A stretch of DNA of 64,000 bases from a virus. Under the pieces are notes generated by a model. That model saw nothing but the letters and a program-made list of their open reading frames with translations, was not told the DNA's origin and made no database searches. The stretch lies in IMG/VR virus record IMGVR_UViG_3300025769_010106, positions 32,001 to 96,000 of that record; one strand, given 5' to 3'. Shown here in pieces: positions 1 through 64,000 of the stretch (positions are counted from its first letter, which is position 1; every line of letters starts with the position of its first letter). The position numbers were made by a program, and so were the translations under genes.

Positions 1-17
1 TCTAAGGAGATAAGGTA

Positions 18-476
18 TTGAATCTAACTACGCTGACATATGAAAATATAGAAGCATTACAGTTTGATACCAACCACGACCCCGTGAGACCCGAGCTTGA
101 CCTTAACTTTAGGTTAGGCCCGGGCCGTCGGGTTTATGTGTTGGAAACAGACGGTAAGTATCAGGCAGCAATTTGCGTTGCCTATACTAATGAAGTACCA
201 ACTACTGTAAAGGAACTTGACCTTATGAGTCAGGCTGCTTGTCAGGAAGATCAACACGGTTCTATTTGTATAGCATATACAGTTTGGAGTCGTGCACCAC
301 GTGCTGGTAGAGAAATTGTGTTTCGTTTGCTAGACGAATGTCGTGCAAATCATAAAGTCAAACGTCTTATTACACTAAGTCCAAAAACGGATATGGCACG
401 TAGGTTTCACTTAAACAATGGAGCAGTTACTTTGCAGAACAATACTGCAACTGATAACTACGAATACAGTTTATGA
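18..476 (+). CDS. GNAT-fold-like hypothetical protein
   Basis: TTG start after AGGAG/TAAGGT; YTVWSRAPRAGREIV resembles the acetyl-CoA binding loop and is followed by MARRFHLNNG (cf. A..FY.K.G). Confidence 0.45.
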   Translation: MNLTTLTYENIEALQFDTNHDPVRPELDLNFRLGPGRRVYVLETDGKYQAAICVAYTNEVPTTVKELDLMSQAACQEDQHGSICIAYTVWSRAPRAGREIVFRLLDECRANHKVKRLITLSPKTDMARRFHLNNGAVTLQNNTATDNYEYSL

Positions 477-910
477 ATATTTTCAAAAATAGAAAAAGAA
501 TTATACTAGATCGCATTGGGCAACAGCCCTATCTAGAAAGGTATTACCTGTTCCTAAAAGATCGTAAATGGTTTCCATTTAACGTCTTCTTACACAAGTT
601 TTTACAAAGTGATCCAGACGAACTACACGATCATCCTTGGCCCTACTTCACGCTAATCTTACGTGGAGGTTATTGGGAGACTACTCCTAAAGGACGCTTT
701 TGGCGTGGCCCAGGGCATATGCGTGTTAACGGTCCTAAGAGTCTACATCGTGTAGAACTAGAACCAGGAGTATGTGCTTGGTCACTATTTTTTCCTGGTC
801 CTAAACTACGTGAGTGGGGTTTCATTGTAAACGGTAAATGGATGCACAATGAAAAGTATTTTGAATGGCGAAAGCAGAAGGTAAGAGATGAACAAACTAT
901 ATCTGTCTAA
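473..910 (+). CDS. RmlC-like cupin protein
   Basis: LHDHPW...GGYWE and HRVEL metal-binding cupin motifs; ATGA overlap with upstream gene. Confidence 0.65.
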   Translation: MNIFKNRKRIILDRIGQQPYLERYYLFLKDRKWFPFNVFLHKFLQSDPDELHDHPWPYFTLILRGGYWETTPKGRFWRGPGHMRVNGPKSLHRVELEPGVCAWSLFFPGPKLREWGFIVNGKWMHNEKYFEWRKQKVRDEQTISV

Positions 911-1400
911 TCGAGATATTGAAAAAGGCGTACATGATATTGTAAACTCAATGTATGCTGACAACTGGCGGCCCGATTACATTGTAGGTATTACACGAGG
1001 TGGATTAATTCCTGCTGTAATGATGAGTCATCTAACTGGTATTAAGATGCACACACTGGACGTTCGTTTGCGTGATGGCGATGAACAACAATCTAACTAT
1101 TGGATGGCAGAGGATGCATTTGGGATCTTTCAAATGGGCGGCACATATGAAGATAAGAAAATTCTTATCTTAGACGATATTAACGATACTGGTGCTACAT
1201 TCCAATGGATCAAAGAAGATTGGCCGGCAGGCTGTCATCCAAATGAACGCCGATGGGATAAAGTTTGGCATAACAATGTTCGGTTTGCTACTATTGTGAA
1301 TAATCTATCCAGTAAGTTTGAGATTGATCACGCTAGTATTGAAATCAACAAAGCAGAGGAAGACACATGGGTTGTTTTCCCATATGAGGAGTGGTGGTGA
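888..1400 (+). CDS. Type I phosphoribosyltransferase (Gpt/xanthine-guanine PRT-like)
   Basis: IVGITRGGLIPA and PRPP-binding ILILDDINDTGAT motifs; C-terminal WVVFPYE. Confidence 0.85.
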   Translation: MNKLYLSNRDIEKGVHDIVNSMYADNWRPDYIVGITRGGLIPAVMMSHLTGIKMHTLDVRLRDGDEQQSNYWMAEDAFGIFQMGGTYEDKKILILDDINDTGATFQWIKEDWPAGCHPNERRWDKVWHNNVRFATIVNNLSSKFEIDHASIEINKAEEDTWVVFPYEEWW

Positions 1401-1996
1401 TGCACGTACCATTATTTGAAACACACAAAGACTGGATTACTGAAGAAGAACATGGCATGTTACAAGCATTGGTGTTGTATGCTCCACGCTGGCGTTTTGG
1501 TCAGGTAAGCGACGATACAATCCAACCAAACTATCCCATGTGGTTCCAAAACTTTTGGAATATTGGGACATTTGAGTTCAAACCAGATCAAGAGATAGTG
1601 ACCAATCTGTTATCACAGCTAAAAGATAGATTTTTAAAGCTATGTCCCAGTAATTATAAACTAGTTAGGTTTATGGCTAGCAGCAATACATTTGGTATTG
1701 ATGGCGATATCCATACAGACTGGCCACATCCTGATGTAAGCATTACCGGTGTGCTCTATACAGACAAGGTATGGGAACAGAACTGGGGCGGCGAAACAGC
1801 GCTCTACAAGGATGGCATTGTAGAAGCTAGCGAATATGAACCCAGAAAGCTCATTACGTTTGATAGCAGTATTGCCCATATAGGCAAAGGACCGCAGCGA
1901 CGTTGTAAGGAGATGAGAACAATTCTAGCGTTTCAAGCAGTTAGCGAAGACGCTCTAAATGCTAGAATGAACAAAAAGGTTGACTCTGAATTATAA
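1400..1996 (+). CDS. 2OG-Fe(II) oxygenase
   Basis: HTD...WGGET...H...R facial triad pattern; start moved to ATG 1400 (GAGGAG at 1386-1391, TGATG coupling). Confidence 0.8.
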   Translation: MHVPLFETHKDWITEEEHGMLQALVLYAPRWRFGQVSDDTIQPNYPMWFQNFWNIGTFEFKPDQEIVTNLLSQLKDRFLKLCPSNYKLVRFMASSNTFGIDGDIHTDWPHPDVSITGVLYTDKVWEQNWGGETALYKDGIVEASEYEPRKLITFDSSIAHIGKGPQRRCKEMRTILAFQAVSEDALNARMNKKVDSEL

Positions 1997-2008
1997 ATAC
2001 CCTACAAT
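1980..2008 (+). promoter_or_regulatory. sigma70-type promoter TTGACT-N17-TACAAT with an embedded T4-like late box TATAAATA (1992-1999)
   Basis: Direct motif match upstream of queD. Confidence 0.7.
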
Positions 2009-2016
2009 ATTAATCA

Positions 2017-2075
2017 TAGAGGACTTAGTGTTCGTTCCCTCTCTAAAAATTCCGCACACTCCATAACCAAGGAGT
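2017..2075 (+). ncRNA. Candidate preQ1-I-like riboswitch / translational switch in the queD leader
   Basis: P1 AGAGG(2018-22)/CCTCT(2038-42), A-tract, pseudoknot AGTGT(2027-31)/ACACT(2056-60), competing hairpin ACTCC(2058-62)/GGAGT(2071-75) that hides the SD; directly upstream of queD-queE. Confidence 0.45.
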
Positions 2076-2081
2076 ATAAAC

Positions 2082-2555
2082 ATGGCAAAGTATATTAGTA
2101 CAAAAACATATAGGCACCTAGGTCCCGTTGCATACAGACAGTGGCGAGCAGATTCACATTGTAATCTTATCCACGGATATGCACTGAGTTTTCATTTCGA
2201 GTTTGAAACTGATGACCTTGATGCTCGAAACTGGGTAGTAGACTTTGGTGGATTACGTCCACTAAAGGACAGCTTAGAAGATTGGTTTGATCACACTCTG
2301 CTAGTAGCACAGGATGATCCAGACCGCGACACGCTACTAGAACTAGGCAAGAAAGGCCTAGCAAAGATTACAGAAGTTGAAAAGACTGGATGCGAGGGTC
2401 TATCAGACTTTTTGTATGAGTATGTAAACACAATATTTTTACCTAGTTGGGAACCTGGCACCAGGGTATGGTGCTGTAAGGTTGAGGTAAGAGAAACTGA
2501 CTCGAATATGGCTATGCGAGTTGGTCACAGAGAAGATGGAGAATTTGATGTTTAA
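2082..2555 (+). CDS. queD: 6-carboxytetrahydropterin synthase (QueD/PTPS family)
   Basis: HCNLIHGY, WVVDFGGL, FDHTLL, GCEGLS and VEVRET motifs. Confidence 0.88.
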   Translation: MAKYISTKTYRHLGPVAYRQWRADSHCNLIHGYALSFHFEFETDDLDARNWVVDFGGLRPLKDSLEDWFDHTLLVAQDDPDRDTLLELGKKGLAKITEVEKTGCEGLSDFLYEYVNTIFLPSWEPGTRVWCCKVEVRETDSNMAMRVGHREDGEFDV

Positions 2556-2763
2556 AAGTTTATGGAACATGTTAACTGGCTCAGGCAGTATTAAAGACAT
2601 TGTTAAGATAGCAACAGTATCAGAAGCTGAGCTCAAGAAGATGACCAAGAAGCAGATTGATGACTGGGCTGTAAATGCAGGTGTTACACTTGATCGTCGT
2701 CTTACAAAGGACAAGATGATTGCCGAGCTAAAGACACATAAATCACAAGTTAATATTACCTAA
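2548..2763 (+). CDS. Small protein with a HeH/Rho-N-like helical motif
   Basis: LKKMTKKQIDDWA..GVTLDRRLTKDKMIAEL; ATG 2548 follows GGAG. Confidence 0.5.
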   Translation: MFKSLWNMLTGSGSIKDIVKIATVSEAELKKMTKKQIDDWAVNAGVTLDRRLTKDKMIAELKTHKSQVNIT

Positions 2764-2772
2764 GAGGTTATA

Positions 2773-3636
2773 ATGAAAGTAAGATACACTGAAGCGTTTT
2801 ATTCAGTTCAAGGAGAAGGTCGCTGGACAGGTGTGCCCAGTGTTTTCCTTCGCATGTATGGTTGTAACTTTACATGTCCTAAGTTTGGCATTGCAAGAGA
2901 CAGTAACGAAACAGCAGAGCCCCATATCAATAAAATTGTAGATGAGATTGACAAATACAATAGCATTGATGAGCTACCACTTGTAACAGTTGGATGCGAT
3001 AGTTATGCAGCCTGGCATCCCGCATTTAAACGATTCCAGCATGATGTTGATATTGATCAACTAGTAGACGATCTGCTTGCACTTACACCAACAGGTTCTT
3101 GGACATTGGACAATGGACAGGATATCCATTTGGTTATTACAGGCGGTGAACCCTTGCTTGGTTGGCAACGAGCATATATACAATTATTCAAACACGAACG
3201 CATGAAGGACCTAAAGAATGTTACATTCGAAACTAATACTACACAGAATTTGTCTGACGATCTCAGATCGTACCTCACAGATAATCAACATGTACACATT
3301 ACATTCTCTTGTTCCCCTAAACTATCGGTTAGTGGACATACTTGGGTTGATGCTATCAAGCCTAATGTTGCTGTTGAGTACGCTAGTCTTCGTAACAGCC
3401 ACTTGTATCTTAAGTTCGTTGTTTGCGATGATGTTGACGTGGCAGAAGTTGATCGAGCTGTTGCAGAATATAGATCTGCAGGACTTGAAGCGCCGGTTTA
3501 CCTCATGCCAGTCGGCGGTACGACGGACAGTTACTTCAAAAATGGCCGCCAAGTCGCAGAGCTCGCCTTACAAAAAGGCTACAGATATAGTCCACGGCTC
3601 CACGTTGACATCTTTGGCAACGCCTGGGGAACCTAA
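2773..3636 (+). CDS. queE: 7-carboxy-7-deazaguanine synthase (radical SAM QueE) with an expanded cluster loop
   Basis: FYSVQGEG...VFLRMYGCNFTC...GCDS, ITGGEPL, FETN, SPK, YLMP, SPRLH; adjacent to queD. Confidence 0.88.
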   Translation: MKVRYTEAFYSVQGEGRWTGVPSVFLRMYGCNFTCPKFGIARDSNETAEPHINKIVDEIDKYNSIDELPLVTVGCDSYAAWHPAFKRFQHDVDIDQLVDDLLALTPTGSWTLDNGQDIHLVITGGEPLLGWQRAYIQLFKHERMKDLKNVTFETNTTQNLSDDLRSYLTDNQHVHITFSCSPKLSVSGHTWVDAIKPNVAVEYASLRNSHLYLKFVVCDDVDVAEVDRAVAEYRSAGLEAPVYLMPVGGTTDSYFKNGRQVAELALQKGYRYSPRLHVDIFGNAWGT

Positions 3637-3669
3637 TCCTGAGGAAAAGTTTCGTAAGGCTGGCATTTT

Positions 3670-4227
3670 ATGAAAACCATCTGGGTTAGACATGGTGAGT
3701 CAGAATATAATGCCAAAAACTTAGCAACAGGCTGGCATGATCCTCTACTCACAGAGAAAGGCATAAACCAAGCAGCAAAAACTGCTAAAGAACTTGCTAA
3801 TCGTTATCAGTCAGTTGATAGCATCCATTGCAGTGATTTAAAAAGAGCTGCACAAACAGCAAGTATCATCGTTCAATTAACTCCATGGTTTGTTGATGTT
3901 AAAATTGATCCAAGGCTTAGGGAACGTGATTATGGTACTTGGTCTGGTTGCGATAAAAATCAAAATAAACTAAGTGTGGGTCAAGAACAATATTTAGCCA
4001 TAAGGAGAGGTTGGAAAACAGCACCGCCTGAAGGCGAAAGTCTCGAACAAACCTCAGTAAGGGTAGCAGACTATTTGGACAATATAGAACAAAGTAATGT
4101 TCCAATTATTTTTGTATGTCACGGAAATACTATAAGAGCAGCAAGTGTAATTTTTGGTAAAAATACACCGGAATCTGTTGTAGACTGGGAAATAGAGACT
4201 GGAGGTTTCGTAGAATGGGAATACTAG
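3670..4227 (+). CDS. Histidine phosphatase / dPGM-like protein
   Basis: VRHGESEYN, SDLKRA, LRERDYG, PPEGES and HGNTIR motifs. Confidence 0.88.
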   Translation: MKTIWVRHGESEYNAKNLATGWHDPLLTEKGINQAAKTAKELANRYQSVDSIHCSDLKRAAQTASIIVQLTPWFVDVKIDPRLRERDYGTWSGCDKNQNKLSVGQEQYLAIRRGWKTAPPEGESLEQTSVRVADYLDNIEQSNVPIIFVCHGNTIRAASVIFGKNTPESVVDWEIETGGFVEWEY

Positions 4228-4583
4228 ACGACGCAAAACGTGCTATGGGTTTAGGTAAAGCTAAACGGGTTGAGGAACCTAAGCCACGGGCACCCAAGAA
4301 ATCAGATAAGGAAATCGCTACAGAAAAGGGTGAACCATGGGTTAGTGTCCTTAGTGTAGAAGTTGATCAGGAAAATCCTGGTAATGGTGCTTTTGAATTA
4401 GACTGGAACGAACCTTTTATTAAACTACTTTGGAAAAAAGGTTACCGTGACGAGAATGAAAACGATATGGTAGATCGTTGGTTCCAGGATGTATGCCGAC
4501 ACGTAGTTATGGAAAGCTACGAAAAAGATCAAGCTATGGTTACTCGTAACGACTTAGGTGATGGCAGGACTGAGTACAGATGA
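4215..4583 (+). CDS. Hypothetical phage protein
   Basis: Coupled ORF in the operon; no recognisable motif. Confidence 0.7.
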   Translation: MGILDDAKRAMGLGKAKRVEEPKPRAPKKSDKEIATEKGEPWVSVLSVEVDQENPGNGAFELDWNEPFIKLLWKKGYRDENENDMVDRWFQDVCRHVVMESYEKDQAMVTRNDLGDGRTEYR

Positions 4584-4756
4584 TCCGAGCTGTACCTCGT
4601 CAAGTAGCAAGGAACTATCTCAATACAATGGGCATGAGTTGGCTTATAACAGGTATGATTTTTGGTTCTCTATTAAGTCCCATGGGACTGGTTATCCTTA
4701 CACTTCTAACTGACTGGTGTTGGTGGAGAGTGTTCAAACACGCAAACAATCTATGA
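4580..4756 (+). CDS. Small 58-aa membrane protein (absent from the ORF track)
   Basis: MIRAVPRQ...WLITGMIFGSLLSPMGLVILTLLTDWCWWRVFKHANNL; ATGA overlaps at both ends exactly fill the gap. Confidence 0.7.
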   Translation: MIRAVPRQVARNYLNTMGMSWLITGMIFGSLLSPMGLVILTLLTDWCWWRVFKHANNL

Positions 4757-5511
4757 AAATATATCTAAACGGTGATAGTCACACTGCTGGTGCGGCAACA
4801 TACAAAAATTATTGCTTTGCTAATGATGATCCTGAGTATAGTCATCTAGGAGAGCTAGCTCATCCTAAATGTTTACAACTAAGTTATGGTTATGTCCTAG
4901 CAAAAATATTGAATGCTGAATTTTTTTGCGAAGCAATAAGTGCTAGTAGTAACTCTCGTATACTTAGAAAAACCAACGAATTCCTCAATAAGAAACTGGG
5001 CGGTGAGTTAATTGTTGTAATTGGCTGGAGTACATGGGAACGTGAGGAATGGCTGTACAATGACAACTACTACCAAGTAAATGGCAGTGGCACTGATATG
5101 GTTCCTAGAGAACTTGAAGAACAATACAAACAATGGGTGACTGAGCAAACTCGCAACAATATTTACAGTAAGTCATTAGAGTGGCACGATAAAATATATG
5201 AGTTACACAAACACCTAGACTCCAGAAATATTAAGCACTTGTTTTTTAACAGTTACGCCCACTTCCACAAAGTTCCTGAATTGGATTGGCATGGCTGTTA
5301 TTTGGATCCATACTCATCGGAAGGAACATATTGGAACTGGTGTAAGAATCAGGGATACAAATTACAGGATGATGTATCACATTACGGAAAAGATGCTCAT
5401 ATTGCCTGGGCAAAGTTTTTATTACACAGGTTGACAGATACGACAAACAGTAGTAGTATAGTAACTGTTAGATCAGCTAACATTAATAGAACTTTGCGAG
5501 TAAAAAAATGA
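4753..5511 (+). CDS. SGNH/GDSL hydrolase-like protein
   Basis: NGDSHTAG block I, ASSN, IGWS and a late HY motif; start moved to ATG 4753 (ATGA coupling). Confidence 0.65.
   Translation: MKIYLNGDSHTAGAATYKNYCFANDDPEYSHLGELAHPKCLQLSYGYVLAKILNAEFFCEAISASSNSRILRKTNEFLNKKLGGELIVVIGWSTWEREEWLYNDNYYQVNGSGTDMVPRELEEQYKQWVTEQTRNNIYSKSLEWHDKIYELHKHLDSRNIKHLFFNSYAHFHKVPELDWHGCYLDPYSSEGTYWNWCKNQGYKLQDDVSHYGKDAHIAWAKFLLHRLTDTTNSSSIVTVRSANINRTLRVKK
5431..5459 (+). promoter_or_regulatory. sigma70-type promoter TTGACA-N17-TAGTAT upstream of the nuclease gene
   Basis: GGTTGACA motif shared with other promoters in the window. Confidence 0.55.
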
Positions 5512-6518
5512 CTACATATTTGCTAGTAGATACAGCAAACACTTTTTTTAGGGCAAGGCATGCAGCTCATCGAGCGGCAGATCAATGGACCCGCTTGGGT
5601 TTTGCTATGCATGTAACTATGAGCGCAGTAAACAAAGCATGGCGTATAGCAGAAGCTGATCATGTGGTATTTGCACTCGAGGGCAGGAGTTGGCGTAAAG
5701 ACTATTATGAACCTTACAAAAAGAACCGTAAGGTAAAGTATGAAGCTCTTACAGAAGCAGAGCAGGAAGAAGATAATCTGTTCTGGGAAACATACGACGA
5801 GCTTACTACATTCCTTAAAGATAGTTCAAATTGCAGTGTCTTACGATGCGAGGTTGCAGAAGCAGATGATATTATTGCACGTTGGATTGATATGCATCCT
5901 AACGATAATCATGTAATTGTTAGCAGTGATACTGACTTTGTTCAGCTAGTTAGTGAGAACGTTCGTCAATACAACGGTATCCAAAATCACATGATTACTA
6001 TTGAAGGTGTGTTTGATGATTACGGTAAGCCTGTAAAGGACAAAAAGACAGGCGAGCCTAAGGAAGTGCCTAATCCTGAGTGGCTGTTGTTTGAAAAGTG
6101 TATGCGTGGTGATAGCACTGACAATGTATTCAGTGCTTATCCTGGTGTACGTAAAAAAGGCACTAAGAACAAGGTTGGTTTGCTGGAAGCATTTGAAGAT
6201 CGTGCTAGCAAAGGCTACAACTGGAATAATATGATGCTACAGCGTTGGACAGATCACAACGGTGAGGAACATCGTGTACTAGATGATTATGAGCGTAATC
6301 GCACACTAGTGGATCTTACTGCTCAACCTACTGAGATTAAAGATTTTGTTGATAACACAATCCGTGAACAAATGGATACTAAAACTAACAAGATGGTTGG
6401 TGCTAAGTTCCTCAAGTTCTGCGGCAAATATGAACTGAATAGGATTGCTGAAGATGTTACAAAATATGCAGAGTGGTTACAAAGTGGATACAATGCTACA
6501 AGCAATACCCATAGTTAA
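5508..6518 (+). CDS. rnh: T4 RNase H-like / FEN-type 5'-3' exonuclease
   Basis: LLVD, SWRK..Y..YK.NR, EADDII, SSDTDFVQL, GDSTDNV..PGV motifs. Confidence 0.88.
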   Translation: MTTYLLVDTANTFFRARHAAHRAADQWTRLGFAMHVTMSAVNKAWRIAEADHVVFALEGRSWRKDYYEPYKKNRKVKYEALTEAEQEEDNLFWETYDELTTFLKDSSNCSVLRCEVAEADDIIARWIDMHPNDNHVIVSSDTDFVQLVSENVRQYNGIQNHMITIEGVFDDYGKPVKDKKTGEPKEVPNPEWLLFEKCMRGDSTDNVFSAYPGVRKKGTKNKVGLLEAFEDRASKGYNWNNMMLQRWTDHNGEEHRVLDDYERNRTLVDLTAQPTEIKDFVDNTIREQMDTKTNKMVGAKFLKFCGKYELNRIAEDVTKYAEWLQSGYNATSNTHS

Positions 6519-6954
6519 TAATAAGTTCTGGATTATAGAACGTAATGGTCAGAAGGTAGGCACCTTACGACTAGGCAAAGAATATGTCCTAACAGTCCAG
6601 GATAAAAATGCACGGTATCCAGATCTAAACAGTTTGCTTGAAAAGCTGGACATCAACTTTGAACAGTCTAAACAGCTAGAAAATAAAAGTAAATCTAAAG
6701 AGTTTGATGTACATGGATTTCCTTGTAAGACTAAACCATATAATGATATTTTTGATCTAAAGCGTAAACTACCATTGTACACTAAAACTGAAAAAAGCCA
6801 GAGCTTTTATTGTGCTGGTTACTATGGCATACACTTTGACAATGGATGGGTAAGAGCATACTGTCCCAAGCTAATCACACTGAGTAGAAATGAATTCATA
6901 GGCCCATTCAAAGATAAATTGGAAATGCTAGAACAGATTAAGGCAAAATCTTAA
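6493..6954 (+). CDS. Hypothetical phage protein
   Basis: Likely start MLQAIP at 6493; operon-coupled. Confidence 0.65.
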   Translation: MLQAIPIVNNKFWIIERNGQKVGTLRLGKEYVLTVQDKNARYPDLNSLLEKLDINFEQSKQLENKSKSKEFDVHGFPCKTKPYNDIFDLKRKLPLYTKTEKSQSFYCAGYYGIHFDNGWVRAYCPKLITLSRNEFIGPFKDKLEMLEQIKAKS

Positions 6955-7169
6955 TGGCAAGGCTACCCTCTCTAATTAACTTGGACACCTTTATTACTAA
7001 GTGTACTAACAATAAAGCGGATCAATTGGTTATTAGTAAGGCTGACTCTATTAAGTTAGTAAACGATTATAAGCGATTGTTAACATATATTACTGAATTA
7101 CAGGCCCTAGTGATACAAGAAAGGGCAGGAAATGAGGTCACAGTGGAAATCAAGTCACCAGACTTTTAA
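6954..7169 (+). CDS. Hypothetical protein
   Basis: TAATG coupling to upstream gene. Confidence 0.6.
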   Translation: MARLPSLINLDTFITKCTNNKADQLVISKADSIKLVNDYKRLLTYITELQALVIQERAGNEVTVEIKSPDF

Positions 7170-7188
7170 AATATGGTACTATTTTTCT

Positions 7189-7196
7189 GATAAATA
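7189..7196 (+). promoter_or_regulatory. Late-promoter-like box GATAAATA
   Basis: Intergenic, about 30 nt before ATG 7225; the same box precedes structural genes. Confidence 0.5.
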
Positions 7197-7224
7197 ATAA
7201 TACGTTATTAGTCAGGAAAATCAA

Positions 7225-7524
7225 ATGAGCAGACCTAAGCCTAATGTTCTGTTAGAAAAAGTAGATAAAGAATCCTATAAAGTAGAGCAAGTGCTTGCTA
7301 GTGAAGGTGTATGGAGCGTATTCTATCAAGATAGTCCTATCAATCTAAAAAGCGGAAATCTACTTATAAACTATCCTGGTCCAAAGTACAAAAAGGTTAA
7401 CTTTAGTAATCCAGGTCATGCTATAAATCTTTGTAAAAAACTAAATCACCAGTTTCAGACTGCTGACTTTACTGTTATCTTACTAGGTACAGGCGAGATA
7501 GTTTATAAAGAAGATGCCAAGTAA
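7225..7524 (+). CDS. Hypothetical phage protein
   Basis: AGGA RBS; MSRPKP basic N-terminus. Confidence 0.7.
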   Translation: MSRPKPNVLLEKVDKESYKVEQVLASEGVWSVFYQDSPINLKSGNLLINYPGPKYKKVNFSNPGHAINLCKKLNHQFQTADFTVILLGTGEIVYKEDAK

Positions 7525-7885
7525 GAAACAATATACAGATATTTTTTTAAAAAACGCTGAACACACTCGAATACCCAAAGGTACCGAGATGGTATTCTTT
7601 TGGAAAAATGTAAGAGAGACTGGCGGGCTTAGACTTACTGATTTAGGTTATAAGTGTTTAGTAGAGGATCTGCAACTCAAAACCTATGAGTTACAATTAT
7701 GGAACAAAGACAGTCATATAGATGTAAACTATAAGTTCCTATTAGATCTAGATAAACATTTGAATGTGCCATATTATGTTAGAATAGGAAGGTGGCCTGT
7801 TGTAACTCTCTTTGATGAGCAAACTTATTTTTGGGCCACGCTGCATGGTGATTTTCAGAGGTTCTTAGATGGATACAAAATTTGA
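7514..7885 (+). CDS. Hypothetical phage protein
   Basis: Overlapping operon ORF. Confidence 0.65.
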   Translation: MPSKKQYTDIFLKNAEHTRIPKGTEMVFFWKNVRETGGLRLTDLGYKCLVEDLQLKTYELQLWNKDSHIDVNYKFLLDLDKHLNVPYYVRIGRWPVVTLFDEQTYFWATLHGDFQRFLDGYKI

Positions 7886-8180
7886 ACTTAACTATATAAA
7901 GTCAATTTATGACAGCAAGTGGCGTTATTTAGTTAATATATGGTTTGATGACTTTGGTTATCTAACAACAAAAACTATCAGAGAAAACTTACTAAAAATA
8001 ATGCTTGATCTTTACGGAAAACAAGACATCAACTGGAGTATACGTTGGACTAGTGCTGGTGCTGATATCAGATTTGTCAATGATTGCGATGCGGGTAGTT
8101 TTATTATGTTTTATACTGACACCAAAGATTCGGATCGCTGGTATAGAAACAATAGTAGTTACGTTGGTAGAGGGCACTAA
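7869..8180 (+). CDS. Hypothetical small alpha/beta protein
   Basis: W..RW...IRF..D.DA..F motif, similar to ORFs 14107 and 30933. Confidence 0.6.
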   Translation: MDTKFELNYIKSIYDSKWRYLVNIWFDDFGYLTTKTIRENLLKIMLDLYGKQDINWSIRWTSAGADIRFVNDCDAGSFIMFYTDTKDSDRWYRNNSSYVGRGH

Positions 8181-8217
8181 ATTTAGCAATAGTATGCAAA
8201 TTCTAAGAAAAAACAAC

Positions 8218-8241
8218 CGCAGAAATCTGCGATTTTTATTT
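8218..8241 (+). terminator. Probable intrinsic terminator
   Basis: CGCAG-AAAT-CTGCG hairpin followed by ATTTTTATTT. Confidence 0.5.
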
Positions 8242-8284
8242 CCTTATTTTTCAATAGGTTATTAAAACACCATTTTTTGTAGCC

Positions 8285-8345
8285 AAAATGGTTGACTATC
8301 TGGGTAGTCGTGCTATTATAAAGCATAAGTTGGAAATGAGGAGAG
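8285..8345 (+). repeat. 61-bp promoter+RBS cassette, copy 1 (TTGACT-N16-TATTAT, extended -10, GAGGAG)
   Basis: 60/61 identical to 8622-8682. Confidence 0.92.
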
Positions 8346-8351
8346 CAAACT

Positions 8352-8615
8352 ATGCAAAACATTACTTTTCCGTTCACCGTTACACTAGCAGGCGACAGCA
8401 TTTGGGACTATGAGGGTCCGCAAACTGTTACAGTCTCAGACATCGCTGTACACGAGGATGAGGACTACAAGATGATCGACGTAGTACACGATACAACGTG
8501 GGAGATCTACACAGACAGTGGCTTTGAGGCCGCAATTAGCAAAGCACTTGGCTATGAGGTGCAATTTACAGAGCAAGGTATGCAACAAAACGGCATGGCC
8601 TCTATGGAAGCATAG
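8352..8615 (+). CDS. Small acidic early protein
   Basis: Directly downstream of cassette copy 1. Confidence 0.75.
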   Translation: MQNITFPFTVTLAGDSIWDYEGPQTVTVSDIAVHEDEDYKMIDVVHDTTWEIYTDSGFEAAISKALGYEVQFTEQGMQQNGMASMEA

Positions 8616-8621
8616 CATAAA

Positions 8622-8682
8622 AAAATGGTTGACTATCTGGGTAGTCGTGCTATTATAAAACATAAGTTGGAAATGAGGAGAG
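8622..8682 (+). repeat. 61-bp promoter+RBS cassette, copy 2
   Basis: Direct repeat of 8285-8345 with one A/G difference. Confidence 0.92.
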
Positions 8683-8687
8683 TAGAT

Positions 8688-8978
8688 ATGGCTATCATGT
8701 ACACCCTTCGAGTTTGGGAGCCGAAAGAGTGGAGAGTTCACATTGCTAAGGGCCCAGTAGCAAAAGGCCACGATAATACTTGGATGGTGCAAAAAGGGCA
8801 GTCCAAGATAGTGAGGTCTGAGACCCTTCCTATGGAAGAAGCTTTTGCTGCCGCTAAAGAAGAGCTCGCACGGTTCAATACAGTTGAGCTCTCATGGTTT
8901 GACACGAACTGGGGCCACGACGGCACTGGGTTCGTAGACGATAGAGTCACTGTAGGTCAGTTAAGCGAACTGGGTTGA
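8688..8978 (+). CDS. Small early protein
   Basis: True start ATG 8688 after GAGGAGAG; the track's 8625 start lies inside the promoter repeat. Confidence 0.75.
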   Translation: MAIMYTLRVWEPKEWRVHIAKGPVAKGHDNTWMVQKGQSKIVRSETLPMEEAFAAAKEELARFNTVELSWFDTNWGHDGTGFVDDRVTVGQLSELG

Positions 8979-9033
8979 CAGGATGTCTATTTTTTCCATG
9001 GGTGATGTGGTTACGTTTAACAATGTAAAACGG

Positions 9034-9061
9034 TTGACACATAGCACAAATGTGTTATGTT
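9034..9061 (+). promoter_or_regulatory. Early promoter TTGACA-N16-TATGTT with TGn extension
   Basis: Preceded by AAAACGG; ACACAT/ATGTGT inverted repeat; AAGGAG RBS follows. Confidence 0.7.
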
Positions 9062-9089
9062 TAGATATTAGTTAAACAAGGAGAAAGAA

Positions 9090-10202
9090 ATGGCAGACAT
9101 TGTTAGTGCCCGTACTGTTACTCTTGCAGAAGCCGAGAATCGTATCGTTCGTGCTTTCCGCAATAAACTTCCGGTTTTCCTCTGGGGGCCTCCGGGTGTA
9201 GGTAAGAGCGAGCTTATGGCTGGTATTGCTAACAAGGGTATCCTGGGCAATGCTACACTGGTAGATATCCGTGTTGCGCTCATGGAGCCTACAGACCTGC
9301 GTGGCATGCCTTTCCTTAGCAAGAAGCAGGATAACATGCTCTGGGCACCTCCAGTGGATCTGCCCAGCGAAGAGATGGCTGCTGAGTATGATACTGTCAT
9401 CCTGTTCCTGGATGAAATGAACGCGGCTGCTCCTGCGGTGCAGGCTGCTGCCTACCAGCTGATCCTCAACCGTCGCATTGGCACTTATAAGTTGCCCGAG
9501 AATGTGGTGATTGTTGCCGCAGGTAACCGTGAGAGCGACAAGGGCGTTACCTACCGTATGCCCACTCCGCTGGCTAACCGCTTCGTCCACCTTGAAGTCC
9601 GTGCGGACTATGAAAGCTGGCTGAACTGGGCTGTTAACAACCAGATCAGCGAGGATGTGGTGGGTTATATCAGCTTCGCCAAGCAGGATCTCATGGACTT
9701 TGATCCTCGCGCTAGCGGCCGCTCGTTTGCTACACCGCGTAGCTGGACTTATGTCAGCCGCTTCCTGGAGGACGATACGATCTCTGATAGCGAACTTACT
9801 GACCTGGTCAGCGGTTGCGTGGGTGAGGGTGTTGCGATTAAGTTCATGGCGCACCGTAAGGTTGCCAAGGACATGCCGCACCCCAAGGATATCCTTGCTG
9901 GTAAGGTTAAGGAGCTCAAGATTAAGGAAATCAGCGCCCAGTATGCCCTGACTATTGGCATGTGCTACGAGCTCAAGAATGCCTACGATGACTTTGGTAA
10001 GAAGGACAGTAAGCGGTGGCACGAGATGGCTGACAACTTCTTCCGGTTCATGATGGATTTCTTCCCCACGGAGATGACTGTTATGGGTGCCCGTACAGCA
10101 ATCGCCAACTATAGCTTGCCCTTTCAACCCAACAAGCTTACTCACTTTAAGGAGTTCTTTGACCGGTTTGGCAAGTATGTTGTTAAGGCTTCAGAATTCT
10201 AA
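9090..10202 (+). CDS. MoxR-family AAA+ ATPase
   Basis: Walker A GPPGVGKS, Walker B LFLDE, AAGN sensor I, LANRF arginine finger, TPRSW sensor II. Confidence 0.92.
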   Translation: MADIVSARTVTLAEAENRIVRAFRNKLPVFLWGPPGVGKSELMAGIANKGILGNATLVDIRVALMEPTDLRGMPFLSKKQDNMLWAPPVDLPSEEMAAEYDTVILFLDEMNAAAPAVQAAAYQLILNRRIGTYKLPENVVIVAAGNRESDKGVTYRMPTPLANRFVHLEVRADYESWLNWAVNNQISEDVVGYISFAKQDLMDFDPRASGRSFATPRSWTYVSRFLEDDTISDSELTDLVSGCVGEGVAIKFMAHRKVAKDMPHPKDILAGKVKELKIKEISAQYALTIGMCYELKNAYDDFGKKDSKRWHEMADNFFRFMMDFFPTEMTVMGARTAIANYSLPFQPNKLTHFKEFFDRFGKYVVKASEF

Positions 10203-10225
10203 TAGTAAAGTGGCTCCTCCTCGTA

Positions 10226-10253
10226 ACCCTGGTAGCAGTCTGGCTACCAGGGT
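10226..10253. other. 11-bp perfect stem-loop
   Basis: ACCCTGGTAGC-AGTCTG-GCTACCAGGGT; no U-tract on either strand. Confidence 0.7.
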
Positions 10254-10343
10254 GCACGTCGGAAAAGTATTGCACCTTGGGATGTGGCAATACCAACTTA
10301 ACAAGACCTCCACAATACGATCAAACGGTAACAAAGAATAACG

Positions 10344-10622
10344 ATGATGCAAGAATTAACTCTCTCTGAGGACTTCGCAATTTGGTGGAAGATGCAGAAA
10401 TATGAGGATAGGAATATCCCTGCTCGCAAATTTGGTGACCAAAAGATAGTAGTTCGTAATGCTAGCAATAGCGGCTGGCCAGGTGAACAAAAAGATGTGC
10501 ACTACTGGGTAGAACTAGAAAACGGTTACGCAGTAGGGATGCGTCATGGTCGAGGACCTAGCGAAACACGCAGGGCAAAATATGCTGAATTTCCAGTAGT
10601 TTTTATGGGTAAAAACGGTTGA
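10344..10622 (+). CDS. Hypothetical protein
   Basis: ORF between the MoxR and vWA genes. Confidence 0.6.
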   Translation: MMQELTLSEDFAIWWKMQKYEDRNIPARKFGDQKIVVRNASNSGWPGEQKDVHYWVELENGYAVGMRHGRGPSETRRAKYAEFPVVFMGKNG

Positions 10623-10646
10623 CAGACACTATTTGTGTGTTAATAT
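10619..10646 (+). promoter_or_regulatory. Early promoter TTGACA-N16-TAATAT with TGn extension
   Basis: AAAACGGTTGACA context, AAGGAG RBS downstream. Confidence 0.7.
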
Positions 10647-10670
10647 AAACATATAAAAGGAGTGAACTGC

Positions 10671-11963
10671 ATGCCTACTACCACTGCAAACAAGAAAAAC
10701 GTAGAAATCCCAGTAGGGTTTGAGACTGTTCCTAGCGAGGACTATGAGGCTCGTGAGAAGCTCACTACAGCTCGAGTAGGCTTGCTTATTAGGGCACCAT
10801 GGTTTGGGAATATGGCAACCCGGTTACCACTGGTTAATGCAGACGACTGGTGCCCTACAGCGGCTACAGACGGTCGTTACTTCTATTACAATAGCAAGTT
10901 CATCAACATGCTAAAGACCAAAGAGGTAGAGTTTCTCTTCGGGCATGAGGTTTTGCACAATGTTTATGAGCATCTAGGGCGTAGTAAGGATAACAAGCAT
11001 AACGCCCAGATTGCTAATATTGCAGCTGACTATGCTGTAAACGGTGACCTTGTTAAGAGTGGTATTGGTACACTTATTACCACCGTGCCTGCTCTGCATG
11101 ATTCGAAATACTACGACATGAGCATGGAGGAAATCTATGATGACCTCTATGAGAACGCTGATAAGATTGACATGGATCAGCTTATTGATATGTTACTGGA
11201 CGAGCATCTTGAAAGCGACGATGATAACAGCTCTGGTGGGAAGCCTGAAGAGGATGAGAACGGTAACCTCAAGAGCTCGGGTAAGCCCACTTATTCTGAC
11301 GAAGAGCGCAAGAAGATCCGTGATGAGATCAAGGAAGCTCTTATTAATAGCGCCAAGCTGGGTGGTGGTGCTGGTAACCTTCCTGGGGGTGTTGCTCGCC
11401 TTGTTAAGGATCTTACCGAGCCCAAGATGGACTGGCGCAGCCTGCTTGCGATGAGCATTGAAAGCTCAATCAAGAGCGATTATAGTTTTATGCGTCGTAG
11501 CCGTAAGAGCTGGGGCAGTGACTTCCTGCTGCCTGGTATGATCCCCGAGCAGACTATTGACATTGCTATTGGCATGGACATGAGTGGTTCAATTGGTGAC
11601 CACCAGGCACGTGACTTCTTTAGCGAGTTCAAGGCTATTATGAACATGTACACAGACTTTAAAATTAAACTTTGGTGCTTTGATACTAAGGTTTATAACT
11701 ATGCTGAGTTTGATGCCAATAATCTCGACGAGATTATGAACTATCAGCCTATGGGAGGAGGTGGTACTGACTTCATGTGCAATTGGGACTTCATGAAGCA
11801 TGAAGATATTCAACCCAATCGCTTTGTGATGTTTACAGATGGGTACCCAATGGGTTCATGGGGCGATGAGTTCTACTGCGACACAGTGTTTATTATCCAT
11901 GGCCCAGATACTATTAAGCCAGCGTTTGGCAACTGGGCTTATTATGAGGGTACAAAAACCTAA
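10671..11963 (+). CDS. HExxH metallopeptidase-like + vWA domain protein (MoxR partner)
   Basis: TAATDG, HEVLH, NIAADYAVN; MIDAS DMSGS...GGGGT...FTDG; ATG 10671 fits the RBS. Confidence 0.88.
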   Translation: MPTTTANKKNVEIPVGFETVPSEDYEAREKLTTARVGLLIRAPWFGNMATRLPLVNADDWCPTAATDGRYFYYNSKFINMLKTKEVEFLFGHEVLHNVYEHLGRSKDNKHNAQIANIAADYAVNGDLVKSGIGTLITTVPALHDSKYYDMSMEEIYDDLYENADKIDMDQLIDMLLDEHLESDDDNSSGGKPEEDENGNLKSSGKPTYSDEERKKIRDEIKEALINSAKLGGGAGNLPGGVARLVKDLTEPKMDWRSLLAMSIESSIKSDYSFMRRSRKSWGSDFLLPGMIPEQTIDIAIGMDMSGSIGDHQARDFFSEFKAIMNMYTDFKIKLWCFDTKVYNYAEFDANNLDEIMNYQPMGGGGTDFMCNWDFMKHEDIQPNRFVMFTDGYPMGSWGDEFYCDTVFIIHGPDTIKPAFGNWAYYEGTKT

Positions 11964-11968
11964 ACCAA

Positions 11969-12427
11969 TTAATTTTTTAGTGATTCAGAAATAGTTTCTA
12001 TATGCGTTTTGCAGTCTTTACTTAGTCTAAATAAGTTTTGAACATGCTGTCTTAGTTCTTTATCGTCACTTGCATCTAATCCGTTAATTAACAGGCCCAT
12101 AGAAATATCATTATATAAACTAATTACATCCTGATTTATATTGGAAATATAAGGTTGTAACGATCGCTGTAGCATAATTGAAATCTTCTCTGCTTCTAAC
12201 CAATCCTCTTTTAACATTTCTATTAAAGAGCTATCAGTGGTCATATTTTCTACACTCTCTTTAAACATATAATAAATACCTGCATAATATGCTGCTATTT
12301 TAAATGTAGCCTGGCAGGTCGTAATAGTTTTAAGGCCCTGATATAACACGTTCTTATCATTACCTTGCGCCCATACTGAAGAAGTCAAGATAATTGAAAT
12401 TAATATAGACAAAAAAGTTGATTTCAT
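11969..12427 (-). CDS. Putative exported protein
   Basis: Signal peptide MKSTFLSILISIILTSSVWA; very AT-rich; opposite strand to neighbours; TATAAATA on the minus strand at 12466-12473. Confidence 0.65.
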   Translation of the reverse strand: MKSTFLSILISIILTSSVWAQGNDKNVLYQGLKTITTCQATFKIAAYYAGIYYMFKESVENMTTDSSLIEMLKEDWLEAEKISIMLQRSLQPYISNINQDVISLYNDISMGLLINGLDASDDKELRQHVQNLFRLSKDCKTHIETISESLKN

Positions 12428-12472
12428 AATTATAAATCCATATAATAGTACTTAGTTAAAGGAGATATTTAT

Positions 12473-12805
12473 ATGTCAATCGAAGAACCAGTTGAAGAGA
12501 CCAATGAAGAAAACACTGTTCATGAAGTTAAGCCACAACAGCAGACCCTAAGCATTCAGGATCTTACGTTAATGGTTAATATTCTTGAAGTAGTGAGTAA
12601 TCGAGGTGCCATTAAAACTAATGAGATGGAATTAGTAGGTAAATTATATAATAATTTAGTACTATTCCTTAAAGAAAATGGTGTGATTGCTAATCAAACT
12701 CAGGAAGATGCAGTAGCACATGATGCTGAAAAAGTAGAAAACGAAGAAGGTGATTCAGATACTGCTGAAAAAGTAGAAAACGAAGAAGGTGATTCAGATG
12801 CTTAA
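12473..12805 (+). CDS. Acidic hypothetical protein
   Basis: AAGGAG RBS; LSIQDL...RGAIK.NE...VG.LY core; duplicated C-terminal 13-mer. Confidence 0.7.
   Translation: MSIEEPVEETNEENTVHEVKPQQQTLSIQDLTLMVNILEVVSNRGAIKTNEMELVGKLYNNLVLFLKENGVIANQTQEDAVAHDAEKVENEEGDSDTAEKVENEEGDSDA
12724..12799 (+). repeat. 39-bp-period tandem duplication (AEKVENEEGDSD x2)
   Basis: TGCTGAAAAAGTAGAAAACGAAGAAGGTGATTCAGAT at 12724 and 12763. Confidence 0.9.
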
Positions 12806-13436
12806 ACATGTAGGTAGACATGGTGAACAAAGAGTCGCTGTTGTCTTTAGAGAAGTACCCAACGAGGAACATATGTGCTTGGTAATCTATCCAGGTCAGC
12901 TACAATCAGCATATCATAACGATCTTATGAAGTGTATTGAAAGTAACGCAGGACAAACTGCAAGCAATTTAGGCGAAGCCATGCAACGTTATGTTGGTGC
13001 TGACGGCCGCAATCTACTAGTAGCCGCTCACCGCGAACGCTGGATGAAGAAGGTACGGTGTCAGGACGTTATTATGACACCAGTTCCTAATCAGCAGGGT
13101 GCACGCCTTGATGAGATCAACAAGATCATTAAGGAAGTGGAATCAGGCGCAGATGCTGCCAAGCGTATGGCAGAGATTGATGCACAGGCTGGTATGGCAG
13201 ATCCTGCAAAGACTGTAAGCGATACAGCATATGCTGCAACTGCACCTGCAGGTGTACTAACTGATTCAGATATTGCCGCAGACATGATGAAGCAGGCAGC
13301 ACAAATGGAGTCACAGATTGCAGGACTACAGGCAGAAGTTGCACGTCTTACTGAAGAAGCAACTGCACTTGATCCAAGTGTTGCTCCAGCACCTGCTCCT
13401 AAGAAGCGCGGTCGTCCTAAGAAGGCTGCTGCCTAA
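12798..13436 (+). CDS. Phage protein with a coiled coil and C-terminal AT-hook-like KKRGRPKK
   Basis: Start MLKHVG after GAAGGTGA; RGRP motif. Confidence 0.7.
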   Translation: MLKHVGRHGEQRVAVVFREVPNEEHMCLVIYPGQLQSAYHNDLMKCIESNAGQTASNLGEAMQRYVGADGRNLLVAAHRERWMKKVRCQDVIMTPVPNQQGARLDEINKIIKEVESGADAAKRMAEIDAQAGMADPAKTVSDTAYAATAPAGVLTDSDIAADMMKQAAQMESQIAGLQAEVARLTEEATALDPSVAPAPAPKKRGRPKKAAA

Positions 13437-14116
13437 TGAAGGTAAGCCTGGTTAGTTTTAGCCAAGCCAGTCCAGAGTTTTTAACTGAACACGATCTTGC
13501 TGATGCAGATGTGCAGGACCTTATTGCGTTCTGTGCTAGAGTCAGCAACCCTAGTGGACAGTTAAACATGGAGACTAGTGCAAAGCTCATTAAATATCTG
13601 ATCAAACACAAGCACTGGAGTCCCCTAGAAATGGTCAGTGCTTGTATGGAGATTGAAACTACTCGTGATATAGCAAGGCAGATCCTACGTCACAGGAGTT
13701 TCAGTTTCCAGGAGTTTAGCCAACGCTATGCTGATCCCACAAAGGATCTAGAGTTTGTTATTCGTGAAGCACGTTTGCAGGATACTACAAATCGTCAAAA
13801 CAGTATCGAGAACGATAATCAGCAGCTGGCTGTTGACTGGGAAGAGTATCAGAGAGATGTAATTGAATATGCCAATAGAGCATATCAATTTGCTATTGAA
13901 AATGGTATTGCAAAAGAACAGGCTCGTGCTGTTCTCCCGGAAGGACTGACCGTTTCTCGGTTATACATGAACGGCACACTACGTAGTTGGGTACACTATA
14001 TTGAACTACGTGGTGATAATGGTACTCAAAAGGAACACATGGAGATTGCTCATGCTTGTGCTAAGGTTATTGCAGATGTGTTCCCACTTGCAGACGAAAT
14101 GTTTGAATGGTCATAA
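13436..14116 (+). CDS. thyX: Flavin-dependent thymidylate synthase
   Basis: HWSPLE, RHRSFSFQEFSQRY signature, EQARAVLP, TQKEH. Confidence 0.95.
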   Translation: MKVSLVSFSQASPEFLTEHDLADADVQDLIAFCARVSNPSGQLNMETSAKLIKYLIKHKHWSPLEMVSACMEIETTRDIARQILRHRSFSFQEFSQRYADPTKDLEFVIREARLQDTTNRQNSIENDNQQLAVDWEEYQRDVIEYANRAYQFAIENGIAKEQARAVLPEGLTVSRLYMNGTLRSWVHYIELRGDNGTQKEHMEIAHACAKVIADVFPLADEMFEWS

Positions 14117-14376
14117 AACATAACTGGGTACCTACACATTCATACCCACAGGGTTGCGGTTACTCGAAAGTATACGAACATCAGGTTACACTAGAGTGTG
14201 ATGGCGTAAATTACCAGAGCATGCAATGGGCAGCAGAACATTGCAACCGTCGTTGGGGTTGGTACTTTACAGTGCTAACTACTAACTATGAGAAACATGC
14301 AGTTATGACATTTGAAGACCCGGAAGAAATGATGCTTTGGGTATTGCGTTGGCAAGCAGAACATAGGAGAAAATAA
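14107..14376 (+). CDS. Hypothetical small alpha/beta protein
   Basis: WAAEHC..RWGWYF...FEDPEEMMLWVLRW. Confidence 0.6.
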   Translation: MVIKHNWVPTHSYPQGCGYSKVYEHQVTLECDGVNYQSMQWAAEHCNRRWGWYFTVLTTNYEKHAVMTFEDPEEMMLWVLRWQAEHRRK

Positions 14377-14660
14377 TGGGCGGCGATAAATCATTTGCTA
14401 ATATTGAAAAGATATTAACCAAGTATGAAAATGAAACTAACAGGTTGGAATTGGTTATTCATGCTGCTCAACTTGCAAGATCCAAAAAGATTTCAGGACG
14501 AGCTGCATTAAATGTTTTAGAAACAGAAACTATTAATTTAAAAGATTTAGACGAGCAACTGATGGATAAACTACAGAAACAAATCCAGAAAGACAATAAA
14601 GAAAAAGAAAGCAAAAAGGTAGATTCAGATGATCCACCTACACAACCTAAACAGACTTAA
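14376..14660 (+). CDS. RNA polymerase omega subunit (RpoZ)-like protein
   Basis: NRLELVIHAAQLAR and AALNVLETETINLKDLDEQLMDKLQK resemble the omega NRF(D/E)LVL.AA.RAR and (V/I)ALREI...L..LQK blocks; AGGAG RBS. Confidence 0.6.
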   Translation: MGGDKSFANIEKILTKYENETNRLELVIHAAQLARSKKISGRAALNVLETETINLKDLDEQLMDKLQKQIQKDNKEKESKKVDSDDPPTQPKQT

Positions 14661-15621
14661 TAAAGAATTAAATACTGCTTTAATAAAAGCTAACGACCTG
14701 GTTCTAAAATCAGGTCGTGTCATGATGGGTGAATATACACTGGAGTTTGAAAGCAGAATAGCAAAAGTATCTGGAGCAAACTACGCATGTGTAGTAGGAA
14801 GTGGAAGCGACGCTCTGTTGTATGCGTTAGTATCTAGTAACACTACAGGACTTGTTGGCATGCCTGCTCAAACTTTTATTGCTACTAAAAATTCTATTTT
14901 AAGAGCTGGATGCATACCTTATTTGGTAGATGTAAAGAATAATGCTCTATTAAATTGGGATTTAATTCCAAACAGTGTTGATTGTGCTGTATGGGTTGGG
15001 TTATTTGGTAACTCTGAACCTCTACCTGATAACTTATTTGTAATAGAAGATGGAGCTCAACATTTTGGAGCAAGGCTTCAATCCAATATTGCAACATATA
15101 GTTTTGATCCTACAAAAAGTCTACCTAACTTTGGCAATGGCGGTGCAGTTGTTAGCAACGACAAACGTGTTATAGACAATGTAAAACTTTTACGCAGACA
15201 TCAAATAGTAAATGGACACACGGGCGGCAACAGCATAATGAGTGAACGTGAGTGTGCTGAAATGTGTGTTAAGTTAGATTACTTTCCTCTTTGGCAAGAG
15301 CGTAGACAGGAGATTGCTAGAGATTATTACACACATTTAGGACATCTTGTAAATTGTGTCACTCAACTAGATGGACAGATAAGCAAGTTTATTATTGAAA
15401 CAACTATGCGGGCTGACCTACAAAAATACCTATCTCACAAACATATAGAGACCAAACGTGCCTATGAACATCCAATATACGAATTTGACCAGGCATCCAA
15501 AAACTGTAAAAGATTTCTACAATTACCCTGTGATCCTTATATGACTGATGAAGAACTGTTAGCTGTTATAATGGCTGTCAAAGAATTCTTTGAGGAAAGC
15601 CCACTCGAAAGTTTGCTGTAG
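14629..15621 (+). CDS. DegT/DnrJ/EryC1/StrS PLP sugar aminotransferase
   Basis: GSGSDAL, TFIAT, IEDGAQ, YSFDPTK(PLP Lys)SL..GNGGA, LQLP. Confidence 0.9.
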   Translation: MIHLHNLNRLNKELNTALIKANDLVLKSGRVMMGEYTLEFESRIAKVSGANYACVVGSGSDALLYALVSSNTTGLVGMPAQTFIATKNSILRAGCIPYLVDVKNNALLNWDLIPNSVDCAVWVGLFGNSEPLPDNLFVIEDGAQHFGARLQSNIATYSFDPTKSLPNFGNGGAVVSNDKRVIDNVKLLRRHQIVNGHTGGNSIMSERECAEMCVKLDYFPLWQERRQEIARDYYTHLGHLVNCVTQLDGQISKFIIETTMRADLQKYLSHKHIETKRAYEHPIYEFDQASKNCKRFLQLPCDPYMTDEELLAVIMAVKEFFEESPLESLL

Positions 15622-17868
15622 ATCATTTCCATCTTCAACATACTTGACAGCATCCTCAGCACCTCGTACACTCCACTTACCATTCTCTCCATTACCAACT
15701 GTAGTCCATTGCTCTAGTCTATAACGACTTTCAATGTCTGACTGTTGAGTAAGTTTTACACATTCGCGGAAGGCTGTACGCCAAGTTTCATATGGCGTGG
15801 TGTTAAAGTCTGCTGTACTTGCTATTACAGGAACAACTCCGTGTCTAGCACTTAGCGTAAAGTCTAGCCCCCATTCAGTAGCATCCAATACCATTTGTTT
15901 GTGGTACGCAATAATACCCATGTGTCCATACTCTAATCCATTAACAGGATTACGACTGTGGAATATCCAATGCTTGGGGCCTTGCAGCCAATCTGGTTGC
16001 CAGTTAAAATTAAAGTCAGGTTCTACAATACACTTAGCAAATACGTTAAAGAACCAGGGTGTCTCACTGATCTCTGCACAGGCCTTATATGCTTCTGCTC
16101 TACCCGTTACACCATCTATGCGCTTGGCTCTAGGGCACATACACTTGAGTAGAAACCAGTTTTTATCGGCGTTTTTTTCACCATTACTAAGATACACAAC
16201 ATCTAGTAGTTTTTCTTCTATATTATAGTCATTATGACGCAATATGTATGGGTAGTCATAGAATTGAGTAGAAAAATGCTGTTTACAGTCCCTAGGCACT
16301 AGTAGTACGCTACCGCTCTGTGTAAAGACGTGCAGATCGGGTTTTTTCCAAAAACTAGGAACATAGTCCAAAGATTTAGTGTCTGTATTCAATATCCAAC
16401 TATATGACTGTGTAACTTCATGTAGTGCATTAACTGTGGGCCAGGGTCTATAAGGGACTGTAACATCCTCTACGTAGTTTATAGTATCAAACCACCCTAA
16501 AACTTTTAGGGTACTGTGTTGACTCTTAAAACGCTCCACAGGGACTAAAAATGTATCACCCTCACGCTGATTACAGCTAGGGAATACATGTAGCATATCC
16601 TTCTGCCAGGGTTCCGGTTCCCAGCCAAAATCAAAGTTAGTGTAATCACAAGTGCTACTCGTAACCCATATATACTCGCTATCTGTACGCTCGCATATTC
16701 TTCCCAGAGTTTCTAACCAGGTACTGAAAAATCTAGTTGTTTTATGATCTAGATCAGGTGTAAACTTATATCCATTACCAAAGTCTACATATACTATTTC
16801 TCTGTTGTCATCAAATAATTCTACCGTTTGATCTTCAACAAAGTTTAATTCTGGAAAGTCTTTAACATCCTCAAACCAAGGTACCAGTCGTAGGAATTCA
16901 AGTCTTGGTACTCTAAACACATTAGCCCATTTTTGAAACTTGCTGCCAAACACATGTATCATGTTGCTTTGCCAAGTTTCTGGATACCATCCAAAGTCAA
17001 AGTCTGTGTAGTCATAGTCACTGCTGACTATCCACACAAAATCACTATTACTATTTTCACAAGCCTTTTTAATAATACTGGCCCAGTTGCCTACACCTCT
17101 AATTTTACGAGCATTTGAATCTTGTGCTAATACTGTGTCAAAACTTTTTTTGTTGTTTTTATTAAATTGGTCTACAACAAAAATATCACTAGTGATCTTG
17201 CTTTTAACCTGTTGCACACTTTCATACTTGATTTCACTAGCACCAGGTGTGTGATATTCAGGACCGCCTTGTCTAGCCCATTTACTACCAAACACATGAA
17301 TGTAACTGTCGGACTTTCTTGGATGCCAACTAAAATCAAAATTATCCAAATCAGCGTTTGGTGGCACATGCCAATTGTTTAAATTTTCTAGTGCTGTTGA
17401 TCGTTGCACACTTTCATATTTTATTTCACTAGCACCGGGTGTATGATATTCAGGACCTCCATCAGGTTGCCATTGTGTTCCAAAAACATGAATATAATTT
17501 TCATTTGGATCTGGATGCCAACTTAAATCAAATTTGTTGGTGTCAATGTTTGAAGGTATTTGCCAGTTGTCAACACATGGCAGTCTAGTTACACGTTGAT
17601 CTTTCATGTAGTGTAAAGGACCAGGATTGTGTTTGGGTGTTAGATAAACTTGTCCGTCTTGTTGCCATTGACTGGGCCATACATACACATGATCATGCTC
17701 CCAGTGCGGAGGCACCATGTCAAAGCGAAAATCTGTGTAGTCATTTTGACCCGATAAATACCAGCAGTATTCAGTACGACTTTGCTGTTGTGCTGCTTCA
17801 ATTGAATCTGCAGGCTGCTCGTGAGCAAATAGATTAGGCTTAGAACCTGTATAGAAAACATCAAACAT
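15559..17868 (-). CDS. Repeat-containing glycosyltransferase-like protein (769 aa)
   Basis: About 6 copies of DFxFxWxPxxW....HV(F/W); C-terminal domain aligns with ORF 30022-30948 (AKRIDGV, TWRTAFRECVKL). Confidence 0.55.
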   Translation of the reverse strand: MFDVFYTGSKPNLFAHEQPADSIEAAQQQSRTEYCWYLSGQNDYTDFRFDMVPPHWEHDHVYVWPSQWQQDGQVYLTPKHNPGPLHYMKDQRVTRLPCVDNWQIPSNIDTNKFDLSWHPDPNENYIHVFGTQWQPDGGPEYHTPGASEIKYESVQRSTALENLNNWHVPPNADLDNFDFSWHPRKSDSYIHVFGSKWARQGGPEYHTPGASEIKYESVQQVKSKITSDIFVVDQFNKNNKKSFDTVLAQDSNARKIRGVGNWASIIKKACENSNSDFVWIVSSDYDYTDFDFGWYPETWQSNMIHVFGSKFQKWANVFRVPRLEFLRLVPWFEDVKDFPELNFVEDQTVELFDDNREIVYVDFGNGYKFTPDLDHKTTRFFSTWLETLGRICERTDSEYIWVTSSTCDYTNFDFGWEPEPWQKDMLHVFPSCNQREGDTFLVPVERFKSQHSTLKVLGWFDTINYVEDVTVPYRPWPTVNALHEVTQSYSWILNTDTKSLDYVPSFWKKPDLHVFTQSGSVLLVPRDCKQHFSTQFYDYPYILRHNDYNIEEKLLDVVYLSNGEKNADKNWFLLKCMCPRAKRIDGVTGRAEAYKACAEISETPWFFNVFAKCIVEPDFNFNWQPDWLQGPKHWIFHSRNPVNGLEYGHMGIIAYHKQMVLDATEWGLDFTLSARHGVVPVIASTADFNTTPYETWRTAFRECVKLTQQSDIESRYRLEQWTTVGNGENGKWSVRGAEDAVKYVEDGNDLQQTFEWAFLKEFFDSHYNS

Positions 17869-18925
17869 GTATAATTTAGAAACCTTTTATCCTACTATCA
17901 GCACATGGTTTAGACGCAAATATGACCATTTGGAACCTGCTGTGGTATACCCTTATCCATATGGCAGTGAACATCCAGAAGATACTGTGTTTGACAGTGC
18001 TTATGAATTTCCTAAGACTGTGTTACTATTATACGATCAAGAACCTTTTTGGTCAAGTATTCGTTGGCTAGATCATTTTGCTGAAATGTTTGCTGATTGG
18101 GGCTCAACAGTAATACTTATTACCACACAAGAATGGGGCACTAATTTAGACTATTATGTTAAAAACTTTAATTGGAAACATGTTTGTTACCAGCACCACC
18201 TGTTAGCATGCAGAGATTGGTATAGGGGTTATAGAAATCATCCACAACTGGTTTCACCTCAACAACGAAAACTTTATAATCATTTTGTATGTTATAATAG
18301 ACTTTTTGCTGAAAATAGACCACATAGAGTTAATCTTCTTAAAGACCTATATGATGATAACATACTATGCAAAGTTGATATGAGTTTTCCTGCAACTGAT
18401 CCTATTACAAATAGTTCTTATGCAGATATATCTGGTCGTAGTGATATACAGTTTATTCTACCATTAGACATAGACGATCCCAATCATAACAACAATAGTT
18501 TTACTTTAGATATACAATCTGCTAATGAAACTGCTATACATATTATTACTGAAACTATTTTCAATATTAAAGAAAATTATCTAAGCGAAAAAAGTTATAA
18601 ACCTATTGCCCTTAAACAACCATTTATAATATTTGGCGCTCCCTATAGCCTTAAGACTTTGCAGGATTTAGGATTTAAAACTTTTGCTAATTTTTGGGAT
18701 GAAAGTTATGATAACATTGAGGACCATGATCTAAGATACAGCAAGGCATATAAAATTGTTAAAGATATTGCTAGCATGTCATTAAATGATATTCAAAATA
18801 TTCTAATACAGTCTACGGATATTCTTGAATATAATTATAACCATTTTTATGCACAGGAAACTTTGGATAATATAGTTAATAATCTATTTTTAGATATTAC
18901 TAAGGCCGCTAGTTACGTAAATTAA
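17867..18925 (+). CDS. Putative glycosyltransferase (GT-B/GT10-like C-terminus)
   Basis: CYNR...HR...IITET....LSEKSYKPI...PFII...LGFKTF..FWDESYD. Confidence 0.5.
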   Translation: MYNLETFYPTISTWFRRKYDHLEPAVVYPYPYGSEHPEDTVFDSAYEFPKTVLLLYDQEPFWSSIRWLDHFAEMFADWGSTVILITTQEWGTNLDYYVKNFNWKHVCYQHHLLACRDWYRGYRNHPQLVSPQQRKLYNHFVCYNRLFAENRPHRVNLLKDLYDDNILCKVDMSFPATDPITNSSYADISGRSDIQFILPLDIDDPNHNNNSFTLDIQSANETAIHIITETIFNIKENYLSEKSYKPIALKQPFIIFGAPYSLKTLQDLGFKTFANFWDESYDNIEDHDLRYSKAYKIVKDIASMSLNDIQNILIQSTDILEYNYNHFYAQETLDNIVNNLFLDITKAASYVN

Positions 18926-18926
18926 A

Positions 18927-19370
18927 TCAAACATCTATTTGTTCCACTGGTATATTACATTCTTTTAAAAACTCTAGTCCATCGTTTAATCGGTAGGGAT
19001 GAACATAGAATATTTCCTTAATACCTGCTTGATATAAGCCTTTAGAACATTCCATGCAGGGCTGATGTGTTATAAAGGCACTAGCACCTTCGCCACTTTC
19101 AGTAGATCGGGCCAACTTCATAAGAGCATTCATTTCCGCGTGAAGTACTTCTGGTTTGGTCACTAACTCAACATGATCCGCAGTGCCATTGCCTGTCATA
19201 AATTGTGTCTCACATTCATTAGTCCAGCCGCTGGGCATGCCATTATAGCCAATGCTAATCACACGATTGTCTTTTACAATCACACAGCCAACCTGTAGTC
19301 TAACCGCAGTACTACATTCGGCATATGCAAATGCAGCCTTCATGTGAGCTACTTTGTGTTTTTCCTTCAC
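18927..19370 (-). CDS. dCMP deaminase (ComEB/cytidine deaminase family)
   Basis: IGYNG, HAEMNA and PCMEC zinc motifs; start GTG 19370 or ATG 19391. Confidence 0.92.
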   Translation of the reverse strand: MKEKHKVAHMKAAFAYAECSTAVRLQVGCVIVKDNRVISIGYNGMPSGWTNECETQFMTGNGTADHVELVTKPEVLHAEMNALMKLARSTESGEGASAFITHQPCMECSKGLYQAGIKEIFYVHPYRLNDGLEFLKECNIPVEQIDV

Positions 19371-19434
19371 CAGCCTATGCCTCGTCGCCATCTCATTTTA
19401 TATAGTTTTACTAAAAGTTTGAATAACATAATCT

Positions 19435-19794
19435 CTAAAATCCTAAATCCATTCTCCATGGATACATTGTATAGCCAAGAGGACGTAAGACGAACTCTTC
19501 AAACAGTACGATTAAAACAATACCAAATACCCATTGTACCCAACGTGGCCAAGTTGTTCGCCAACGTGTAAAGGGACGCAATATCCATGCTAATATATTG
19601 GTTACCTTACCCCAGAACCAATCACCTACACTAAAGGGAGGAACTTTCCACAGTACTACAGGAACTATTAACCACCATATCCACTGTGGATAGTCGTCAT
19701 TGGGCTCATCTATTACAATCATTAGAACCAGTAGTGCTAGTAGGTATGCACCAATCCATTTTTTCATATGTGCTAGTTTATGTTTTTCTTTCAT
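19435..19794 (-). CDS. Trp-rich membrane protein; first 11 codons duplicate the dCMP deaminase N-terminus
   Basis: Three hydrophobic segments; MKEKHKLAHMK start. Confidence 0.65.
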   Translation of the reverse strand: MKEKHKLAHMKKWIGAYLLALLVLMIVIDEPNDDYPQWIWWLIVPVVLWKVPPFSVGDWFWGKVTNILAWILRPFTRWRTTWPRWVQWVFGIVLIVLFEEFVLRPLGYTMYPWRMDLGF

Positions 19795-20088
19795 TTAAAA
19801 TATACCTATCATTAGTTTAGTATCTTCCGGTATAAGATCAGGTCCCCACTGTGGTTCCCATACAAGTTCACGTTCTACTTCTGTCACACCGTCAACATTT
19901 TTGCAGGCTTGGTATATGTCTTCGCATATTTGATCGGCAAATGGACACATAAAACTTGTTAAGCTATGCTTTACATGAACTTTAGTTTTTTCTATTTCTA
20001 TACTATATATCAAACCCAAATCGTAAACATTAACGCTTATCTCTGGATCATAGACAAGACGTAGTGCTTCTATTATCTTATCTTTCAT
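19795..20088 (-). CDS. SufT/DUF59 Fe-S cluster assembly protein
   Basis: VYDPEI..VYDLGLIY...TSFMCP...WEPQW. Confidence 0.9.
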   Translation of the reverse strand: MKDKIIEALRLVYDPEISVNVYDLGLIYSIEIEKTKVHVKHSLTSFMCPFADQICEDIYQACKNVDGVTEVERELVWEPQWGPDLIPEDTKLMIGIF

Positions 20089-21566
20089 GAGCAGACCTTC
20101 ACACCATACTGCTTTTCAAAACGATCTGCGTCAGCACGATCATTTACCATGGGCTCGCCACGGATGTTTAGGCTAGTGTTTAATAGCATTGGGCAGTCTG
20201 TCATTACATACCACTTTTCAAGTAGGTCCCTTGCGCCAGTACGATCATCCTTGCCTACTGTTTGTACACGACTGGTGTTGTCATAATGTACTATTGCAGG
20301 GAATAGATCTGGACGCTTACATTTATAGGTAAACTGCATATAGGGACTCGTATCCAGTCTGGGCATATCAAAATAATCGTGTGCATGCTCCTCTAATATC
20401 ATAGGAGCAAAAGGTCTGAACTTTTGTCTGCGTTTGATCTCGTTAACACGGTCTTTTATATCATCGCCGCGTGGGTCAGCAAGTAGACTGCGATTGCCCA
20501 GAGCACGTGGGCCAAACTCTGCACGACCACTTGCAACTCCTACAATACCTTCACGCTGTAGTTCGCCAATAATTTCTTCACTGGGATATTCACCGGGAAT
20601 GTTTGTTCCCAGATATGGCCCTTGCCAGTTTAAACGTTTGCCATATGCAAGAGCAGCAGCACCTAAACTACTACCACAGTCGCCAGGGTTTGGCATAACC
20701 CATAGTCTATTCCAGATATCACGAATCGCACTATTTGCAACACAGTTAAGAGCAACACCCCCCATGAACACGCAATCATCAATATCAGTATTTGTAATAC
20801 TTAATTGATGCATTGCCGTTCTGAGCATGCCTTCAGTGATCATTTGTGCAGCTCTGGCTATTTCTTCGATTGTATATTCACTGGCGAAACTGTCTTCTAC
20901 ACCAACGTGAAAATTTCGTTTAAAAATCTGTTTATGTTCATTATCTAAACTACCAGTAACAACCTCGCGATATGCATTTGGAGATCCATACGCTGCCATA
21001 CCCATGAGAATATATTCTTCTTCCATGGGTTTTAAACCACAACGCTTGGTCATTGCGCTGTAAAACAATCCTAAACTATGAGGGTAGCGACGTGTATAAA
21101 TCCTTTTATATTGTGCCCGACCTTGGTCATCGTATTCAGCACGATATGTTGACCAACAGTCCCATTCACCAATAGCATCTATTACTACCACAACAGCACG
21201 ATCAAAGGGTGATGTTTGAAACCCTGCCGCAGCATGACTTAAATGATGTCCTGAGTATTTGTCTACTTTAAGTCCGTATGGTTTTAATTGTTTAGTAGGA
21301 CTAGGGTCACCAAACACTTTACGCCACTCACCACTATATAGTTGACGTGTTTTTTTCAGCCATGGACGTTCATACCAAGCAACTAAATCAGGCGTACCAT
21401 AACCGAGTGCCTCAGCCATAATGCCTTCATTTAGTGTAGCATCATTTTTAACTTTACTATAGCGTTCGCTGTGACCTGCAAAAAGTATATTGCCTCTACT
21501 GTCCACGACACTGACACCAGCATCATGAAAGCCTGCACTCACGCCCATGTATGTTTTAAGTTTCAT
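20085..21566 (-). CDS. NodU/CmcH/TobZ-family O-carbamoyltransferase
   Basis: FHDAG, HSERYS, HHLSHAA, DAIGE, MGMAAYG, GGVALNC, EFGPRALGNRS, RPFAP, RVQTV, LNTSLN. Confidence 0.95.
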   Translation of the reverse strand: MKLKTYMGVSAGFHDAGVSVVDSRGNILFAGHSERYSKVKNDATLNEGIMAEALGYGTPDLVAWYERPWLKKTRQLYSGEWRKVFGDPSPTKQLKPYGLKVDKYSGHHLSHAAAGFQTSPFDRAVVVVIDAIGEWDCWSTYRAEYDDQGRAQYKRIYTRRYPHSLGLFYSAMTKRCGLKPMEEEYILMGMAAYGSPNAYREVVTGSLDNEHKQIFKRNFHVGVEDSFASEYTIEEIARAAQMITEGMLRTAMHQLSITNTDIDDCVFMGGVALNCVANSAIRDIWNRLWVMPNPGDCGSSLGAAALAYGKRLNWQGPYLGTNIPGEYPSEEIIGELQREGIVGVASGRAEFGPRALGNRSLLADPRGDDIKDRVNEIKRRQKFRPFAPMILEEHAHDYFDMPRLDTSPYMQFTYKCKRPDLFPAIVHYDNTSRVQTVGKDDRTGARDLLEKWYVMTDCPMLLNTSLNIRGEPMVNDRADADRFEKQYGVKVCS

Positions 21567-21664
21567 TTGTAGATAAAAGGGTCCCTACGTCTCAACTCTT
21601 TTAGTCGCTTGCGATACTGTATCTCAAGTTTAATTCTGTTAATAAGGTTGCGAATCCAACGCAT
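21563..21664 (-). CDS. 33-aa basic peptide ending DPFIYK (absent from the ORF track)
   Basis: MRWIRNLINRIKLEIQYRKRLKELRRRDPFIYK; AGGAG RBS; ATGA overlap with the carbamoyltransferase start. Confidence 0.8.
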   Translation of the reverse strand: MRWIRNLINRIKLEIQYRKRLKELRRRDPFIYK

Positions 21665-21676
21665 TATATTCTCCTG

Positions 21677-21901
21677 TTATTGTCCGTACCAGTTATGTAT
21701 TCCAAGGAACGCTGCGCCAAAGTAAAACATCTCCATTAGCATCCTAGGCATGTCACGATCTTTATAAGCAAAGTATGCCCATGCGGCGCAAGACACACTA
21801 CTGAGTGCCCATCCCATCCATTGTATGCTGACTATGCCACTTGTTAAAATAAACAATGCTGTAACAGCACCCACAAACCCCAACCATCTTTGTATTCTCA
21901 T
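21677..21901 (-). CDS. Small 3-TM membrane protein
   Basis: Three hydrophobic helices; ATGA coupling. Confidence 0.7.
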   Translation of the reverse strand: MRIQRWLGFVGAVTALFILTSGIVSIQWMGWALSSVSCAAWAYFAYKDRDMPRMLMEMFYFGAAFLGIHNWYGQ

Positions 21902-22971
21902 GGTATTAATCCTAGTGCTTGCATCTGCACATTTTCGTAGTCTTCATCGTCTACAGTATAATCAAAGTAGTAGGGAACGCCATCTACTTCAATACTATAT
22001 ATGTTTAGAAGAGGACTCATCATATCCCAAATCTGCACAGGATCGGTTGTTCCAAAACTACTTAGCATATCTACTTGGCCCAGTGGCAAATATCCTAAAC
22101 TAAGTCTTGGATCTGTTATATCCTTGCCATTGTCAATCATCCATTGATGGAATTCATCTATATCTTCGTTATGCCATTTATGATCACCACCATATACTAC
22201 ATCTTTAGCCCACTCTATATCGAATTCACCACTATAATATTTTAAATCTGTAATTGCTTCGCATACTGTGTCAGTTAACATCGGAGCATCTTCGTCTCTC
22301 CATACTTCAAAGTATGTTTTTCCTATCTGACACCAGTGCATGTACACGCCACCAAACACACGATCATATCCGTTAGTCACAAAGCCTGCACGATATTCAT
22401 CTTCTAAGTGTAGACGCGGAGCGTTAAGAAATGTAGTAATCTGGCTGGGCCTTACCCACTCAGGTGCTAGGGCATCTTTAACTAAACTTAGTATGTATGT
22501 TTCCATCTCATGGCATAGGTTGTTTAATTGTCTAATACTATATTTTACTTTAGGAGATGCATTGTAATAATAATTACTTAAATTTCCAACTGTACCTTGT
22601 AATATTTCAAAATGATTATGTAAACGATTTAAAATATTGTGTTTGACATAATGCTGATGTCGAGAAAATTTATATTCTTTGGGATCAAACCAAACACTAT
22701 CAGGCGTAAAGTGTTCTTCTATTCTGTAATCCAAATCACTTTTATTAATACGTTTTATATGCTTATTAAGTTCACTAACCATAGCATGTAAGCCACGTGT
22801 CTGTTTTGGAAACCCCATAAAGCAAAAGTTCTTTTCTAGGTGTAGTCCGCGCTCAAGAATCTCTAATAGAGCAGTTTTCCATGCACGACCCAAGGGAATA
22901 TCATGGGGAGTTATTGTGTAGTCTAACTCAACACCAGTTTCATGAGGACTTTTAAGAACTATTCGTATCAA
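21898..22971 (-). CDS. Uncharacterised protein with His/Glu motifs inside the radical SAM cluster
   Basis: LNRLHNHFE, LCHEME, YMHWCQIGK; overlaps both neighbours. Confidence 0.7.
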   Translation of the reverse strand: MIRIVLKSPHETGVELDYTITPHDIPLGRAWKTALLEILERGLHLEKNFCFMGFPKQTRGLHAMVSELNKHIKRINKSDLDYRIEEHFTPDSVWFDPKEYKFSRHQHYVKHNILNRLHNHFEILQGTVGNLSNYYYNASPKVKYSIRQLNNLCHEMETYILSLVKDALAPEWVRPSQITTFLNAPRLHLEDEYRAGFVTNGYDRVFGGVYMHWCQIGKTYFEVWRDEDAPMLTDTVCEAITDLKYYSGEFDIEWAKDVVYGGDHKWHNEDIDEFHQWMIDNGKDITDPRLSLGYLPLGQVDMLSSFGTTDPVQIWDMMSPLLNIYSIEVDGVPYYFDYTVDDEDYENVQMQALGLIP

Positions 22972-24229
22972 TACTTTCCCACCATTTTGCTAACTCAGTG
23001 TCGCGTAATGTATCAACGAACGGCATCCCGGCTCTTGCCGTATCTAGGCGTTCCATACGTCGCTTGGCCCGGGCTCTAGCCTTAGCATAGTCTTCGGGAT
23101 ACTCTTCCTCAAACGTAGGCCGTTTAATTAAGTTCATTAATACATCACGCATTGGACCTGATGTGTCAGGTAACACATCTGTTATTATAGCATGTAATAT
23201 GTCTCTGGGCAAGAATAAAGGACTCATGGCAATATCAGGTGTGAACGCAAATGTAACTTTAGCAAGTATGTCTACACCCAAATCTGCTGCTAGTTTTTGT
23301 ATATTGCGTATCTCAAATAAGCCTGGCACGGTTAGTGTAAAGTCTATACGCATTTGCCTACGGTATTTGCTAACAGCAATACCCTGCTTGAAGTTTTCCA
23401 GCCACTGATCATATTTGAGTCCAGTGCGTATGTATTCTCCTACAGCACCAGTGCCATCCAAACTAGCACAAATCTGCCAGTCTCTTATCTTCGGCAATAT
23501 ATCAGTATAAAGGTTACAGCCACCAAACTCAATACGACTAAGGTTGGTATTGTATCTAGCGTATATACGTGGACCATCTCCTAGTTCAATAATACGTTGC
23601 ATATAACGCCAGTGCTGTTCATACATAAGAGGCTCGCCGCCTACCCAGTATATTTCTTCAACACGATGTTCTTCCACTGCACAAGCAAACTCCTGTTCAA
23701 CAGTATCTTTTTGAAACTTTTCTATTGCTTGCTTTACAGGCGTTTCCATCCAGGGTTCTATTTTGCCATCCATACGTGCTTCTGCTTCCCAACTGCTACT
23801 AAGCATTGGGCCGCACATACGACATTTAAAGTTACAGAGGTTAGTAAAACGATAGTCCCAACTCACAGGCTGCATACTAGTATAGCCCGTGTCATCTGTT
23901 GTTCGTGCTATGTCATCATACTTGTGTTTGAATAAATGCCAGAAGTAATCACGATAAACATCTGTGTTTAGTAATTTCTTGTCGCAAACCTCACACTCAG
24001 GTGGCAGTTCACCTGCTAGCATTTGACGGCGCACTCTGCGTATATGTTCACCGTTCCACCACTCATCCAGTGTTTGTGGCAAATATTCATTAGTGCCGGC
24101 GGCGGTGTCTATATACTGACGAAAGTTCTGAGCAGGTTCTCTGCTGGCACAACATAGCCTACGCTCTGTCTGTGGTGACAGATAGGTGTGCGTCCAGGGT
24201 GCCATGCACAAGGTATCAGGTTTATTCAT
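22952..24229 (-). CDS. N-terminal twitch-domain radical SAM protein 1
   Basis: CMAPW...LCC...CEVC, then CNFKCRMC, GGEP, YNTN, SLDG. Confidence 0.9.
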   Translation of the reverse strand: MNKPDTLCMAPWTHTYLSPQTERRLCCASREPAQNFRQYIDTAAGTNEYLPQTLDEWWNGEHIRRVRRQMLAGELPPECEVCDKKLLNTDVYRDYFWHLFKHKYDDIARTTDDTGYTSMQPVSWDYRFTNLCNFKCRMCGPMLSSSWEAEARMDGKIEPWMETPVKQAIEKFQKDTVEQEFACAVEEHRVEEIYWVGGEPLMYEQHWRYMQRIIELGDGPRIYARYNTNLSRIEFGGCNLYTDILPKIRDWQICASLDGTGAVGEYIRTGLKYDQWLENFKQGIAVSKYRRQMRIDFTLTVPGLFEIRNIQKLAADLGVDILAKVTFAFTPDIAMSPLFLPRDILHAIITDVLPDTSGPMRDVLMNLIKRPTFEEEYPEDYAKARARAKRRMERLDTARAGMPFVDTLRDTELAKWWESIDTNSS

Positions 24230-24791
24230 CTGCTAATGGAAATTCAAATTTCCCATCTGCTGCTTTCCTAAACAAGTCCGATACCCACTGATGCCATTCT
24301 GGTGCATAATGATGTCCCAATTTACTGATTGGCCATCGGTCGGGATGGTCGATATAGGGTATCAGATCATAAAGAGTCATATCAATCAAGCGACATTGAT
24401 TCTGCTCACAAATTGATTTCAAATCTATTAGATTCCTAGAAAAGTTTTTCCTACACCAGTCATCGTCGTGTGTTTCCATAAAATAGATTCGATTACTGCA
24501 TGTAGGAAGACTCTGATAAAACTTTCCATCTTTTTGATATTCAAATCTACTCCAATCTGGCCAAAGACAGTAGACTATGTTTGGTTTATGTTCCGGTACG
24601 AGATCTTGTGCCAGACGAACAACCTGATCACCGCTGGCTGATCCAACCCCAAAATTCTTAGCCCCTAACAGATAAGGCCAGGTTTCGTTGTTTTCTACTC
24701 CAACACCCCAGGTATGGCTGCAACCAAATGCTATAGAATCCGAATTGGTGATTTTATTCCTAAATTTCAGTGGATTTTCACTCATAGCCAA
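24222..24791 (-). CDS. SGNH hydrolase/acyltransferase-like protein
   Basis: AFGCSHTWGVG, NFGVGSAS and late HY motif. Confidence 0.65.
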   Translation of the reverse strand: MAMSENPLKFRNKITNSDSIAFGCSHTWGVGVENNETWPYLLGAKNFGVGSASGDQVVRLAQDLVPEHKPNIVYCLWPDWSRFEYQKDGKFYQSLPTCSNRIYFMETHDDDWCRKNFSRNLIDLKSICEQNQCRLIDMTLYDLIPYIDHPDRWPISKLGHHYAPEWHQWVSDLFRKAADGKFEFPLADE

Positions 24792-26011
24792 GACTTTCTG
24801 CCAGCTCCCATAGCTATAGCAATAGGCGTGTGTGTTTCTAGAAAACTTTCATTTCTGAATTCGTCTGCCTTTTTCATCAACCTTACAAATTTTTCACCAT
24901 CACCAGTTGGACCATTTTTTATAAATTGTATTATTTTTTTTATTTCGTCTCTGTGTTGAGGAGGGAAATGATCCTGAGTTAGCCTATTAATAACTAAGTC
25001 TTTTGCTGCTTTAGTCATCTCACCTATATTCATATGCCTAGGGTCATGTAGCATATTAAAGTGATCGTAATCAAAATTCTGTTTTGAAACCCAGTCACAA
25101 AGATCCTTTAAATAGTAAACGTTTTGAGCGTTTATTGTCATACAAATTTGTAGTTGAATATTATCATTCTGCTCTCTTAAAATTTTAAACTTTTTGATAT
25201 TTTCCTGTACCTGCTCCCAATCAGCACCATATCGTTCAAGTTCAAATCGTTTACCTACGTTATCAATACTAAATGCTATTTCCACATACTTAAATTGTTT
25301 CCAAAGATCTATATGCTGTTCAGGATAGTGTGTGCCATTTGTATTATAATGTATTTCTATATTTTTTGCCAGATCCAGATCAACAGCCCGTTGTAGGAGA
25401 TTGAAGTGTTCCTGAATCATAAATGGTTCTCCGCCAGTAAATTCAAAGTGACGAATATTTGGTAGTATAGTTTCCATATGCTCCCAAAAAATGTCACTTT
25501 CCCTAGGCCATCTTCCTTGCTTTAACCACGTATGTGCAATATTAAATTTAGTATCTGCCTTCCATTCTTTTTTATGATATTCAATTTCTTCTGCTGCCCA
25601 TTTGCTACTACTCCAACTGCCGCATATGCGACATTTAAGGTTACATATGTTACCCAACTTTAAATCTAAAAACCAAATATCTTCAGGTTGAATGTTACTG
25701 TAATCTATTTTTTCACGTTCGTGTTTAAAACGTATGTCTGTATTCATACGCTTACTGGTTCTTCCAGCATCCTCTTCGTCCCAACAACGTTGACATGTTT
25801 TAGGACGCTCACCTTTTAGAAATTGTTCACGTAAATCTTTCATATAGTCACTCTGAAAGATATCTTTTAGTGTATGTTCTTTAAGATCATATTTCTCGCC
25901 ATTTGGCTGGAGAATTTCATCTATAGCCATACAGCATGGACGAGTTGTGCCGAGTGGTGTTGTTTCTAAACTTACCCAGGGCAACATACATAAGGTTTTA
26001 GGGTTTTGCAC
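24782..26011 (-). CDS. N-terminal twitch-domain radical SAM protein 2
   Basis: CMLPW...PCC...CQRCW; CNLKCRIC; GGEP; YNTNG. Confidence 0.9.
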   Translation of the reverse strand: MQNPKTLCMLPWVSLETTPLGTTRPCCMAIDEILQPNGEKYDLKEHTLKDIFQSDYMKDLREQFLKGERPKTCQRCWDEEDAGRTSKRMNTDIRFKHEREKIDYSNIQPEDIWFLDLKLGNICNLKCRICGSWSSSKWAAEEIEYHKKEWKADTKFNIAHTWLKQGRWPRESDIFWEHMETILPNIRHFEFTGGEPFMIQEHFNLLQRAVDLDLAKNIEIHYNTNGTHYPEQHIDLWKQFKYVEIAFSIDNVGKRFELERYGADWEQVQENIKKFKILREQNDNIQLQICMTINAQNVYYLKDLCDWVSKQNFDYDHFNMLHDPRHMNIGEMTKAAKDLVINRLTQDHFPPQHRDEIKKIIQFIKNGPTGDGEKFVRLMKKADEFRNESFLETHTPIAIAMGAGRKSWL

Positions 26012-27326
26012 GAGCCGGCTCCAGTTCAGGAAAAGTTTTCCAGAAGTCTTCTTTTCTGAAGTTATCTAATTTTGCTACTTCAAATTCAAATCTTTCCCAG
26101 TTTTTTTCATAATTATCCTTAGCATTTAAGAAACTTATTACACCTTCTAAACCAGTTGATGCCCTGTTAAGTGAATCTTGAGGTCTTAACCATTCAATAT
26201 GCTTCCTATATGCAGGTTCAATAACTTCCTTCTTAAACCAAGTTGGGAATATATCTATTCTGTACCAATCAGGACTTTGACATATATTAATATTTAAGTC
26301 TTTAGGTTGTATGAACCCACGCTCTACCCAATCACGATGAAAATCAAGCACATGTAATACATTTTGACTTGTAATAGTTGCACTAATATAGAAGTCTATA
26401 TGTGGAACTTCTTCAATCATTCTCTGTCTGTTTTCTTCTGTTTTTTTCCACACGGCACCCTTGCGTATTAGTTCCCCTTGTTTGCCCATTCCGTCTAGAC
26501 TTGCACCAATACTAACATTATTAAAGTGTTTCCAATACTCTATGACATGTTTGTCTTTATATCTAAGTTCACTAAAGTTAGTGTTATATAGTAAACGTAC
26601 ATTTGTCTTTCCATGCTCGATAAGTTTTTCAAGTAGATAATAATGCTCTTTCATTATAAGCGGTTCGCCGCCTGCAAAATATACTTGTTCTAAGTATGGT
26701 ATATGCTTTTCCATTTGAGCGATCATACCATCTTCATCACCAGTCGTATATTCAACTCTTGCCATATCTCTGCCAAGTACATCTGGTTTGACACCATAGA
26801 GTCCTATATAATCCTCATACCAATTACTACTAAAAATAGGGCCACAACTTCTACATTTAAAATTACAGAGGTTACTAAACCTAACATCCCAGTATCTTAT
26901 TTTAAACTCATCATGGTTACCATCTTGACTTGTTTTATCAAGGTCCTTGATTAAATGACCATAGTTACGATTAGCATCATTACGCATACTGAAGAAACCA
27001 TTTTCTTCTTGTTCATAACATTTACCACATTCAACACAAGTATTTTCTTCCATCATGTTCTTGCGTAATCTTTTATAACCTTCTTGATTCCAAACTTCCT
27101 CCATTGTATTCTTTCTTAGATCACCAACTGGATGCCAGTAATCAGCAAAACAACAGGGATATGCTCTGCCGTCCGGAAACGCATGCATATGTACCCATGG
27201 AAGCATACAGAATCGTTTGCTCTCAATGAGTTTAAATTTTTCGTCTTCAGTTAATTTTTCTAATTCAATGAAGTGTGGTTTACGTTCATCATATTTGAAA
27301 TTTTTGTAAAAGTCCTTGTTAGACAT
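25998..27326 (-). CDS. N-terminal twitch-domain radical SAM protein 3
   Basis: CMLPW...PCC...CGKCY; CNFKCRSC; GGEP. Confidence 0.9.
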   Translation of the reverse strand: MSNKDFYKNFKYDERKPHFIELEKLTEDEKFKLIESKRFCMLPWVHMHAFPDGRAYPCCFADYWHPVGDLRKNTMEEVWNQEGYKRLRKNMMEENTCVECGKCYEQEENGFFSMRNDANRNYGHLIKDLDKTSQDGNHDEFKIRYWDVRFSNLCNFKCRSCGPIFSSNWYEDYIGLYGVKPDVLGRDMARVEYTTGDEDGMIAQMEKHIPYLEQVYFAGGEPLIMKEHYYLLEKLIEHGKTNVRLLYNTNFSELRYKDKHVIEYWKHFNNVSIGASLDGMGKQGELIRKGAVWKKTEENRQRMIEEVPHIDFYISATITSQNVLHVLDFHRDWVERGFIQPKDLNINICQSPDWYRIDIFPTWFKKEVIEPAYRKHIEWLRPQDSLNRASTGLEGVISFLNAKDNYEKNWERFEFEVAKLDNFRKEDFWKTFPELEPARAKP

Positions 27327-28665
27327 TCTGATACCAATCCTTCAATTCTGGAAATACTGAGATTAAGTCCTTTTTTCTACGCACGTCATACTGACTATAA
27401 AACTTTTTAAAGTCATTGTGTAGTTTAGGCATTTCAAATGCTTCACTGTGCGGTGTTTCTACTGTACGCAAATATGTTACCAGTCGTTCCAACTGTCCTT
27501 GTTCAAACTGGTGCATGGGTGTACTACGGTTAAGAAACTTGGGTGCCCAGCGTTTGTATAGGTCTTCCAATTTATCAGCGTGACGATTGCGTATATCCAA
27601 TGGAAGTACTAGTGCCGACTGGAAACTTGGAAAGCGTAATATATTTAAACTGAATACTGCAAAATTATTCCCTAACAGTCTTCTTGTTTGTAATATTTGC
27701 TCGATTAGGTCTGGTAGTGTCTCCAAGCACAGCGCATTAACTGTCATCATGCAATGTGTGCCAACGCCTGCCTCACTCAATCTGCAAATATTTTCCCACC
27801 AATAGTCCCAATCTAATCCGTCACGTATATATTCTGCAGGCGCCCCTACTGCTTCACAACTGGTGTAAACATCCAAGCTAGGCAAGTAATTACGAGCATC
27901 AATTAGTCTGTCAATTAACTCACCCTTGCCTCCTAAGTTACTATTAATAGCAAGTTTGGTTTGGCTTTTGTCTGCGTTTGCTTTGAACCAATCTATTAAA
28001 CGCCACAAGTCTGCGCTCATTGTTGGCTCACCGCCGGTAACTCGTAGTTCACGTAATGTTTTATGTAAGTCTGTATCCCACCATTTAAAAAATGCTTCTA
28101 CGTAAGGATTTCTATCCTCCACCCCATAAAGCTGGCTACTACTATGAACGTGAGTAAAGTGGTTACGGCCATCACTAACAAGGCCCTTATAACTGCCATT
28201 TGTTTTTAGGTCCTTTACCCATGTGGTGCTAAAAGCAGGATTACAGTAACTACAAGCAAAATTGCAGGTACGATCAAATGCAATTTCGAGTGTACGGAGA
28301 TTGACGTCAATATCATGCGGGCTATTTCGTGCATCTTGTAATTCCTCATCAGTATATATCTTGCTCTTATATACACGGTCACTTATAAAATTAGGACCCA
28401 TATCTTCAATTTTCCAACAATACTCACAGCCGGTTGGACGCTCTCCACACTGCATTTGTCGCCGCTGTTCTTTTTTCTCTGGTGTATTGTGTAACAATTT
28501 TGGATTAGTTTCAACAGCAACAGGATCTACTTTATGTGGTAATGGATGATGGCAACTAGTAGTCATGCCAGATCCTAACCAGATAGTAGCATTATACCAT
28601 TTAGCACCACAAAAGGTCGGACTAAGTTTGTCTAGAACTTCCTGTTTATAAATTAAGTCATCCAT
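27319..28665 (-). CDS. N-terminal twitch-domain radical SAM protein 4
   Basis: CGAKW...SCHHP...CEYCW; CNFACSYC; GGEP. Confidence 0.9.
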   Translation of the reverse strand: MDDLIYKQEVLDKLSPTFCGAKWYNATIWLGSGMTTSCHHPLPHKVDPVAVETNPKLLHNTPEKKEQRRQMQCGERPTGCEYCWKIEDMGPNFISDRVYKSKIYTDEELQDARNSPHDIDVNLRTLEIAFDRTCNFACSYCNPAFSTTWVKDLKTNGSYKGLVSDGRNHFTHVHSSSQLYGVEDRNPYVEAFFKWWDTDLHKTLRELRVTGGEPTMSADLWRLIDWFKANADKSQTKLAINSNLGGKGELIDRLIDARNYLPSLDVYTSCEAVGAPAEYIRDGLDWDYWWENICRLSEAGVGTHCMMTVNALCLETLPDLIEQILQTRRLLGNNFAVFSLNILRFPSFQSALVLPLDIRNRHADKLEDLYKRWAPKFLNRSTPMHQFEQGQLERLVTYLRTVETPHSEAFEMPKLHNDFKKFYSQYDVRRKKDLISVFPELKDWYQNV

Positions 28666-30025
28666 TTGCTATATACCTACATTCATCCCAAAATTCTCTC
28701 ATCTCAGGAAATGTTTGTTCAAAGTTTGTGCCGCGGCGACGATCATGCTCACTAAAAAATCTATAAAAGTCTGCTCTGCGCGTGTCCACATCACTTACAT
28801 TATCCACACCCTGCATCCAGACTAGATCACGTCTCATCTTTAGTACTTCGTAGTCCTTAAATCCGTGCATCTCATCTAAATTTGATTCCATAAATTTTAT
28901 ACAGTCTTTAAGATATAACTGATATGCCGGAGTTAATATCTGCATACTTTGCCATTCAGGAGTATACAGTAATGGAGTATCAAACCAAATACGCTGATAA
29001 CTTTTGGTATAAGTCTTGCGAAGGTATAAAATATATTCTAGCAGTCTTTTCAAACTAATAATATTAAGATTACTCATAGTAATTATTAGAGTTAAACTAC
29101 TGCGATAGGGAATGTCGCGCACAAATCTTTCTATGCGTGACTTACAAAGTTCAAAGTCAAGTCCATGTCTAATATATTCAGCCTGTGCACCCCAGGTATC
29201 TAAGCTAACAAACTGCATGAAGTGTTCAATCTTTTCACCCTGTGTAAGCTGATGTATATAACCCATATAGTTTTCAAAAATATAATCATCTGTACTAAAG
29301 TTACTAGTAGTGTTTAAATGCAAATCTTTTTTAGGATTATCAAGCACATAATCAAACACACGATAGGTATTTGGATCCATGGTAGGTTCGCCACCAGTCA
29401 TACGAAAATGTTTTAGGTCTTTGTATAGATCAGGCCACCAACGCCAGAATGCTTCACGGTATGGATTGGCATCTTTATTGGGGATTGGTTTGCGTTCACC
29501 AATAAAATGTGCAGGATCATTATGTGGTGTGCTAGTAGGATAAGAACCATACTGCTTGGCTTCGCGTTCCCAGGTACTACTAAACTGTGGGCTACAATAA
29601 CTGCACTTCAAATTGCAAGCGTGATTAAAGTTAACTTCTACATAACTTGGATTTACATCTGCTTGTGGATTTGCTACAATATCAGCAAATGATTCCATAG
29701 CCCAGGGTTCACCACTGCGATAATGACGATCACTGATTGCGTTAGGTTGACTTTCAATATTCCAACAGTAGTTGCATTCAGTACACTTGACACCCTGTAT
29801 CATTTCAGCACGGCGCTCTTTCTTATGTGCAGTATTATGCAGGGCACTTGGATTGTCTGCAAGCGGCTCAACAGGAATGCGATGCAGTGGGGGATGGTAG
29901 CAACTATTGGTATGTCCGGTTGTTAAGTGTAGACTAACCTGTTTCCATTTAGCCAGGCAGAAACTATCGCTCACAGTAGCGAGTTTATACTTTGCTATAT
30001 TAGCATCAAAAAGGTAATCACTCAC
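28658..30025 (-). CDS. N-terminal twitch-domain radical SAM protein 5
   Basis: CLAKW...SCYHP...CNYCW; CNLKCSYC; GGEP. Confidence 0.9.
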   Translation of the reverse strand: MSDYLFDANIAKYKLATVSDSFCLAKWKQVSLHLTTGHTNSCYHPPLHRIPVEPLADNPSALHNTAHKKERRAEMIQGVKCTECNYCWNIESQPNAISDRHYRSGEPWAMESFADIVANPQADVNPSYVEVNFNHACNLKCSYCSPQFSSTWEREAKQYGSYPTSTPHNDPAHFIGERKPIPNKDANPYREAFWRWWPDLYKDLKHFRMTGGEPTMDPNTYRVFDYVLDNPKKDLHLNTTSNFSTDDYIFENYMGYIHQLTQGEKIEHFMQFVSLDTWGAQAEYIRHGLDFELCKSRIERFVRDIPYRSSLTLIITMSNLNIISLKRLLEYILYLRKTYTKSYQRIWFDTPLLYTPEWQSMQILTPAYQLYLKDCIKFMESNLDEMHGFKDYEVLKMRRDLVWMQGVDNVSDVDTRRADFYRFFSEHDRRRGTNFEQTFPEMREFWDECRYIANG

Positions 30026-30948
30026 CAGCCTTCGGCCTTTCTAATAACTTCTATTTCTGTAGTCATAGGATCGTATGCATGATAGGTTTGACTATAATAG
30101 TGCTTGAAGAATCTACTTTGTTCTGGTGTGTAATCAACGATTGGTAATTCAAGTTTACGTCTTAGTATAGCACCATATTCAGTAAAGTTTTCATCCCCAA
30201 TATCCCATTCTTCTTCCCAAATTCTATCCAAACTAGCAAAGTCTCTAACTTCATGCCAGTCCCAATCAGTACACATTAGTTTATATGTACCGTACCTAGC
30301 ACCATACATTGCCTCAAACCCATATTGTGCGTCAGCACCAACACTGTGCCAAACACAGAGCTTGTCAAAGTTTTTAGCATGTACCTGTTGCTTAAATTCT
30401 TCTACAGTAGGCTTGCGTCCTTTGTTAAGGCACATCTTAACGCCTTCTCTAAAACCAGCACGGAACGCATGTCTAGCACTACCATTAGGATATGTAGTAC
30501 TATAAACATTGTTCATTGCAAGATACTTGTCGTCAAAGCAAAACTCTACTACAGTTTCATCTGTACCGTCAGTTGCTTCATGTGTCTGCATATTATTAAC
30601 AAACTCACGTGTCCAGCAACTAAGTCCACCGTTGCCATACATAAGCCCGTTTATATTATTGCGAGCTTTCCAACGAAACACGCAATCAGCATATTCCTCT
30701 TTTATATCTAATACAAGATTGAAAAACGATTCATCAGGTATGTTGTCACCGTCTATGAGAACAAAGCGTTCTGTTTCACTTACTGCTGCCGCTGCTTTGT
30801 GTGCTGCATCACTTCCTTGCACACCATCCACACGTTTGGCCCAGGGAACCATATTTTGGATTTGAATCCAGAACTCTTCCTTTTTAGGTTCGTCAAATGA
30901 AAGATAGATGCAGTCTAGATCTGCAATATCAATTATTTGTCCAGCCAC
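30022..30948 (-). CDS. GT-A fold glycosyltransferase-like protein
   Basis: VLIDGD DxD motif after a nucleotide-binding N-terminus; YGNGG; AFRAGFREGVKM. Confidence 0.6.
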   Translation of the reverse strand: MAGQIIDIADLDCIYLSFDEPKKEEFWIQIQNMVPWAKRVDGVQGSDAAHKAAAAVSETERFVLIDGDNIPDESFFNLVLDIKEEYADCVFRWKARNNINGLMYGNGGLSCWTREFVNNMQTHEATDGTDETVVEFCFDDKYLAMNNVYSTTYPNGSARHAFRAGFREGVKMCLNKGRKPTVEEFKQQVHAKNFDKLCVWHSVGADAQYGFEAMYGARYGTYKLMCTDWDWHEVRDFASLDRIWEEEWDIGDENFTEYGAILRRKLELPIVDYTPEQSRFFKHYYSQTYHAYDPMTTEIEVIRKAEGW

Positions 30949-31163
30949 TCGTGCAACCTTGCTACATCTTGGTCACTGTCTATACATACACGAATACCAC
31001 GTGCATACACTGTGCGGTCTAGTTCATAGCTAGAACTAAATGACTGTTCACAAAACAATTTTAGCTCTGTGAATAGTTCTTGATTGTCTCTAAATTGAGC
31101 ATCATAAATTATATCACCTGAATTTGCCACATGTGGTAGAGGAACATATACTTCATTCTGCAT
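30933..31163 (-). CDS. Hypothetical small protein
   Basis: Operon-coupled; AAGGAG RBS. Confidence 0.6.
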   Translation of the reverse strand: MQNEVYVPLPHVANSGDIIYDAQFRDNQELFTELKLFCEQSFSSSYELDRTVYARGIRVCIDSDQDVARLHEWLDK

Positions 31164-31470
31164 TTTCTATCTCCTTTATACAAAAATATGGATTATTTTT
31201 TAATGTAATTGCTGGTGTGGCTTGCCAGTAAACATGGACGGCTGTATCTATATCAACGATTTTGCCATCCTGAACACGCTGTCTTATAGGATATACCAGT
31301 GTATCCTCTGATATAACGATATAGTCTTCAGTCCAGTGTTCAGCTTTATTTACATGACAATAGTTAATAATTTCACCAGTTTCTTTATTGTAGCGCAAAC
31401 GAACCTCAAGTTCAACCTTAGTGCGATTGCCTAATAATTCAACTATTAATTTTTTTAACTCTGTACTCAT
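31153..31470 (-). CDS. Hypothetical protein
   Basis: Operon-coupled. Confidence 0.65.
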   Translation of the reverse strand: MSTELKKLIVELLGNRTKVELEVRLRYNKETGEIINYCHVNKAEHWTEDYIVISEDTLVYPIRQRVQDGKIVDIDTAVHVYWQATPAITLKNNPYFCIKEIENAE

Positions 31471-32287
31471 ATCTATCTATCAATTCTGGAGTGCAAAATG
31501 TTTTATCGTAATAGTGGAATGGATACTGTTGTGCATATCCGCCTACAATTAAATCAAAATCGTCTGTTAGTGTCCATGATACAGCATCCTGCCAGCGCAT
31601 ACTATTCTTCCAGTTATTAATTGCCGGCTTCATATGTGTAAACGTCGGATAACTTAATTTATTTGAACAAGGTATTCCAAGATTTAACTGTGCTAGCGCA
31701 TAAAGAACATCAGTGTCAGGTTTGTCATAGATACTATACTCAAGAACACTGTCACGCAACTCAGCCCAATGGTGTATCGCCTGCTCAATAGCTCTACAGA
31801 AGCCCACACTAGTCCTACTGTACCTAAAATATGAAAACCCATTATAAGCATCATCAAGCTGATTGGCATCAAAAAACTTCCTGTAGTAACGTGTTTGGGC
31901 AATATTACCCTGGTAATCTCTTACACTATTAGTATAGCACACATCATTTAATCTACAACCGTTCCACCAGTGATCCAAACTGCGAGGAATAATCATGTCA
32001 CTTTCTACTTTAAATGTTTCCTTAAAGGGTGTAACATTTATAATCCATGCTTCGTTGTAGAAAGGTTCTGTGCGTGGTACTGTAATTATGTGATCAAATA
32101 TCTTACGTTGCTGTTCTGTAATAGTTGCCTCAGATTCAGCATCAACTACTACGGCAAATCTGTTGTGCTTACAAGTTGCCTTTACGCTTAGAGCAAGTAA
32201 GTAGGCGAGGTCAACATAGTTTGTTGCCTTACTGTTCTGTGCAAATGTTAGCCAACCCTGTGGCTCATCCTTGGGTTGCATACGCAT
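31439..32287 (-). CDS. GT8-like glycosyltransferase-fold protein
   Basis: TPFKETFKVESDM (DxD position), PDTDVLYALA, THMK; paralogue of the next gene. Confidence 0.55.
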   Translation of the reverse strand: MRMQPKDEPQGWLTFAQNSKATNYVDLAYLLALSVKATCKHNRFAVVVDAESEATITEQQRKIFDHIITVPRTEPFYNEAWIINVTPFKETFKVESDMIIPRSLDHWWNGCRLNDVCYTNSVRDYQGNIAQTRYYRKFFDANQLDDAYNGFSYFRYSRTSVGFCRAIEQAIHHWAELRDSVLEYSIYDKPDTDVLYALAQLNLGIPCSNKLSYPTFTHMKPAINNWKNSMRWQDAVSWTLTDDFDLIVGGYAQQYPFHYYDKTFCTPELIDRYEYRVKKINS

Positions 32288-33050
32288 CTAGTGCTCCGTA
32301 TATTTCTGGGTCCTGTAAACAGGCTTTGTTCATACAGTGTAAGTTTACGCCTTTGAGTTTAACAGCATTATACTTGTCACCGTCTTGATAGCGTATGCGT
32401 AGTTCATCACCTTTAGCAGAATAGATAGTGTCCATTGTGCTTAAACTACCCAGTGGATGATTAAAGTAAGTACCACTAGCATAGCCATTCATAAGCTGAT
32501 GTGCAATAGTTAGACTAAAGTCATTGCGATATTTGCCTGCTACAAATCCCCAAAACTTTGCGTAGTAACGCCAGTTGGTCTGTACGTTTTTCATCATTTC
32601 AAATATATTATGGGCTAGGTCGCACTTGCGAAAGTAAACGACCGTAGCCCATAACATTGGATGGCCGGCCCTGGTCATCCTTTGATCGTTACGGAAACTA
32701 TTTGTGGAGGTAACATCCCATACACGATCATAACATAAAAACTCATTTGCACTACCAAAGTACTGTTTTAGATTATCATTAAACGTAAGGTAGTCTACGT
32801 CTATTAAGAGTGTTTCATCATAAGGGCTTAAATCATATGCCAGTGTTCTATCACTGTTATACCATGGCACTGTAACAACTTGACCATCATGCCAGCGGAA
32901 CGCTCTAGTATTGCCTGGCTGTGCTTCACCTACATGTATGTGTGTTTCAATGTCTAAATGTTTTTCTACAAGTTTTGCCGCTAGGTTAGCAAAACCCGTA
33001 TAGTCTATTGTTTCATGTGGTGTAGCAAGTAAGAGTGCGCCCTTACTCAT
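32265..33050 (-). CDS. GT8-like glycosyltransferase-fold protein
   Basis: SPYDETLLIDVDY, WATVVYF, YRNDFSLTIA, HCMNK. Confidence 0.6.
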   Translation of the reverse strand: MSKGALLLATPHETIDYTGFANLAAKLVEKHLDIETHIHVGEAQPGNTRAFRWHDGQVVTVPWYNSDRTLAYDLSPYDETLLIDVDYLTFNDNLKQYFGSANEFLCYDRVWDVTSTNSFRNDQRMTRAGHPMLWATVVYFRKCDLAHNIFEMMKNVQTNWRYYAKFWGFVAGKYRNDFSLTIAHQLMNGYASGTYFNHPLGSLSTMDTIYSAKGDELRIRYQDGDKYNAVKLKGVNLHCMNKACLQDPEIYGALDAYATQG

Positions 33051-33447
33051 TAATACGTTTCCTTAAATCACTTGTACTAAAACGATGCTCTCTTTTATTA
33101 AAATAAAATTCTATACCTCGTTTTGCACATATGGCTCTTCCAGTAAACTTTCCATCTCTATATTCTTCGCCAAGTATACGAACATTAATATGATACATTG
33201 ACAAAATATCTTCTAAATCCTGTTCAGTGCAGTAGGGAACAATTTCGTCTACGTATCTTACTCCCTTTAGTTGTGTATAACGTTCAACCACAGTTTGAAC
33301 TGGCTTGTTCTTTTCCGGTCTATCAATACTAGGATCAACCTGTAATCCGCATATTAGGTAATCGCATTGTTCTTTTGCTTCACGTAACATTTGCACATGG
33401 CCAGCATGTAAAAGATCAAACGCAGATGCTGTAAATCCTACTCTCAT
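33043..33447 (-). CDS. Cytidylyltransferase (TagD/glycerol-3-phosphate cytidylyltransferase-like)
   Basis: FDLLHAGH (HxGH), ER...YVDE, RFSTSDLR. Confidence 0.88.
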   Translation of the reverse strand: MRVGFTASAFDLLHAGHVQMLREAKEQCDYLICGLQVDPSIDRPEKNKPVQTVVERYTQLKGVRYVDEIVPYCTEQDLEDILSMYHINVRILGEEYRDGKFTGRAICAKRGIEFYFNKREHRFSTSDLRKRINE

Positions 33448-33770
33448 AGTTGTTCTACACGTCTAACCTTTTTTAATTCAGCATGCTGATTGTGCCAATC
33501 GTTCATTACTTCGTACCAGCGTTGTCTACATTGTACTAACATGTCACAAGCATCTGTAATCTTTACTGGATTATCGTAGTCGTCTACGAGATATAGCAGT
33601 TCATCTGCTGGCCATGTTGCTAGTAGAGACATTAGTTCTACTGTAACTTTAAACTGTCCACCATCATATGTGATAGTGAGACGCTGTTCCTGTTGTTCTT
33701 TAAGAGCCAAGCGTTGACGATTGTGGTCAAGACGCTGGCGTGCGAATTGTTCGAATGTTTCTAAGGTCAT
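33444..33770 (-). CDS. Hypothetical protein, first gene of the tailoring operon (probably leaderless)
   Basis: ATG 33770 lies 7 nt after the -10 box; the track's 33806 start is the TTG of the -35 box. Confidence 0.65.
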   Translation of the reverse strand: MTLETFEQFARQRLDHNRQRLALKEQQEQRLTITYDGGQFKVTVELMSLLATWPADELLYLVDDYDNPVKITDACDMLVQCRQRWYEVMNDWHNQHAELKKVRRVEQL

Positions 33771-33777
33771 GTAAGAT

Positions 33778-33806
33778 AGTATAACAGGGCTATATAGCCC
33801 TGTCAA
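33778..33806 (-). promoter_or_regulatory. sigma70 promoter TTGACA-N17-TATACT with a 20-bp perfect palindrome
   Basis: Minus strand TTGACA GGGCTATATAGCCCTGT TATACT; ACAGGGCTATATAGCCCTGT at 33784-33803 is self-complementary. Confidence 0.8.
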
Positions 33807-33812
33807 TTACTA

Positions 33813-34760
33813 TTAAGATTCTGTGTTAACTGTTGTTGCCCAGCTGGGTGTGCCCCAGCTTGCACTAATATATGTTGTAGCTGATGCTTGGTAACTGAAT
33901 GTTGTTGTCTTGCTACCATTTACTTGGTCAAGTACGTTATAAATGTTCTTGTTGTATGATGTTTGGTCCGCTGCATCATCCTTCCAAGTGCTGGTTAGTG
34001 TCATTACAGTTGAACTACCTGCTGCGGCATTCAGTGAAGCTTGTAGCTGAATATAGTTAGCTGTGTAGGGTGAGGTATCTGCAAGTTGTTTAAACATTGT
34101 TGATGTGCCTGTGGTCAAGTCCCAGAAACCTGCGTTTGTTAGATTAGTTGATGGACTACCACTACCACCACTTTTACCACTAGTGGTATTGTAGATGTAA
34201 TATGTTCCGCACTTAGAGTTTGCTAAATCAACCCACTCGTTGTACTTGGCGTCGGCAGTACCACCAGAAATGTTCCAACTTACATAAACGCGGCCGCCTG
34301 CGTTGAAGAAGTAACGCATAGCATTTGCACTCGCAAATGTAAGTGTATTGGTTTGTGTAATTGTGTTTGTAAATGTTCCGCTTACTACTGCGGTATCTGT
34401 AACTGCTGTGGCATAACCAGGTGCTGGAGTGACTACAGCAATCTGTGCTGCATCAAGTGTACCAATGTCAGCTGATAGTGTTGCGAGTGCACTAATTGTA
34501 TCACCGGTAGTTGGGTTAGTTACTGTATCAATAGTAATGCTACCGTCCTGACCGTACTGATCACTAAGTAGACGTATTTTGTTTAACAGGTCTGCCCACT
34601 CCGCGGCCGCAACGTTATCGCCTGCGGACCTTGAGCTTGGTGACACAGCAGTTTGACCAAGTCCTCTATTTCCCGTTCCGGTACTCCATAAATTGTTTAC
34701 ACTTGCTACAAAACCGTTGTAGTGTGAAGCTTCAATTGTACCCCCAGTTGTATATGCCAT
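33813..34760 (-). CDS. Thr/Ser/Gly-rich virion structural protein (tail/baseplate associated)
   Basis: MAYTTG start, RYFFNAGG motif, composition and position. Confidence 0.65.
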   Translation of the reverse strand: MAYTTGGTIEASHYNGFVASVNNLWSTGTGNRGLGQTAVSPSSRSAGDNVAAAEWADLLNKIRLLSDQYGQDGSITIDTVTNPTTGDTISALATLSADIGTLDAAQIAVVTPAPGYATAVTDTAVVSGTFTNTITQTNTLTFASANAMRYFFNAGGRVYVSWNISGGTADAKYNEWVDLANSKCGTYYIYNTTSGKSGGSGSPSTNLTNAGFWDLTTGTSTMFKQLADTSPYTANYIQLQASLNAAAGSSTVMTLTSTWKDDAADQTSYNKNIYNVLDQVNGSKTTTFSYQASATTYISASWGTPSWATTVNTES

Positions 34761-34775
34761 GTTTTGTTCTTCCTA

Positions 34776-36242
34776 TTAGTTAATTGTTACGAAGGCTTCA
34801 ACTGTACCTTCACCTTCAGTAGTTTTGGATTCGATAGCACGGCCAATTACGTTAAAGCTGGTTGCTTCGCCTGGTTGTGCTGCTCTTGCAAGACCGTTGC
34901 CTGCACTAACAAGTCTCTCACCTTTATTTACCATTCCTAGTACTTTAACTGGTACACGACCGGTTACAGCAACTGGTAGGCCATCTGCTAGTCCAGCGTT
35001 CATTAGGTAAGCTGGCTTATCAGAGATAACACCAAATACCTGATCGCTTGCTTCTTCATTTACACGAGTAATTTCTTCTGCACCACCTAGTGCAACAACT
35101 GTGCCTGGCGCGTACTGTGCGTCTGCTGCGAAGTTTTCTGCAACGTCAGCGTATTGTGCCACTGTTGCTGTACCGTTGAATGTTGTTGCATAAATTGTAG
35201 CAAATTTAGCACCTGATGAACCAAAGTCACGTGTATTATTTCCATCTGGTAATATAACACCTGTAATAGTATTACCACCGTCTCTAGCAAGAAGTGGTGA
35301 TGATGCGTCACTTGTAAGGTTATCAACATACTGCTTTGTAGCAACACCTAGTAGAGTAGTTGGATCGCCAGCAACTACTAGTCTTGATGTTGCACCATCA
35401 ACTGTAAGTGCGGTTGTAGTAACACCACCATCATTTACTTTGAAAATAATATCGCCGTCGCTGGTTACGTTTGAAACTGTAACATCGCTACCGCTAACGC
35501 CAACTGTAAAGTCACTGTCAACACCAACTACGATACCTGTATCGTTGAGGATGCTGAGAACGCCGCTTGTGCTATCACTGGCATCAGCACGTAGATAGTT
35601 AGCTGAAGCTACGCCGCCTAGTGCGTCTGCGTCTGTTGCGGTGCCGTGTAACTTAGCGCCACTAACTGTTGAACTTAATTGGATACCAGGGCTAATTGTA
35701 GCAAATCCTGAAAGCGCAGATTGTGGAGTAAATTGTGCGTCTTTACTTACTGTTCCTACTACTGAATTAGCAACATAAAGTTTAACTACGACATGGTCTG
35801 TAGCACCGCTATCTGTAACGGTTTCAACAATAGCACCTGAGGTACCTGATCCACTAGTAAATGCAGGACCAACTGTAGTAAATGAACTACCGTTGTAAAC
35901 TTTCAACTGTCCGTTGGTTGTATCCCACCAAAGATCACCAGTTACACTACCAGATGGTGTGCTAGCACTAGCTGTACTTGAACTTACTGTCTTAAATGCT
36001 GTACCAGTGTAAACCTTAAGAAGACTAGTGCTAGTATCCCACCACATTTGTCCTGCAAGCGGACTTGATGGTGCACTTGAGTTAGCAAAATTTTCAAGTA
36101 ACTTAACTGCATTTTCGTTCAAAAACTCGCCGTAACCAGCGTAGTTTTTACCAATCAGGGTAAGATCAGTGGTCGTGTCAATAGTACCATCTGAAATGGT
36201 TGTAAGCACTGCTCCTGATGTTTTATTAATTGTATAAGCCAT
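34776..36242 (-). CDS. Tail fibre/spike protein with a C-terminal peptidase G2-type intramolecular chaperone
   Basis: LIGKNYAGYGE..NEN..LLENFA N-terminus; ATKQYVD; QYADVAE...GVIS..PAYLMN...GRVPVKV. Confidence 0.75.
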   Translation of the reverse strand: MAYTINKTSGAVLTTISDGTIDTTTDLTLIGKNYAGYGEFLNENAVKLLENFANSSAPSSPLAGQMWWDTSTSLLKVYTGTAFKTVSSSTASASTPSGSVTGDLWWDTTNGQLKVYNGSSFTTVGPAFTSGSGTSGAIVETVTDSGATDHVVVKLYVANSVVGTVSKDAQFTPQSALSGFATISPGIQLSSTVSGAKLHGTATDADALGGVASANYLRADASDSTSGVLSILNDTGIVVGVDSDFTVGVSGSDVTVSNVTSDGDIIFKVNDGGVTTTALTVDGATSRLVVAGDPTTLLGVATKQYVDNLTSDASSPLLARDGGNTITGVILPDGNNTRDFGSSGAKFATIYATTFNGTATVAQYADVAENFAADAQYAPGTVVALGGAEEITRVNEEASDQVFGVISDKPAYLMNAGLADGLPVAVTGRVPVKVLGMVNKGERLVSAGNGLARAAQPGEATSFNVIGRAIESKTTEGEGTVEAFVTIN

Positions 36243-36269
36243 TCTAAGTTCTCCACAACTTTATAAGAT

Positions 36270-36277
36270 TATTTATC
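36270..36277 (-). promoter_or_regulatory. Late-promoter-like box GATAAATA
   Basis: Intergenic, 28 nt upstream of the fibre ATG. Confidence 0.55.
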
Positions 36278-36297
36278 TTAAACATAAAGTAATCATA

Positions 36298-36954
36298 TTA
36301 TATACTGCTCAAATTTGTCAGTGTTTGTATCCTTATCGTATAGTCAATTTGGATAAGTCTATTAAGAGATTTCTGTACTGGATGGAATACAACATGTGTA
36401 AGAAGTTTTCCTGTATTCACAGTACCTATCCAACTCTTTAGTCCAAGCTCGTCAAACGTATAAATTTCGTTAAAGTTGCTAGTATTGTCAAAAGATTGTT
36501 GTCCACTTGGTTCACCATAGTCTAATAAACAACTTACAACAATATCTGTGTAAATGTTACCACTAATATGATTAATAACTAGTCTATTTCTACCAATATC
36601 TGTATTTAAACTTGAGTTATTGTCTACAACTTTATAATATGTTTGGTTATATAAAGCTGCATTGGCACCACTTGAGTTTGCTGGCAAATAGGTAATAACA
36701 CCTGTTGGGTCAACACTTGTGCCGCCATTGCCAAATGCCATTTCGTGAATGAAACCTGTGGTCTTATTACTCAAACTAAGTGCTAATGCTTCACTCATAT
36801 TTTCATAGTGAATAGCATTGCGCTTGTTTACATAATCCTCACCAGATTCAGGATCGAAAATGCGAATGTGTCCTTCCATATGGACACCGCCCTTTTCCTT
36901 GAAGGGTGTTTGGGGCTCTTCTATTTTATTATCCATATCTTTCTCTTCACTCAT
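36298..36954 (-). CDS. Baseplate-associated structural protein
   Basis: GHIRIFD..KRNAIH, FGNGG, FDELGL, THVVFHPVQKS; located among tail genes. Confidence 0.65.
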   Translation of the reverse strand: MSEEKDMDNKIEEPQTPFKEKGGVHMEGHIRIFDPESGEDYVNKRNAIHYENMSEALALSLSNKTTGFIHEMAFGNGGTSVDPTGVITYLPANSSGANAALYNQTYYKVVDNNSSLNTDIGRNRLVINHISGNIYTDIVVSCLLDYGEPSGQQSFDNTSNFNEIYTFDELGLKSWIGTVNTGKLLTHVVFHPVQKSLNRLIQIDYTIRIQTLTNLSSI

Positions 36955-36960
36955 AGTATA

Positions 36961-39900
36961 TTATACCTTTAGTACACATTCAACAAGTTTTTCACCTGTG
37001 TCGTCATTTGTTTCAAGAGCAATACCAACACGCTCACCTTCTGCTGTCGCACTAGCAACACCGTCGTGATCCGCATAAACCGCTTGACCCTTTACCACTG
37101 AACCTACTACTCTCACAGGAACACGACCTACCAGTGCGACAGCAACGCCGTTTTCTAAATCGCTATTCATTAGATAGGCTGGCGCAGTACTTATTACACC
37201 TACAGGTATGCTGTCTTGTCTACAATATGTTACTTCTGCACCACCACCCACTGTCATTACTGTACCAAATGGATATTCTGCATCTGGTAGATAACGTTCT
37301 GCCAAGTCAGCGTATTGTGCGCTTGATGCTACACCATCGAATGATGTTGCTGTTACTGTGCCAGTATTATCAATGCTCATACGTACTGTGCCGCTAGCGT
37401 GTGTTGCACTGCCAGTAGCAAACTCATATCCTGTTACTGTGTCAAAACGGAACTCTTCAGATGTACTTGCGCCCTGACCCATAACTGTGAGGCCAGTACC
37501 ATTACTTGCGATGAAATCTATCAGTGCCTTTTCTGTAGCAGTAGTTCCGCTTGCTTGAACGCCTATTGCAATCTTAGAAGCACTGTCTGGATTGACTTGT
37601 AATTTTCTACTTGGGTTGGCACTAGTAAGTGAACCGGATCCAACCATAACATTACCTGTGCCTTTGGTGCTCAAACCAAGACTTATATTTGTGTCACTAC
37701 CTTCAACGCCAAACTGGACAACAGGATTAGCTGCGGTAACTGCGCCTCTAACAGCACCGTAGTTTACGGAGCTTGCCAGACCATAAACCCTAAACGTCTC
37801 ACCAGCCCCTGCTGCGCCGCCTAAATACACGTCACCGCCCACAACTCGAAGGGAATTGATGCCGTTTGAGGTGCCGATAACCTCGCCAGACCCCTTGCTC
37901 TTTATCTGCGTGTTTACATTCGTGTCCGTGTCGCTTTCCGCCGACAACACCACGGCATTGCCTGTCTGCCCGCCGGTGGCCCGCAGCCAGTTCGCCGTAG
38001 TCCCGCCAATCGTATAGGCGTCAAATTGCTTCTGGCCGTTTGCAATTAGTTCGACATAAGTACCACCGCCACCATTACTTACAAGACTTAAATTACCGCT
38101 AGTGTCTGCTGTGGCGTAACCACGAACAGTTCCGCTATCAACCCACCTAAGTTGATTTGTTGAAGCAATACGAATATTACCACCGACAACGTCTAATATA
38201 TCTCCGGGATTTGTCGTCCCAATACCGACGTTGCCGCTGCTGGTGACTGCAAGATCGGGTGCACCAGACGCGGCTGCTCCACCCCACAGCCCTGCAACAT
38301 AGTTTGTTCCGTCGCTATACCCACCGACAGCACCGAAATAAGACGCGCCGCTGTTAGACCTAAAGTCCATAGCAACGCCGCTACCAGCAACGCTAGGGTT
38401 CTGATTACCTGCGTCCAACAGGGCAATATTGTTGATTGTTCCGTTGGAGGTGTTTTCGTAAACATGCAGGTTTGTAGCGACGCTGCTTGTCCCAATACCG
38501 ACATTGCTGTTTAGTTCAATAGCACCACTGCCTGCTGTATCAAGTGTTAAATTCTGGTTTGTGTTTACTGTGCTTATTGCACTACCACGAATGTGTAAAC
38601 TTGGACTATCTGTATCACCTATCTCTAGTGCTTCTGCTTGTAGTGTTGCAAGATTAAAGAAAGCATCACTAGTATCAATATTATTTGTTACTGGTTCAAC
38701 ATTATATGTTCTAAATAATTTGAACTTACCATCAGTTGCATCACGAATAAGACCTGCATGCTGCAAGTTTACGCCGTCGTAATAGTGTCCAATAAATCCA
38801 ATATCTAGTAAATCACTAGAGTCATTGTTACGAGCAAGTTTGATCAAGCTATCTTCAACATCTAGATCTGTTGTATTAACAGTAGTTGTTGTACCATTAA
38901 CTGTTAGGTTTCCGCTTACAACTAAGTGATTCCCTACAGTTAAATCGTTAGTAACAATAGCTTGACTTGAAGTAAGTGTATCAGTAACTGTTAGATCATT
39001 ACTAATAGTTACATCATTTGGTAGTCCAATAGTAATTTTGTTTGCGGTTACCGCAGTCTCAATTTCATTTGCAGTACCTTCAAAGTCAATGGTATCGCCT
39101 GTTTCAACTGTATCGTTTGATCCACTGTCTGCTTGTAGTGTAAAGATTGTTGTGCCAGCCGATAAGGCATTATCAACATAGTTCTTAGTTGCTGCGTCTT
39201 GTGCACTAACAGGATCTGTAACACCTTGTACTCTGTTAGTACCCATTTGTACGGTTTGACTGCCTGCAATAGTTAAGCCATTAAGTGTACCAACACTTGT
39301 AATGTTTGTCTGTGCAGCGGTAGTGAGTGTACCTGCAACGTTAGTTGCTGTAACAGTATCTACAAATGCAGTTGACCATTCATTGCCACTTGCACCTAAA
39401 GTGTAGGTACTATCAGCATTGGGTTCTAAGTTACCATCTATTTTCACTGAACCTGTACCGCCAGGTGCTAGGATCAAGTCTGCGTTTGTGCTTGTATTTT
39501 CAATAGTGTTTGCAGCACTGTTAATTTTAATGTTTCCAAACTCTGGTGAACTGGCAAGTGCAATGTTTACATCATCTGCGTTTTGTGTAAGAACTATATT
39601 ACTATCGCCGGTAATACTTCTAAATCTAAGTTCGACGCCGGCTTTTTCTTTGAATAGGCCTACGCTATTTGCTACTGCTTGGTTAGCAGCACGGTTTGCT
39701 TCACCGCCTGCTGCGCCTGGCGCTTCTGCTGGTTGCCAGCCACTACCTGTCCAGGTTAGAACATAGTTTAAAACTGGACCTCCGTTATAATCCACATCAC
39801 TAACATCAGCTAATGATGCGACGGCAATGCGGGCATCCGCTCTAGCATTTGTGTAGTATAGGTTTGTTCCGCCTTCTGGTAGTACATCAGTGTCAACCTG

Positions 39901-40569
39901 ACCCGCGCCTGTACCGAAGTCAATTAGTGTATCGTCAATTCCGTCCACTTTTAGTACTACTGCACCTGATGTAACTGTAAAGTGATCTGAACTAAAACTT
40001 GCAACACCTTTATTACTATCGCTGGCATCTTCTGCGCTTATGGTTAATGTGTCTCCACTCTGTGCAGTATCAATACCTTCGCCGCCTGTTACAGTTAGTG
40101 TATCACCTAGATCAATAGCAGTGCTTCCACTGTCGCCTGTGACTGTGATTGTGCTGTTTGTAATACTTGAATTAGGAATACTTGCAAGGGCAATAACGCC
40201 AGTACCAGCAGTGTAAGTAACGCCAGTTGCTGATGTAGCACTAATATGTGCACGTACTTCACTAGCACTTGGACCTACATATGTAATAACACCGGTTGTG
40301 CTATTATAACTTAGACTACCATCACCGCCACTATCAGTAACACTAATGCTAGCTCTTGCACGAGCATCAGTGTAAAAAAGATTTGTTCCTTCAGTTACAT
40401 TTGTTGTAGTTAATGTAAGAGCGTTTGAAGAATTAGGACTTACGCCATTAATAGTCTTAACATACGTTGTTTCAACTGTGTTAAGTCGCGTGTTTAGATC
40501 GGTAAAGTTACCGTCCATTTCAGTAAATGTCAATGGTGTAGATTTACTACTTCTAAGAGTGATTGCCAT
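36961..40569 (-). CDS. Long tail fibre (1202 aa) with a C-terminal peptidase G2-type chaperone
   Basis: PLTFTEMDGNF, EGTNLFYTDAR repeats, DAATKNYVD, NVGIGT repeats, QYADLAE...GRVPVRV. Confidence 0.8.
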   Translation of the reverse strand: MAITLRSSKSTPLTFTEMDGNFTDLNTRLNTVETTYVKTINGVSPNSSNALTLTTTNVTEGTNLFYTDARARASISVTDSGGDGSLSYNSTTGVITYVGPSASEVRAHISATSATGVTYTAGTGVIALASIPNSSITNSTITVTGDSGSTAIDLGDTLTVTGGEGIDTAQSGDTLTISAEDASDSNKGVASFSSDHFTVTSGAVVLKVDGIDDTLIDFGTGAGQVDTDVLPEGGTNLYYTNARADARIAVASLADVSDVDYNGGPVLNYVLTWTGSGWQPAEAPGAAGGEANRAANQAVANSVGLFKEKAGVELRFRSITGDSNIVLTQNADDVNIALASSPEFGNIKINSAANTIENTSTNADLILAPGGTGSVKIDGNLEPNADSTYTLGASGNEWSTAFVDTVTATNVAGTLTTAAQTNITSVGTLNGLTIAGSQTVQMGTNRVQGVTDPVSAQDAATKNYVDNALSAGTTIFTLQADSGSNDTVETGDTIDFEGTANEIETAVTANKITIGLPNDVTISNDLTVTDTLTSSQAIVTNDLTVGNHLVVSGNLTVNGTTTTVNTTDLDVEDSLIKLARNNDSSDLLDIGFIGHYYDGVNLQHAGLIRDATDGKFKLFRTYNVEPVTNNIDTSDAFFNLATLQAEALEIGDTDSPSLHIRGSAISTVNTNQNLTLDTAGSGAIELNSNVGIGTSSVATNLHVYENTSNGTINNIALLDAGNQNPSVAGSGVAMDFRSNSGASYFGAVGGYSDGTNYVAGLWGGAAASGAPDLAVTSSGNVGIGTTNPGDILDVVGGNIRIASTNQLRWVDSGTVRGYATADTSGNLSLVSNGGGGTYVELIANGQKQFDAYTIGGTTANWLRATGGQTGNAVVLSAESDTDTNVNTQIKSKGSGEVIGTSNGINSLRVVGGDVYLGGAAGAGETFRVYGLASSVNYGAVRGAVTAANPVVQFGVEGSDTNISLGLSTKGTGNVMVGSGSLTSANPSRKLQVNPDSASKIAIGVQASGTTATEKALIDFIASNGTGLTVMGQGASTSEEFRFDTVTGYEFATGSATHASGTVRMSIDNTGTVTATSFDGVASSAQYADLAERYLPDAEYPFGTVMTVGGGAEVTYCRQDSIPVGVISTAPAYLMNSDLENGVAVALVGRVPVRVVGSVVKGQAVYADHDGVASATAEGERVGIALETNDDTGEKLVECVLKV

Positions 40570-40589
40570 TTTTTACTAGTCCTCTGATA

Positions 40590-40597
40590 TATTTATA
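40590..40597 (-). promoter_or_regulatory. T4-like late promoter TATAAATA
   Basis: Exact T4 late consensus 21 nt upstream of the fibre ATG, followed by AGAGGA. Confidence 0.7.
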
Positions 40598-40604
40598 CAC
40601 TTTT

Positions 40605-43600
40605 TTATTCTCTGATTTCAACATAATCTTCTTCAACATAATCAGCAGCAACATATCGAGGACTATCTAGTTCACGTAAATAATTACCAACTGTAGCTTC
40701 TTTATCCTTAAGGAAGTTTGCGTTAATTGTAGAAGAGGATTGCAAACCTAAACCATTTGCTGCTGTTGTAGATCCTTGAGTATACCAAACTTTAGTATGG
40801 GTACTAGTGTCTGGTAATTCCTGTGCAAGACTACCATCAATTACAGGAGTCATCTTTCTGTGAATTGGGAAAAATGAAGTTCCACTAGTTCCTCGTCTAA
40901 AATTCGTTATATAATTGTCTTCATAACTTATTTCCCAATAAGTGACTCGTTCTGCACCTATATATACAACGCCAGGTTGTTTGTCATTTACCCTTGCCAA
41001 TGGCAACTTAGTTGCATCTTGTACATATATTTTAGTATCAGTTGGTAACAGATCCTTAGCAAGCTCTGTCCTGAAGTCCTTCGCAAGTCTTCTATATTCC
41101 CATTCACCTAACATATTATTCAAAATTCTGAAACCAACTGTTGGTTGAATAACATTTTCACTAAAGCTAGTAATTACTATTATACTATTAGATGTTACAC
41201 TCTGCCCAGATAGACTTACTTTATTATTACCAACAATTGTGTATTCACCAGCATGCAGTTTGACGCCATTGAGTGTTACCCACAGGTAGTTAGTGTTAGT
41301 AATATTCCTATCCATAGTGTATTCAAAAGTGCTTAGTCCAGATATAGCTGTTCCATCAAATCCCGAACTATCAAATATTACATCATCAAATCCTACTTCT
41401 GAACTAACAATTTCACTTCCTAGTCCTTCAAATACCTTGGTTTGAATTCTTAAAGGATTATGATTAGCAAAACTAGTAACATATAACTTATCCCCGTTAC
41501 TAAATGAAACAGTGTCATCCAAAGTGATTATATTACCATCAATTTGATAATCACCAGTTCGGACACTTACAATAACTGTATCTCCAGTACTGGGCGGATT
41601 GAAAAACTCAATAGTTCTAACACTGCTGCCATCTGATGGATTGACAAAATAGTCTATATTTGGTGTTTTATTGGTAACAGGATTAAGAGTGCTTCTATCG
41701 TCAGGACTTATAACAGTTACTCTAATATCACCATCTGCAAGTGTTGGCAATTCTCCCGCTGTAGTAGGTATACTATAAACTAAAGTACTACCATCAGCAA
41801 CATAATGTTTTGCATTACTTGGACGTAATCTTAAATTACCAAGTTCTACTACTACATTACCCTCAAATGGCTGAGTGTATTGTATTGTTTTTTCTAGATC
41901 ATATGTTTTTGTTCCGGATACCAATGTAATTTCCTGAGTATAAACCTCAGTCCATGCCTGTCTGCTTTCATCCTGATCATACATAAAGACATGTATATGA
42001 TCACTATTAGCAGGTACATCAGTAAACTGTAAAAGAACTTTGTTATCACTGTCATTAACAGTGTAATCAATACCCTTAACTAATCTTATACCATTTTTAA
42101 GTACAAGTTGTTGATCAGCATTGGCAATTGGTATACCGGAAACAAATCCTGCTGTGCTTCCGTCACCAATAAATGTCTCCTCGTGAGACATTTTTTCACC
42201 TGTAACACCAAATCCATAAATGTAAACTGCACTACCAGCAGCTGGAGTATTTTCTAGTGTTACTGTTCTATCAAAATAATCAAGGGTAAGATTGCGTTGT
42301 GGTGTAGCACCTACCCAAACTCTAATAAAATCCACATCTTCTTTTGCTTGACTGCTGGCAAAACTAAATGTTTTTGTTGATCCATCAGCAGAATAAACTT
42401 TACTAATAACCTCAAAGCTGCTGCCGTCATACTCGAAGTCATTACTAGGATCAGTATAAACTTCCATGTCAAGGGTATCAAAAATAATTCCTGGTATAAC
42501 CTCTTCTGGAGCATGACTATTATAGACATCAACAAACTTGCCACCGTCAATGTTTATATCTTCTGGGCGAGTTCCCAGAGCTAAATCCGCAAAGGTTCCT
42601 CTTATTATAGTATCTAATGAGCTTGTCCCACTTAAAACTGCAAGTCCGTCAGTATCAATGTCAAAATCATCATAGCCTATAGTATCAAAATTACCCTGAT
42701 CAAACCCAGGCTCTAAATCAAACCCAGCACCAGTTACTCTATTTCCAGTATAATCAGTACCTAGCTGTAGAAGATTAAGATCGTCACCTAGCATACCAGA
42801 TGTTGGTGCATAATAAGCTGCTATCCTGTCCGCATTAGAGGCTAATAACTCATCGCTGTATACTTCAAGTACTGTCGTTCCATTGGAAATTTCAGTACTA
42901 AATGTTGACCCGCTAGTAAATCCACCAGTAACAATACACTTATAAACTTCCTGCTCACCGCTAGTATTATTTTTATATGAGATAATATCTTCATAAGCAT
43001 ATGTTGTATTGGCAGTCCAGTCTTTTACTATAGAACTATAGGTAATTCTATCAAACTTAATGGTGACATCAAACTCTCTTGATGTTATATTTTCCATGCG
43101 TGGGGCTATAATACAACCCGTTCCTGCACCAGTAATAGTGATGGTTGGAGTTCTAGTATACCCACTACCGTTTTCTAGTAGGATAACTTCAATAATTTTA
43201 TCTGAATTTGTTCTTGCTCTCGCAGTTGCAGTAACACCGCCTGGAAGATCAGGTGCACTGATAGTTATAGAAGGATCAATAATATATCCAGTGCCCTGAT
43301 TAAGAATTACTAAACTACTAACTCTAAGACTATAATTGTCATTCCAAGGTTTATTAAGTCCTTGTTTTTGAAGTATCTCATCTCCGGAGTAATCGCCACT
43401 TGGTTTTCTAAAATATTGAAGCTTCTCATCATAAAAAGCATGAACATCAAAGTCTGTTATGTCACCACCAAAGGTATCTGTTCCATTGAATTTTGTAATA
43501 TATTCGCGAATCTTTGTCTTATAAGGTTTAACTTCGTTAATATATGATTCAATAAACTGACTATTATCGCTTTTATATGTAGGATACTGATTTAGATTTC

Positions 43601-46600
43601 TTAATTTATGGATAACTTTTAAGAAGCTAGTTTTGAAAATCCAATCTGTTATACCAGTGTCTTCACTGAGTACATATTCAATTAATCTAAAAAATAACTT
43701 GTTCAAATGTATACTTAGATCATCAACAAATATTTCATCCTTTATTGCTGTAAGAATACTTCTTATCTCAGTAAAAGGAACATTATCATAATACTTAAAG
43801 TCAAATATATCATCGTCAAACCCAACATTCCTTGTAAAATCTGAGGTCGAGAATGTATACAAACTACTGTTTAATTCTACTGTTCCGTTTTCAATAATAA
43901 CTTCTTTCCAGGTATTAGATCTTGTATATTCAAAGAAGCTAAAGTTTCCGTCGTCATTAGTTAAAACTTTTGCTGTCTGACCCACACTAGCATCCAAAGT
44001 AAGAAGTTCAGGTTCATTTTTCACTTGATAATGAGGAATTGTAGTTTGGTTATATCCTTCAGCATACCATGTTTTATATGACCAATATCCACTTGTAGTA
44101 AAAGACTGCACCTTAGTAAGGAACCAGGTCTTGTCTGCCTTTAAGGTGTAAATTGTCCAATTATTATCTAATGATTCATCTTTATCTACAAGAACGTTAT
44201 ATCCAGTAGACAGAGTGTTTACGTTTAAATAATCTCTTTCATCAATATTGTTGACCTTTTTATCCCATTCACCACTTTGTGAAGTAGGCTGGAGTTGACT
44301 TGAGAACAGACCAGTAAGTGGTGATTGTCTAACTATTGGTATCGTTTTAAAGACATCGTTACAATAATCAACAGCTATTTTAATAGCCATTCTCCTATTC
44401 TTTAGTAGTGTTTGTCTTGGTCTTATGAATATACCATACCTGTTAAACTCATTTAATGTAGGATCTGGAATAATGTTTCCTGTCGCGTCTGTTCCAGCCA
44501 TACTGTCTACTAGCTTATTCCAAATTTTAGATGGAATTTTTTGTGCACTATCTCCCTCAGAAACAATATCAAATTCACTGTGAAGAATTCCTTCATTGGG
44601 AACAACATCATAGTTAATACTCAATACAGTATTGTCGCCACTAATATTTTCTTTTACATTTGTAAGAGAAAGTGCGCTCTGAGATAAGAAACTAACAAAC
44701 TTAATTCCTTGACCTTTAGGGTCTGCAATAAGGTTAGCAACTGATTGTATACTAATGTTCCTAAAATCTGCTTCTGGAACACTGAGTTTTCCTTTTACCC
44801 AGAAATAATATTTTGTTGTTGTACTATTAGTAGCCGTGTTATATTGTTGAGTTGAGCTATAATAGGTGTCATCTTCATGTTTTGGTGTTCCTTCATATCC
44901 CGCTGCAATATATTCACTGGGCAACACATCACTTTCTACCCATTCATATACGTCAATTGAGCTGCCAGGAAAGAATTGCCCCCAATGATTTGCCCTGTAA
45001 TCTATATCGCCTTGTTCATATTCTATAATTGAACAGGTTTGCAGATCCCACCAAACTTTGCCAATATACTCATTATCCCATGAACGCCCACTACTGTTGT
45101 CAGGACTTGTGGTATAGGCTGCTGGATCATATGGTGTCATATAGTTAATTTCAGCTTCAGCTTGTCCTACAAGTTTACCCTTATAAGGATCAATATAGTC
45201 AAGGAAATTTGTAACTATATCATTACTACGATCGTAAAGTATTGTACGATTTATTAGACCTATATCAACTTTCTCAACTTCATTTCTATAAAGCTGCCAG
45301 CCTTTCTTACGCAATGGATTAACAAATTCATAAACTGTGCCACTATTAACTGCTGAAGTATCATCTAATCTTGATCCAACAAAAAGTTTAGAATCCATAT
45401 ATGCTACACTGTAACCAAATTGATCCAAATAACTTATGTCGTCACTTTGAAGTTGCTGTATAAACCCATATTTGAAAGGATTAGTAATACTCGCAGTACC
45501 AGAGGGTAGTAGTTGTTCAAATGTATAAACTGCTCCACTCTGTGTCTTTCTATCAATAAACGTTGTACTGTCTGAATCAAAGGTTGTCAAGTATTTGCCG
45601 TAATTAACGCTAGTGGTGTCATTGTCTAAATCAAATCTTGTACGTGATAGCGTACTTGCTACATCACTAGTAATAACTAATTCTTGCAGACTTAAATAAC
45701 CATTATTTTCAAACTTGTTAAAGGCGATTGCGGTACCAAAGTTTTCATTTTCAAATCCGGCTGGATGATTGATTTTCTGCACTAGCCTAAATGGTGTTAT
45801 TTTACTTGTCTTAAAACTAGACCCAACGCCTGGTCTAATTCTCATTAACCTATTAGTTGTATTATTCGCACTGCTTATGTAAGCATTACTGCCTACAAGA
45901 GATGTACTTATATTAACAATATTAGCATTAGCAATATCAGAAACCAATTTAGCTTGATCATTACTTGTAGATGACATTGTAACTTTAAAGTCATCTACAT
46001 AAATTGTGTCCCCGCTGGTTACAGAAAATCCTGACTCTGTTGTTATGTTACCAAACTTCATTCCAGAATCAGCAAATAGGAATACACTTCCTGTGTTAGG
46101 ATTAAGTTCATCTTCTCCAGGTGCGCCTATAGCTATAATAGATCCATAAGCATCTATTGCCACACTTCTTCCAAAATTTTCACTGTCTGATGGCGCCTGA
46201 TCTGTTAAATTTTGATCTATCTTTTGTACTTCTTTGTATGTGCCTGTAAATATTCTTACCGTACTACCAGCGGTTGGTGTATATCTAAATGTAATGGTGT
46301 TGCTTGAAACACTATAATAGTTTATACTACTTCCATCACCATCATCAGGGTCTGTTATTGAGGTAAGTGTTTGTAAAACTCCGTCAACTTCTACATAAAA
46401 CTTACCTGGAAGATTGGTTTCTGTAGTGAACGATTTAGTAGTACCATTACAACTAAATGCTTCTACTGTCATATTAAAAACATACGCTTCACCTGCGTCT
46501 TGATATACCGTACTTGCAGAGTTTGCAACTTCTGCATAAGGGGCGCCAACAACAAGTGTTCTACCACTGTTGTCAATATCAATTGATTCTCCGAACCTAT

Positions 46601-49600
46601 CTCCACTCATAGAATCACTACCAGTAATAGTTTCTATTAATTGATAATGAGTCTCCTGTCTAACAACAACTTTTAGACCGTTTGCTGGAATTGATGTAAA
46701 AGTAATATTATTACCGCTAAGTGTGTAATCTAAGTAGGGGAAATAAGTTTTACCCAAGGTGTCTTGTAAATATATACTGTTAACACTTAAAGGCGTAAAG
46801 TTTAATGTAAATGTGGCAGTAATCCCATCACCACTAATATTATCTATACTATTCTTATTTGTAGCAATATCATTTAAAGCATATACATACACTGTATTTG
46901 TACCAGGGGCACTAACAAACATATAACGATCATCTTTTGAAATTTTAATCTGTGTACCAAATTGTGCGCCTGAGGCTATACCATTAATTGATATTGCTTG
47001 CGTTTGAATATAAGATCCGGCTCCCTGATTTTTGAAAACAGTTACATAACCCTTTGAACTATTACTAGAAGGAGCACCAACAGCACCGTATGATCCACCT
47101 AACCCTAAACCGGTACCAAAATCATCTACAAGTCCGCTCTTATCACTTAGTGTGATAATTCCAGTTTCAATGAAAGAATTACTTTCATCAATAGCAAAAA
47201 ATGTCGCAGAACCTGTTCCGTCATTGGGGGCGCCACTAGCAGCGGTTATACCTTGATTGCCTATAGCAATACTGTGGCCTAGATAAGCATTTCCTATCTT
47301 GCTATTAAGGGTTTTAAATGTTTGCTTGGCCCAGGGTTCATCTTTCTTATACACTGCCCATTTACTATTCGAATCATCATCAATCCAAACAAGCTCATTT
47401 TTATTCCATCCAAAAGCTGGTGTGCTGGAAGTTATATCTGATAGGCTTGAAAATCTTGATCTTGTTAATTTAAACACAGGATCTCTTAGTTGCTGACGCT
47501 CTATTTCTATATCGGATTTAACAACAAAGCTATTTGGTGATGGTATACTGTCTATTTGATAAAAGCCTGAATATACATCTGTTGTTTTAATTAATACTTG
47601 TTGACTTAGTTTAAAGCCGTGATTTCCACTTGTTTTAAACGTAATAAATCCGTTAGTACTTGATACAGCACTAGTAATTTCAACAGTTGTTTCTGAAACT
47701 CTGTATACAGTCCAATCAGGAGAAACATTTTCATCTCCAGGACTTCTAGCTATCCAGATCTTTTTGCCTCTGCCTATCTTGTTGATTGATTGATTTAAAT
47801 TTTTTAAATCTGTTGATGCCCACACTGTAAAGTCAATATCATCTAGTCTAGGATATCCAGCAGAAGTTAAATCACTATTTGGTGTATATGCAGACCGTAC
47901 ATTTAAAAACTTATTAGAATATTCGTTAGGAACAGTAAGTAAATCTTTTTTCAATAATGAAATATAGTCTTGATTAGTTTTCTGTGTGCTATCAGCTAAT
48001 AGTTCAATAATGACTGGGTTATTCTCTTTCTTAGATTCTTTAACAATGAAAGATATAACCTGGTTACTGTCTATGCTTCCAAATTCACCAACTCTAAATC
48101 CCCATTCTTCATAGAAATTTATTTCCTGATCAACGTTAGTTAGATTAGCTTTAACTAATTTGTTTATACTTTCCTGAGTACCCTTAGTTTTTAATAAACC
48201 TTGATAAAACTTTACTTGGCTTACATCGTCCAAGCCTAGATTTTCTAAATATCCTCTGCTCCTAAAACCAATTAAACCTTTAGCTGCTTTTGAAGTTCCA
48301 ACCTCTAAATTCACCTTGTTAACATCAAAGAATTCGTTAAAACTCTCAGCCTTAGTAGCAATATTAGGAAGTAGACCATTGGTCATGTACTCATTAACTA
48401 CCCAATCGTTATAGTCAAAGACTGTCTTTCCGCCATGATTAACTTTTGCTGCATATACCTTGTCTCGGAAACTTACATAGTCACCTTTTTTATAGTCTTT
48501 ATTTTGCTGCCATATTTCAAATTTATTGTCGTTAAAAATATAACCGGGTGCATGTAATGTACCATTCCATTGGCCAGCCTTGAATCCTACTAGTTTTACT
48601 CTATCCTGTCTATTTCCTAGCTCAGGTTGATATACTATGTCATTAAAAATAGTTTTGTTATCAAGAACAACATAATGTTCATATTGAATAGGACTTACAT
48701 TTGCACTATACAACACATTTTGATCTGTATTTACAGTGATAGTAGTTTGATTATCTATTCGTGATACATTATAGTTTGATTTACGTATGGATGCACTATT
48801 CTGATCCTTTAAAGTATTTGATTTAGAAAAGTCATCAGTCGTTGTAAATGGTCTTTCGATCTCCAAATAATCATAGGCAGGACTAATTGCTAATACACTA
48901 CCAATAGGCCAATTTTGATCTGTCCAAAACAGGAATTCCCTTGCCCCAAGAATAAAATCTTGCGGTTCGCCTTTTTCTGTTACACTCTCAAATTTCATAC
49001 CTTTGGCATTTAAATACCTTTGATAAGCATTTAAGAAATCAGCAACCTGTCCCTTGGATTTGAGTACTGTCCCGTAGGGAACATCTGCGTAAGCATCCAT
49101 AAAATTCTTAAAAATTTTAATTGATTGATTACCAACAGTTACAGTTGTTGTATCAGTTCCACGTACACTTGGCACTATTCTAAAAAACGGATTTTCTATA
49201 TCGTAACCTGTTATCTTATATCCACTATGTACAATCGAAATTTTTACGCCGGAGTAAATTACTCTTTCTAATGGATTAGATTTATGCATTATAAGGTTAT
49301 AGTTTTCGTCTGGCAAAAATATTGTTTTGTTACTGCTCGATGGCGTAGCCTGCTCGGATATAATTTTTAGATACTTTTTATCACTAAATCCTGATAGTTG
49401 ATACATTAGATTTAGTGTTAAGTTTCTAATTCTAGTTTGAGTATCAGCAATAGACAAACCACGATTTACTATGTAGTTGTAGATAAATTGGTTATATCCC
49501 TCTACTCGATTTACTTCAGTAGTATTTTCTTTTGCAACACCGTGTATATAGAAATCACCTAACTTTGGTCTATAGCTTTTGTCTGTTTTTATTATCTGAG

Positions 49601-52600
49601 AATACTCTGTCTGTTTGCTATAAAGTCCAGTATCAAACATCAAACTTAGATATTTTGCTGGCTTTTTGATAGCACTAATTATTTGTATTGCAAATGGCCA
49701 TTCACTTGACCTTCTCCAAGCAGTCTCCTGAGGACTATAATCACCAAAACGCCATGCATCATCGCTATTCGCAGAAGTTACATCCTTGATTAAGAATTCG
49801 GTGGGAGAGCGTAAACGACCTTGATCATCGACTGGAATATAATCTAATAATTCAGGCTTTTTATAATTGTTATTAACAGTATAGGTATCAGTAACTGCGC
49901 TAGAATATACTTTTCCGTCTCTAATGTCTTCCCATAAAATATTATTACCGCGAGTATATGGTGCAACACCGTACCTATCGTCCCACCAACTTGGTTTTTG
50001 ACTATGCCCTAACATTTCCCATGGAGTTAAATGTGGAGTATCAGTATCATAAAACCATTTGTATATTCCTCTCCAGAAACCCGGAACTCTACGACCTTCT
50101 AATTTGGTTGTACCATTAGTGTGATTCCATGAAAATTGATTAGTCTCATTCCATGTAGTATTTTCAACTGTATCAACTCTATTTTTGATAGCCCATTTAC
50201 CATACAAACTTCTTATTATTGAAAGTTCGCGACTTAGTGATACAGAGCTGTTGGGTCTCCAATAACCTGAAAGCACTGAGTCAAAATCAAATAAATCATT
50301 TCTAAACTGTGTCTTAATATTGTTATAAACACGCTTTTCAAATTCAAGTATAACGTCGTCTCTTATGTCTCCATAAGTTGCCCAAATACTTCCATCATGT
50401 CCTTGTAATACTTCTTTTGGCACACTGTAGGTATTATCAATATATTTACGAGGTGTATACTTTTTCCACAATCCTAATTTAGTAGGAGTTGGAGGCACGA
50501 AACTTCCATCTGTATTAGTGTATTCTCTAATTTCAAATTTATCATTAAGAAAAGTGACAAAACTATCATTTAAAATAAACGCGGCATTAATAGTATCAAA
50601 GGTATAGTCTACACCTTCGAGCAGTTGTGTTTTAACATTATTTCTTATATGATAGATAATTACTGCTCTTTGACTTATGCTAGTTAAGTCAAATTGACTA
50701 CCGAATTCATATACTCTTTCTTTGATATCTTCAACTGTTAAATTAACAGTAGAAAAAGTATTGCCCCAAGGTACCATATCAGAATAATAGAAGGGGAAAG
50801 ATACTGTTTTGTTATTGACCATAAACAAGAGAATATCATCAACACATTTCGTTATATTTCTATAGTCAAGATCTAACTTATCTATATTCTCTATAAACCT
50901 ATTCTTGAATCTAGTATATTCCTCCATACTATAAATTAGACTATCAATTATATTAGCTTCATCGCTAGTAATGAGATATTGTCCTAATATAGCACCAGCA
51001 CTGTGCTGTAAAATTTTTCCAGGATATACTCTGTAATTTAAATCTCTTATATTATTTGATCCTAAACTACTACCCTCAAATTCTTTAATGTTGTTGGTTA
51101 TTATAATTAAATGATTGCGAATTTGACCTAGTGATAGATTTTCAAAATCATCATTGTTAGCATTATTTTCTATATTTTTTGGTATCTCGAAGTACCCATT
51201 TTCAATTATTGTATCTGAAAATACACGTAATGTTACAACATCATTTTTAGTTAACGACTTTTTGAACACAACATAGTATTTCTCATTCTGATTTAAAATA
51301 CTGTATTGATTGTTTGATATAAAGTTACTGTTAACAAAAACCTGTAGGCTGCTTGTTACAGTGTCTTTAGGTTTCGCTCCAATTTCAAAGGTATAAAGTT
51401 CAGAGGCAACAGTATATGTTACTATTTGAAACTGCTTGCTATCTTCTAGTACCTGTGTCCAACCATTCAATAGACTTCTTTTATTTGTCTTTTTGTCTAT
51501 GTAATGAACGTGGCCACTTCTTACAATAACTTTGGTTAACCCTGTATTTTTTACATATGTAAATGTATCTTTTATATAATTGTTCTCAAAAACAATGTCA
51601 CCAATGTTTTCAAAATTATTATAGGTTAAACCAAATTCTAAAACCTGATCAGTTGCTGCATTACTGTTTCGTTTGTAGCTAAAAAGTTTACAACCAGAAA
51701 AAGTTGAGCTTGGATAGACACTGGTATCTCCAAAACTTTTATGATTGCCGTCAAATACATCAAACAATGGTTCTTGATTAATCTTGGTTTTCTGTTGTGC
51801 TCTGAGCCACGTGCTGTTCTTATAATAAAAAACTACGCCTTGATTTTTAGCACCAAGTATACTTGTTACATTACTGTCATTAGGCACAGTGCCTATTTGA
51901 ACAAGGTTTATAATTTTTCTTGTATTAGCATTAGCATCTTCGTCAATAAAATCTACTCTAAAAATCTTGTTCTTTAAATCTGGATCAGCCGTGAATATAA
52001 CTGTCATCTGAGGCAATAGATCTATACTGTCACTAAAGTAACCGGTCTGACCATTTACATTTGACAGAGCATCTGTTTCAGTAACATCAACTACAGATAC
52101 AGGATCAATACTATAAACGCCATAGTTAAAGAGGGACAAGTTTGGAGTGAATTCAATAATTGGCCGTTTAGCTCTTGCAGTATCATCCACAGCAGGCGTA
52201 AACTTATTATATTTGGCGGTTGCTTCAATAACCTGTCTATGAAACCATCTATTTCCTCTTGCCCAAGCATTGTTATCAACACAACTCCTGTTGGCAACTA
52301 TATAGTCTTGCAATACTGGACTGTTTGAACTACCATCATAGTTTGTTGAATCAAAGACTACACTATCATAAGGTTCTTCCAGGGTTTCTGTAAAAGGCTC
52401 TGGTGTAGTTAAACTTTTTGCTAGAGTCAAAGTAATTGAAGACCCAACTCCTTCAACATAATAAGTTTTGTTTTGATAACTGGTTGGTGTAACGGTTGTG
52501 TCAAACTCTATTTTAAGGCCATTAGTAAAAATGACACCATTGGGACTTGTATAATTTTCTTTTCCTAGAACATCATTAACGACGTCAATAATAGAACTTT

Positions 52601-53939
52601 TTCCATCATCAATAAGAACAATGCGACCAAATCGAGTTGAATCAACGCCATCCTGATAATAGAGTTCGTCTGCTAGTGATGTTAAAGGAGGGATAAGTTC
52701 AAATTTATTACTTGTGTTTTTCCATAGCTGACGATTTCCGTAAGTTTTGCCTTGCTTGATTCTAACTTTTTGACCCTGCGGAACTGCTGTAGTTCTTGTA
52801 AGTGTAATAGTCTGTGTTCCGCCAATATCTTTTAATGCAATAGCATACACATCATATCTTTGACTAAGTGATATTCTGGTAGTCGCATCAAAAGTAGTTC
52901 CTGCTTGACTAAATGGATATCCGTCAAATGGTGATCCCGCGTCCCATAAAGTTTCATCTTCACTGTCATTTAAAAATACAAGAGTCTTACCATTTATTTC
53001 AGTAAATGTATCTATACCACCATACGTATCAACGAATTTACTATAGACCTGGTTATGTATTTGACTATATGATAGAGTTGAACAAAAATCCACAGAAGCA
53101 GCAGTTGTCATTTCTGTAAAAAAGGATTGATCATCCTTCATTGGCACATTGAATGTGATTCTTCCAACGTCTTCACCATTGTTACTTACACCGACAACAT
53201 CTCGCGTGCTTACGTTTTGTTGTGCAGAACTTATACCTGTTAATCCTATCTCTGTTTGAATCCAGAAGGGGATACCTGGCTGACTTACATTAAATGTATA
53301 GGTGCCACCCCTAGCCAGATAGAGAGTTTCGTTGCTGGTTGCGGTAGTGTTATTAAATCTGTATACGGGTTGACCTGTAACAACTTGACTCGTTTCTTCA
53401 TCAAACGTAGTAGAATCATATCCTACTGTATCCCAGGGTATTTGTGAATAGGTTGTTCCTTCTCTATAAACAGTATAGTCCTCTGTCATATCTACAGTGT
53501 TGCCAAAAACATTAACTCTGTCAGGACCACCGGGTAACCAGAAGTATTCTCCGTAGTTGACTAATTTATCTAAATCTACAAAGCCACTCCAGTTATAGTA
53601 TTCCTGGCTGAATAGGTCATTGGGATTTTCTGTATTACCGTTGTAGTATCTAATATTATTCAAAAAGTCTATATAGGAACTTGCACTTTCTACAGTACCT
53701 TCACTATTTCTATAGACTACGCCAGGCTCTAATTGATAGTTTGTTCTGTCAGTAGATATTTCACTAAGATATCCATCACCTGCTGTATAGTTCTTAGCAA
53801 ACTTTCTGCCAATAAAACCGTCAAATCTTGTGTCTCTGGGTTCGCTAATTAGCTGGTCTAGAGTAGCGTTTAAAAACTTACGGTTACGTTCAGTTTTAAA
53901 AACTTCTGGTAAAAAAGTCTGACTTTTACGAGTTGCCAT
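40605..53939 (-). CDS. Giant baseplate/wedge-associated structural protein (4444 aa) with FG-GAP propeller repeats
   Basis: Follows the gp6-like gene (TAATG coupling); FG-GAP-like repeats, GDGxTxxF repeats, GSGY...PTITI, YINEVKPYKTKIR. Confidence 0.75.
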   Translation of the reverse strand: MATRKSQTFLPEVFKTERNRKFLNATLDQLISEPRDTRFDGFIGRKFAKNYTAGDGYLSEISTDRTNYQLEPGVVYRNSEGTVESASSYIDFLNNIRYYNGNTENPNDLFSQEYYNWSGFVDLDKLVNYGEYFWLPGGPDRVNVFGNTVDMTEDYTVYREGTTYSQIPWDTVGYDSTTFDEETSQVVTGQPVYRFNNTTATSNETLYLARGGTYTFNVSQPGIPFWIQTEIGLTGISSAQQNVSTRDVVGVSNNGEDVGRITFNVPMKDDQSFFTEMTTAASVDFCSTLSYSQIHNQVYSKFVDTYGGIDTFTEINGKTLVFLNDSEDETLWDAGSPFDGYPFSQAGTTFDATTRISLSQRYDVYAIALKDIGGTQTITLTRTTAVPQGQKVRIKQGKTYGNRQLWKNTSNKFELIPPLTSLADELYYQDGVDSTRFGRIVLIDDGKSSIIDVVNDVLGKENYTSPNGVIFTNGLKIEFDTTVTPTSYQNKTYYVEGVGSSITLTLAKSLTTPEPFTETLEEPYDSVVFDSTNYDGSSNSPVLQDYIVANRSCVDNNAWARGNRWFHRQVIEATAKYNKFTPAVDDTARAKRPIIEFTPNLSLFNYGVYSIDPVSVVDVTETDALSNVNGQTGYFSDSIDLLPQMTVIFTADPDLKNKIFRVDFIDEDANANTRKIINLVQIGTVPNDSNVTSILGAKNQGVVFYYKNSTWLRAQQKTKINQEPLFDVFDGNHKSFGDTSVYPSSTFSGCKLFSYKRNSNAATDQVLEFGLTYNNFENIGDIVFENNYIKDTFTYVKNTGLTKVIVRSGHVHYIDKKTNKRSLLNGWTQVLEDSKQFQIVTYTVASELYTFEIGAKPKDTVTSSLQVFVNSNFISNNQYSILNQNEKYYVVFKKSLTKNDVVTLRVFSDTIIENGYFEIPKNIENNANNDDFENLSLGQIRNHLIIITNNIKEFEGSSLGSNNIRDLNYRVYPGKILQHSAGAILGQYLITSDEANIIDSLIYSMEEYTRFKNRFIENIDKLDLDYRNITKCVDDILLFMVNNKTVSFPFYYSDMVPWGNTFSTVNLTVEDIKERVYEFGSQFDLTSISQRAVIIYHIRNNVKTQLLEGVDYTFDTINAAFILNDSFVTFLNDKFEIREYTNTDGSFVPPTPTKLGLWKKYTPRKYIDNTYSVPKEVLQGHDGSIWATYGDIRDDVILEFEKRVYNNIKTQFRNDLFDFDSVLSGYWRPNSSVSLSRELSIIRSLYGKWAIKNRVDTVENTTWNETNQFSWNHTNGTTKLEGRRVPGFWRGIYKWFYDTDTPHLTPWEMLGHSQKPSWWDDRYGVAPYTRGNNILWEDIRDGKVYSSAVTDTYTVNNNYKKPELLDYIPVDDQGRLRSPTEFLIKDVTSANSDDAWRFGDYSPQETAWRRSSEWPFAIQIISAIKKPAKYLSLMFDTGLYSKQTEYSQIIKTDKSYRPKLGDFYIHGVAKENTTEVNRVEGYNQFIYNYIVNRGLSIADTQTRIRNLTLNLMYQLSGFSDKKYLKIISEQATPSSSNKTIFLPDENYNLIMHKSNPLERVIYSGVKISIVHSGYKITGYDIENPFFRIVPSVRGTDTTTVTVGNQSIKIFKNFMDAYADVPYGTVLKSKGQVADFLNAYQRYLNAKGMKFESVTEKGEPQDFILGAREFLFWTDQNWPIGSVLAISPAYDYLEIERPFTTTDDFSKSNTLKDQNSASIRKSNYNVSRIDNQTTITVNTDQNVLYSANVSPIQYEHYVVLDNKTIFNDIVYQPELGNRQDRVKLVGFKAGQWNGTLHAPGYIFNDNKFEIWQQNKDYKKGDYVSFRDKVYAAKVNHGGKTVFDYNDWVVNEYMTNGLLPNIATKAESFNEFFDVNKVNLEVGTSKAAKGLIGFRSRGYLENLGLDDVSQVKFYQGLLKTKGTQESINKLVKANLTNVDQEINFYEEWGFRVGEFGSIDSNQVISFIVKESKKENNPVIIELLADSTQKTNQDYISLLKKDLLTVPNEYSNKFLNVRSAYTPNSDLTSAGYPRLDDIDFTVWASTDLKNLNQSINKIGRGKKIWIARSPGDENVSPDWTVYRVSETTVEITSAVSSTNGFITFKTSGNHGFKLSQQVLIKTTDVYSGFYQIDSIPSPNSFVVKSDIEIERQQLRDPVFKLTRSRFSSLSDITSSTPAFGWNKNELVWIDDDSNSKWAVYKKDEPWAKQTFKTLNSKIGNAYLGHSIAIGNQGITAASGAPNDGTGSATFFAIDESNSFIETGIITLSDKSGLVDDFGTGLGLGGSYGAVGAPSSNSSKGYVTVFKNQGAGSYIQTQAISINGIASGAQFGTQIKISKDDRYMFVSAPGTNTVYVYALNDIATNKNSIDNISGDGITATFTLNFTPLSVNSIYLQDTLGKTYFPYLDYTLSGNNITFTSIPANGLKVVVRQETHYQLIETITGSDSMSGDRFGESIDIDNSGRTLVVGAPYAEVANSASTVYQDAGEAYVFNMTVEAFSCNGTTKSFTTETNLPGKFYVEVDGVLQTLTSITDPDDGDGSSINYYSVSSNTITFRYTPTAGSTVRIFTGTYKEVQKIDQNLTDQAPSDSENFGRSVAIDAYGSIIAIGAPGEDELNPNTGSVFLFADSGMKFGNITTESGFSVTSGDTIYVDDFKVTMSSTSNDQAKLVSDIANANIVNISTSLVGSNAYISSANNTTNRLMRIRPGVGSSFKTSKITPFRLVQKINHPAGFENENFGTAIAFNKFENNGYLSLQELVITSDVASTLSRTRFDLDNDTTSVNYGKYLTTFDSDSTTFIDRKTQSGAVYTFEQLLPSGTASITNPFKYGFIQQLQSDDISYLDQFGYSVAYMDSKLFVGSRLDDTSAVNSGTVYEFVNPLRKKGWQLYRNEVEKVDIGLINRTILYDRSNDIVTNFLDYIDPYKGKLVGQAEAEINYMTPYDPAAYTTSPDNSSGRSWDNEYIGKVWWDLQTCSIIEYEQGDIDYRANHWGQFFPGSSIDVYEWVESDVLPSEYIAAGYEGTPKHEDDTYYSSTQQYNTATNSTTTKYYFWVKGKLSVPEADFRNISIQSVANLIADPKGQGIKFVSFLSQSALSLTNVKENISGDNTVLSINYDVVPNEGILHSEFDIVSEGDSAQKIPSKIWNKLVDSMAGTDATGNIIPDPTLNEFNRYGIFIRPRQTLLKNRRMAIKIAVDYCNDVFKTIPIVRQSPLTGLFSSQLQPTSQSGEWDKKVNNIDERDYLNVNTLSTGYNVLVDKDESLDNNWTIYTLKADKTWFLTKVQSFTTSGYWSYKTWYAEGYNQTTIPHYQVKNEPELLTLDASVGQTAKVLTNDDGNFSFFEYTRSNTWKEVIIENGTVELNSSLYTFSTSDFTRNVGFDDDIFDFKYYDNVPFTEIRSILTAIKDEIFVDDLSIHLNKLFFRLIEYVLSEDTGITDWIFKTSFLKVIHKLRNLNQYPTYKSDNSQFIESYINEVKPYKTKIREYITKFNGTDTFGGDITDFDVHAFYDEKLQYFRKPSGDYSGDEILQKQGLNKPWNDNYSLRVSSLVILNQGTGYIIDPSITISAPDLPGGVTATARARTNSDKIIEVILLENGSGYTRTPTITITGAGTGCIIAPRMENITSREFDVTIKFDRITYSSIVKDWTANTTYAYEDIISYKNNTSGEQEVYKCIVTGGFTSGSTFSTEISNGTTVLEVYSDELLASNADRIAAYYAPTSGMLGDDLNLLQLGTDYTGNRVTGAGFDLEPGFDQGNFDTIGYDDFDIDTDGLAVLSGTSSLDTIIRGTFADLALGTRPEDINIDGGKFVDVYNSHAPEEVIPGIIFDTLDMEVYTDPSNDFEYDGSSFEVISKVYSADGSTKTFSFASSQAKEDVDFIRVWVGATPQRNLTLDYFDRTVTLENTPAAGSAVYIYGFGVTGEKMSHEETFIGDGSTAGFVSGIPIANADQQLVLKNGIRLVKGIDYTVNDSDNKVLLQFTDVPANSDHIHVFMYDQDESRQAWTEVYTQEITLVSGTKTYDLEKTIQYTQPFEGNVVVELGNLRLRPSNAKHYVADGSTLVYSIPTTAGELPTLADGDIRVTVISPDDRSTLNPVTNKTPNIDYFVNPSDGSSVRTIEFFNPPSTGDTVIVSVRTGDYQIDGNIITLDDTVSFSNGDKLYVTSFANHNPLRIQTKVFEGLGSEIVSSEVGFDDVIFDSSGFDGTAISGLSTFEYTMDRNITNTNYLWVTLNGVKLHAGEYTIVGNNKVSLSGQSVTSNSIIVITSFSENVIQPTVGFRILNNMLGEWEYRRLAKDFRTELAKDLLPTDTKIYVQDATKLPLARVNDKQPGVVYIGAERVTYWEISYEDNYITNFRRGTSGTSFFPIHRKMTPVIDGSLAQELPDTSTHTKVWYTQGSTTAANGLGLQSSSTINANFLKDKEATVGNYLRELDSPRYVAADYVEEDYVEIRE

Positions 53940-56900
53940 TAGTAATTATATCCAGTGTTAGTAATATTTGTATTGTTAGTCACTGTATTTACAGTTGTAG
54001 AAAGTGAGCTTTTTCCTGCACTTACGCTTTCAACACTAAGATTATCAGATGCGGTATTTACTACTGTTCCTGATGCAGTCAATTGACTAGCAGTAATAAC
54101 AGAAATAATTTCTACATCATTAACTGTCGCACTGCTTATAAAGATCTCGTCTCTTGCACTTGTAATTTGAAGTAAACTACCAAAGACGTTGGTTGTGTCT
54201 TTAGGTACTATAGTAATACTAAGAACATCTGGGGACAATTCTTGATGAAGATAAGCATCTAATTCACTGAAGTAAAAAGTGTCGCCAAAATCCCAATTTT
54301 CAAGAGCAAAATAATTATTAATTGCTCTGATTACATTTGCTTTAATTTCACTATCACTTTTTAAAGTAGCTTGATTTTTAATTACTTTAAATGTTGCTTG
54401 TAAACTAGCATCTGCTTTACTGCCAAACAATGGTCTAAAATTTATAGAGTGGAATATTAGAGCATCACTAACGCTTTTATTGGATTCAAGATTGCCAAAT
54501 GAATCTCTTAACTCTAGTGTTGAAGGTTTAGTAGGCTTTTCTACTCTGCCAGTGATATCTGTTACCCAATTTCTAAAATCTGTGTTATATTGTCTTGTAA
54601 GAATATAAAGATCAATAATATTACTTGGACTTGGATCGATTCTTCTATTATTGGGCGCATTGTGACTATACTGGAATAATAAATTATTTCTTCCAGTTTT
54701 CTTTATATAATCTGTTGTAATCTTTATATTTTTTGTACCGCCAGAAGCTTCATAAAGTATGTAAAATACTCCTGTACTTGAAGCATAAAATATTTGCCCT
54801 AGACTATAACTAGCAAGTATAGTTCTTATTTCACTTTCTGTGGTGTATGTTGTTTCTATAGTTGAATCAACTACTGGTTTGTATCTAGTAAACCCTGCCG
54901 AATCTAGGTATGTTGTATAAAAAACTACTTTTCTGGCACTGTTTGTATCAGGAGATACGATTGTTTCAAAAACCTCTGGATCGTCAGGCACTCCATCACT
55001 ATCACTGTCAGGAAAGGTTACTTTAATTTTTTCATTAAGAGTGAACCCATCTGATTCAATATATGCTTTATCTATTTGTAGGGGAATATCTAAACCTATA
55101 GGCAAACTGCTGTCAGGCTTGTTATTGACTTTTAAAACTTTAATAGTGTCCTTAACAGTTTTGCCTGATACGGGATCAAAAACTTTTAGATCGCTGTCAA
55201 AGTAAAAGCGAGTTTCCTTTACACTTTCAAATGTATAAGTGGTACTTCTATATTTTACAGTATAGGTTGCACCATCATTTGTGAATAATAGAAACCAACT
55301 GTTGTCTAATCCTAAATTACTTTGATCTCCAGTATTTGTAAGACTAAAAGTTGTACTTTGGTTTAGATTTAGGCTACTGATAATTTCCCATGTTCCAGTT
55401 TCATAATCATATCGTAACCCAAAAGTTTTAAATGTAGCAATATTGTCTGCTATAGTTGACTTGTTTTGACTAGTTAGCGTGTTGTTCCACACAGGGTAAA
55501 TTTTAGAAAGTATTGCCCCTGTTGGAATTATCTCGCTCATAGTCACTGGGCCTGTGCCATTTCTAAGATTACCCACGCCTTGATTTGTACCATCATCAAC
55601 AACTTTAATAATACTTGCCCAAATATAATCTTTAGTATTCAAATCTCCACTTGAACCAGTTATGATAGTATTATTAATATCAAAAACTTTACCAGCTGGA
55701 GCAACAAATTTAAGTAAACTATTTGTATTAGCATACTTCAAACTACTACTAGCAAAACTACCAATTGATGCTGGATTGCCAGCTGAATTTTTAAAATAGC
55801 CAGTTACAGTACCAAAACTCCTTGTAGTTTGTTGCCATGTACTGTTAAGACTGGCAGCATCCTTTTTAGTATAATTTTTTATGTAAAAATGAAAACTTTC
55901 ATTATTTTGAATAATCGGTTCAATTCGTCGTGAAAGAACATTGAATATGTCACTTCTAGTAGTAAAATTAAAACTAAAACTATTAACAGGCTCGTCAATA
56001 AACAGAATACCATCACTAGCAACAATATTTGTACTGCTGTATTTTCCAGTTGTATCACGCACATCTAGGTATCTGCTGATACCACTTGATGTACGATTTA
56101 CCGCTTTACTTTTTAAAATATCTGTATAGTTTGTAAATGGGAAGATCTGATAATCTTCAGCGTTAATCATACGATTTTGAGTATAGTATTGCTGTTGTGC
56201 CTTTAACTTTACATCATTTAAATTTTCTCTGGCACTTGCATTAGAAATTGTAGTTTGAAGTGCAAGATTTACTGTAAGGCTCTGTAGTGTATTTGTCTTG
56301 CTGACATAGGGAATATTGATCTCTATATCCTGCATATCACGTGGAGCGATTTTATAGGTTAACCCATTACCCACTCTAAAATAGGTTCTAAAATTACCCA
56401 CTGGGGTAGTAGTGAAAACATCATCACCAAATACTATATTGATTCTATCATTAACAGCACTTTCTACAGCGAATAAAGTTTTTATTTCCTTACTCAAGCT
56501 ATTATAAATTACGTTAGTACCATTTAGCGCAGGTACTTTTGTCCATCTTGTTGATTCATTACCCTGTGAATCTAATTCATATAACCAAACATCATTATTG
56601 TCAATGCCATTTACGCTTAATTCTACTACACGGTTTGGCAACTTTTCATTAATTGAAAAATCTACAGTTTGCAGGCTTCCTTGTTTAAAATAAAAGAAGA
56701 AACCAGTGTTAATACTATTAAACCCTCTATCGTCACTTCTGTAAATTAAGTTTAATGTATCCCTTGGTCCTGGGGGGACTTCATATAGATAGTTTGAACC
56801 ACTATATGTTCCATTAACTACTTCAAAATCTATAGTTCTACCATTTACGTTAGTAGAGAATTCATAAGCAGCAATACTACTGGGTATAGTTCTAATATTA

Positions 56901-57460
56901 TATTCTTCAATTTTAATTCCACCTATAGATGTTCTTAATGATGGATTACTAAACTGCTGCGTACCAACCATGGCTGCATTCATAATAGTTGTAAATTGTT
57001 CTAGGAAATCTGGATTTGTTGTATCGCCCCAAAAAATTTCAGTATCTTGAAGATTGTTACCATTGCTATCAAAAACTTCTTCACTCGTGCGTACACTAGT
57101 TACTTTTAGTAACCCTCGCCCAATTTGGCTACGCTTTACATTGTAATTAAGCATCCTGGCAAGACGTAAAATACTTGAACGTCTTTGTGCAGTTTCTAGG
57201 AAATTTTCTCTTGCATTAAGATCAACACGGAAACTCATACTCTGAGTTAGAAATGCTATAATATCAATTAGAGCTATATATTCACTACTCTCAATGAAGT
57301 CATTGAAATCTTCTGGATAATAGGTTCTAATATAATCAATTATAGTTTTACGAACAGTCTGATAGTCGTAACTTTGAAAGTTAACTTCCCTAAATGCTTC
57401 GTAAATCTTTGTCCAATCTTCAGCAGCAAATAAGTTTGATTCTCTAGTGGTACTAGCCAT
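53939..57460 (-). CDS. Baseplate wedge subunit, T4 gp6-like
   Basis: DFNDF.ESSE...DLNARENFLETAQRRSSILRLA; RINIVFGD; QNRMINAEDY. Confidence 0.85.
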   Translation of the reverse strand: MASTTRESNLFAAEDWTKIYEAFREVNFQSYDYQTVRKTIIDYIRTYYPEDFNDFIESSEYIALIDIIAFLTQSMSFRVDLNARENFLETAQRRSSILRLARMLNYNVKRSQIGRGLLKVTSVRTSEEVFDSNGNNLQDTEIFWGDTTNPDFLEQFTTIMNAAMVGTQQFSNPSLRTSIGGIKIEEYNIRTIPSSIAAYEFSTNVNGRTIDFEVVNGTYSGSNYLYEVPPGPRDTLNLIYRSDDRGFNSINTGFFFYFKQGSLQTVDFSINEKLPNRVVELSVNGIDNNDVWLYELDSQGNESTRWTKVPALNGTNVIYNSLSKEIKTLFAVESAVNDRINIVFGDDVFTTTPVGNFRTYFRVGNGLTYKIAPRDMQDIEINIPYVSKTNTLQSLTVNLALQTTISNASARENLNDVKLKAQQQYYTQNRMINAEDYQIFPFTNYTDILKSKAVNRTSSGISRYLDVRDTTGKYSSTNIVASDGILFIDEPVNSFSFNFTTRSDIFNVLSRRIEPIIQNNESFHFYIKNYTKKDAASLNSTWQQTTRSFGTVTGYFKNSAGNPASIGSFASSSLKYANTNSLLKFVAPAGKVFDINNTIITGSSGDLNTKDYIWASIIKVVDDGTNQGVGNLRNGTGPVTMSEIIPTGAILSKIYPVWNNTLTSQNKSTIADNIATFKTFGLRYDYETGTWEIISSLNLNQSTTFSLTNTGDQSNLGLDNSWFLLFTNDGATYTVKYRSTTYTFESVKETRFYFDSDLKVFDPVSGKTVKDTIKVLKVNNKPDSSLPIGLDIPLQIDKAYIESDGFTLNEKIKVTFPDSDSDGVPDDPEVFETIVSPDTNSARKVVFYTTYLDSAGFTRYKPVVDSTIETTYTTESEIRTILASYSLGQIFYASSTGVFYILYEASGGTKNIKITTDYIKKTGRNNLLFQYSHNAPNNRRIDPSPSNIIDLYILTRQYNTDFRNWVTDITGRVEKPTKPSTLELRDSFGNLESNKSVSDALIFHSINFRPLFGSKADASLQATFKVIKNQATLKSDSEIKANVIRAINNYFALENWDFGDTFYFSELDAYLHQELSPDVLSITIVPKDTTNVFGSLLQITSARDEIFISSATVNDVEIISVITASQLTASGTVVNTASDNLSVESVSAGKSSLSTTVNTVTNNTNITNTGYNY

Positions 57461-57485
57461 TAATTTATCTCACGTTGTTATACTA

Positions 57486-57493
57486 TATTTATT
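57486..57493 (-). promoter_or_regulatory. Late-promoter-like box AATAAATA
   Basis: Intergenic, upstream of the gp6-like gene. Confidence 0.5.
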
Positions 57494-57513
57494 TGTTATA
57501 GAATATACGTATA

Positions 57514-57879
57514 TTATAGGTTATTATCACGTAAGAATGTGATTAGTAATCGCTCACTAGCATCAGTAGCCACAAAAACCAAGTCAACTTCTACTTGAAT
57601 ACCATTATCAAATTCAGATACTATTATATCTTGCGCAATTACCCTAGGATCGTAATCAATTGTGGTTTGCACTTCTTGAAGAATGGCATCTTTTGTTTCT
57701 TCAGTTAATGGATCCATTATATACTCGTATATACTTGATCCAAAGTCAGTGTTGAATAATTTTTCACCCTTACGTATAGCAAAATGGTTTAATATATCGC
57801 GCTTAATAAGATCTTCATCAGACAGGCTTACTGATTGGAAACTGTTATTTAAAGTAGTATAGCCACGGTATAAAGACAT
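57514..57879 (-). CDS. Baseplate wedge subunit, gp25-like
   Basis: IKRDILNHF.IRKGEK...FGS.I....DPL...YDPRV. Confidence 0.88.
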   Translation of the reverse strand: MSLYRGYTTLNNSFQSVSLSDEDLIKRDILNHFAIRKGEKLFNTDFGSSIYEYIMDPLTEETKDAILQEVQTTIDYDPRVIAQDIIVSEFDNGIQVEVDLVFVATDASERLLITFLRDNNL

Positions 57880-57894
57880 AGTATGTTATTTACC

Positions 57895-60045
57895 CTATAT
57901 GTATAAACCTTGCCTAGCAAAGTAATCAAAGTTCTCTCTGGATTGTTCATAAGCACTTGCTCCCTTTTGAGCATATGTGGATAGCTTTTTATACAAGTCT
58001 TGAGAAGATTCAATAACTGTTGTGCCTGGTATAGGCTTAGGTTCTAAAAATTCGCCAGCCCTTAATTTTTTTGCATAATCAGATCCAGACGCATATGATG
58101 CTGTTAGCATAGCTGATACGACATTGGGTGCATCTGTAGCTTTTATACCGCCATTAGTAGCTAATTCTTGATATTTTTTTGCCAGATCTTTTTGGAATAT
58201 GTCTTCTTGAAGAAAAGAGTTAGCAAAAAAGTCGTCTAGATCACCAACACCATTTTTTCCAGTCCAAATTCTAGGATCAGATAGTTGGCCATTAAAGACA
58301 GCTTCAGGTTTAATAAATCCTTGCTCTTTTAAAGTTTGTGTAGTAAGTCCAAACTTACCTATAGCCCTCGTTACACTATCAACATGATTATATTTTCCAT
58401 TGCTACCTACTAACTCTGAAATGCCAGCTGAAATAGATCTCATGTTATTTGCATCTAGAACACCCAGAGGATCTGGTAAAGACTGGTTCACTAAAACTGC
58501 TTCGTTAATTTTTTCACTGTTGGCACCCTCTAGGATACTATCTAAACCATCGTCGCTAACCACAGGAGGATTTTTGGGAAATGAAACTGTTTTATTAATA
58601 TCTCCATTAAACACTGTAGGTTGTGTTGTTATTCCATGTTCTACGTAAGGCTCGTGTGTTGGCGCACGATCCACTGTTGTTTTTAATTCGTTATTGGCAT
58701 TCCAAAAACCTTTACCATCAATCATAGTATCTTTTAGAGTTGCTAAAGGTATAGCTTTGCCTTTGGCTGCTCCTGCTGCACTTCCTTGTAGAGCTATACA
58801 ACCTGCTTTAACGTTAAGTGATGGTCCAGCTTTAAGATTCATTGTGCCTGAGGATTCAATATTTGCTGCTGAACCACTCTTAATGTCAATCCCCTTCGAG
58901 CCAAACATTCTTGCTGATCCTTTGCCAGAAAATACATCTATAAGAGTTCCTCCCTCTAAGTGTGTTGTGTTTTCACTTACTAATTGAATAGTAGACTTAG
59001 CATGAAACTTAATATTTTGATCTGCATGGAAATTTATATTTTTACTACGAACATTAACGTTGGTTTCACTGTATAGGTCAAGTTGACCTTTCTTATCCAT
59101 CTGAATCCATGATGTGCCGCTGGAATTACTAATGTAAATAAAATCTTCTGTATCATGCAGTAGTATTTGATGACCATGGCTTGTTCTTATACGTACCTGA
59201 TTGTTGTTACCTTCAATATCACCATCATCCATGGTTAGTGAGTGGCCACGAGCTCTTCCGGATTTCCCAAGAAGTGTGTTAAGGTCATCTCCCACTAATT
59301 TAGTAGCCGGGTTATTTTTGAGACTACTTATAACAGGTGTTTTTGATATGTCTACACCGGTTTTAGATTTTCGCCTTCCCTTTGTTGTTATACCTACAAG
59401 TTCACTAGGAGTCTCACGCATGTAATTACTGGTCGTAAGACCTCGAAATTCGTCCTTATCTAATCCCTGTTTCTTTAATGAACTAAAAGAGTCTAAATCT
59501 ATTTTCCTTTTAGGTTTGAGCCAGTTAGTTAATTTACTAGTATCTTCTATACGATCATTTAGGTCGAGCGCAGGTGCACGAGTATGTCTAGGGCCATCAC
59601 TTCCTTCACTAACAAAATTACTAGTCATCCCAGATTCAGGTAATGTTTGCATCATATATGCATCAGGTGCACAGGCAAACCAAAAACCTTCAGCATTTCT
59701 ACCTTCTGGAAACACACAAAGGACTCGTGTTCCAATGTCCGGACACGGATAAACTATACCACCTACACTCTTTGTACCGTCCTGGGCTTCAGATCTACTG
59801 TAAAACGGGGTTGCATATCTAACCTGTCGCCATTGCGAGGTAGTTTCTTCAAGAGGTTTACCAGTTTGAGTACCAGTATTTCCGTATTGGGGGATGAATA
59901 CACTTAAAACGCCCATATGAGTTGGATGTGAATTTACCTTTACAATACCAATTACTATGCCTTTATCTTCATGTATTCCGCGGACGTCTTCAGTTTTGAA
60001 ATCTTTATCGCCACCCTTTGCCCCTAAATTTGTATAATCAAACAT
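57895..60045 (-). CDS. Baseplate hub/central spike, gp5/VgrG-like, with a C-terminal lysozyme-like domain
   Basis: OB-fold PDIGTRVLCVF, GHSLTMDD/GHQILLHD/SWIQMD beta-helix repeats, PTHEPY..H. Confidence 0.8.
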   Translation of the reverse strand: MFDYTNLGAKGGDKDFKTEDVRGIHEDKGIVIGIVKVNSHPTHMGVLSVFIPQYGNTGTQTGKPLEETTSQWRQVRYATPFYSRSEAQDGTKSVGGIVYPCPDIGTRVLCVFPEGRNAEGFWFACAPDAYMMQTLPESGMTSNFVSEGSDGPRHTRAPALDLNDRIEDTSKLTNWLKPKRKIDLDSFSSLKKQGLDKDEFRGLTTSNYMRETPSELVGITTKGRRKSKTGVDISKTPVISSLKNNPATKLVGDDLNTLLGKSGRARGHSLTMDDGDIEGNNNQVRIRTSHGHQILLHDTEDFIYISNSSGTSWIQMDKKGQLDLYSETNVNVRSKNINFHADQNIKFHAKSTIQLVSENTTHLEGGTLIDVFSGKGSARMFGSKGIDIKSGSAANIESSGTMNLKAGPSLNVKAGCIALQGSAAGAAKGKAIPLATLKDTMIDGKGFWNANNELKTTVDRAPTHEPYVEHGITTQPTVFNGDINKTVSFPKNPPVVSDDGLDSILEGANSEKINEAVLVNQSLPDPLGVLDANNMRSISAGISELVGSNGKYNHVDSVTRAIGKFGLTTQTLKEQGFIKPEAVFNGQLSDPRIWTGKNGVGDLDDFFANSFLQEDIFQKDLAKKYQELATNGGIKATDAPNVVSAMLTASYASGSDYAKKLRAGEFLEPKPIPGTTVIESSQDLYKKLSTYAQKGASAYEQSRENFDYFARQGLYI

Positions 60046-60070
60046 TAGCCATATCCTATCCTTTGTTTTT

Positions 60071-63000
60071 TTAAAAGTCTGTTGGCAACAGATCTATGTT
60101 AAAAGGTAAGTTAGTTACTTTAGATCTGCCACCCAAATTAGTATTACTATCTAAATTAGTAATTGAACTGGGATCATCTTGCAACTGTTCACTTATCCTT
60201 CGCTGGTTGTCTAATTCTACTAGAGCAGGATCATCTTGCAAGGATTCACTTGTTGTAGGTACATTAGCACGTACTTTAGCACCCGCAGTTGATTTTACTT
60301 TAACAGGCGTAGCACCAAGACCATATCCTATCATGTTCGCTTCTTCTATATCTTTTTGTTCTTGAATAGCCCTTTGGTTATCCAAATATTTGCCAGATTC
60401 TTTACTACGAACAACTGTATCTTTTACTGGCTGCATATGAGTTCTGAACCCTTCTAGTTTTTGAGAGAATATGCCTCCTGCAAAAGTAGTTTGTATTTCA
60501 ACAATCTGATAAACTCCACTAAATTCACTCGTAGAATACTTACTATTGGTGTTTGGATTAGCTAGACCTGACAGATCATCATAGTCAATTGGAGTTTTTA
60601 GATTAACCTGTATATAGGGAGGACTTAAATCATAATTTAATGTGTCGTCTGGCATGTAGGGAGTATTATACAGTTCCCTTCTTAGTTCTTTATCTTGCCA
60701 AAAACTATCCCCTGTAGGAATATATGCAGGATCTCCTACAACATCTAATTTTAACCCAATAAGATCAGTACCATCATGCATTATTGTACTGAATAAATCT
60801 TTTGCACGTTTTTCTTCAACTGTTGTATCTGTTTTTAAGCTTTCACCTTCAGTACTTTTGGGTGTGGTCCTTATTTGAGGAGATGCAAAAGTGTCATGAG
60901 TTTTATTGTCTACAGGTACACCTGTTCCTAAAGTATGTGCCTGATAGTATGCCGTATCAAAATCTAATGCAAACCCTGTTACTTGTGTATTTTCACCAGT
61001 GAAAATATAATTGTAAATTTTATGAATACCCTGTCCCTTAGGTTTACTTGGAGGTGCCCATGGAAAATCACTGTAATAAACGTCCGTGGGAACAATATCA
61101 TATCTTATTTTAAAAGCATACCTGCCTGTTTTTTTATCCCAACCTATCACATCAATGATTTTGGGTTTAACTTTAAACCAAGAAATAGGCATATTTGTCT
61201 TACTAGTTTCATTTTTGTTATTTTCAATATCTTTTATTATATTTTTATTGATATAGTTGCTACTGACCACAATATGGGATATAAGTTGAACCAAGTTTGT
61301 ACCTCTGTTAATACGAAAAAGTTGTTTTGATTTGTCAATAGTTACAGAACCTTTTAACGCTTGTCCAAACTGTTTTGATAAATTATCAATCTCAGTAGGC
61401 GTATTCTGCGGGTCAAACCTGTCAGGGACTATTTTTGCATTTAATATTTCTGGAGCAACTAAAAATGATATTTCATCAGCTAGCTCTATTTCGGCAGGAA
61501 CCGTTGTAAAATTATTACGACTTGTTTTATTAGATTCACTATCGGGAACCTGCCTAGGTTTAGTCAAACTTTTATAGTAGTCGTTTATAGCATCTGCAAT
61601 ATTGGTACTTGATTTTCCCAATATAACTTGTGTTTCAGCCCTTAGAGCATCCTCCACATTAATTGCGTTACCACCACTTAAGGTCGCGGCGGCTATATTA
61701 TTTTGAATATCCTGATCAGTATATTTTCTTTCGTTTGTAAATCCCTGTACACTTTTAGAAAAAATATCTCCAACATTATTTGCTTGTATTTGAATATTGA
61801 TTGGAATGGTTGAACGAATATTTTTAAACACATCCTGATGGTATGGTATACCCGCACATTTATAAGTAGCTCCTGATGCATCAACACTAAATTTAATTTC
61901 CATTATTCTTATTGGAATGTATTTTGGTGCAATTAACTTATTAGACGGTTTACCATTATCATCATATCCCTTGAATGATATTTCCAAACAATAGGGAGTT
62001 TGTATGTAGTTTTGTTCTTCTTCCAAACTTTGTTTAGCTTGTTCTCTTAATCTATCTATTAAAGTCACACCACGTGGTTCAGTAATATCAAAAGTCACCT
62101 CAACTGTGTTTGTATTAGCGTTAAATTTACTAGGACTTGCGGCTGAATTAACTAATTTAAGGTTATCAATATAAAAATCTGTGTTAAATTCACTTGCCCT
62201 ATCTGGATCTCCATCTACCCCACCACTTCTGCAAACTAAAAATTTTGGTATTTGAGAAAATGACTTTGGTGCACTCATAAGATTAACATATGTTTTGGGT
62301 GTTAGCATGTACAATGCAATGTTATAGGTATAACTAGCATAGTCGTCAAGTAAATTACGTTGAGGATCAATAGTTACAGATCCAGGAGGCTTAACGAAGG
62401 CACGGTTATTAGATTCATCATTATTTGTGCTAGTTTTAGGAGTACCTACTTGAGAAGTCGTTGGCCGACCAAAACTATCTACACCTTCGTCATCAACTGG
62501 TATACCCTGATCATCATCTTTTGAATTTCCTCTTATTATTCTGTTTCCGTTAGTAATTTCTTCTTGTCTTGGGGGCACACCTTGAGGGTCGTTTCCAAAT
62601 CCAGAGTTATTGTTTGCACTATTTGGTTGTGGACCTGTACCAAATTCGCCTTGCTCAAGCAGCAGCTTTTCCTGTGCGGTTAACACCCCAGGTTGAGGAT
62701 CAAAAGGGCCAGTATCCTCTTCATTATTGCCTATAGCTGTGTCTAATGGGTTAATAGTAGGTGCACCACCAAATTCACCTTGAGGGTCGTTTCCAAATTC
62801 AAAGTTATTGTTTGCAGTATTTTCCCCTGCTGCCACAGAAGATCCACCACTACTAATTGATGGCCAATCTGGCGATATACCAAAAACTGCGTCACCACCC
62901 AACTCAATCGCAGGAAGTTGTGAAGCTACTGACTGTTTAACAGTTCTTATACTGCTAGCAAAAACTGGATGTGTTTCCTGTTGTATTGTTTGTACACGTG

Positions 63001-63265
63001 GATCTAAAATATCATTACTATTAACAAGAAAATATCCCTCAGGTAGGTTGGGGTCATCTTGTACTCTATCTTCTCCTAAAACGTTTTTAAGTTCCTGTTT
63101 TTGAGGCTGGTAAAGTTTTTGTACTTCTACCTTGGACCAATCTCTAGCAATAGTAAGCTGTCGATCAGCTTCAGCGGCGGCGAGGGCACGGCCCAGCGGC
63201 CCTTGAACTTCATTAGCTTCTAAAACTTTAAAAATACCTTGAGGGGTTATTATTGTTTTCGCCAT
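60071..63265 (-). CDS. Baseplate hub-like tail protein with a low-complexity N-terminus
   Basis: NLLDDYASYTYNIALY, FDITEPRG, K.YNYIFTGEN, VVGDP, SGVYQI; located between gp53-like and gp5-like genes. Confidence 0.65.
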   Translation of the reverse strand: MAKTIITPQGIFKVLEANEVQGPLGRALAAAEADRQLTIARDWSKVEVQKLYQPQKQELKNVLGEDRVQDDPNLPEGYFLVNSNDILDPRVQTIQQETHPVFASSIRTVKQSVASQLPAIELGGDAVFGISPDWPSISSGGSSVAAGENTANNNFEFGNDPQGEFGGAPTINPLDTAIGNNEEDTGPFDPQPGVLTAQEKLLLEQGEFGTGPQPNSANNNSGFGNDPQGVPPRQEEITNGNRIIRGNSKDDDQGIPVDDEGVDSFGRPTTSQVGTPKTSTNNDESNNRAFVKPPGSVTIDPQRNLLDDYASYTYNIALYMLTPKTYVNLMSAPKSFSQIPKFLVCRSGGVDGDPDRASEFNTDFYIDNLKLVNSAASPSKFNANTNTVEVTFDITEPRGVTLIDRLREQAKQSLEEEQNYIQTPYCLEISFKGYDDNGKPSNKLIAPKYIPIRIMEIKFSVDASGATYKCAGIPYHQDVFKNIRSTIPINIQIQANNVGDIFSKSVQGFTNERKYTDQDIQNNIAAATLSGGNAINVEDALRAETQVILGKSSTNIADAINDYYKSLTKPRQVPDSESNKTSRNNFTTVPAEIELADEISFLVAPEILNAKIVPDRFDPQNTPTEIDNLSKQFGQALKGSVTIDKSKQLFRINRGTNLVQLISHIVVSSNYINKNIIKDIENNKNETSKTNMPISWFKVKPKIIDVIGWDKKTGRYAFKIRYDIVPTDVYYSDFPWAPPSKPKGQGIHKIYNYIFTGENTQVTGFALDFDTAYYQAHTLGTGVPVDNKTHDTFASPQIRTTPKSTEGESLKTDTTVEEKRAKDLFSTIMHDGTDLIGLKLDVVGDPAYIPTGDSFWQDKELRRELYNTPYMPDDTLNYDLSPPYIQVNLKTPIDYDDLSGLANPNTNSKYSTSEFSGVYQIVEIQTTFAGGIFSQKLEGFRTHMQPVKDTVVRSKESGKYLDNQRAIQEQKDIEEANMIGYGLGATPVKVKSTAGAKVRANVPTTSESLQDDPALVELDNQRRISEQLQDDPSSITNLDSNTNLGGRSKVTNLPFNIDLLPTDF
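62578..62816 (-). repeat. Imperfect 41-bp direct repeat (ANNNxxFGNDPQG x2)
   Basis: Copies at 62578-62618 and 62776-62816. Confidence 0.8.
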
Positions 63266-63275
63266 GTTTTACCCT

Positions 63276-63581
63276 TCATAGACCCAGGGCTCTTTGTATA
63301 TTCTGTTGTTTAGGTATAAAAAATTTTGTTCCTTGTGTAAAGTCAAAAACTGGATCTTCAAAAACATTAGGATTTCGCGAAATGAATACCCACCATAAAT
63401 TGGAATTTCCATACAAATCCGCTGCTAATAGATCTGGCCTAAACTCATATAGTTTATCTAATGTGTATATTACATCATCTTTTTCAGCGGGAATAGATCT
63501 ATATTCAAGGATATCTAAATAGTCATTGTTAACAATGTCTGTGTTAAAATATTGGCTATCAGGTGTATATTGAGTAACCAT
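63276..63581 (-). CDS. Baseplate wedge gp53/LysM-like protein
   Basis: YEFRPDLLAADLYG...LWWVF..RN. Confidence 0.85.
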   Translation of the reverse strand: MVTQYTPDSQYFNTDIVNNDYLDILEYRSIPAEKDDVIYTLDKLYEFRPDLLAADLYGNSNLWWVFISRNPNVFEDPVFDFTQGTKFFIPKQQNIQRALGL

Positions 63582-64000
63582 TATAAAGTTCCTCCTCTAC
63601 CTTTAGAACTACCAATCAAATCACCTCTAGCATATTTTTCAAGACTAAATTCAGTTTGTTGTTTTCTTGAGTACACTGGTGATAGTGTTACGTTTACAGT
63701 CATTAATGTTGGGACATAGGATATGTCTTGAAGATTTTCATCAGGGTTCAATCCTGTTGCCATATAATCTACGCCACTTTCAAAATCCTGACTGAACTGA
63801 GAAACCACAACTGGCACGCTATTAAACATATAGGGTCCATAAGCACTAAAACGAAAAACAGGCGGCGGCGTGCCTTTAAGTTGGTCTTGGCCAAAAAACA
63901 TTTTATTAGATGATCTTAAAAAATTTATTACCGCCAGTACATAACGTGCTTCTTCTGATGTATTTGCTGTGAATTGTCCTATAACAGTTATATCATTTGT
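63581..64000 (-). CDS. Tail-tube initiator / gp48-gp54-like protein (5' part outside the window)
   Basis: Frame open to the window edge (TNDITVIGQFTANT...); GTPPPV..F..YG..MF..VPVVV. Confidence 0.7.
   Translation of the reverse strand, partial: TNDITVIGQFTANTSEEARYVLAVINFLRSSNKMFFGQDQLKGTPPPVFRFSAYGPYMFNSVPVVVSQFSQDFESGVDYMATGLNPDENLQDISYVPTLMTVNVTLSPVYSRKQQTEFSLEKYARGDLIGSSKGRGGTL

What the first reader, a model, noticed from the sequence alone, without database searches (positions are those of the whole stretch)
1980..2084. Candidate phage riboswitch: preQ1-I-like pseudoknot competing with an anti-SD hairpin upstream of queD
Seen: the predicted +1 (about 2015) is followed immediately by stem AGAGG/CCUCU with a C just 5' of the 3' strand and an A-tract after it. 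Loop AGUGU can pair with ACACU (2056-60) as an H-type pseudoknot. The same ACU bases can instead form ACUCC/GGAGU, burying the Shine-Dalgarno. Known: the B. subtilis queC preQ1-I aptamer has the same AGAGG/CCUCU P1, a ligand-pairing C and an A-rich L3, and controls que genes. Inference: this is a variant aptamer with longer loops. Its logic looks like an ON switch (the pseudoknot frees the SD), opposite to feedback repression, so it may sense a different ligand.
Basis: partly seen in the sequence, partly recalled or inferred. Interest (0 to 1): 0.8.

Follow-up and report, generated by a model that had tools for sequence, protein, structure and literature searches.

The report
Phage queD-leader pseudoknot riboswitch candidate
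The short leader in front of this uncultured jumbo phage's queD gene folds into a small RNA pseudoknot that hundreds of uncultured phages keep through compensating base changes; no catalogued RNA family matches it, and it is wired so that forming the knot frees the ribosome-binding site, so it is probably a new, phage-only riboswitch that turns translation on.

Summary
Window 2018-2060 encodes an H-type pseudoknot, and its 3' strand can instead pair with the queD Shine-Dalgarno.

The single sequence is not significant on its own (MFE z = +0.27). The comparative evidence is very strong:
- A covariance model finds the motif directly upstream of QueD-like genes in 226 of 240 loci retrieved by protein similarity alone.
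- About 105 of 120 hits to a nucleotide pattern in IMG/VR carry it.
- 92-94% of cells are paired, against 73-78% in shuffles and 30-58% in slid controls.
- Three P1 pairs and six P2 pairs show compensatory changes.

I add a P2 extension. C-G and R-Y pairs (A-U 79, G-C 21) flank an invariant U·C.

Across platform classes, the variable P2 3' strand is complementary to its own SD or start codon. This supports ON logic.

No Rfam family matches it, including preQ1-I, -II and -III. I found no copy among the sampled pattern hits in bacterial genomes, none in cultured phages by blastn, and no paper describing it.

The layout resembles preQ1-I, but membership is not supported. The ligand is unknown.

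Motif-bearing jumbo phages encode FolE, one QueD, QueE and a PRTase, but no detectable DpdA or QueC.

Earlier notes of this scan report the same motif on other DNA.

The parts
1980..2008 (+). Sigma-70-like promoter: TTGACT, 17 nt, TACAAT. The predicted +1 is about 2015, a few bases before P1.
   Evidence: scores it 10 of 12, joint-best in the first 8 kb. The same TTGAC...TACAAT/TATTAT arrangement recurs in the closest relatives' leaders.
2018..2022 (+). P1 5' strand, AGAGG.
   Evidence: It pairs with 2038-2042. Covariation is seen at three P1 positions: A-U/U-A, G-C/C-G and C-G/A-U/U-A. The top two G-C pairs are invariant.
2023..2026 (+). L1, ACUU. The C and U (2024-2025) are invariant across the family. 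The rest varies in length.
2027..2034 (+). P2 5' strand, AGUGU-U-CG. It has a variable part (2027-2031), an invariant U2032, an invariant C2033 and R2034.
   Evidence: The four core pairs each show 4-6 Watson-Crick or wobble types. R-Y is A-U in 79 and G-C in 21 of 101 sequences. C-G changes to A-U in one clade.
2035..2037 (+). L2, UUC. C2037 is invariant and sits where preQ1-I has its specificity cytosine.
   Evidence: C in 151 of 151 ungapped sequences retrieved by protein similarity alone. The pattern with this C changed to T gave 0 true motifs among 116 hits.
2038..2042 (+). P1 3' strand, CCUCU.
2043..2052 (+). L3, CUAAAAAUUC. The alternating A residues (2045, 2047, 2049) and U2051-C2052 are invariant.
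   Evidence: The position after the first A tracks the middle P1 pair. A variant with a 4-bp P1 has a 7-nt L3.
2053..2060 (+). P2 3' strand, CGC-ACACU.
2058..2075 (+). Alternative anti-SD hairpin: ACUCC 2058-2062 pairs with GGAGU 2071-2075. It shares ACU (2058-2060) with P2.
   Evidence: It is part of the MFE structure and is worth -6.3 kcal/mol. The family-wide test of the P2 3' strand against its own RBS is.
2069..2084 (+). Shine-Dalgarno AAGGAG (2069-2074) and the queD start codon (2082-2084).
2082..2555 (+). QueD-like (PTPS family) gene, 157 aa. It is the only PTPS-family gene found in this 108-kb record.
   Evidence: Pfam PTPS 2.6e-14. phrog_2389 8.7e-41. It scores below the NCBIfam QueD cut-off, 32.7 against 89 bits. 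One copy per record.
2773..3636 (+). QueE-like radical-SAM gene. It probably lies in the same transcription unit.
   Evidence: phrog_2076 2.3e-52. NCBIfam QueE models match the N-terminus.
888..1400 (+). Xanthine/guanine-type phosphoribosyltransferase-like gene, given as pathway context.
   Evidence: It clusters with folE and queE in other motif-bearing genomes.

Best explanation
The queD leader (window about 2015-2081) is a member of a large, uncatalogued family of phage cis-regulatory RNAs. It is most likely a riboswitch that controls translation initiation of queD.

Shown here:
- The RNA forms an H-type pseudoknot: a 5-bp P1, a P2 of 5 variable pairs plus an invariant U·C plus C-G and R-Y, a 2-3 nt L2 ending in an invariant C, and a 10-nt L3 with alternating invariant A residues ending in UC.
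- The 3' strand of P2 is also complementary to the gene's own ribosome-binding site. In this window that is ACUCC/GGAGU. In other members it is the SD or the start codon.
- The two pairings therefore exclude each other.

Inferred:
- A small ligand binds at the pyrimidine-lined P1/P2 junction (C2024, U2025, C2037, U2051, C2052), between the G2022-C2038 and G2034-C2053 pairs.
- Binding stabilises the knot, withdraws the anti-RBS strand and switches translation ON.
- By analogy with preQ1-I and purine aptamers, the invariant C before P1 would read the Watson-Crick face of a guanine-like heterocycle. Candidates are a 7-deazaguanine (CDG, preQ0, preQ1), guanine or GTP, or the pterin substrate of QueD (dihydroneopterin triphosphate). 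I cannot rank these.
- An ON switch fits feed-forward induction of the committed step better than end-product feedback.
For: Structure and conservation:
- about half of the 80 closest queD loci carry the motif, with visibly compensatory P1 and P2 variants.
- 101 distinct copies show 93.9% of cells paired, against 75.8% in shuffles and 40-55% in slid controls. There are 254 double-sided changes against 83 expected.
- in three other QueD subfamilies (about 43-62% identical to this QueD) retrieved by protein alone, the model hits just upstream of queD in 77, 73-75 and 74 of 80 loci. The same nucleotides are invariant in 157 unique sequences.
- the same statistics hold on those sets, which owe nothing to the nucleotide pattern.
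- compensatory C-G to A-U in the P2 extension, and L3 length tracks P1 length.
- changing the L2 C to T in the pattern gives 0 true motifs among 116 hits.

Switch wiring:
- the P2 3' strand pairs with its own RBS at -8.0 kcal/mol. With strands swapped in from other members the value is -5.6, and with shuffled strands -3.9. The native strand beats the swap in 106 of 122 cases, p about 3e-17.
- in this window P2 (-6.7) and the anti-SD hairpin (-6.3) are nearly balanced. SD accessibility rises from 0.30 to 0.74 when the P2 strands are withheld.

Gene association:
- 113 of 118 distinct downstream ORFs are QueD-like.
- PTPS-family genes were among the ORFs found just downstream in three loci, which probably accounts for some of the five exceptions.
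- there is one strong copy and one QueD gene per genome (two records add only a weak second hit near the E cut-off).
Against: - No ligand binding or regulation has been measured.
- The single-sequence fold is no better than shuffles.
- The RNA is tied to one gene family only, which also fits a protein-mediated or autoregulatory leader.
- ON regulation of a biosynthetic gene is unusual for que-pathway riboswitches, and no candidate ligand is singled out by the data.
- P2 has up to 7 pairs and could form without a ligand.
- In one platform class only 2 nt are shared between P2 and the anti-SD helix, so exclusion there is partial.
- Part of the conservation in alignment A2 was imposed by the search pattern. 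The sets retrieved by protein alone confirm it.
Confidence: 0.62

Rival explanations
1. It is a true but very divergent preQ1-I riboswitch. It binds preQ1 or preQ0 in the same way as types I-III and has been rewired so that binding activates queD translation.
For: It shares the H-type layout: a 5-bp P1 with invariant G-C pairs at the top, an invariant C immediately 5' of the P1 3' strand, an A-rich L3 and a short L2 as in type III (features of types I-III from PMC10622847). The controlled gene belongs to the que pathway. One of 25 copies gets a weak RF00522 hit of 10 bits.
Against: RF00522 finds nothing on the leader at E <= 10 and nothing above 17 bits in 25 records, against a gathering score of 39. 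L1, P2 and the 3' end of L3 differ: UC replaces the ligand-reading A. Activation of a biosynthetic gene by an end product makes little regulatory sense. The complete motif-bearing genomes show no QueC, so no phage route to preQ0 or preQ1 is visible.
Confidence: 0.15
2. It is a structured leader that switches without a small molecule. The knot-versus-anti-RBS choice could be set by a phage or host protein (possibly QueD itself), by temperature or Mg2+, by the folding order during transcription, or by which promoter makes the transcript.
For: The association with QueD-like genes alone is near-exclusive, which is typical of autoregulatory leaders. P2 is long enough to form on its own. In one platform class the hairpin loop reads like an extended -10 element, which hints at transcripts with different 5' ends.
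Against: About 19 unpaired or junction nucleotides are invariant across QueD subfamilies only 32-62% identical to one another. That fits a fixed small-molecule pocket better than a co-evolving protein partner. The two states are nearly isoenergetic, as expected for a ligand-tipped switch.
Confidence: 0.2
3. It is an ordinary leader with chance complementarity, or another kind of element such as a terminator or a coding region.
For: The MFE z-score is +0.27. There is no Rfam hit.
Against: Covariation is far beyond the shuffled and slid controls in several independent sets. There is no U-tract terminator. The element is intergenic, between the stop codon at 1996 and the ATG at 2082.
Confidence: 0.01

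Closest known systems
preQ1-I riboswitch (Rfam RF00522; types I-III, e.g. B. subtilis queC, T. tengcongensis, E. coli yhhQ)
   Same: It is a compact H-type pseudoknot in a que-pathway leader. P1 is about 5 bp with conserved G-C pairs next to the junction. An invariant C lies directly 5' of the P1 3' strand. L3 is A-rich and positioned to lie in the P1 minor groove. L2 is short, as in type III. Control is at the level of translation.
   Different: The covariance model does not detect it. The aptamer is 43-50 nt, where the crystallised preQ1-I constructs cited in PMC10622847 are 30-34 nt. L1 carries an invariant CU and a variable insert. P2 has 7 Watson-Crick pairs with an invariant U·C. L3 ends in invariant UC where preQ1-I has the ligand-reading A. 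The P2 3' strand is an anti-RBS rather than the RBS itself, so the logic is ON rather than OFF. It was found only in phage contigs and only before QueD-like genes.
Translational ON riboswitches with an anti-RBS / anti-anti-RBS platform (e.g. the Vibrio vulnificus add adenine riboswitch; from my own knowledge)
   Same: Aptamer folding captures the strand that would otherwise sequester the SD or start codon, so ligand binding would activate translation.
   Different: The aptamer fold is different: a three-way junction there, a pseudoknot here. The ligand here is unknown.
Other H-type pseudoknot riboswitches (SAM-II/V, preQ1-II, preQ1-III, fluoride, guanidine-III, NAD+-II)
   Same: A small pseudoknot with loop-helix triplex features.
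   Different: None of their Rfam models gives a hit at E <= 10 on the leader. The conserved nucleotides and gene context differ.

Membership tests
preQ1-I riboswitch (RF00522) | Scores at or above the Rfam gathering threshold (39 bits). | tested here: not met
   There is no hit in the window at gathering. There is no RF00522 hit at E <= 10 on 1950-2130. In 25 motif-bearing records the best score is 17 bits and lies elsewhere. One motif copy is overlapped by a 10-bit hit.
preQ1-I riboswitch (RF00522) | H-type pseudoknot with a short P1 whose junction-proximal G-C pairs are conserved. | tested here: met
   P1 and P2 are supported by covariation. G-C pairs 7-25 and 8-24 of the model are invariant.
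preQ1-I riboswitch (RF00522) | A conserved specificity cytosine at the end of L2, directly 5' of the P1 3' strand. | tested here: met
   C2037 is C in 151 of 151 ungapped sequences. No C-to-U variants appeared among 116 pattern hits. Its role in ligand pairing is not testable here.
preQ1-I riboswitch (RF00522) | An A-rich L3 whose last A reads the ligand edge, an L1 of 1-3 nt and a minimal aptamer of about 34 nt. | tested here: not met
   L3 is A-rich but ends in invariant UC. L1 is 3-11 nt. P2 has 7 pairs plus U·C. The aptamer is 43-50 nt.
preQ1-I riboswitch (RF00522) | The P2 3' strand contains or abuts the SD (or a terminator follows), giving an OFF switch. | tested here: not met
   The P2 3' strand is complementary to the RBS rather than part of it. 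The predicted logic is ON.
preQ1-I riboswitch (RF00522) | Binds preQ1 or preQ0. | not testable with these tools
   Needs in-line probing, ITC or a solved structure.
preQ1-II (RF01054) and preQ1-III (RF02680) | A match to the family covariance model. | tested here: not met
   Neither appears among hits at E <= 10 on the leader or at gathering in the window.
Riboswitch (generic) | A conserved structured aptamer with covariation and invariant unpaired nucleotides, in a 5' leader. | tested here: met
Riboswitch (generic) | An expression platform with mutually exclusive pairings that involve an aptamer strand. | tested here: met
   Three platform classes were seen: two anti-SD and one anti-start-codon.
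Riboswitch (generic) | Direct, protein-free binding of a metabolite that changes gene expression. | not testable with these tools
   An experiment is required.

The most novel reading that the evidence does not exclude
This is the first riboswitch class found only in phages. It would be an ON switch whose preQ1-I-like pocket has been retuned to a pathway precursor or intermediate, such as dihydroneopterin triphosphate or another pterin, CDG, or a guanine nucleotide. It would gate the single QueD gene, the committed step, of a jumbo-phage 7-deazapurine pathway that has FolE, QueD, QueE and a phosphoribosyltransferase but no recognisable DpdA or QueC. Such a pathway may therefore act on the nucleotide pool rather than on finished DNA.
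Probability: 0.35. Interest if true: 0.9.

Novelty: new variant of a known kind. Interest (0 to 1): 0.8.

Why it matters
If it binds a ligand, this would be a new riboswitch class with at least many hundreds of members, carried by phages rather than cells, and with activating logic opposite to all known preQ1 switches.

It would show that phages use metabolite sensing to time or dose the committed step of DNA-hypermodification chemistry. It would give a compact (about 45 nt) natural ON aptamer for synthetic biology. Its ligand would point to the rate-limiting intermediate in a 7-deazapurine pathway that lacks the usual QueC and DpdA steps.

The RNA is small and its two states are clearly defined. 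The question is therefore directly testable by in-line probing, reporter assays and crystallography.

Tried and rejected
- Rfam at gathering on the whole window and at E <= 10 on 181 nt returned only chance snoRNA and sRNA hits.
- Single-sequence folding was not significant.
- A nucleotide search of cultured phages with 2.9 kb around queD gave one short, unrelated match.
- blastn of the window's leader and of a second class of leader against 50,697 cultured-phage records returned only chance matches of 20-50 nt.
- The closest cultured QueD carriers I inspected, Acidovorax phage ACP17 (72% identity) and Xanthomonas phage X1 (64%), have queD overlapping or abutting the previous gene, with no room for the motif.
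None has P1 plus P2. This is a sample, not an exhaustive search.
- I considered that one genome might hold several QueD paralogs, each with its own switch. I rejected this: there is one strong motif copy and one PTPS gene per record, including both complete genomes.
- A second copy in the window was sought and not found. The next best hit scores 10.7 bits.
- Four literature searches found no description of the motif.
- Neighbour-gene tallies are heterogeneous and do not single out a ligand. They include 16 QueE-like genes, 15 hits to a 'glycosyltransferase' phrog, 8 DAHP-synthase family, 3 PRTase and 2 YhhQ-type transporters.

Full report
**What is in the window**

The gap between the stop codon of a 2OG-Fe(II)-oxygenase-like ORF (ending at 1996) and the ATG of a QueD-like gene (2082-2555) holds several elements.
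- A sigma-70-type promoter match: TTGACT, 17 nt, TACAAT at 1980-2008. It is the joint-best match in the first 8 kb.
- P1: AGAGG 2018-2022 pairs with CCUCU 2038-2042.
- Pseudoknot: loop bases AGUGU 2027-2031 are complementary to ACACU 2056-2060.
- Alternative helix: ACUCC 2058-2062 is complementary to GGAGU 2071-2075, which lies inside the SD.

Folding the single sequence gives exactly P1 plus the anti-SD hairpin, at -10.8 kcal/mol. That is no better than shuffled sequence, z = +0.27. On its own the observation would be weak.

**Comparative evidence**

The 80 closest QueD loci in IMG/VR (80-100% amino-acid identity) were retrieved by protein only. About half carry the same leader element, with obvious compensatory variants.
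- P1 variants: AGAGG/CCUCU, AGCGG/CCGCU, CCGG/CCGG.
- P2 variants: GUGU/ACAC, GACAC/GUGUC, GGCAU/AUGCC, GGCG/CGCC, GACAU/AUGUC.

About 105 of its 120 hits have both helices.

I built a covariance model that encodes only P1 (R1). It aligned 101 distinct copies. On that alignment P2 was not part of the model. The full pseudoknot has 93.9% of cells paired. The shuffled controls give 75.8% and the slid controls 40-55%. There are 254 double-sided changes against 83 expected. No shuffle out of 500 reached the observed covariation score.

To remove the bias of the nucleotide pattern, I retrieved three further QueD subfamilies by protein alone. They are about 43-62% identical to the window's QueD.
- R1 hits immediately upstream of queD in 77, 73-75 and 74 of 80 loci.
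- The statistics repeat: 92-93% paired against 75-78% in shuffles.

There is one copy in the window. There is one strong copy per viral record in 25 records; two records add only a weak second hit near the E cut-off.

**Refined anatomy**

- After the 4-5 variable pairs comes an invariant U opposite an invariant C (U2032·C2055).
- Next is an invariant C-G (2033-2054). One clade replaces it with A-U, which is compensatory.
- Next is an R-Y pair (2034-2053) that is A-U in 79 and G-C in 21 of 101 sequences, with one exception.

L2 is therefore only 2-3 nt and ends in an invariant C (2037). L3 is 10 nt, N-U-A-N-A-N-A-Y-U-C, with invariant alternating A residues and an invariant 3' UC.

P1 covaries at its three outer pairs. 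The two G-C pairs next to the junction never change.

The L3 position after the first A tracks the middle P1 pair. It is A with A-U or U-A, and C or U with C-G. This suggests a minor-groove triple, although shared ancestry could produce the same pattern. A short variant with a 4-bp P1 has a 7-nt L3.

In the pattern-independent sets (157 unique sequences) the invariant nucleotides are:
- the top of P1;
- CU in L1;
- U, C and R at the base of P2;
- the L2 C;
- three A residues and UC in L3;
- Y, G and C.

A control pattern with the L2 C changed to T returned 116 hits, none with the helices.

**Expression platform**

The 3' strand of P2 varies in sequence, yet it is always complementary to the gene's own ribosome-binding site. 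Three classes appear.
- ACUCC...GGAGU, as in this window.
- (G/U)GCCUAUG...CAUAGGAG. This is an anti-SD helix that shares CC with P2.
- GUCAUC or GCCAUC...GAUGAC or GAUGGC. This is an anti-start-codon helix, and it covaries with the second codon.

I measured this over 122 unique leaders. The P2 3' strand plus four bases pairs with its own RBS at a mean of -8.0 kcal/mol. Strands swapped in from members with a different P2 give -5.6, and shuffled strands give -3.9. The native strand is better than the swap in 106 of 122 cases (Wilcoxon p about 3e-17).

In this window the two states are nearly balanced: P2 duplex -6.7, anti-SD hairpin -6.3. Withholding the P2 strands raises the mean unpaired probability of the SD from 0.30 to 0.74.

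So knot formation frees the RBS. If a ligand stabilises the knot, it turns translation ON. That step is inference.

**Gene association and pathway context**

Of 118 distinct ORFs directly downstream of the motif, 113 are QueD-like (PTPS family). They span 100% down to 32% identity to the window's protein. PTPS-family genes were among the ORFs found just downstream in three loci, which probably accounts for some of the five exceptions.

The window lies in a 108-kb IMG/VR record estimated to be 31% complete, so this is a jumbo phage.
- FolE lies 7 kb upstream.
- A QueE-like radical-SAM gene follows queD.
- A xanthine/guanine-type PRTase lies two genes upstream.

In 24 other motif-bearing records:
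- FolE is present in 17 and QueE-like in 16-17;
- TGT/DpdA (PF01702) is present in none;
- QueC gives only weak PP-loop-level matches.

Two of these records are complete genomes of 353 and 382 kb. Each has one QueD (the one behind the RNA), FolE, QueE and a PRTase clustered with folE and queE. Neither has TGT or DUF6610/DpdA4. In both, queD with its RNA lies about 50 kb from folE and queE. The RNA therefore controls queD specifically, not an operon.

One caveat applies. DpdA3 is a relative of TGT that was found only by HHpred (PMC10516641), so I cannot exclude it.

**Comparison with what is known**

No Rfam 15 family matches the window at gathering or the leader at E <= 10. RF00522 searched over 25 motif-bearing records gives nothing above 17 bits, against a gathering score of 39. 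Only one weak hit, at 10 bits, overlaps a motif copy.

The layout is nevertheless closest to preQ1-I as described in PMC10622847: an H-type knot, a short P1 with conserved G-C pairs, a specificity C at the end of L2 and an A-rich tail.

It differs in five ways: the longer L1 and P2, the U·C opposition, the UC at the end of L3 where preQ1-I has the ligand-reading A, the wiring (anti-RBS rather than RBS), and its size.

I therefore say it works like a preQ1-I-type pseudoknot aptamer. I do not file it as a member.

**Distribution and novelty**

- None of the 120 sampled pattern hits in 185,579 bacterial and archaeal species genomes has the helices.
- No cultured phage matched by blastn.
- The closest cultured QueD carriers I inspected have no leader.
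- Four full-text searches found no paper describing it.
- Earlier notes of this same scan describe the same motif on other genomes and reach similar readings. They are not independent evidence, and I formed my reading before I consulted them.

**Verdict**

- The structured RNA is real. I am near certain of this.
- The switch between the knot and the anti-RBS helix is well supported by covariation.
- That a small molecule drives it is likely but untested, about 0.6.
- The ligand is unknown.

The invariant C suggests a ligand with a guanine-like Watson-Crick face. The ON logic suggests a precursor such as the pterin substrate, a guanine nucleotide or a pathway intermediate, rather than end-product feedback.

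The main rivals are a protein-driven or ligand-free switch (about 0.2) and a true but divergent preQ1-I (about 0.15).

Noticed in passing
window 888-1400, 2082-2555, 2773-3636; G000 contig 26815-27342; G011 148-154 kb; G012 288-291 kb; G016 101-108 kb: The motif-bearing jumbo phages share a FolE / PRTase (phrog_8995) / QueE-like cluster and a single QueD. They have no TGT/DpdA (PF01702), no DUF6610/DpdA4 and no real QueC, even in two complete genomes. This hints at a 7-deazapurine route that stops at CDG and may pass through a nucleotide made by the PRTase. DpdA3-type enzymes are not excluded.
   Followed up: partly
e.g. L119:377-420, L086, L101, L156 (the platform class with CCUAUG...CAUAGG): The loop of the anti-SD hairpin reads TGCTAnAAT, which is a good extended -10 element. 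Transcripts started there would lack the anti-SD arm and escape control. It may instead be only a conserved loop.
   Followed up: no
L391:334-377, L396:342-384, L385, L393, L403: A short variant of the motif has a 4-bp P1 and a 7-nt L3 in place of 5 bp and 10 nt. This fits L3 lying along the P1 groove. It scores only 15-26 bits with model R1.
   Followed up: partly
L434:341-387, L427, L454: In one clade the invariant C-G pair of the P2 extension is replaced by A-U (UAUAAUC...UUCUUC). This is a compensatory change at an otherwise fixed pair.
   Followed up: yes
L090:5-54 (1 kb upstream of the main copy at 999-1049): A weak second copy scores 21 bits and has altered P1 and P2-extension bases. 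It may be a decayed duplicate. Another note of this scan reports two copies in one phage.
   Followed up: no
G012 contig 241-271 kb; similar stretches in G016, G018, G020: Arrays of about 300-520-aa ORFs give weak radical-SAM-core matches to the QueE-like phrog. This would be an unusually large set of radical-SAM paralogs in jumbo phages.
   Followed up: no
window 2082-2555: The QueD-like protein and its relatives score well below the NCBIfam QueD cut-off (32.7 against 89 bits). They carry C-x3-H-G-Y where, from memory, canonical QueD has C-x3-H-G-H. Their exact reaction is not established.
   Followed up: no
window 473-910, 1391-1996, 3670-4227: Around queD lie a cupin / 'cysteine dioxygenase'-type ORF, a 2OG-Fe(II) oxygenase (FlmC-like) and a histidine-phosphatase (phosphoglycerate-mutase-like) ORF. 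They may be tailoring enzymes of the same pathway.
   Followed up: no
downstream of queD in about 15 loci, e.g. L086:1839-2669, L119:890-1720: A protein of about 277 aa follows queD. It matches the PHROG 'glycosyltransferase' families phrog_1962 and phrog_14945 but no Pfam family.
   Followed up: no

What the first reader, a model, noticed from the sequence alone, without database searches (positions are those of the whole stretch)
14376..14660. Phage-encoded RNA polymerase omega mimic lacking the MAR motif
Seen: IEKIL...NRLELVIHAAQLAR-SKKISG-RAALNVLETETINLKDLDEQLMDKLQKQIQKD. Known: proteobacterial omega reads MARVT...NRF(D/E)LVL.AA.RARQ...DK..V.ALREI. As I recall, alphaproteobacterial omegas continue ET....L...LI.SLQK, and the N-terminal MAR residues contribute to ppGpp site 1. 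The phage protein keeps both helical blocks but lacks MAR and the loop between them. Inference: it could displace host omega, blunting stringent control or retuning RNAP for phage promoters. It also hints at an alphaproteobacterial host.
Basis: partly seen in the sequence, partly recalled or inferred. Interest (0 to 1): 0.75.

Follow-up and report, generated by a model that had tools for sequence, protein, structure and literature searches.

The report
Trimmed phage copy of RNA polymerase omega
An uncultured marine giant phage carries a real but heavily trimmed copy of omega, the smallest subunit of bacterial RNA polymerase; it lacks the end that helps bind the starvation signal ppGpp, so the phage may fit its own part into the host's transcription enzyme, though no binding has been shown.

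Summary
Window 14376-14660 (+) is an intact 94-aa ORF with a good ribosome-binding site. An in-frame stop lies three codons upstream, so no MAR start can be hidden.

Curated models miss it: Pfam PF01192, NCBIfam and PHROGs all give no hit. Homology to omega (RpoZ) is nevertheless well supported:
- Omega chains are 16 of 17 weak PDB sequence hits.
- A profile of the five-member phage family against 28 alphaproteobacterial omegas gives hhalign probability 96.8%, P 3e-10, against a best score of 18.5 in 100 column shuffles.
- MAFFT aligns the two families end to end.

Differences from host omega: the N-terminus is rebuilt (Ala2-Arg3 become S-F, with four extra residues), 12 residues are missing from the helix 2-helix 3 loop, and 3 residues are inserted. 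The alphaproteobacteria-specific helix ending L..LQK is kept.

A diverged relative keeps the gene in the same eight-gene neighbourhood. The phage is a Rak2/Atu_ph07-like jumbo myovirus, and no beta or beta-prime gene was found in the 108 kb held.

This scan has already flagged phage omegas on other DNA (at least 77 genomes). I found no paper describing one.

The parts
14376..14660 (+). 94-aa omega-like ORF (end includes the stop codon)
   Evidence: ORF list. Homology to RpoZ.
14365..14369 (+). Shine-Dalgarno AGGAG, 6 nt before the ATG. An in-frame TAG at 14364-14366 fixes the N-terminus.
   Evidence: Read from the sequence.
14376..14402 (+). Rebuilt N-terminus (residues 1-9, MGGDKSFAN). S6-F7 stand where host omegas have Ala2-Arg3, preceded by four extra residues.
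   Evidence: MAFFT alignment A3. The structural alignment puts model residue 7 on chain residue 3 of Caulobacter omega.
14403..14423 (+). Helix 1 (residues 10-16, IEKILTK), followed by a 3-residue insertion before the NR motif
   Evidence: AF2 model with alignment A3. Alignment A3.
14442..14486 (+). Helix 2 (residues 23-37, RLELVIHAAQLARSK), equivalent to the omega motif NRFxLVxxAxxRAR. The 12-residue deletion relative to host omegas falls just after R35 (about nt 14480/14481).
14496..14525 (+). Helix 3 (residues 41-50, GRAALNVLET), equivalent to the omega ALREI helix. The Arg of ALREI is Asn46 here.
14538..14621 (+). Helix 4 (residues 55-82), holding the alphaproteobacteria-type L..L...LQK segment. 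L66 and Q67 are invariant in the phage family. An acidic/polar tail follows.
12473..15621 (+). Run of overlapping + strand genes containing the omega-like gene: acidic 110-aa protein, 215-aa PHROG 15894 protein, ThyX, 89-aa unknown, omega-like, DegT-type aminotransferase
   Evidence: The same order is found in metagenome contig L141.
12418..12446 (+). Sigma-70-like promoter match (TTGATT-17-TATAAT) in the divergent gap ahead of the run. This is a consensus match only.
   Evidence: The number of such sites in the region equals the shuffled expectation, so this is weak.

Best explanation
The ORF encodes a diverged, streamlined homolog of the bacterial RNA polymerase omega subunit (RpoZ), of alphaproteobacterial ancestry, kept under selection by a small group of marine Rak2/Atu_ph07-like jumbo myoviruses. 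This much is shown. It keeps omega's helices 1-3 and the alphaproteobacteria-specific fourth helix. It has lost 12 residues of the loop between helices 2 and 3. Its N-terminus is rebuilt, so that the Ala2-Arg3 of the MAR motif are replaced (Arg3 becomes F, I or Y in all five members). The rest is inferred. Made during infection, probably early, the protein docks on host beta-prime at the omega site, either on newly assembled or omega-free enzyme or by exchange with host omega. In E. coli, omega residues 2-5 form part of ppGpp site 1. An RNA polymerase carrying the phage omega would therefore have an altered or absent site 1, and a different surface for regulators that dock on omega. That would uncouple phage transcription from the host's starvation signalling. 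My odds: homology about 0.93, binding at the omega site about 0.6, loss of the ppGpp site 1 response about 0.3.
For: Homology:
- phmmer against the PDB puts omega chains at 16 of 17 hits, E 0.15, collinear (query 18-79 on omega 10-74).
- An HMM of 28 alphaproteobacterial omegas scores all five phage proteins, with single-comparison E from 1.1e-8 to 1e-4.
- The reverse HMM of the phage family scores alphaproteobacterial omegas down to E 1.2e-9, and its 12 best hits are all alphaproteobacterial.
- hhalign gives probability 96.8%, P 3.1e-10 over 56 columns with one 12-residue gap. Shuffles reach at most 18.5 against 59.3.
- MAFFT aligns both families end to end.

Selection and phage origin:
- Five intact members share 38-48% identity, and the invariant residues sit at omega signature positions (R23, E25, L26, A30, A31, R35, L45, L66, Q67).
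- The gene sits in the same place in an eight-gene syntenic block in L141, where ThyX is 69% identical and the omega-like gene 38%.
- The baseplate wedge protein places the phage among Rak2/K64-1/Atu_ph07-like jumbo myoviruses.
- No beta or beta-prime domain was found in the 108-kb record, while the same search was positive in 14 of 14 control genomes.

ppGpp: omega residues 2-5 coordinate the ppGpp phosphates at site 1. RNAP lacking omega but supplied with omega deleted for residues 2-5 binds ppGpp with Kd above 100 uM (PMC7676912).

Against: - No curated family model matches: Pfam PF01192 and NCBIfam TIGR00690 give no hit even at E 10. Pairwise BLASTP to E. coli omega finds nothing.
- The 12-residue deletion removes most of the conserved D-K loop, and the first Arg of RAR is Leu. 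The beta-prime interface is therefore smaller than in any host omega sampled here.
- Nothing here shows binding, exchange with resident host omega, or any ppGpp effect.
- Site 1 has the smaller effect on initiation in E. coli, and its role in the unknown host is not established.
- The host is unknown.
- Only about 31% of the phage genome is held.
Confidence: 0.6

Rival explanations
1. An omega-derived decoy or adaptor. The protein keeps the omega fold but no longer sits on beta-prime. Instead it titrates or recruits factors that normally dock on omega. One example is the GafA-type activators of alphaproteobacterial gene transfer agents. A phage protein is another possible partner.
For: The trimmed loop and the changed RAR and DK residues may weaken beta-prime binding. 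In Rhodobacter, omega is a direct docking site for the GTA activator GafA (PMC9638019). A co-conserved, translationally coupled 89-aa unknown gene lies next to the omega-like gene.
Against: The residues kept invariant are those of the buried omega helices, not a new surface. No partner has been identified.
Confidence: 0.15
2. A subunit or assembly factor of a phage-encoded multisubunit RNA polymerase whose large subunits lie in the unsequenced roughly 70% of the genome.
For: Only 31% of the genome is held. Some jumbo phages encode their own multisubunit polymerases (established knowledge).
Against: No beta or beta-prime domain is found in 108 kb. The structural genes place the phage with T4-like Rak2/Atu_ph07 relatives. 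From my own knowledge, these use host RNA polymerase, and phiKZ-type phage polymerases have no omega. The protein resembles alphaproteobacterial host omega specifically.
Confidence: 0.07
3. A captured host gene drifting without function, on its way to loss.
For: Divergence is fast: 38% identity against 69% for the neighbouring ThyX. Canonical motifs have been lost.
Against: Five intact ORFs of similar length keep the omega signature residues and the same genomic position across deep divergence. The ribosome-binding site is good and the gene is translationally coupled.
Confidence: 0.05
4. A chance resemblance of a small helical protein to omega, with no common ancestry.
Against: Profile-profile P is 3e-10 with clean shuffle and reversal controls. 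HMM significance holds in both directions. The match is collinear over four helices with a single deletion.
Confidence: 0.04

Closest known systems
Alphaproteobacterial RNA polymerase omega (RpoZ), e.g. Caulobacter crescentus omega in PDB 7YE1, 9PFQ and 9PFV
   Same: Helix 1, the NR-ELV..A...AR helix, the AL...-type helix 3 and the class-specific helix ending L..LQK, all in the same order. The model superposes at rmsd 1.7-2.2 A over 54-57 residues.
   Different: No MAR: Ala2-Arg3 become S-F, T-F, T-Y or basic residue-I. The N-terminus carries up to four extra residues (none in P0003/P0005). There is a 3-residue insertion after helix 1. The helix 2-3 loop has a 12-residue deletion that removes most of the DK segment. 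The Arg of ALREI is lost in 3 of 5 members. The gene is encoded by a phage, next to thyX and not next to gmk/spoT-type genes. It scores below the Pfam and NCBIfam thresholds.
Chlamydial omega CTL0286 (PMC9973325)
   Different: It is cellular and the only omega of its organism. Its beta-prime complex was modelled, whereas here no complex could be predicted.
Phage host-takeover proteins that bind host RNA polymerase (T4 AsiA, RpbA, Alc; T7 Gp2; Xp10 P7; P23-45 gp39)
   Same: Small phage proteins thought to retune host RNA polymerase during infection (established knowledge; P7 and gp39 appear).
   Different: Those are unrelated folds that bind sigma, the beta flap or the beta-prime jaw. None is a homolog of a core subunit, and none is known to occupy the omega site.
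Other phage-encoded omegas flagged by this scan (e.g. e1-4035820, e1-5801436, e1-5381645)
   Same: Large uncultured T4-like phages carrying an omega with a rebuilt ppGpp-facing N-terminus.
   Different: As summarised, those match PF01192/TIGR00690. This family does not, has the loop deletion, and is of alphaproteobacterial type. I did not compare the sequences directly.

Membership tests
RNA polymerase omega, curated models (Pfam PF01192 RNA_pol_Rpb6; NCBIfam TIGR00690 rpoZ) | Score above the curated cut-off of the family HMM | tested here: not met
   No hit for any of the five members, even at E 10. A six-frame PF01192 search of the whole 108-kb record found nothing, while 14 of 14 control genomes were positive.
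RNA polymerase omega (RpoZ) superfamily, homology | Significant, collinear profile-level similarity to bona fide omegas | tested here: met
   hhalign gives probability 96.8%, P 3.1e-10, with shuffles reaching at most 18.5 against 59.3. HMM E-values run from 1.1e-8 to 1e-4 in one direction and down to 1.2e-9 in the other. MAFFT aligns the families end to end.
RNA polymerase omega (RpoZ) | Helix 2 motif NRF-LV..A..RAR | tested here: inconclusive
   Partly kept. R23, E25, L26, A30, A31 and R35 are invariant. Phe is replaced by Leu or Ser, and the first Arg of RAR by Leu.
RNA polymerase omega (RpoZ) | Loop plus helix 3 motif DK..V.ALREI | tested here: not met
   The 12-residue deletion removes most of the loop. 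DK is kept in 1 of 5 members. Only L is invariant (A in 4 of 5). The Arg is kept in 2 of 5 (N, E or D in the others).
Proteobacterial omega, ppGpp site 1 type | N-terminal M-A-R-(V/I)-T that contacts ppGpp (omega residues 2-5; PMC7676912) | tested here: not met
   The aligned positions are S-F, R-I, T-F, R-I and T-Y, with extra residues in front in 3 of 5 members. An in-frame stop three codons upstream excludes a hidden MAR.
Alphaproteobacterial omega subtype | Fourth helix E.TV..D.L...L..SLQK after ALREIA | tested here: met
   Kept, with L66 and Q67 invariant. It raises the hhalign score from 29.2 (non-alpha omegas) to 59.3.
RNA polymerase omega (RpoZ) | Omega helical fold | tested here: inconclusive
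RNA polymerase omega (RpoZ) | Binds beta-prime and is part of core RNA polymerase | not testable with these tools
No experimental data exist.

The most novel reading that the evidence does not exclude
The phage swaps a core subunit of the host's RNA polymerase. Its streamlined omega takes the omega site on beta-prime, abolishes ppGpp site 1, and changes the docking surface that alphaproteobacterial regulators such as GafA use. The polymerase then keeps transcribing phage genes while the starving or alarmed host tries to shut transcription down. This would be the first virus-encoded replacement of a bacterial core RNA polymerase subunit, and a natural site-1-null omega.
Probability: 0.25. Interest if true: 0.85.

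Novelty: new variant of a known kind. Interest (0 to 1): 0.62.

Why it matters
Phages are known to retune host RNA polymerase with unrelated small binders, covalent modification or their own sigma factors. I found no paper reporting a phage carrying its own version of a core subunit. Canonical omega hits in deposited phage records look like host DNA.

An omega that lacks the ppGpp-contacting N-terminus is a ready-made natural experiment on two questions. One is what site 1 and omega do in vivo. The other is how phages cope with the stringent response in nutrient-poor oceans.

The finding is directly testable with reconstituted RNA polymerase. It also shows that curated RpoZ models miss diverged viral omegas, so the phenomenon is probably under-counted.

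Tried and rejected
Searches that found no omega match for the phage protein:
- Pfam, NCBIfam and PHROG scans of the protein and its relatives gave no omega hit.
- Pairwise BLASTP to E. coli omega gave nothing.
- tblastn and megablast against 50,697 phage records gave no match.

Searches for relatives:
- IMG/VR pattern scans with the protein and with alignment A2 found no relatives.
- The metagenome scan gave one locus, L141.
- An exhaustive HMMER search of 1.84 billion representatives found only 3 family members. A word-index search with the alignment added two.
- A three-sequence profile did not improve the PDB E-value (0.16).
- One homologous-protein run on E. coli omega returned only near-identical enterobacterial sequences and was wasted. 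Diverse omegas were obtained through the genome search instead.

Structure and tools:
- The single-sequence AF2 model (two long helices, pLDDT 72) was uninformative.

Other:
- Papers by Ross 2013, Mechold 2013 and Kurkela 2021 are not held. The role of omega Arg52 at ppGpp site 1 therefore rests on my memory only.
- The T4 late-promoter motif TATAAATA is not enriched (3 matches against 8 expected).
- The idea that the phage carries a second, canonical omega was rejected for the 108 kb held: only this one copy matches the merged profile.

Full report
**1. What is there**

Window 14376-14660 (+) is a 94-aa ORF. AGGAG lies 6 nt before the ATG, and the ATG overlaps the stop of the upstream 89-aa ORF (TAATG). 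An in-frame TAG three codons upstream fixes the N-terminus as MGGDKSF.

The window is part of a 108-kb IMG/VR virus record that CheckV rates 31% complete. Baseplate hub and wedge proteins match T4-type PHROGs. The wedge protein is closest, at 34-35% identity over 86-96% of its length, to 340-490-kb jumbo myoviruses: Agrobacterium Atu_ph07, Sinorhizobium Phosso, Klebsiella K64-1 and Yersinia fHe-Yen9-04. One homolog carries a Tara name, so the phage is marine. Window GC is 38%.

**2. Curated models do not recognise the protein**

Pfam, NCBIfam and PHROGs give no omega hit for it or for its relatives. A six-frame PF01192 search of the whole record is empty, while 14 of 14 control genomes are positive. 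BLASTP against E. coli omega finds nothing.

**3. It is nevertheless an omega homolog**

- phmmer against all PDB sequences returns 17 weak hits, of which 16 are RNA polymerase omega. E is 0.15 and the alignment is collinear, query 18-79 on omega 10-74.
- The family is tiny. An exhaustive HMMER search of 1.84 billion representatives finds 3 members, and a profile search adds two. The alignment is A2.
- I collected real omegas from 121 Pseudomonadota genomes and 28 alphaproteobacterial genomes and extracted the proteins.
- An HMM of the alphaproteobacterial omegas scores all five phage proteins at single-comparison E from 1.1e-8 to 1e-4.
- The reverse HMM scores omegas down to 1.2e-9, and its 12 best hits are all alphaproteobacterial.
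- hhalign of A2 against the alphaproteobacterial alignment gives probability 96.8%, P 3.1e-10 and score 59.3 over 56 columns with one 12-residue gap.
- Against non-alpha omegas the score is 29.2. Column-shuffled queries reach at most 18.5, and the reversed query scores 12.4.
- MAFFT, given both families with no guidance, aligns them end to end.

**4. Anatomy relative to host omega**

- *N-terminus.* Ala2-Arg3 of MAR correspond to S6-F7 here, and to R-I, T-F, R-I and T-Y in the relatives. Arg3 is therefore a hydrophobic residue in all five. Four extra residues precede the position equivalent to Ala2.
- *Helix 1* is kept (IEKI against VDKV), followed by a 3-residue insertion.
- *Helix 2* is kept as NRLELVIHAAQLAR against NRFELVLLAAQRAR.
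- *Deletion.* The 12 residues that follow RAR in host omegas (Q.S.GA.LTV.R) are missing, which takes away most of the conserved D-K loop.
- *Helix 3* is AALNVLE against VALREIA. The Arg is kept in two relatives only.
- *Helix 4.* The alphaproteobacteria-specific helix is kept (ETINLKDLDEQLMDKLQK against ETLSPDDLKEDLIHSLQK), and L66 and Q67 are invariant in the phage family. This helix accounts for the higher score against alphaproteobacterial omegas. It supports an alphaproteobacterial origin for the gene.

**5. Fold**

**6. It is a maintained phage gene**

Metagenome contig L141 carries the 79-aa relative in the same eight-gene order: secreted protein, acidic protein, PHROG 15894 protein, ThyX, small unknown, omega-like, DegT, and a GT-like gene on the other strand. 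Identities are 69% for ThyX, 57% and 51% for two other neighbours, 38% for the omega-like gene, and 35% for the small upstream ORF. The gene evolves fast but keeps omega's signature residues.

No beta or beta-prime domain is present in the 108 kb, and there is only one omega-like gene. A sigma-70-like promoter match precedes the gene run, but it is only a consensus match.

**7. Mechanism**

Shown: homology, the pattern of retained and lost elements, conservation, and the phage context.

Inferred: the protein occupies the omega site on host beta-prime. In E. coli, omega residues 2-5 coordinate the ppGpp phosphates at site 1, and RNAP with omega deleted for residues 2-5 binds ppGpp with Kd above 100 uM (PMC7676912). 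A polymerase carrying this omega should therefore lack a normal site 1. From memory only, Arg52 of ALREI also contacts ppGpp; it is Asn here.

In alphaproteobacteria, omega is also a docking site for GafA, the activator of a phage-derived gene transfer agent (PMC9638019). A changed omega could therefore also change regulator input.

None of this was tested.

**8. Rivals**

- A decoy or adaptor that no longer binds beta-prime (0.15).
- A subunit of an unseen phage polymerase (0.07).
- A decaying captured gene (0.05).
- Chance resemblance (0.04).

**9. Novelty**

My literature searches found no report of a phage-encoded omega. Canonical omega hits in deposited phage records are 100% identical to E. 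coli omega or lie on bacterial-looking records, so they are likely host DNA.

This scan has already flagged phage omegas in at least 77 other genomes. Those notes are unchecked leads, and I did not compare their sequences. This member differs from them, as summarised, by falling below the curated models, by the loop deletion and by its alphaproteobacterial type.

Verdict: a new variant of a known kind, a viral and streamlined omega. Interest is moderate to high, because the function is directly testable.

Noticed in passing
window 14107-14376 (+): An 89-aa ORF is translationally coupled (TAATG) to the omega-like gene. It has no Pfam or PHROG hit. It is kept directly upstream of the omega-like gene in L141 (35% identity) and shares a WGW[YF]F motif. 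It could be a partner of the omega-like protein.
   Followed up: partly
window 12418-12446 (+): A sigma-70-like TTGATT-17-TATAAT match lies in the 46-bp divergent gap ahead of the + strand gene run 12473-15621. If real, the omega-like gene would be transcribed by unmodified host polymerase, that is, early.
   Followed up: no
window 14629-14660 and 14617-14639: The annotated start of the DegT-type aminotransferase ORF overlaps the last 32 nt of the omega-like gene, so its true start may be a later ATG. A terminator-like hairpin is called there on the minus strand only.
   Followed up: no
phage records MG065691.1, MG065686.1, OR845831.1, OR851528.1 (hits H25-H28): Records labelled as Campylobacter, Escherichia and Salmonella phages contain a gene 100% identical to E. 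coli rpoZ. This looks like host DNA or chimeric assembly, not a phage omega.
   Followed up: no
L148 (IMGVR_UViG_3300033153_001906, 119 kb), match at 3001-3195: A large viral contig encodes an omega that keeps MARVT but has the NRF motif replaced (..VVAAGGGIFHMILIAANRAHQ..). This is a different way of altering a phage-borne omega.
   Followed up: no
window 14376-14657 (Atlas neighbours): The nearest language-model neighbours are two viral clusters of small hypothetical proteins (51 and 135 members), a Chlamydiota cluster of 77-aa proteins and a PF01192 cluster. All scores are below 0.9. The viral omega-like family may be larger than sequence searches show.
   Followed up: no
window 40605-53939 (-): A 4444-aa ORF lies between the baseplate wedge gene and fibre-like genes. 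It was not examined.
   Followed up: no
window 20085-21563 (-) and 13436-14116 (+): The phage carries a NodU/CmcH-like carbamoyltransferase (PHROG 1601) and a ThyX thymidylate synthase. The aminotransferase downstream of the omega-like gene borders a large biosynthetic-looking cluster noted by other readers.
   Followed up: no

What the first reader, a model, noticed from the sequence alone, without database searches (positions are those of the whole stretch)
14629..33806. Phage biosynthetic-like cluster: five N-twitch radical SAM enzymes, carbamoyltransferase, aminotransferase, glycosyltransferase-like proteins, cytidylyltransferase and SufT beside the tail genes
Seen: a mostly overlapping gene run from the 33.8-kb promoter encoding, in order, a cytidylyltransferase, two GT8-like proteins, a GT-A-like protein, four radical SAM enzymes, an SGNH-like protein, a fifth radical SAM, an unknown His/Glu protein, a membrane protein, a 33-aa peptide, a carbamoyltransferase and SufT. 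A GT-B-like gene, a repeat GT-like gene and a DegT aminotransferase lie just beyond. It is co-oriented and directly downstream of Ser/Thr-rich fibre and baseplate genes. Known: twitch radical SAM enzymes such as BtrN oxidise aminocyclitols, TobZ/NodU O-carbamoylate sugars, DegT/StrS enzymes aminate keto-sugars, TagD-type enzymes make CDP-polyols, and SufT aids Fe-S maturation under high demand. Inference: a self-contained pathway that builds and radically tailors an unusual glycan, most plausibly on virion proteins, alternatively on DNA bases or the host envelope. I know of no characterised phage system with this composition.
Basis: partly seen in the sequence, partly recalled or inferred. Interest (0 to 1): 0.9.

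Follow-up and report, generated by a model that had tools for sequence, protein, structure and literature searches.

The report
Jumbo-phage radical-SAM sugar-tailoring operon
A fragment of an uncultured giant phage carries, just after its tail-fibre genes, a tightly packed and widely conserved operon of sugar-transferring enzymes, five iron-sulfur "radical SAM" enzymes from a family with no known reaction, a carbamoyl-adding enzyme and a near-invariant 33-residue peptide; it most likely builds a heavily edited sugar decoration, but its product and target are untested.

Summary
All five radical SAM genes are members of NCBIfam NF033640 (N-terminal twitch). The carbamoyltransferase, DegT aminotransferase, nucleotidyltransferase and DUF59/SufT-like protein are real. 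Two paralogues are glycogenin-like (GT8-like), one has a GT-A fold, and the SGNH-like call has weak profile support. The GT-B call stays unproven.

Corrections:
- The first gene is an unknown 108-aa protein, not the cytidylyltransferase.
- DegT sits in the opposite-strand ThyX operon.
- A dCMP deaminase and a membrane protein at the end of the run were missed.
- The record is about 31% of a jumbo phage.

The core order recurs in most of the 80 loci examined, out of at least 552 viral contigs holding the radical SAM family, and in reduced, split form in the cultured Ralstonia phage RsoM2USA. It runs g01, GT8-like x2, GT-A, radical SAM A-E, g14, 33-aa peptide, carbamoyltransferase.

New here:
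- The operon has its own sigma70-type promoter with a leaderless first gene, conserved in relatives. It is not a T4-type late promoter.
- The peptide is under strong purifying selection and tracks the carbamoyltransferase.
- Complete relatives lack a ThyA-type hydroxymethylase.

Best reading: a soluble glycan-building and radical-tailoring pathway with an unknown acceptor. This scan had already noted the module on other DNA, in at least 59 genomes.

The parts
33778..33806 (-). Sigma70-type promoter TTGACA-17-TATACT with a TG extension and a 14-nt palindrome in the spacer. The -10 ends 7 nt before the ATG of the first gene, which implies a leaderless mRNA.
   Evidence: this is the only exact TTGACA-N15-19-TATAMT match in the 64-kb window; 23 of 29 relatives have a match of 9/12 or better here, and in 17 of them the -10 ends 5-6 nt before the ATG.
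33444..33770 (-). g01: first gene of the operon, 108 aa, unknown function, conserved
   Evidence: tblastn finds it in 31 of 80 loci at about 101-115 aa. No Pfam or PHROG family. Homologue in RsoM2USA ORF354.
33043..33447 (-). Cytidylyltransferase-fold nucleotidyltransferase (RfaE-domain-II/TagD-like); an accessory gene
   Evidence: PF01467, E 7e-14. TIGR02199 at 74.5 bits and TIGR01518 at 62.5 bits, both below cutoff. Present in 1 of 80 related loci.
32265..33050 (-). GT8-like (glycogenin-like) putative retaining glycosyltransferase, paralogue 1, with invariant DxD
   Evidence: Alignment A2 has invariant D84/D86 and H238/K242. hhalign to the g04 family gives 99.8%, E 2e-28.
31439..32287 (-). 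GT8-like (glycogenin-like) putative glycosyltransferase, paralogue 2
   Evidence: The A3 profile hits glycogenin-1 chains at E 2e-8 over about 108 N-terminal residues.
31153..31470 (-). g05: small conserved protein (105 aa) between the GT8 pair and the GT-A gene
   Evidence: Matches the HMM of a 117-aa family found in 30 loci at this position, E 1.6e-9.
30933..31163 (-). g06: 76-aa ORF of unknown function, poorly conserved
   Evidence: Homologue found only in L007.
30022..30948 (-). g07: GT-A-fold enzyme with invariant DxD and a C-terminal helical domain. It is the best-conserved unknown of the module.
   Evidence: A4 alignment, 52% mean column identity. AF2 pLDDT 88. Foldseek and VIA hits are all GT-A glycosyl- or nucleotidyl-transferases, Z about 10, 140 residues, rmsd 3.2. 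Present in 63 of 80 loci and in RsoM2USA ORF350.
28658..30025 (-). Radical SAM A (N-terminal twitch)
   Evidence: NF033640, 306 bits. Orthologues at 54-80% identity in relatives.
27319..28665 (-). Radical SAM B (N-terminal twitch)
   Evidence: NF033640, 304 bits. Orthologue at 53% identity in RsoM2USA ORF202.
25998..27326 (-). Radical SAM C (N-terminal twitch)
   Evidence: NF033640, 391 bits. Pfam SPASM at residues 40-103, ahead of Radical_SAM at 149-306. At least 6992 protein clusters at 90% identity (the database's grouping) in metagenomes.
24782..26011 (-). Radical SAM D (N-terminal twitch)
   Evidence: NF033640, 360 bits.
24222..24791 (-). SGNH/GDSL-like protein (DUF6071-like family)
   Evidence: Matches the HMM of a family present in 38 loci, E 1.4e-13. 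A family member hits DUF6071. The A10 profile hits GDSL proteins at E 1.6e-5.
22952..24229 (-). Radical SAM E (N-terminal twitch)
   Evidence: NF033640, 294 bits.
21898..22971 (-). g14: conserved 357-aa protein of a phage-only fold, a beta-barrel with an inserted helical bundle carrying invariant His/Glu
   Evidence: A5 alignment. AF2 pLDDT 85. No Foldseek PDB hit. Only weak VIA matches, to cyclophilin-like barrels at Z about 7 and to helical bundles. BFVD hits are all uncharacterised phage proteins.
21677..21901 (-). 74-aa membrane protein; an accessory gene
   Evidence: Weak, sub-threshold match to the N-terminus of PnuC. Present in 1 of 80 loci.
21563..21664 (-). pep33: conserved 33-aa basic peptide ending in DPFIYK; its stop codon overlaps the carbamoyltransferase start
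   Evidence: Found in 46 loci. The 17 C-terminal residues are invariant or K/R while codons vary freely across 47 distinct sequences. Positions relative to the carbamoyltransferase are and the alignment A9.
20085..21566 (-). TobZ/NodU-type carbamoyltransferase
   Evidence: PF16861, E 3e-50, and PF02543, E 2.5e-31. Present in 43 of 80 loci. 46% identical to RsoM2USA ORF199.
19795..20088 (-). DUF59/FeS_assembly_P (SufT-like) protein; an accessory gene
   Evidence: PF01883, E 9.5e-18. TIGR02945 at 104 bits, below the 143 cutoff. Present in 1 of 80 viral loci, plus L083.
19435..19794 (-). 119-aa predicted membrane protein, unknown function
   Evidence: The sequence is hydrophobic. No family found.
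18927..19391 (-). dCMP deaminase at the 3' end of the run; probably nucleotide metabolism rather than part of the pathway
   Evidence: PF00383, E 2e-20. Present in 3 of 80 loci. A 43-nt gap precedes it.
17867..18925 (+). g20: conserved 352-aa protein, possibly GT10-like. Relatives carry paralogues inside the main operon.
   Evidence: Hits in 50 of 80 loci. Between radical SAM A and B in relatives. ESM-Atlas lead to GT10 at 0.79 only. No PDB or Pfam hit.
15559..17868 (-). g21: 769-aa protein with 5-6 'FDFSWHP...IHVFG' repeats and a C-terminal g07-like GT-A domain that lacks DxD. Its start overlaps the g20 start (CATG).
   Evidence: blastp g07 against g21 residues 555-706, 32% identity, E 2e-16; sequence inspected. 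Hits in 66 of 80 loci, many through the g07-like domain.
14629..15621 (+). DegT/DnrJ/EryC1-family sugar aminotransferase. Here it lies in the + strand ThyX operon; in 7 relatives it lies inside the module.
   Evidence: PF01041, E 3.6e-40. Loci L013, L017, L025, L032, L038, L041 and L045.

Best explanation
This is an autonomous operon of an uncultured jumbo phage that encodes a soluble, cytoplasmic pathway for building and then radically editing a sugar chain.

Proposed steps. All of them are inferred; none is shown.
1. Host RNA polymerase starts at a sigma70-type promoter and makes a leaderless polycistronic mRNA.
2. Two glycogenin-like (GT8-like) transferases, a GT-A-fold transferase and the g20/g21 proteins assemble a short glycan on a cytoplasmic acceptor. 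They use mostly host NDP-sugars. This phage adds its own RfaE/TagD-like nucleotidyltransferase and a DegT aminotransferase.
3. Five anciently diverged radical SAM paralogues carry out successive H-atom-abstraction steps on that glycan. Each has one N-terminal 4-Cys auxiliary cluster. The steps could be oxidation to keto-sugars, epimerisation, dehydration or C-C bond formation.
4. The SGNH-like protein removes or moves an acyl group.
5. The TobZ/NodU-type enzyme O-carbamoylates a hydroxyl, working with or on the 33-residue peptide.
6. The SufT-like protein helps to load the roughly ten Fe-S clusters.

The acceptor is unresolved. A virion fibre or baseplate protein is the single most likely candidate, at about one in three.
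For: SHOWN
- Family assignments.
- Tight translational coupling.
- Conserved order u2-u1-g01-GT8x2-g05-GT-A-rSAM A..E-g14-pep33-CarbT-g20/g21. Taken gene by gene, these hit between 30 and 66 of the 80 viral loci examined, out of at least 552 contigs that encode the radical SAM family. Radical SAM orthologues are 45-80% identical; paralogues are only 20-31%.
- A reduced version in cultured phage RsoM2USA, next to a GDP-mannose 4,6-dehydratase gene.
- Accessory genes in relatives are sugar-nucleotide enzymes: UDP-Glc dehydrogenase in 10 loci, NAD epimerase/dehydratase in 12, DegT in 7. SGNH-like proteins occur in 38 loci.
- No gene of the window's run matched a lipid-carrier transferase, flippase or polymerase family in the Pfam/PHROG scans run here. 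That fits a soluble acceptor.
- A conserved sigma70-type, leaderless promoter.

ESTABLISHED KNOWLEDGE
- GT8 enzymes transfer hexoses from NDP-sugars.
- TobZ/NodU enzymes O-carbamoylate sugar hydroxyls.
- DegT enzymes aminate keto-sugars.
- The twitch enzyme BtrN oxidises a cyclitol hydroxyl.
- Viruses can glycosylate their own virion proteins (chlorovirus A64R appears among the fold matches).
Against: - No product, substrate or acceptor is known for any gene here.
- NF033640 has no characterised member. Its bacterial homologues sit in unrelated contexts: ACP-SDR-ketosynthase in Paenibacillus, GT2 in a Cellvibrionaceae genome, proline racemases in Nitratireductor. The sugar substrate is therefore inferred from neighbours only.
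- The closest solved radical SAMs (viperin, SkfB) match only weakly.
- The GT8-like proteins fall below Pfam detection. g20 has no detectable fold family. g21 lacks DxD.
- The promoter type and the terminator after the fibre gene uncouple the module from late fibre expression. That weakens the virion-acceptor idea.
- Most relatives lack a nucleotidyltransferase and DegT, so the amino-sugar logic is not general.
Confidence: 0.5

Rival explanations
1. Host-envelope remodelling. The soluble GT8-like and GT-A enzymes, the heptose-type nucleotidyltransferase and the carbamoyltransferase act early in infection on the host's lipid A-core or another envelope glycan, at the cytoplasmic face. This would change the receptor and block superinfection, or stop progeny from re-adsorbing to debris.
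For: - The sigma70-type (early-class) promoter is conserved.
- GT8 is the family of the LPS-core transferases RfaI/RfaJ (established knowledge).
- The nucleotidyltransferase scores best against RfaE domain II, the ADP-heptose enzyme.
- PMC7029224 proposed exactly this role for GT8, rfaE and radical SAM cassettes beside fibre genes of pelagimyophages.
- Two small membrane proteins lie in this window's run.
Against: - No membrane-anchored transferase, lipid-carrier enzyme or transporter is conserved in the module.
- Five to ten radical SAMs have no precedent in LPS biosynthesis.
- The module is conserved at 45-80% identity across phages of apparently very different environments and hosts. That is unexpected if the target were a variable host surface glycan.
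- The RfaE-like gene is in only 1 of 80 relatives.
Confidence: 0.17
2. DNA hypermodification. The transferases and the carbamoyltransferase decorate a modified base in phage DNA, by analogy with 5hmC glucosylation and 5-carbamoyloxymethylcytosine. The radical SAMs elaborate the appendage.
For: - The promoter is of the early class.
- A phage TobZ-type carbamoyltransferase is proven to make 5-carbamoyloxymethylcytosine, and it co-occurs with dCMP-deaminase domains (PMC8670742).
- In this window a dCMP deaminase lies 0.7 kb downstream and ThyX lies nearby.
- According to an earlier, unchecked note of this scan, the same genome encodes a 7-deazaguanine/DpdA pathway.
Against: - Two complete relatives with terminal repeats (337 and 347 kb) carry the module and ThyX but no ThyA-family enzyme that could be a dCMP/dUMP hydroxymethylase.
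- The dCMP deaminase is next to the module in only 3 of 80 loci.
- In the eLife study, carbamoyltransferases on unmodified contigs were the ones flanked by glycosyltransferases.
- Four or five transferase-like genes are more than known base glycosylations need.
- No DNA-binding or base-flipping domain was detected.
Confidence: 0.1
3. Peptide-based product. The invariant 33-residue peptide is the scaffold. Like PqqA or MftA, its C-terminal DPFIYK is processed by the radical SAM enzymes, then glycosylated (as MftF does for mycofactocin) and carbamoylated, giving a glyco-peptide or peptide-derived cofactor.
For: - pep33 is a real gene under strong purifying selection, with an invariant Tyr-containing C-terminus.
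- SPASM/twitch radical SAMs typically act on peptides (established knowledge), and NCBIfam secondary hits are to peptide maturases.
- g07's fold matches include the glycocin S-glycosyltransferases SunS and ThuS.
Against: - pep33 tracks the carbamoyltransferase and the SGNH-like genes, not the radical SAMs. Loci with 4-8 radical SAMs but no carbamoyltransferase lack it.
- RsoM2USA has radical SAM A/B and the carbamoyltransferase but no pep33.
- No RiPP-recognition (PqqD-like) domain or peptidase was detected in the Pfam scans.
- The peptide is extremely basic and helical, more like a binding partner than a core peptide.
Confidence: 0.1
4. Free small-molecule product. The operon makes a diffusible pseudo-oligosaccharide or aminoglycoside-like or nucleoside-like metabolite, for example to inhibit competing phages or host functions, rather than decorating a macromolecule.
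For: The enzyme set resembles aminoglycoside tailoring (BtrN, BtrS, TobZ; established knowledge): twitch radical SAMs, a DegT aminotransferase, a TobZ-type carbamoyltransferase, glycosyltransferases and an APS-kinase-like kinase in 10 relatives. Small membrane proteins are present in this window.
Against: - No cyclitol or scaffold synthase (for example a 2-deoxy-scyllo-inosose synthase) was found.
- No exporter or self-resistance gene is conserved.
- DegT is absent from most relatives.
- The fixed position behind the fibre genes would be unexplained.
Confidence: 0.08

Closest known systems
NCBIfam NF033640, N_Twi_rSAM (twitch domain-containing radical SAM protein)
   Same: All five radical SAMs score far above the family cutoff. 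They share its architecture: an N-terminal 4-Cys twitch/SPASM-like domain ahead of the CX3CX2C core.
   Different: The family is catalogued but, as far as I know and as far as full-text searches show, has no characterised reaction. Here it occurs as five fixed orthologue groups in tandem (2-10 per locus in relatives). Bacterial members are mostly single and lie in unrelated contexts.
'Host recognition cluster' of pelagimyophages and cyanomyophages (Zaragoza-Solas et al. 2020, PMC7029224)
   Same: A region beside the tail-fibre genes of T4-like aquatic myophages. It holds GT8 glycosyltransferases, rfaE-type genes and radical SAM cassettes, and cyanophage and pelagiphage genomes also carry Nol-like carbamoyltransferases.
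   Different: That region is described as hypervariable and non-syntenic, with an LPS-modifying role only guessed. The module here is a fixed, ordered operon with orthologous radical SAM A-E, g14 and pep33, conserved across jumbo-phage contigs. None of these parts was described there.
Virus-encoded glycosylation of virion proteins (chlorovirus PBCV-1 A64R and related GTs; mycobacteriophage capsid and tail-tube glycosylation; Mimivirus fibrils)
   Same: Soluble virus-encoded GT-A-type transferases use host NDP-sugars. A64R is among g07's fold matches. The genes lie next to structural genes.
   Different: None of those systems contains radical SAM enzymes, a carbamoyltransferase or a conserved micropeptide. 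Glycosylated virion proteins have not been shown here, and the operon has an early-type promoter.
Aminoglycoside tailoring enzymes BtrN (twitch radical SAM dehydrogenase), BtrS/DegT-type aminotransferases and TobZ (O-carbamoyltransferase)
   Same: The same three enzyme superfamilies occur together. There is one fully Cys-ligated auxiliary cluster, as in BtrN. The TobZ-type two-domain carbamoyltransferase is present.
   Different: The twitch domain is N-terminal rather than C-terminal. Profile similarity to solved radical SAMs is only weak. There is no cyclitol synthase. DegT is not a core gene.
Phage 5-hydroxymethylcytosine carbamoyltransferase (Yang et al. 2021, PMC8670742)
   Same: A phage-borne TobZ/NodU-family enzyme. 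A dCMP deaminase domain lies nearby in this window.
   Different: That enzyme is paired with a ThyA-family dCMP hydroxymethylase. Complete relatives of this phage have ThyX and no ThyA-family gene. Here the enzyme is embedded among glycosyltransferase-like genes, the context the paper reports for unmodified contigs.

Membership tests
NF033640 N_Twi_rSAM | Whole-protein score above NCBIfam's curated cutoff (170 bits) | tested here: met
   294, 304, 306, 360 and 391 bits for the five proteins
NF033640 N_Twi_rSAM | CX3CX2C radical SAM cluster motif, preceded rather than followed by a Cys-rich twitch/SPASM-like domain | tested here: met
   Invariant C154/C158/C161 and N-terminal C40/C59/C100/C103 in alignment A1. 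In three paralogues Pfam SPASM lies at residues 8-103, ahead of Radical_SAM.
NF033640 N_Twi_rSAM | Reductive SAM cleavage and a defined substrate | not testable with these tools
   Needs anaerobic biochemistry. No characterised member was found in full-text searches.
GT8 (glycogenin/LgtC-type retaining glycosyltransferases) | Sequence membership (Pfam PF01501 above gathering score) | tested here: not met
   No Pfam hit for 32265-33050 or 31439-32287 at E 0.01. I therefore call them GT8-like, not GT8 members.
GT8 (glycogenin/LgtC-type retaining glycosyltransferases) | Profile-level homology to a solved GT8 catalytic domain | tested here: met
   The A3 profile against glycogenin-1 gives E 2.3e-8 over profile positions 2-108. 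A2 is a paralogue of A3 at 99.8%.
GT8 (glycogenin/LgtC-type retaining glycosyltransferases) | DxD metal/NDP-sugar motif and a C-terminal His...Lys motif | tested here: inconclusive
   The g03 family has invariant D84-x-D86 and H238/K242. The g04 family has E-x-D (invariant D97) and H218/K220. The correspondence to glycogenin residues was not verified structurally.
GT-A fold glycosyltransferase (g07) | Rossmann-like GT-A fold with DxD after beta-4 | tested here: met
   AF2 pLDDT 88. VIA Z 8.2-10.0, about 140 residues, rmsd 3.2-4, all matches GT-A transferases or nucleotidyltransferases. Invariant D66-x-D68. Transferase versus nucleotidyltransferase cannot be told apart from the fold.
TobZ/NodU O-carbamoyltransferases | Both Pfam domains (Carbam_trans_N and Carbam_trans_C) above gathering score | tested here: met
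   109.8 and 170.6 bits against cutoffs of 24 and 27
TobZ/NodU O-carbamoyltransferases | Equivalog identity with NodU | tested here: not met
   NF041651 at 133.7 bits against a cutoff of 1000. It is a family member, not NodU itself.
Phage 5hmC carbamoyltransferase system (PMC8670742) | Co-occurrence with a ThyA-family dCMP hydroxymethylase that supplies 5hmC | tested here: not met
   PF00303 is absent from two complete module-bearing relatives that have ThyX instead. The window's own record is only 31% complete.
SufT (Fe-S assembly factor) | DUF59/FeS_assembly_P domain | tested here: met
   PF01883 at 64.7 bits against a cutoff of 23.5
SufT (Fe-S assembly factor) | Equivalog-level score (TIGR02945 / TIGR03406) | tested here: not met
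   104.3 against 143.4 and 76.1 against 202.6 bits. It is a DUF59-domain protein and SufT-like only.
DegT/DnrJ/EryC1/StrS aminotransferases | Full-length Pfam PF01041 match | tested here: met
   138.7 bits over profile positions 8-359 of 360. No equivalog cutoff is reached, so the sugar specificity is unknown.
SGNH/GDSL hydrolases | Block I GDS(x) Ser nucleophile plus blocks II, III and V | tested here: inconclusive
   The A10 profile hits GDSL proteins at E 1.6e-5, but only over blocks I-II. The G-C-S motif is nearly invariant and a late His is conserved. No structure was predicted.
GT-B / GT10 fucosyltransferase-like (g20) | Detectable homology or fold match to GT-B enzymes | tested here: inconclusive
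   No Pfam, PHROG or PDB-profile hit. Only an ESM-Atlas feature lead at 0.79 to GT10 clusters, plus a TEK-containing conserved block that I recall as GT10-like.
Peptide-derived cofactor/RiPP systems (PQQ, mycofactocin) | Short precursor peptide plus a SPASM/twitch radical SAM with a peptide-recognition (PqqD/RRE) element and a peptidase | tested here: inconclusive
   The peptide is present and conserved. No PqqD/RRE or peptidase family appeared in the Pfam scans. The peptide co-varies with the carbamoyltransferase, not with the radical SAMs.

The most novel reading that the evidence does not exclude
The five (up to ten in relatives) N-terminal-twitch radical SAM paralogues catalyse a series of radical sugar-editing reactions with no known counterpart. 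These would act on a phage-made glycoconjugate: a virion-protein glycan, or a glycosylated and carbamoylated form of the invariant 33-residue peptide. That would make this a new class of virus-encoded post-translational glycan-tailoring system, widespread in aquatic and soil jumbo phages.
Probability: 0.3. Interest if true: 0.9.

Novelty: new variant of a known kind. Interest (0 to 1): 0.7.

Why it matters
- The module is very common. The radical SAM C orthologue alone has at least 6992 protein clusters (90% identity) in metagenomes, on contigs up to 374 kb. It takes 15-30 kb of coding capacity in a widespread lineage of giant phages, yet nothing is known about its product.
- It would give the first functional handle on a whole radical SAM family (NF033640).
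- It could reveal new sugar, or sugar-peptide, radical chemistry.
- It could show how large phages decorate their particles, their DNA or their host's surface. That bears on host range, on immune and defence evasion between phages and bacteria, and on enzyme discovery.
- A cultured phage, Ralstonia phage RsoM2USA, carries a minimal version, so the question is directly testable.

Tried and rejected
- Nucleotide similarity. Megablast of the whole region against 50,697 phage records found no match. Only protein-level relatives exist among cultured phages: RsoM2USA, Vibrio phages K566/K567 and a marine single-cell virus.
- PHROGs. Scans of the unknown proteins gave nothing usable.
- PDB profile searches. 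The g03, g07, g14 and g20 families gave no significant hits.
- g14 fold. Foldseek against the PDB found nothing. VIA-wide gave only Z 7-9.7 matches to generic helical bundles and cyclophilin-like barrels, which I treat as uninformative. The ESM Atlas gave no usable hit for g14.
- Bacterial contexts of NF033640. These were examined in the hope of transferring a function. They are heterogeneous, so the idea was dropped. Five of the 'bacterial' loci are phage contigs binned into metagenome-assembled genomes.
- The genome search 'relatives' is not available for a virus record.
- The Tet/JBP search in the own record found nothing, but its control also found nothing, so it says nothing.
Peptide binding and expression therefore remain untested.
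- Pfam at E up to 1 on pep33, g01 and the two membrane proteins gave only noise.
- pep33 as a split-off N-terminus of, or frameshift fusion with, the carbamoyltransferase: rejected. The enzyme starts with the canonical family N-terminus, and in about half of the loci an SGNH-like gene separates the two.
- The literal reading 'run starts at the cytidylyltransferase': rejected.

Full report
WHAT IS THERE

The window is 64 kb of a 108-kb viral record that CheckV rates 31% complete. Relatives are 250-374 kb, so this is a fragment of a jumbo phage.

From 64 kb down to 33.8 kb the minus strand encodes structural proteins:
- a baseplate hub with lysozyme;
- gp25-like and gp6-like wedge proteins;
- a 4444-aa virion protein;
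- two fibre proteins (1202 and 488 aa) that share a C-terminal intramolecular-chaperone-like domain;
- a 315-aa Ser/Thr/Ala-rich protein.

Directly behind it, a run of 19 minus-strand ORFs extends from 33770 to 18927. Start/stop overlaps of 4-32 nt occur at almost every junction.

CHECK OF THE ANNOTATIONS

All five radical SAM proteins are clear members of NCBIfam NF033640 (294-391 bits, cutoff 170). They share CX3CX2C and four invariant N-terminal cysteines. This means one auxiliary cluster placed ahead of the core, the reverse of BtrN or anSME. Against solved structures, only weak profile similarity to viperin and SkfB is seen.

Other assignments:
- The carbamoyltransferase has both TobZ/NodU domains.
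- The 97-aa protein is a DUF59/FeS_assembly_P protein, below the SufT equivalog cutoffs.
- The 134-aa protein is a cytidylyltransferase-fold nucleotidyltransferase. It scores slightly better against RfaE domain II than against TagD, and both are below cutoff.
- Using alignments built from related loci, the 282-aa family matches glycogenin (GT8) at E 2e-8. The 261-aa family is its paralogue (hhalign 99.8%). Neither reaches Pfam detection.
- The 308-aa protein g07 gave a confident model (pLDDT 88). Its residues 5-156 match only GT-A transferases and nucleotidyltransferases, at Z about 10 over about 140 residues with rmsd 3.2. It has an invariant DxD.
- The 189-aa protein belongs to a DUF6071-like family present in 38 related loci. 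That family's profile hits GDSL/SGNH proteins at E 1.6e-5, over the first blocks only.
- g14 (357 aa) has a confident model, but its fold is found only in uncharacterised phage proteins.
- The 352-aa 'GT-B-like' gene has no detectable family. There is only a 0.79 ESM-Atlas lead to GT10.
- The 769-aa protein has five or six 'FDFSWHP...IHVFG' repeats and a C-terminal g07-like domain without DxD.
- DegT is real. However, it lies on the + strand, coupled to the ThyX block.

CONSERVATION

The radical SAM family occurs on at least 552 IMG/VR contigs. The C orthologue alone has at least 6992 protein clusters (90% identity, the database's own grouping) in metagenomes.

I compared 80 related loci. One gene order recurs. 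Its core genes are hit in 30-66 of the 80 loci, and many of the loci are truncated. The order is:
fibre (u2), u1, g01, GT8-like x2, g05, g07, radical SAM A, B, C, D, E, g14, pep33, carbamoyltransferase, g20/g21.

The five radical SAMs form orthologue groups that are 45-80% identical across phages. Paralogues are only 20-31% identical. The array is therefore ancient, and each copy has kept its own role. Relatives hold 2-10 copies.

The nucleotidyltransferase, SufT-like protein, 74-aa membrane protein and dCMP deaminase are rare accessories, found in 1-3 of 80 loci. DegT occurs in 7 loci, and there it lies inside the module.

Other recurrent accessories:
- B12-type and other radical SAMs;
- an APS-kinase-like kinase;
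- UDP-glucose dehydrogenase;
- an NAD epimerase/dehydratase.

One cultured phage, the Ralstonia jumbo phage RsoM2USA, has a reduced and split version:
- ORF354-349 correspond to g01, GT8-like x2, g07 and an A-type radical SAM. They lie beside a GDP-mannose 4,6-dehydratase gene and structural genes.
- ORF199-202 hold the carbamoyltransferase and a B-type radical SAM that is 53% identical.

Bacterial NF033640 homologues are common in Bdellovibrionota and Flavobacteriales and also occur in Paenibacillus. They are mostly single-copy and sit in unrelated neighbourhoods, so no function can be transferred from them.

TWO POINTS TESTED BEYOND THE FINDING

(a) The promoter.
- The 'promoter at 33.8 kb' is TTGACA-17-TATACT with a TG extension. 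The listed TTG start codon is its -35 hexamer.
- The -10 ends 7 nt before the ATG at 33770. That ATG fits the 101-115-aa length of the homologues.
- In 23 of 29 relatives a sigma70-type match of 9/12 or better lies upstream of g01. The rate upstream of internal genes is 11-41%.
- In 17 relatives the -10 ends 5-6 nt before the ATG, which implies a leaderless mRNA. Many relatives also have a GC-hairpin plus T-run after the fibre gene.
- The T4-type late motif TATAAATA occurs on this strand before the 1202-aa fibre gene, not before the module.
- The module is therefore its own transcription unit, probably read by unmodified host polymerase. Co-orientation with the fibre genes is not evidence of co-expression.

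(b) The peptide.
- The 33-aa ORF is a real gene. It occurs in 46 loci. Its last 17 residues (YRKKLKELRKRDPFIYK) are invariant or K/R, while 47 distinct nucleotide versions use up to six synonymous codons per site.
- It tracks the carbamoyltransferase, either overlapping its start or separated from it by an SGNH-like gene. It is absent where that enzyme is absent. It is also absent from RsoM2USA and from cyanophage-type carbamoyltransferase loci.

INTERPRETATION

The recognisable parts and the accessory genes of relatives point to NDP-sugar-based chemistry carried out by soluble enzymes. No gene of the window's run matched a lipid-carrier transferase, flippase or polymerase family in the Pfam/PHROG scans run here. 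I therefore read the operon as a pathway that assembles a short glycan on a cytoplasmic acceptor and then edits it by radical chemistry, de- or trans-acylation and O-carbamoylation. I put this at about 0.5.

The acceptor is open. My rough odds are:
- a virion fibre or baseplate protein, about one in three (constant position; viral precedents);
- host LPS-core or other envelope glycan (early-type promoter; GT8 and RfaE-like genes; PMC7029224);
- DNA (PMC8670742). This is disfavoured because two complete relatives have ThyX and no ThyA-type hydroxymethylase, and because the dCMP deaminase adjacency is not conserved;
- pep33 itself;
- a free metabolite.

NOVELTY

No paper in the searchable library describes this operon or a reaction for NF033640. 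The nearest description is the loosely defined 'host recognition cluster' of pelagimyophages. This scan had already flagged the same module in at least 59 other genomes. I reused and tested two leads from those notes, the early-type promoter and the 33-residue peptide. I class the finding as a new variant of virus-encoded glycosylation and tailoring, with a real chance of new enzymology.

Noticed in passing
window 33778-33806 (minus); L003 about 4060-4125; L005 about 2850-2917: In this phage and its two closest relatives, a long perfect palindrome lies in or across the promoter of the operon. Here it is GGGCTATATAGCCC in the spacer; the relatives have different sequences in the same place. It may be an operator for a dimeric regulator or a 5' hairpin.
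   Followed up: partly
window 17866-17869: The start codons of the divergent genes g20 (+) and g21 (-) overlap in the palindrome CATG, so each gene's promoter must lie inside the other's coding sequence. The back-to-back arrangement is kept in relatives (for example L002 and L077).
   Followed up: partly
window 40605-53939 (minus): A single 4444-aa ORF matches the PHROG 'virion structural protein' family phrog_10938 (1189 bits). It lies between the baseplate wedge gene and the fibre genes. RsoM2USA has a 2541-aa counterpart at the same position.
   Followed up: no
L083, L085, L086, L152, L154 (genome contigs): Contigs carrying the full phage module, including fibre genes, are binned into MAGs labelled Legionellales, Haliscomenobacter and Rickettsiales. 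This is either mis-binned phage DNA or a hint to hosts.
   Followed up: no
L087-L161 (genome contigs): Bacterial NF033640 homologues are strikingly frequent in predatory Bdellovibrionota/Bacteriovoracaceae MAGs, with up to five copies per locus. In two Paenibacillus isolates the gene sits in an ACP - radical SAM - SDR - ketosynthase x2 operon, which suggests a lipid or polyketide substrate there.
   Followed up: partly
window 13436-15621 (+): ThyX, two small ORFs and the DegT aminotransferase are translationally coupled on the + strand. This is an odd pairing of nucleotide metabolism with a sugar aminotransferase. An earlier first-stage note of this scan read the 94-aa ORF (14376-14660) as an RNA polymerase omega mimic.
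   Followed up: no
L002 9287-10810; L003 16785-17412; L010 14877-16409: In many relatives pep33 is sandwiched between two SGNH/DUF6071-like genes, directly upstream of the carbamoyltransferase. This suggests a conserved sub-module of esterase, peptide and carbamoyltransferase.
   Followed up: partly
window 21677-21901 (minus): The 74-aa membrane protein has a sub-threshold match to the N-terminal third of the PnuC nicotinamide-riboside transporter family (18.8 bits). It may be a fragment or a mini-protein derived from it.
   Followed up: no
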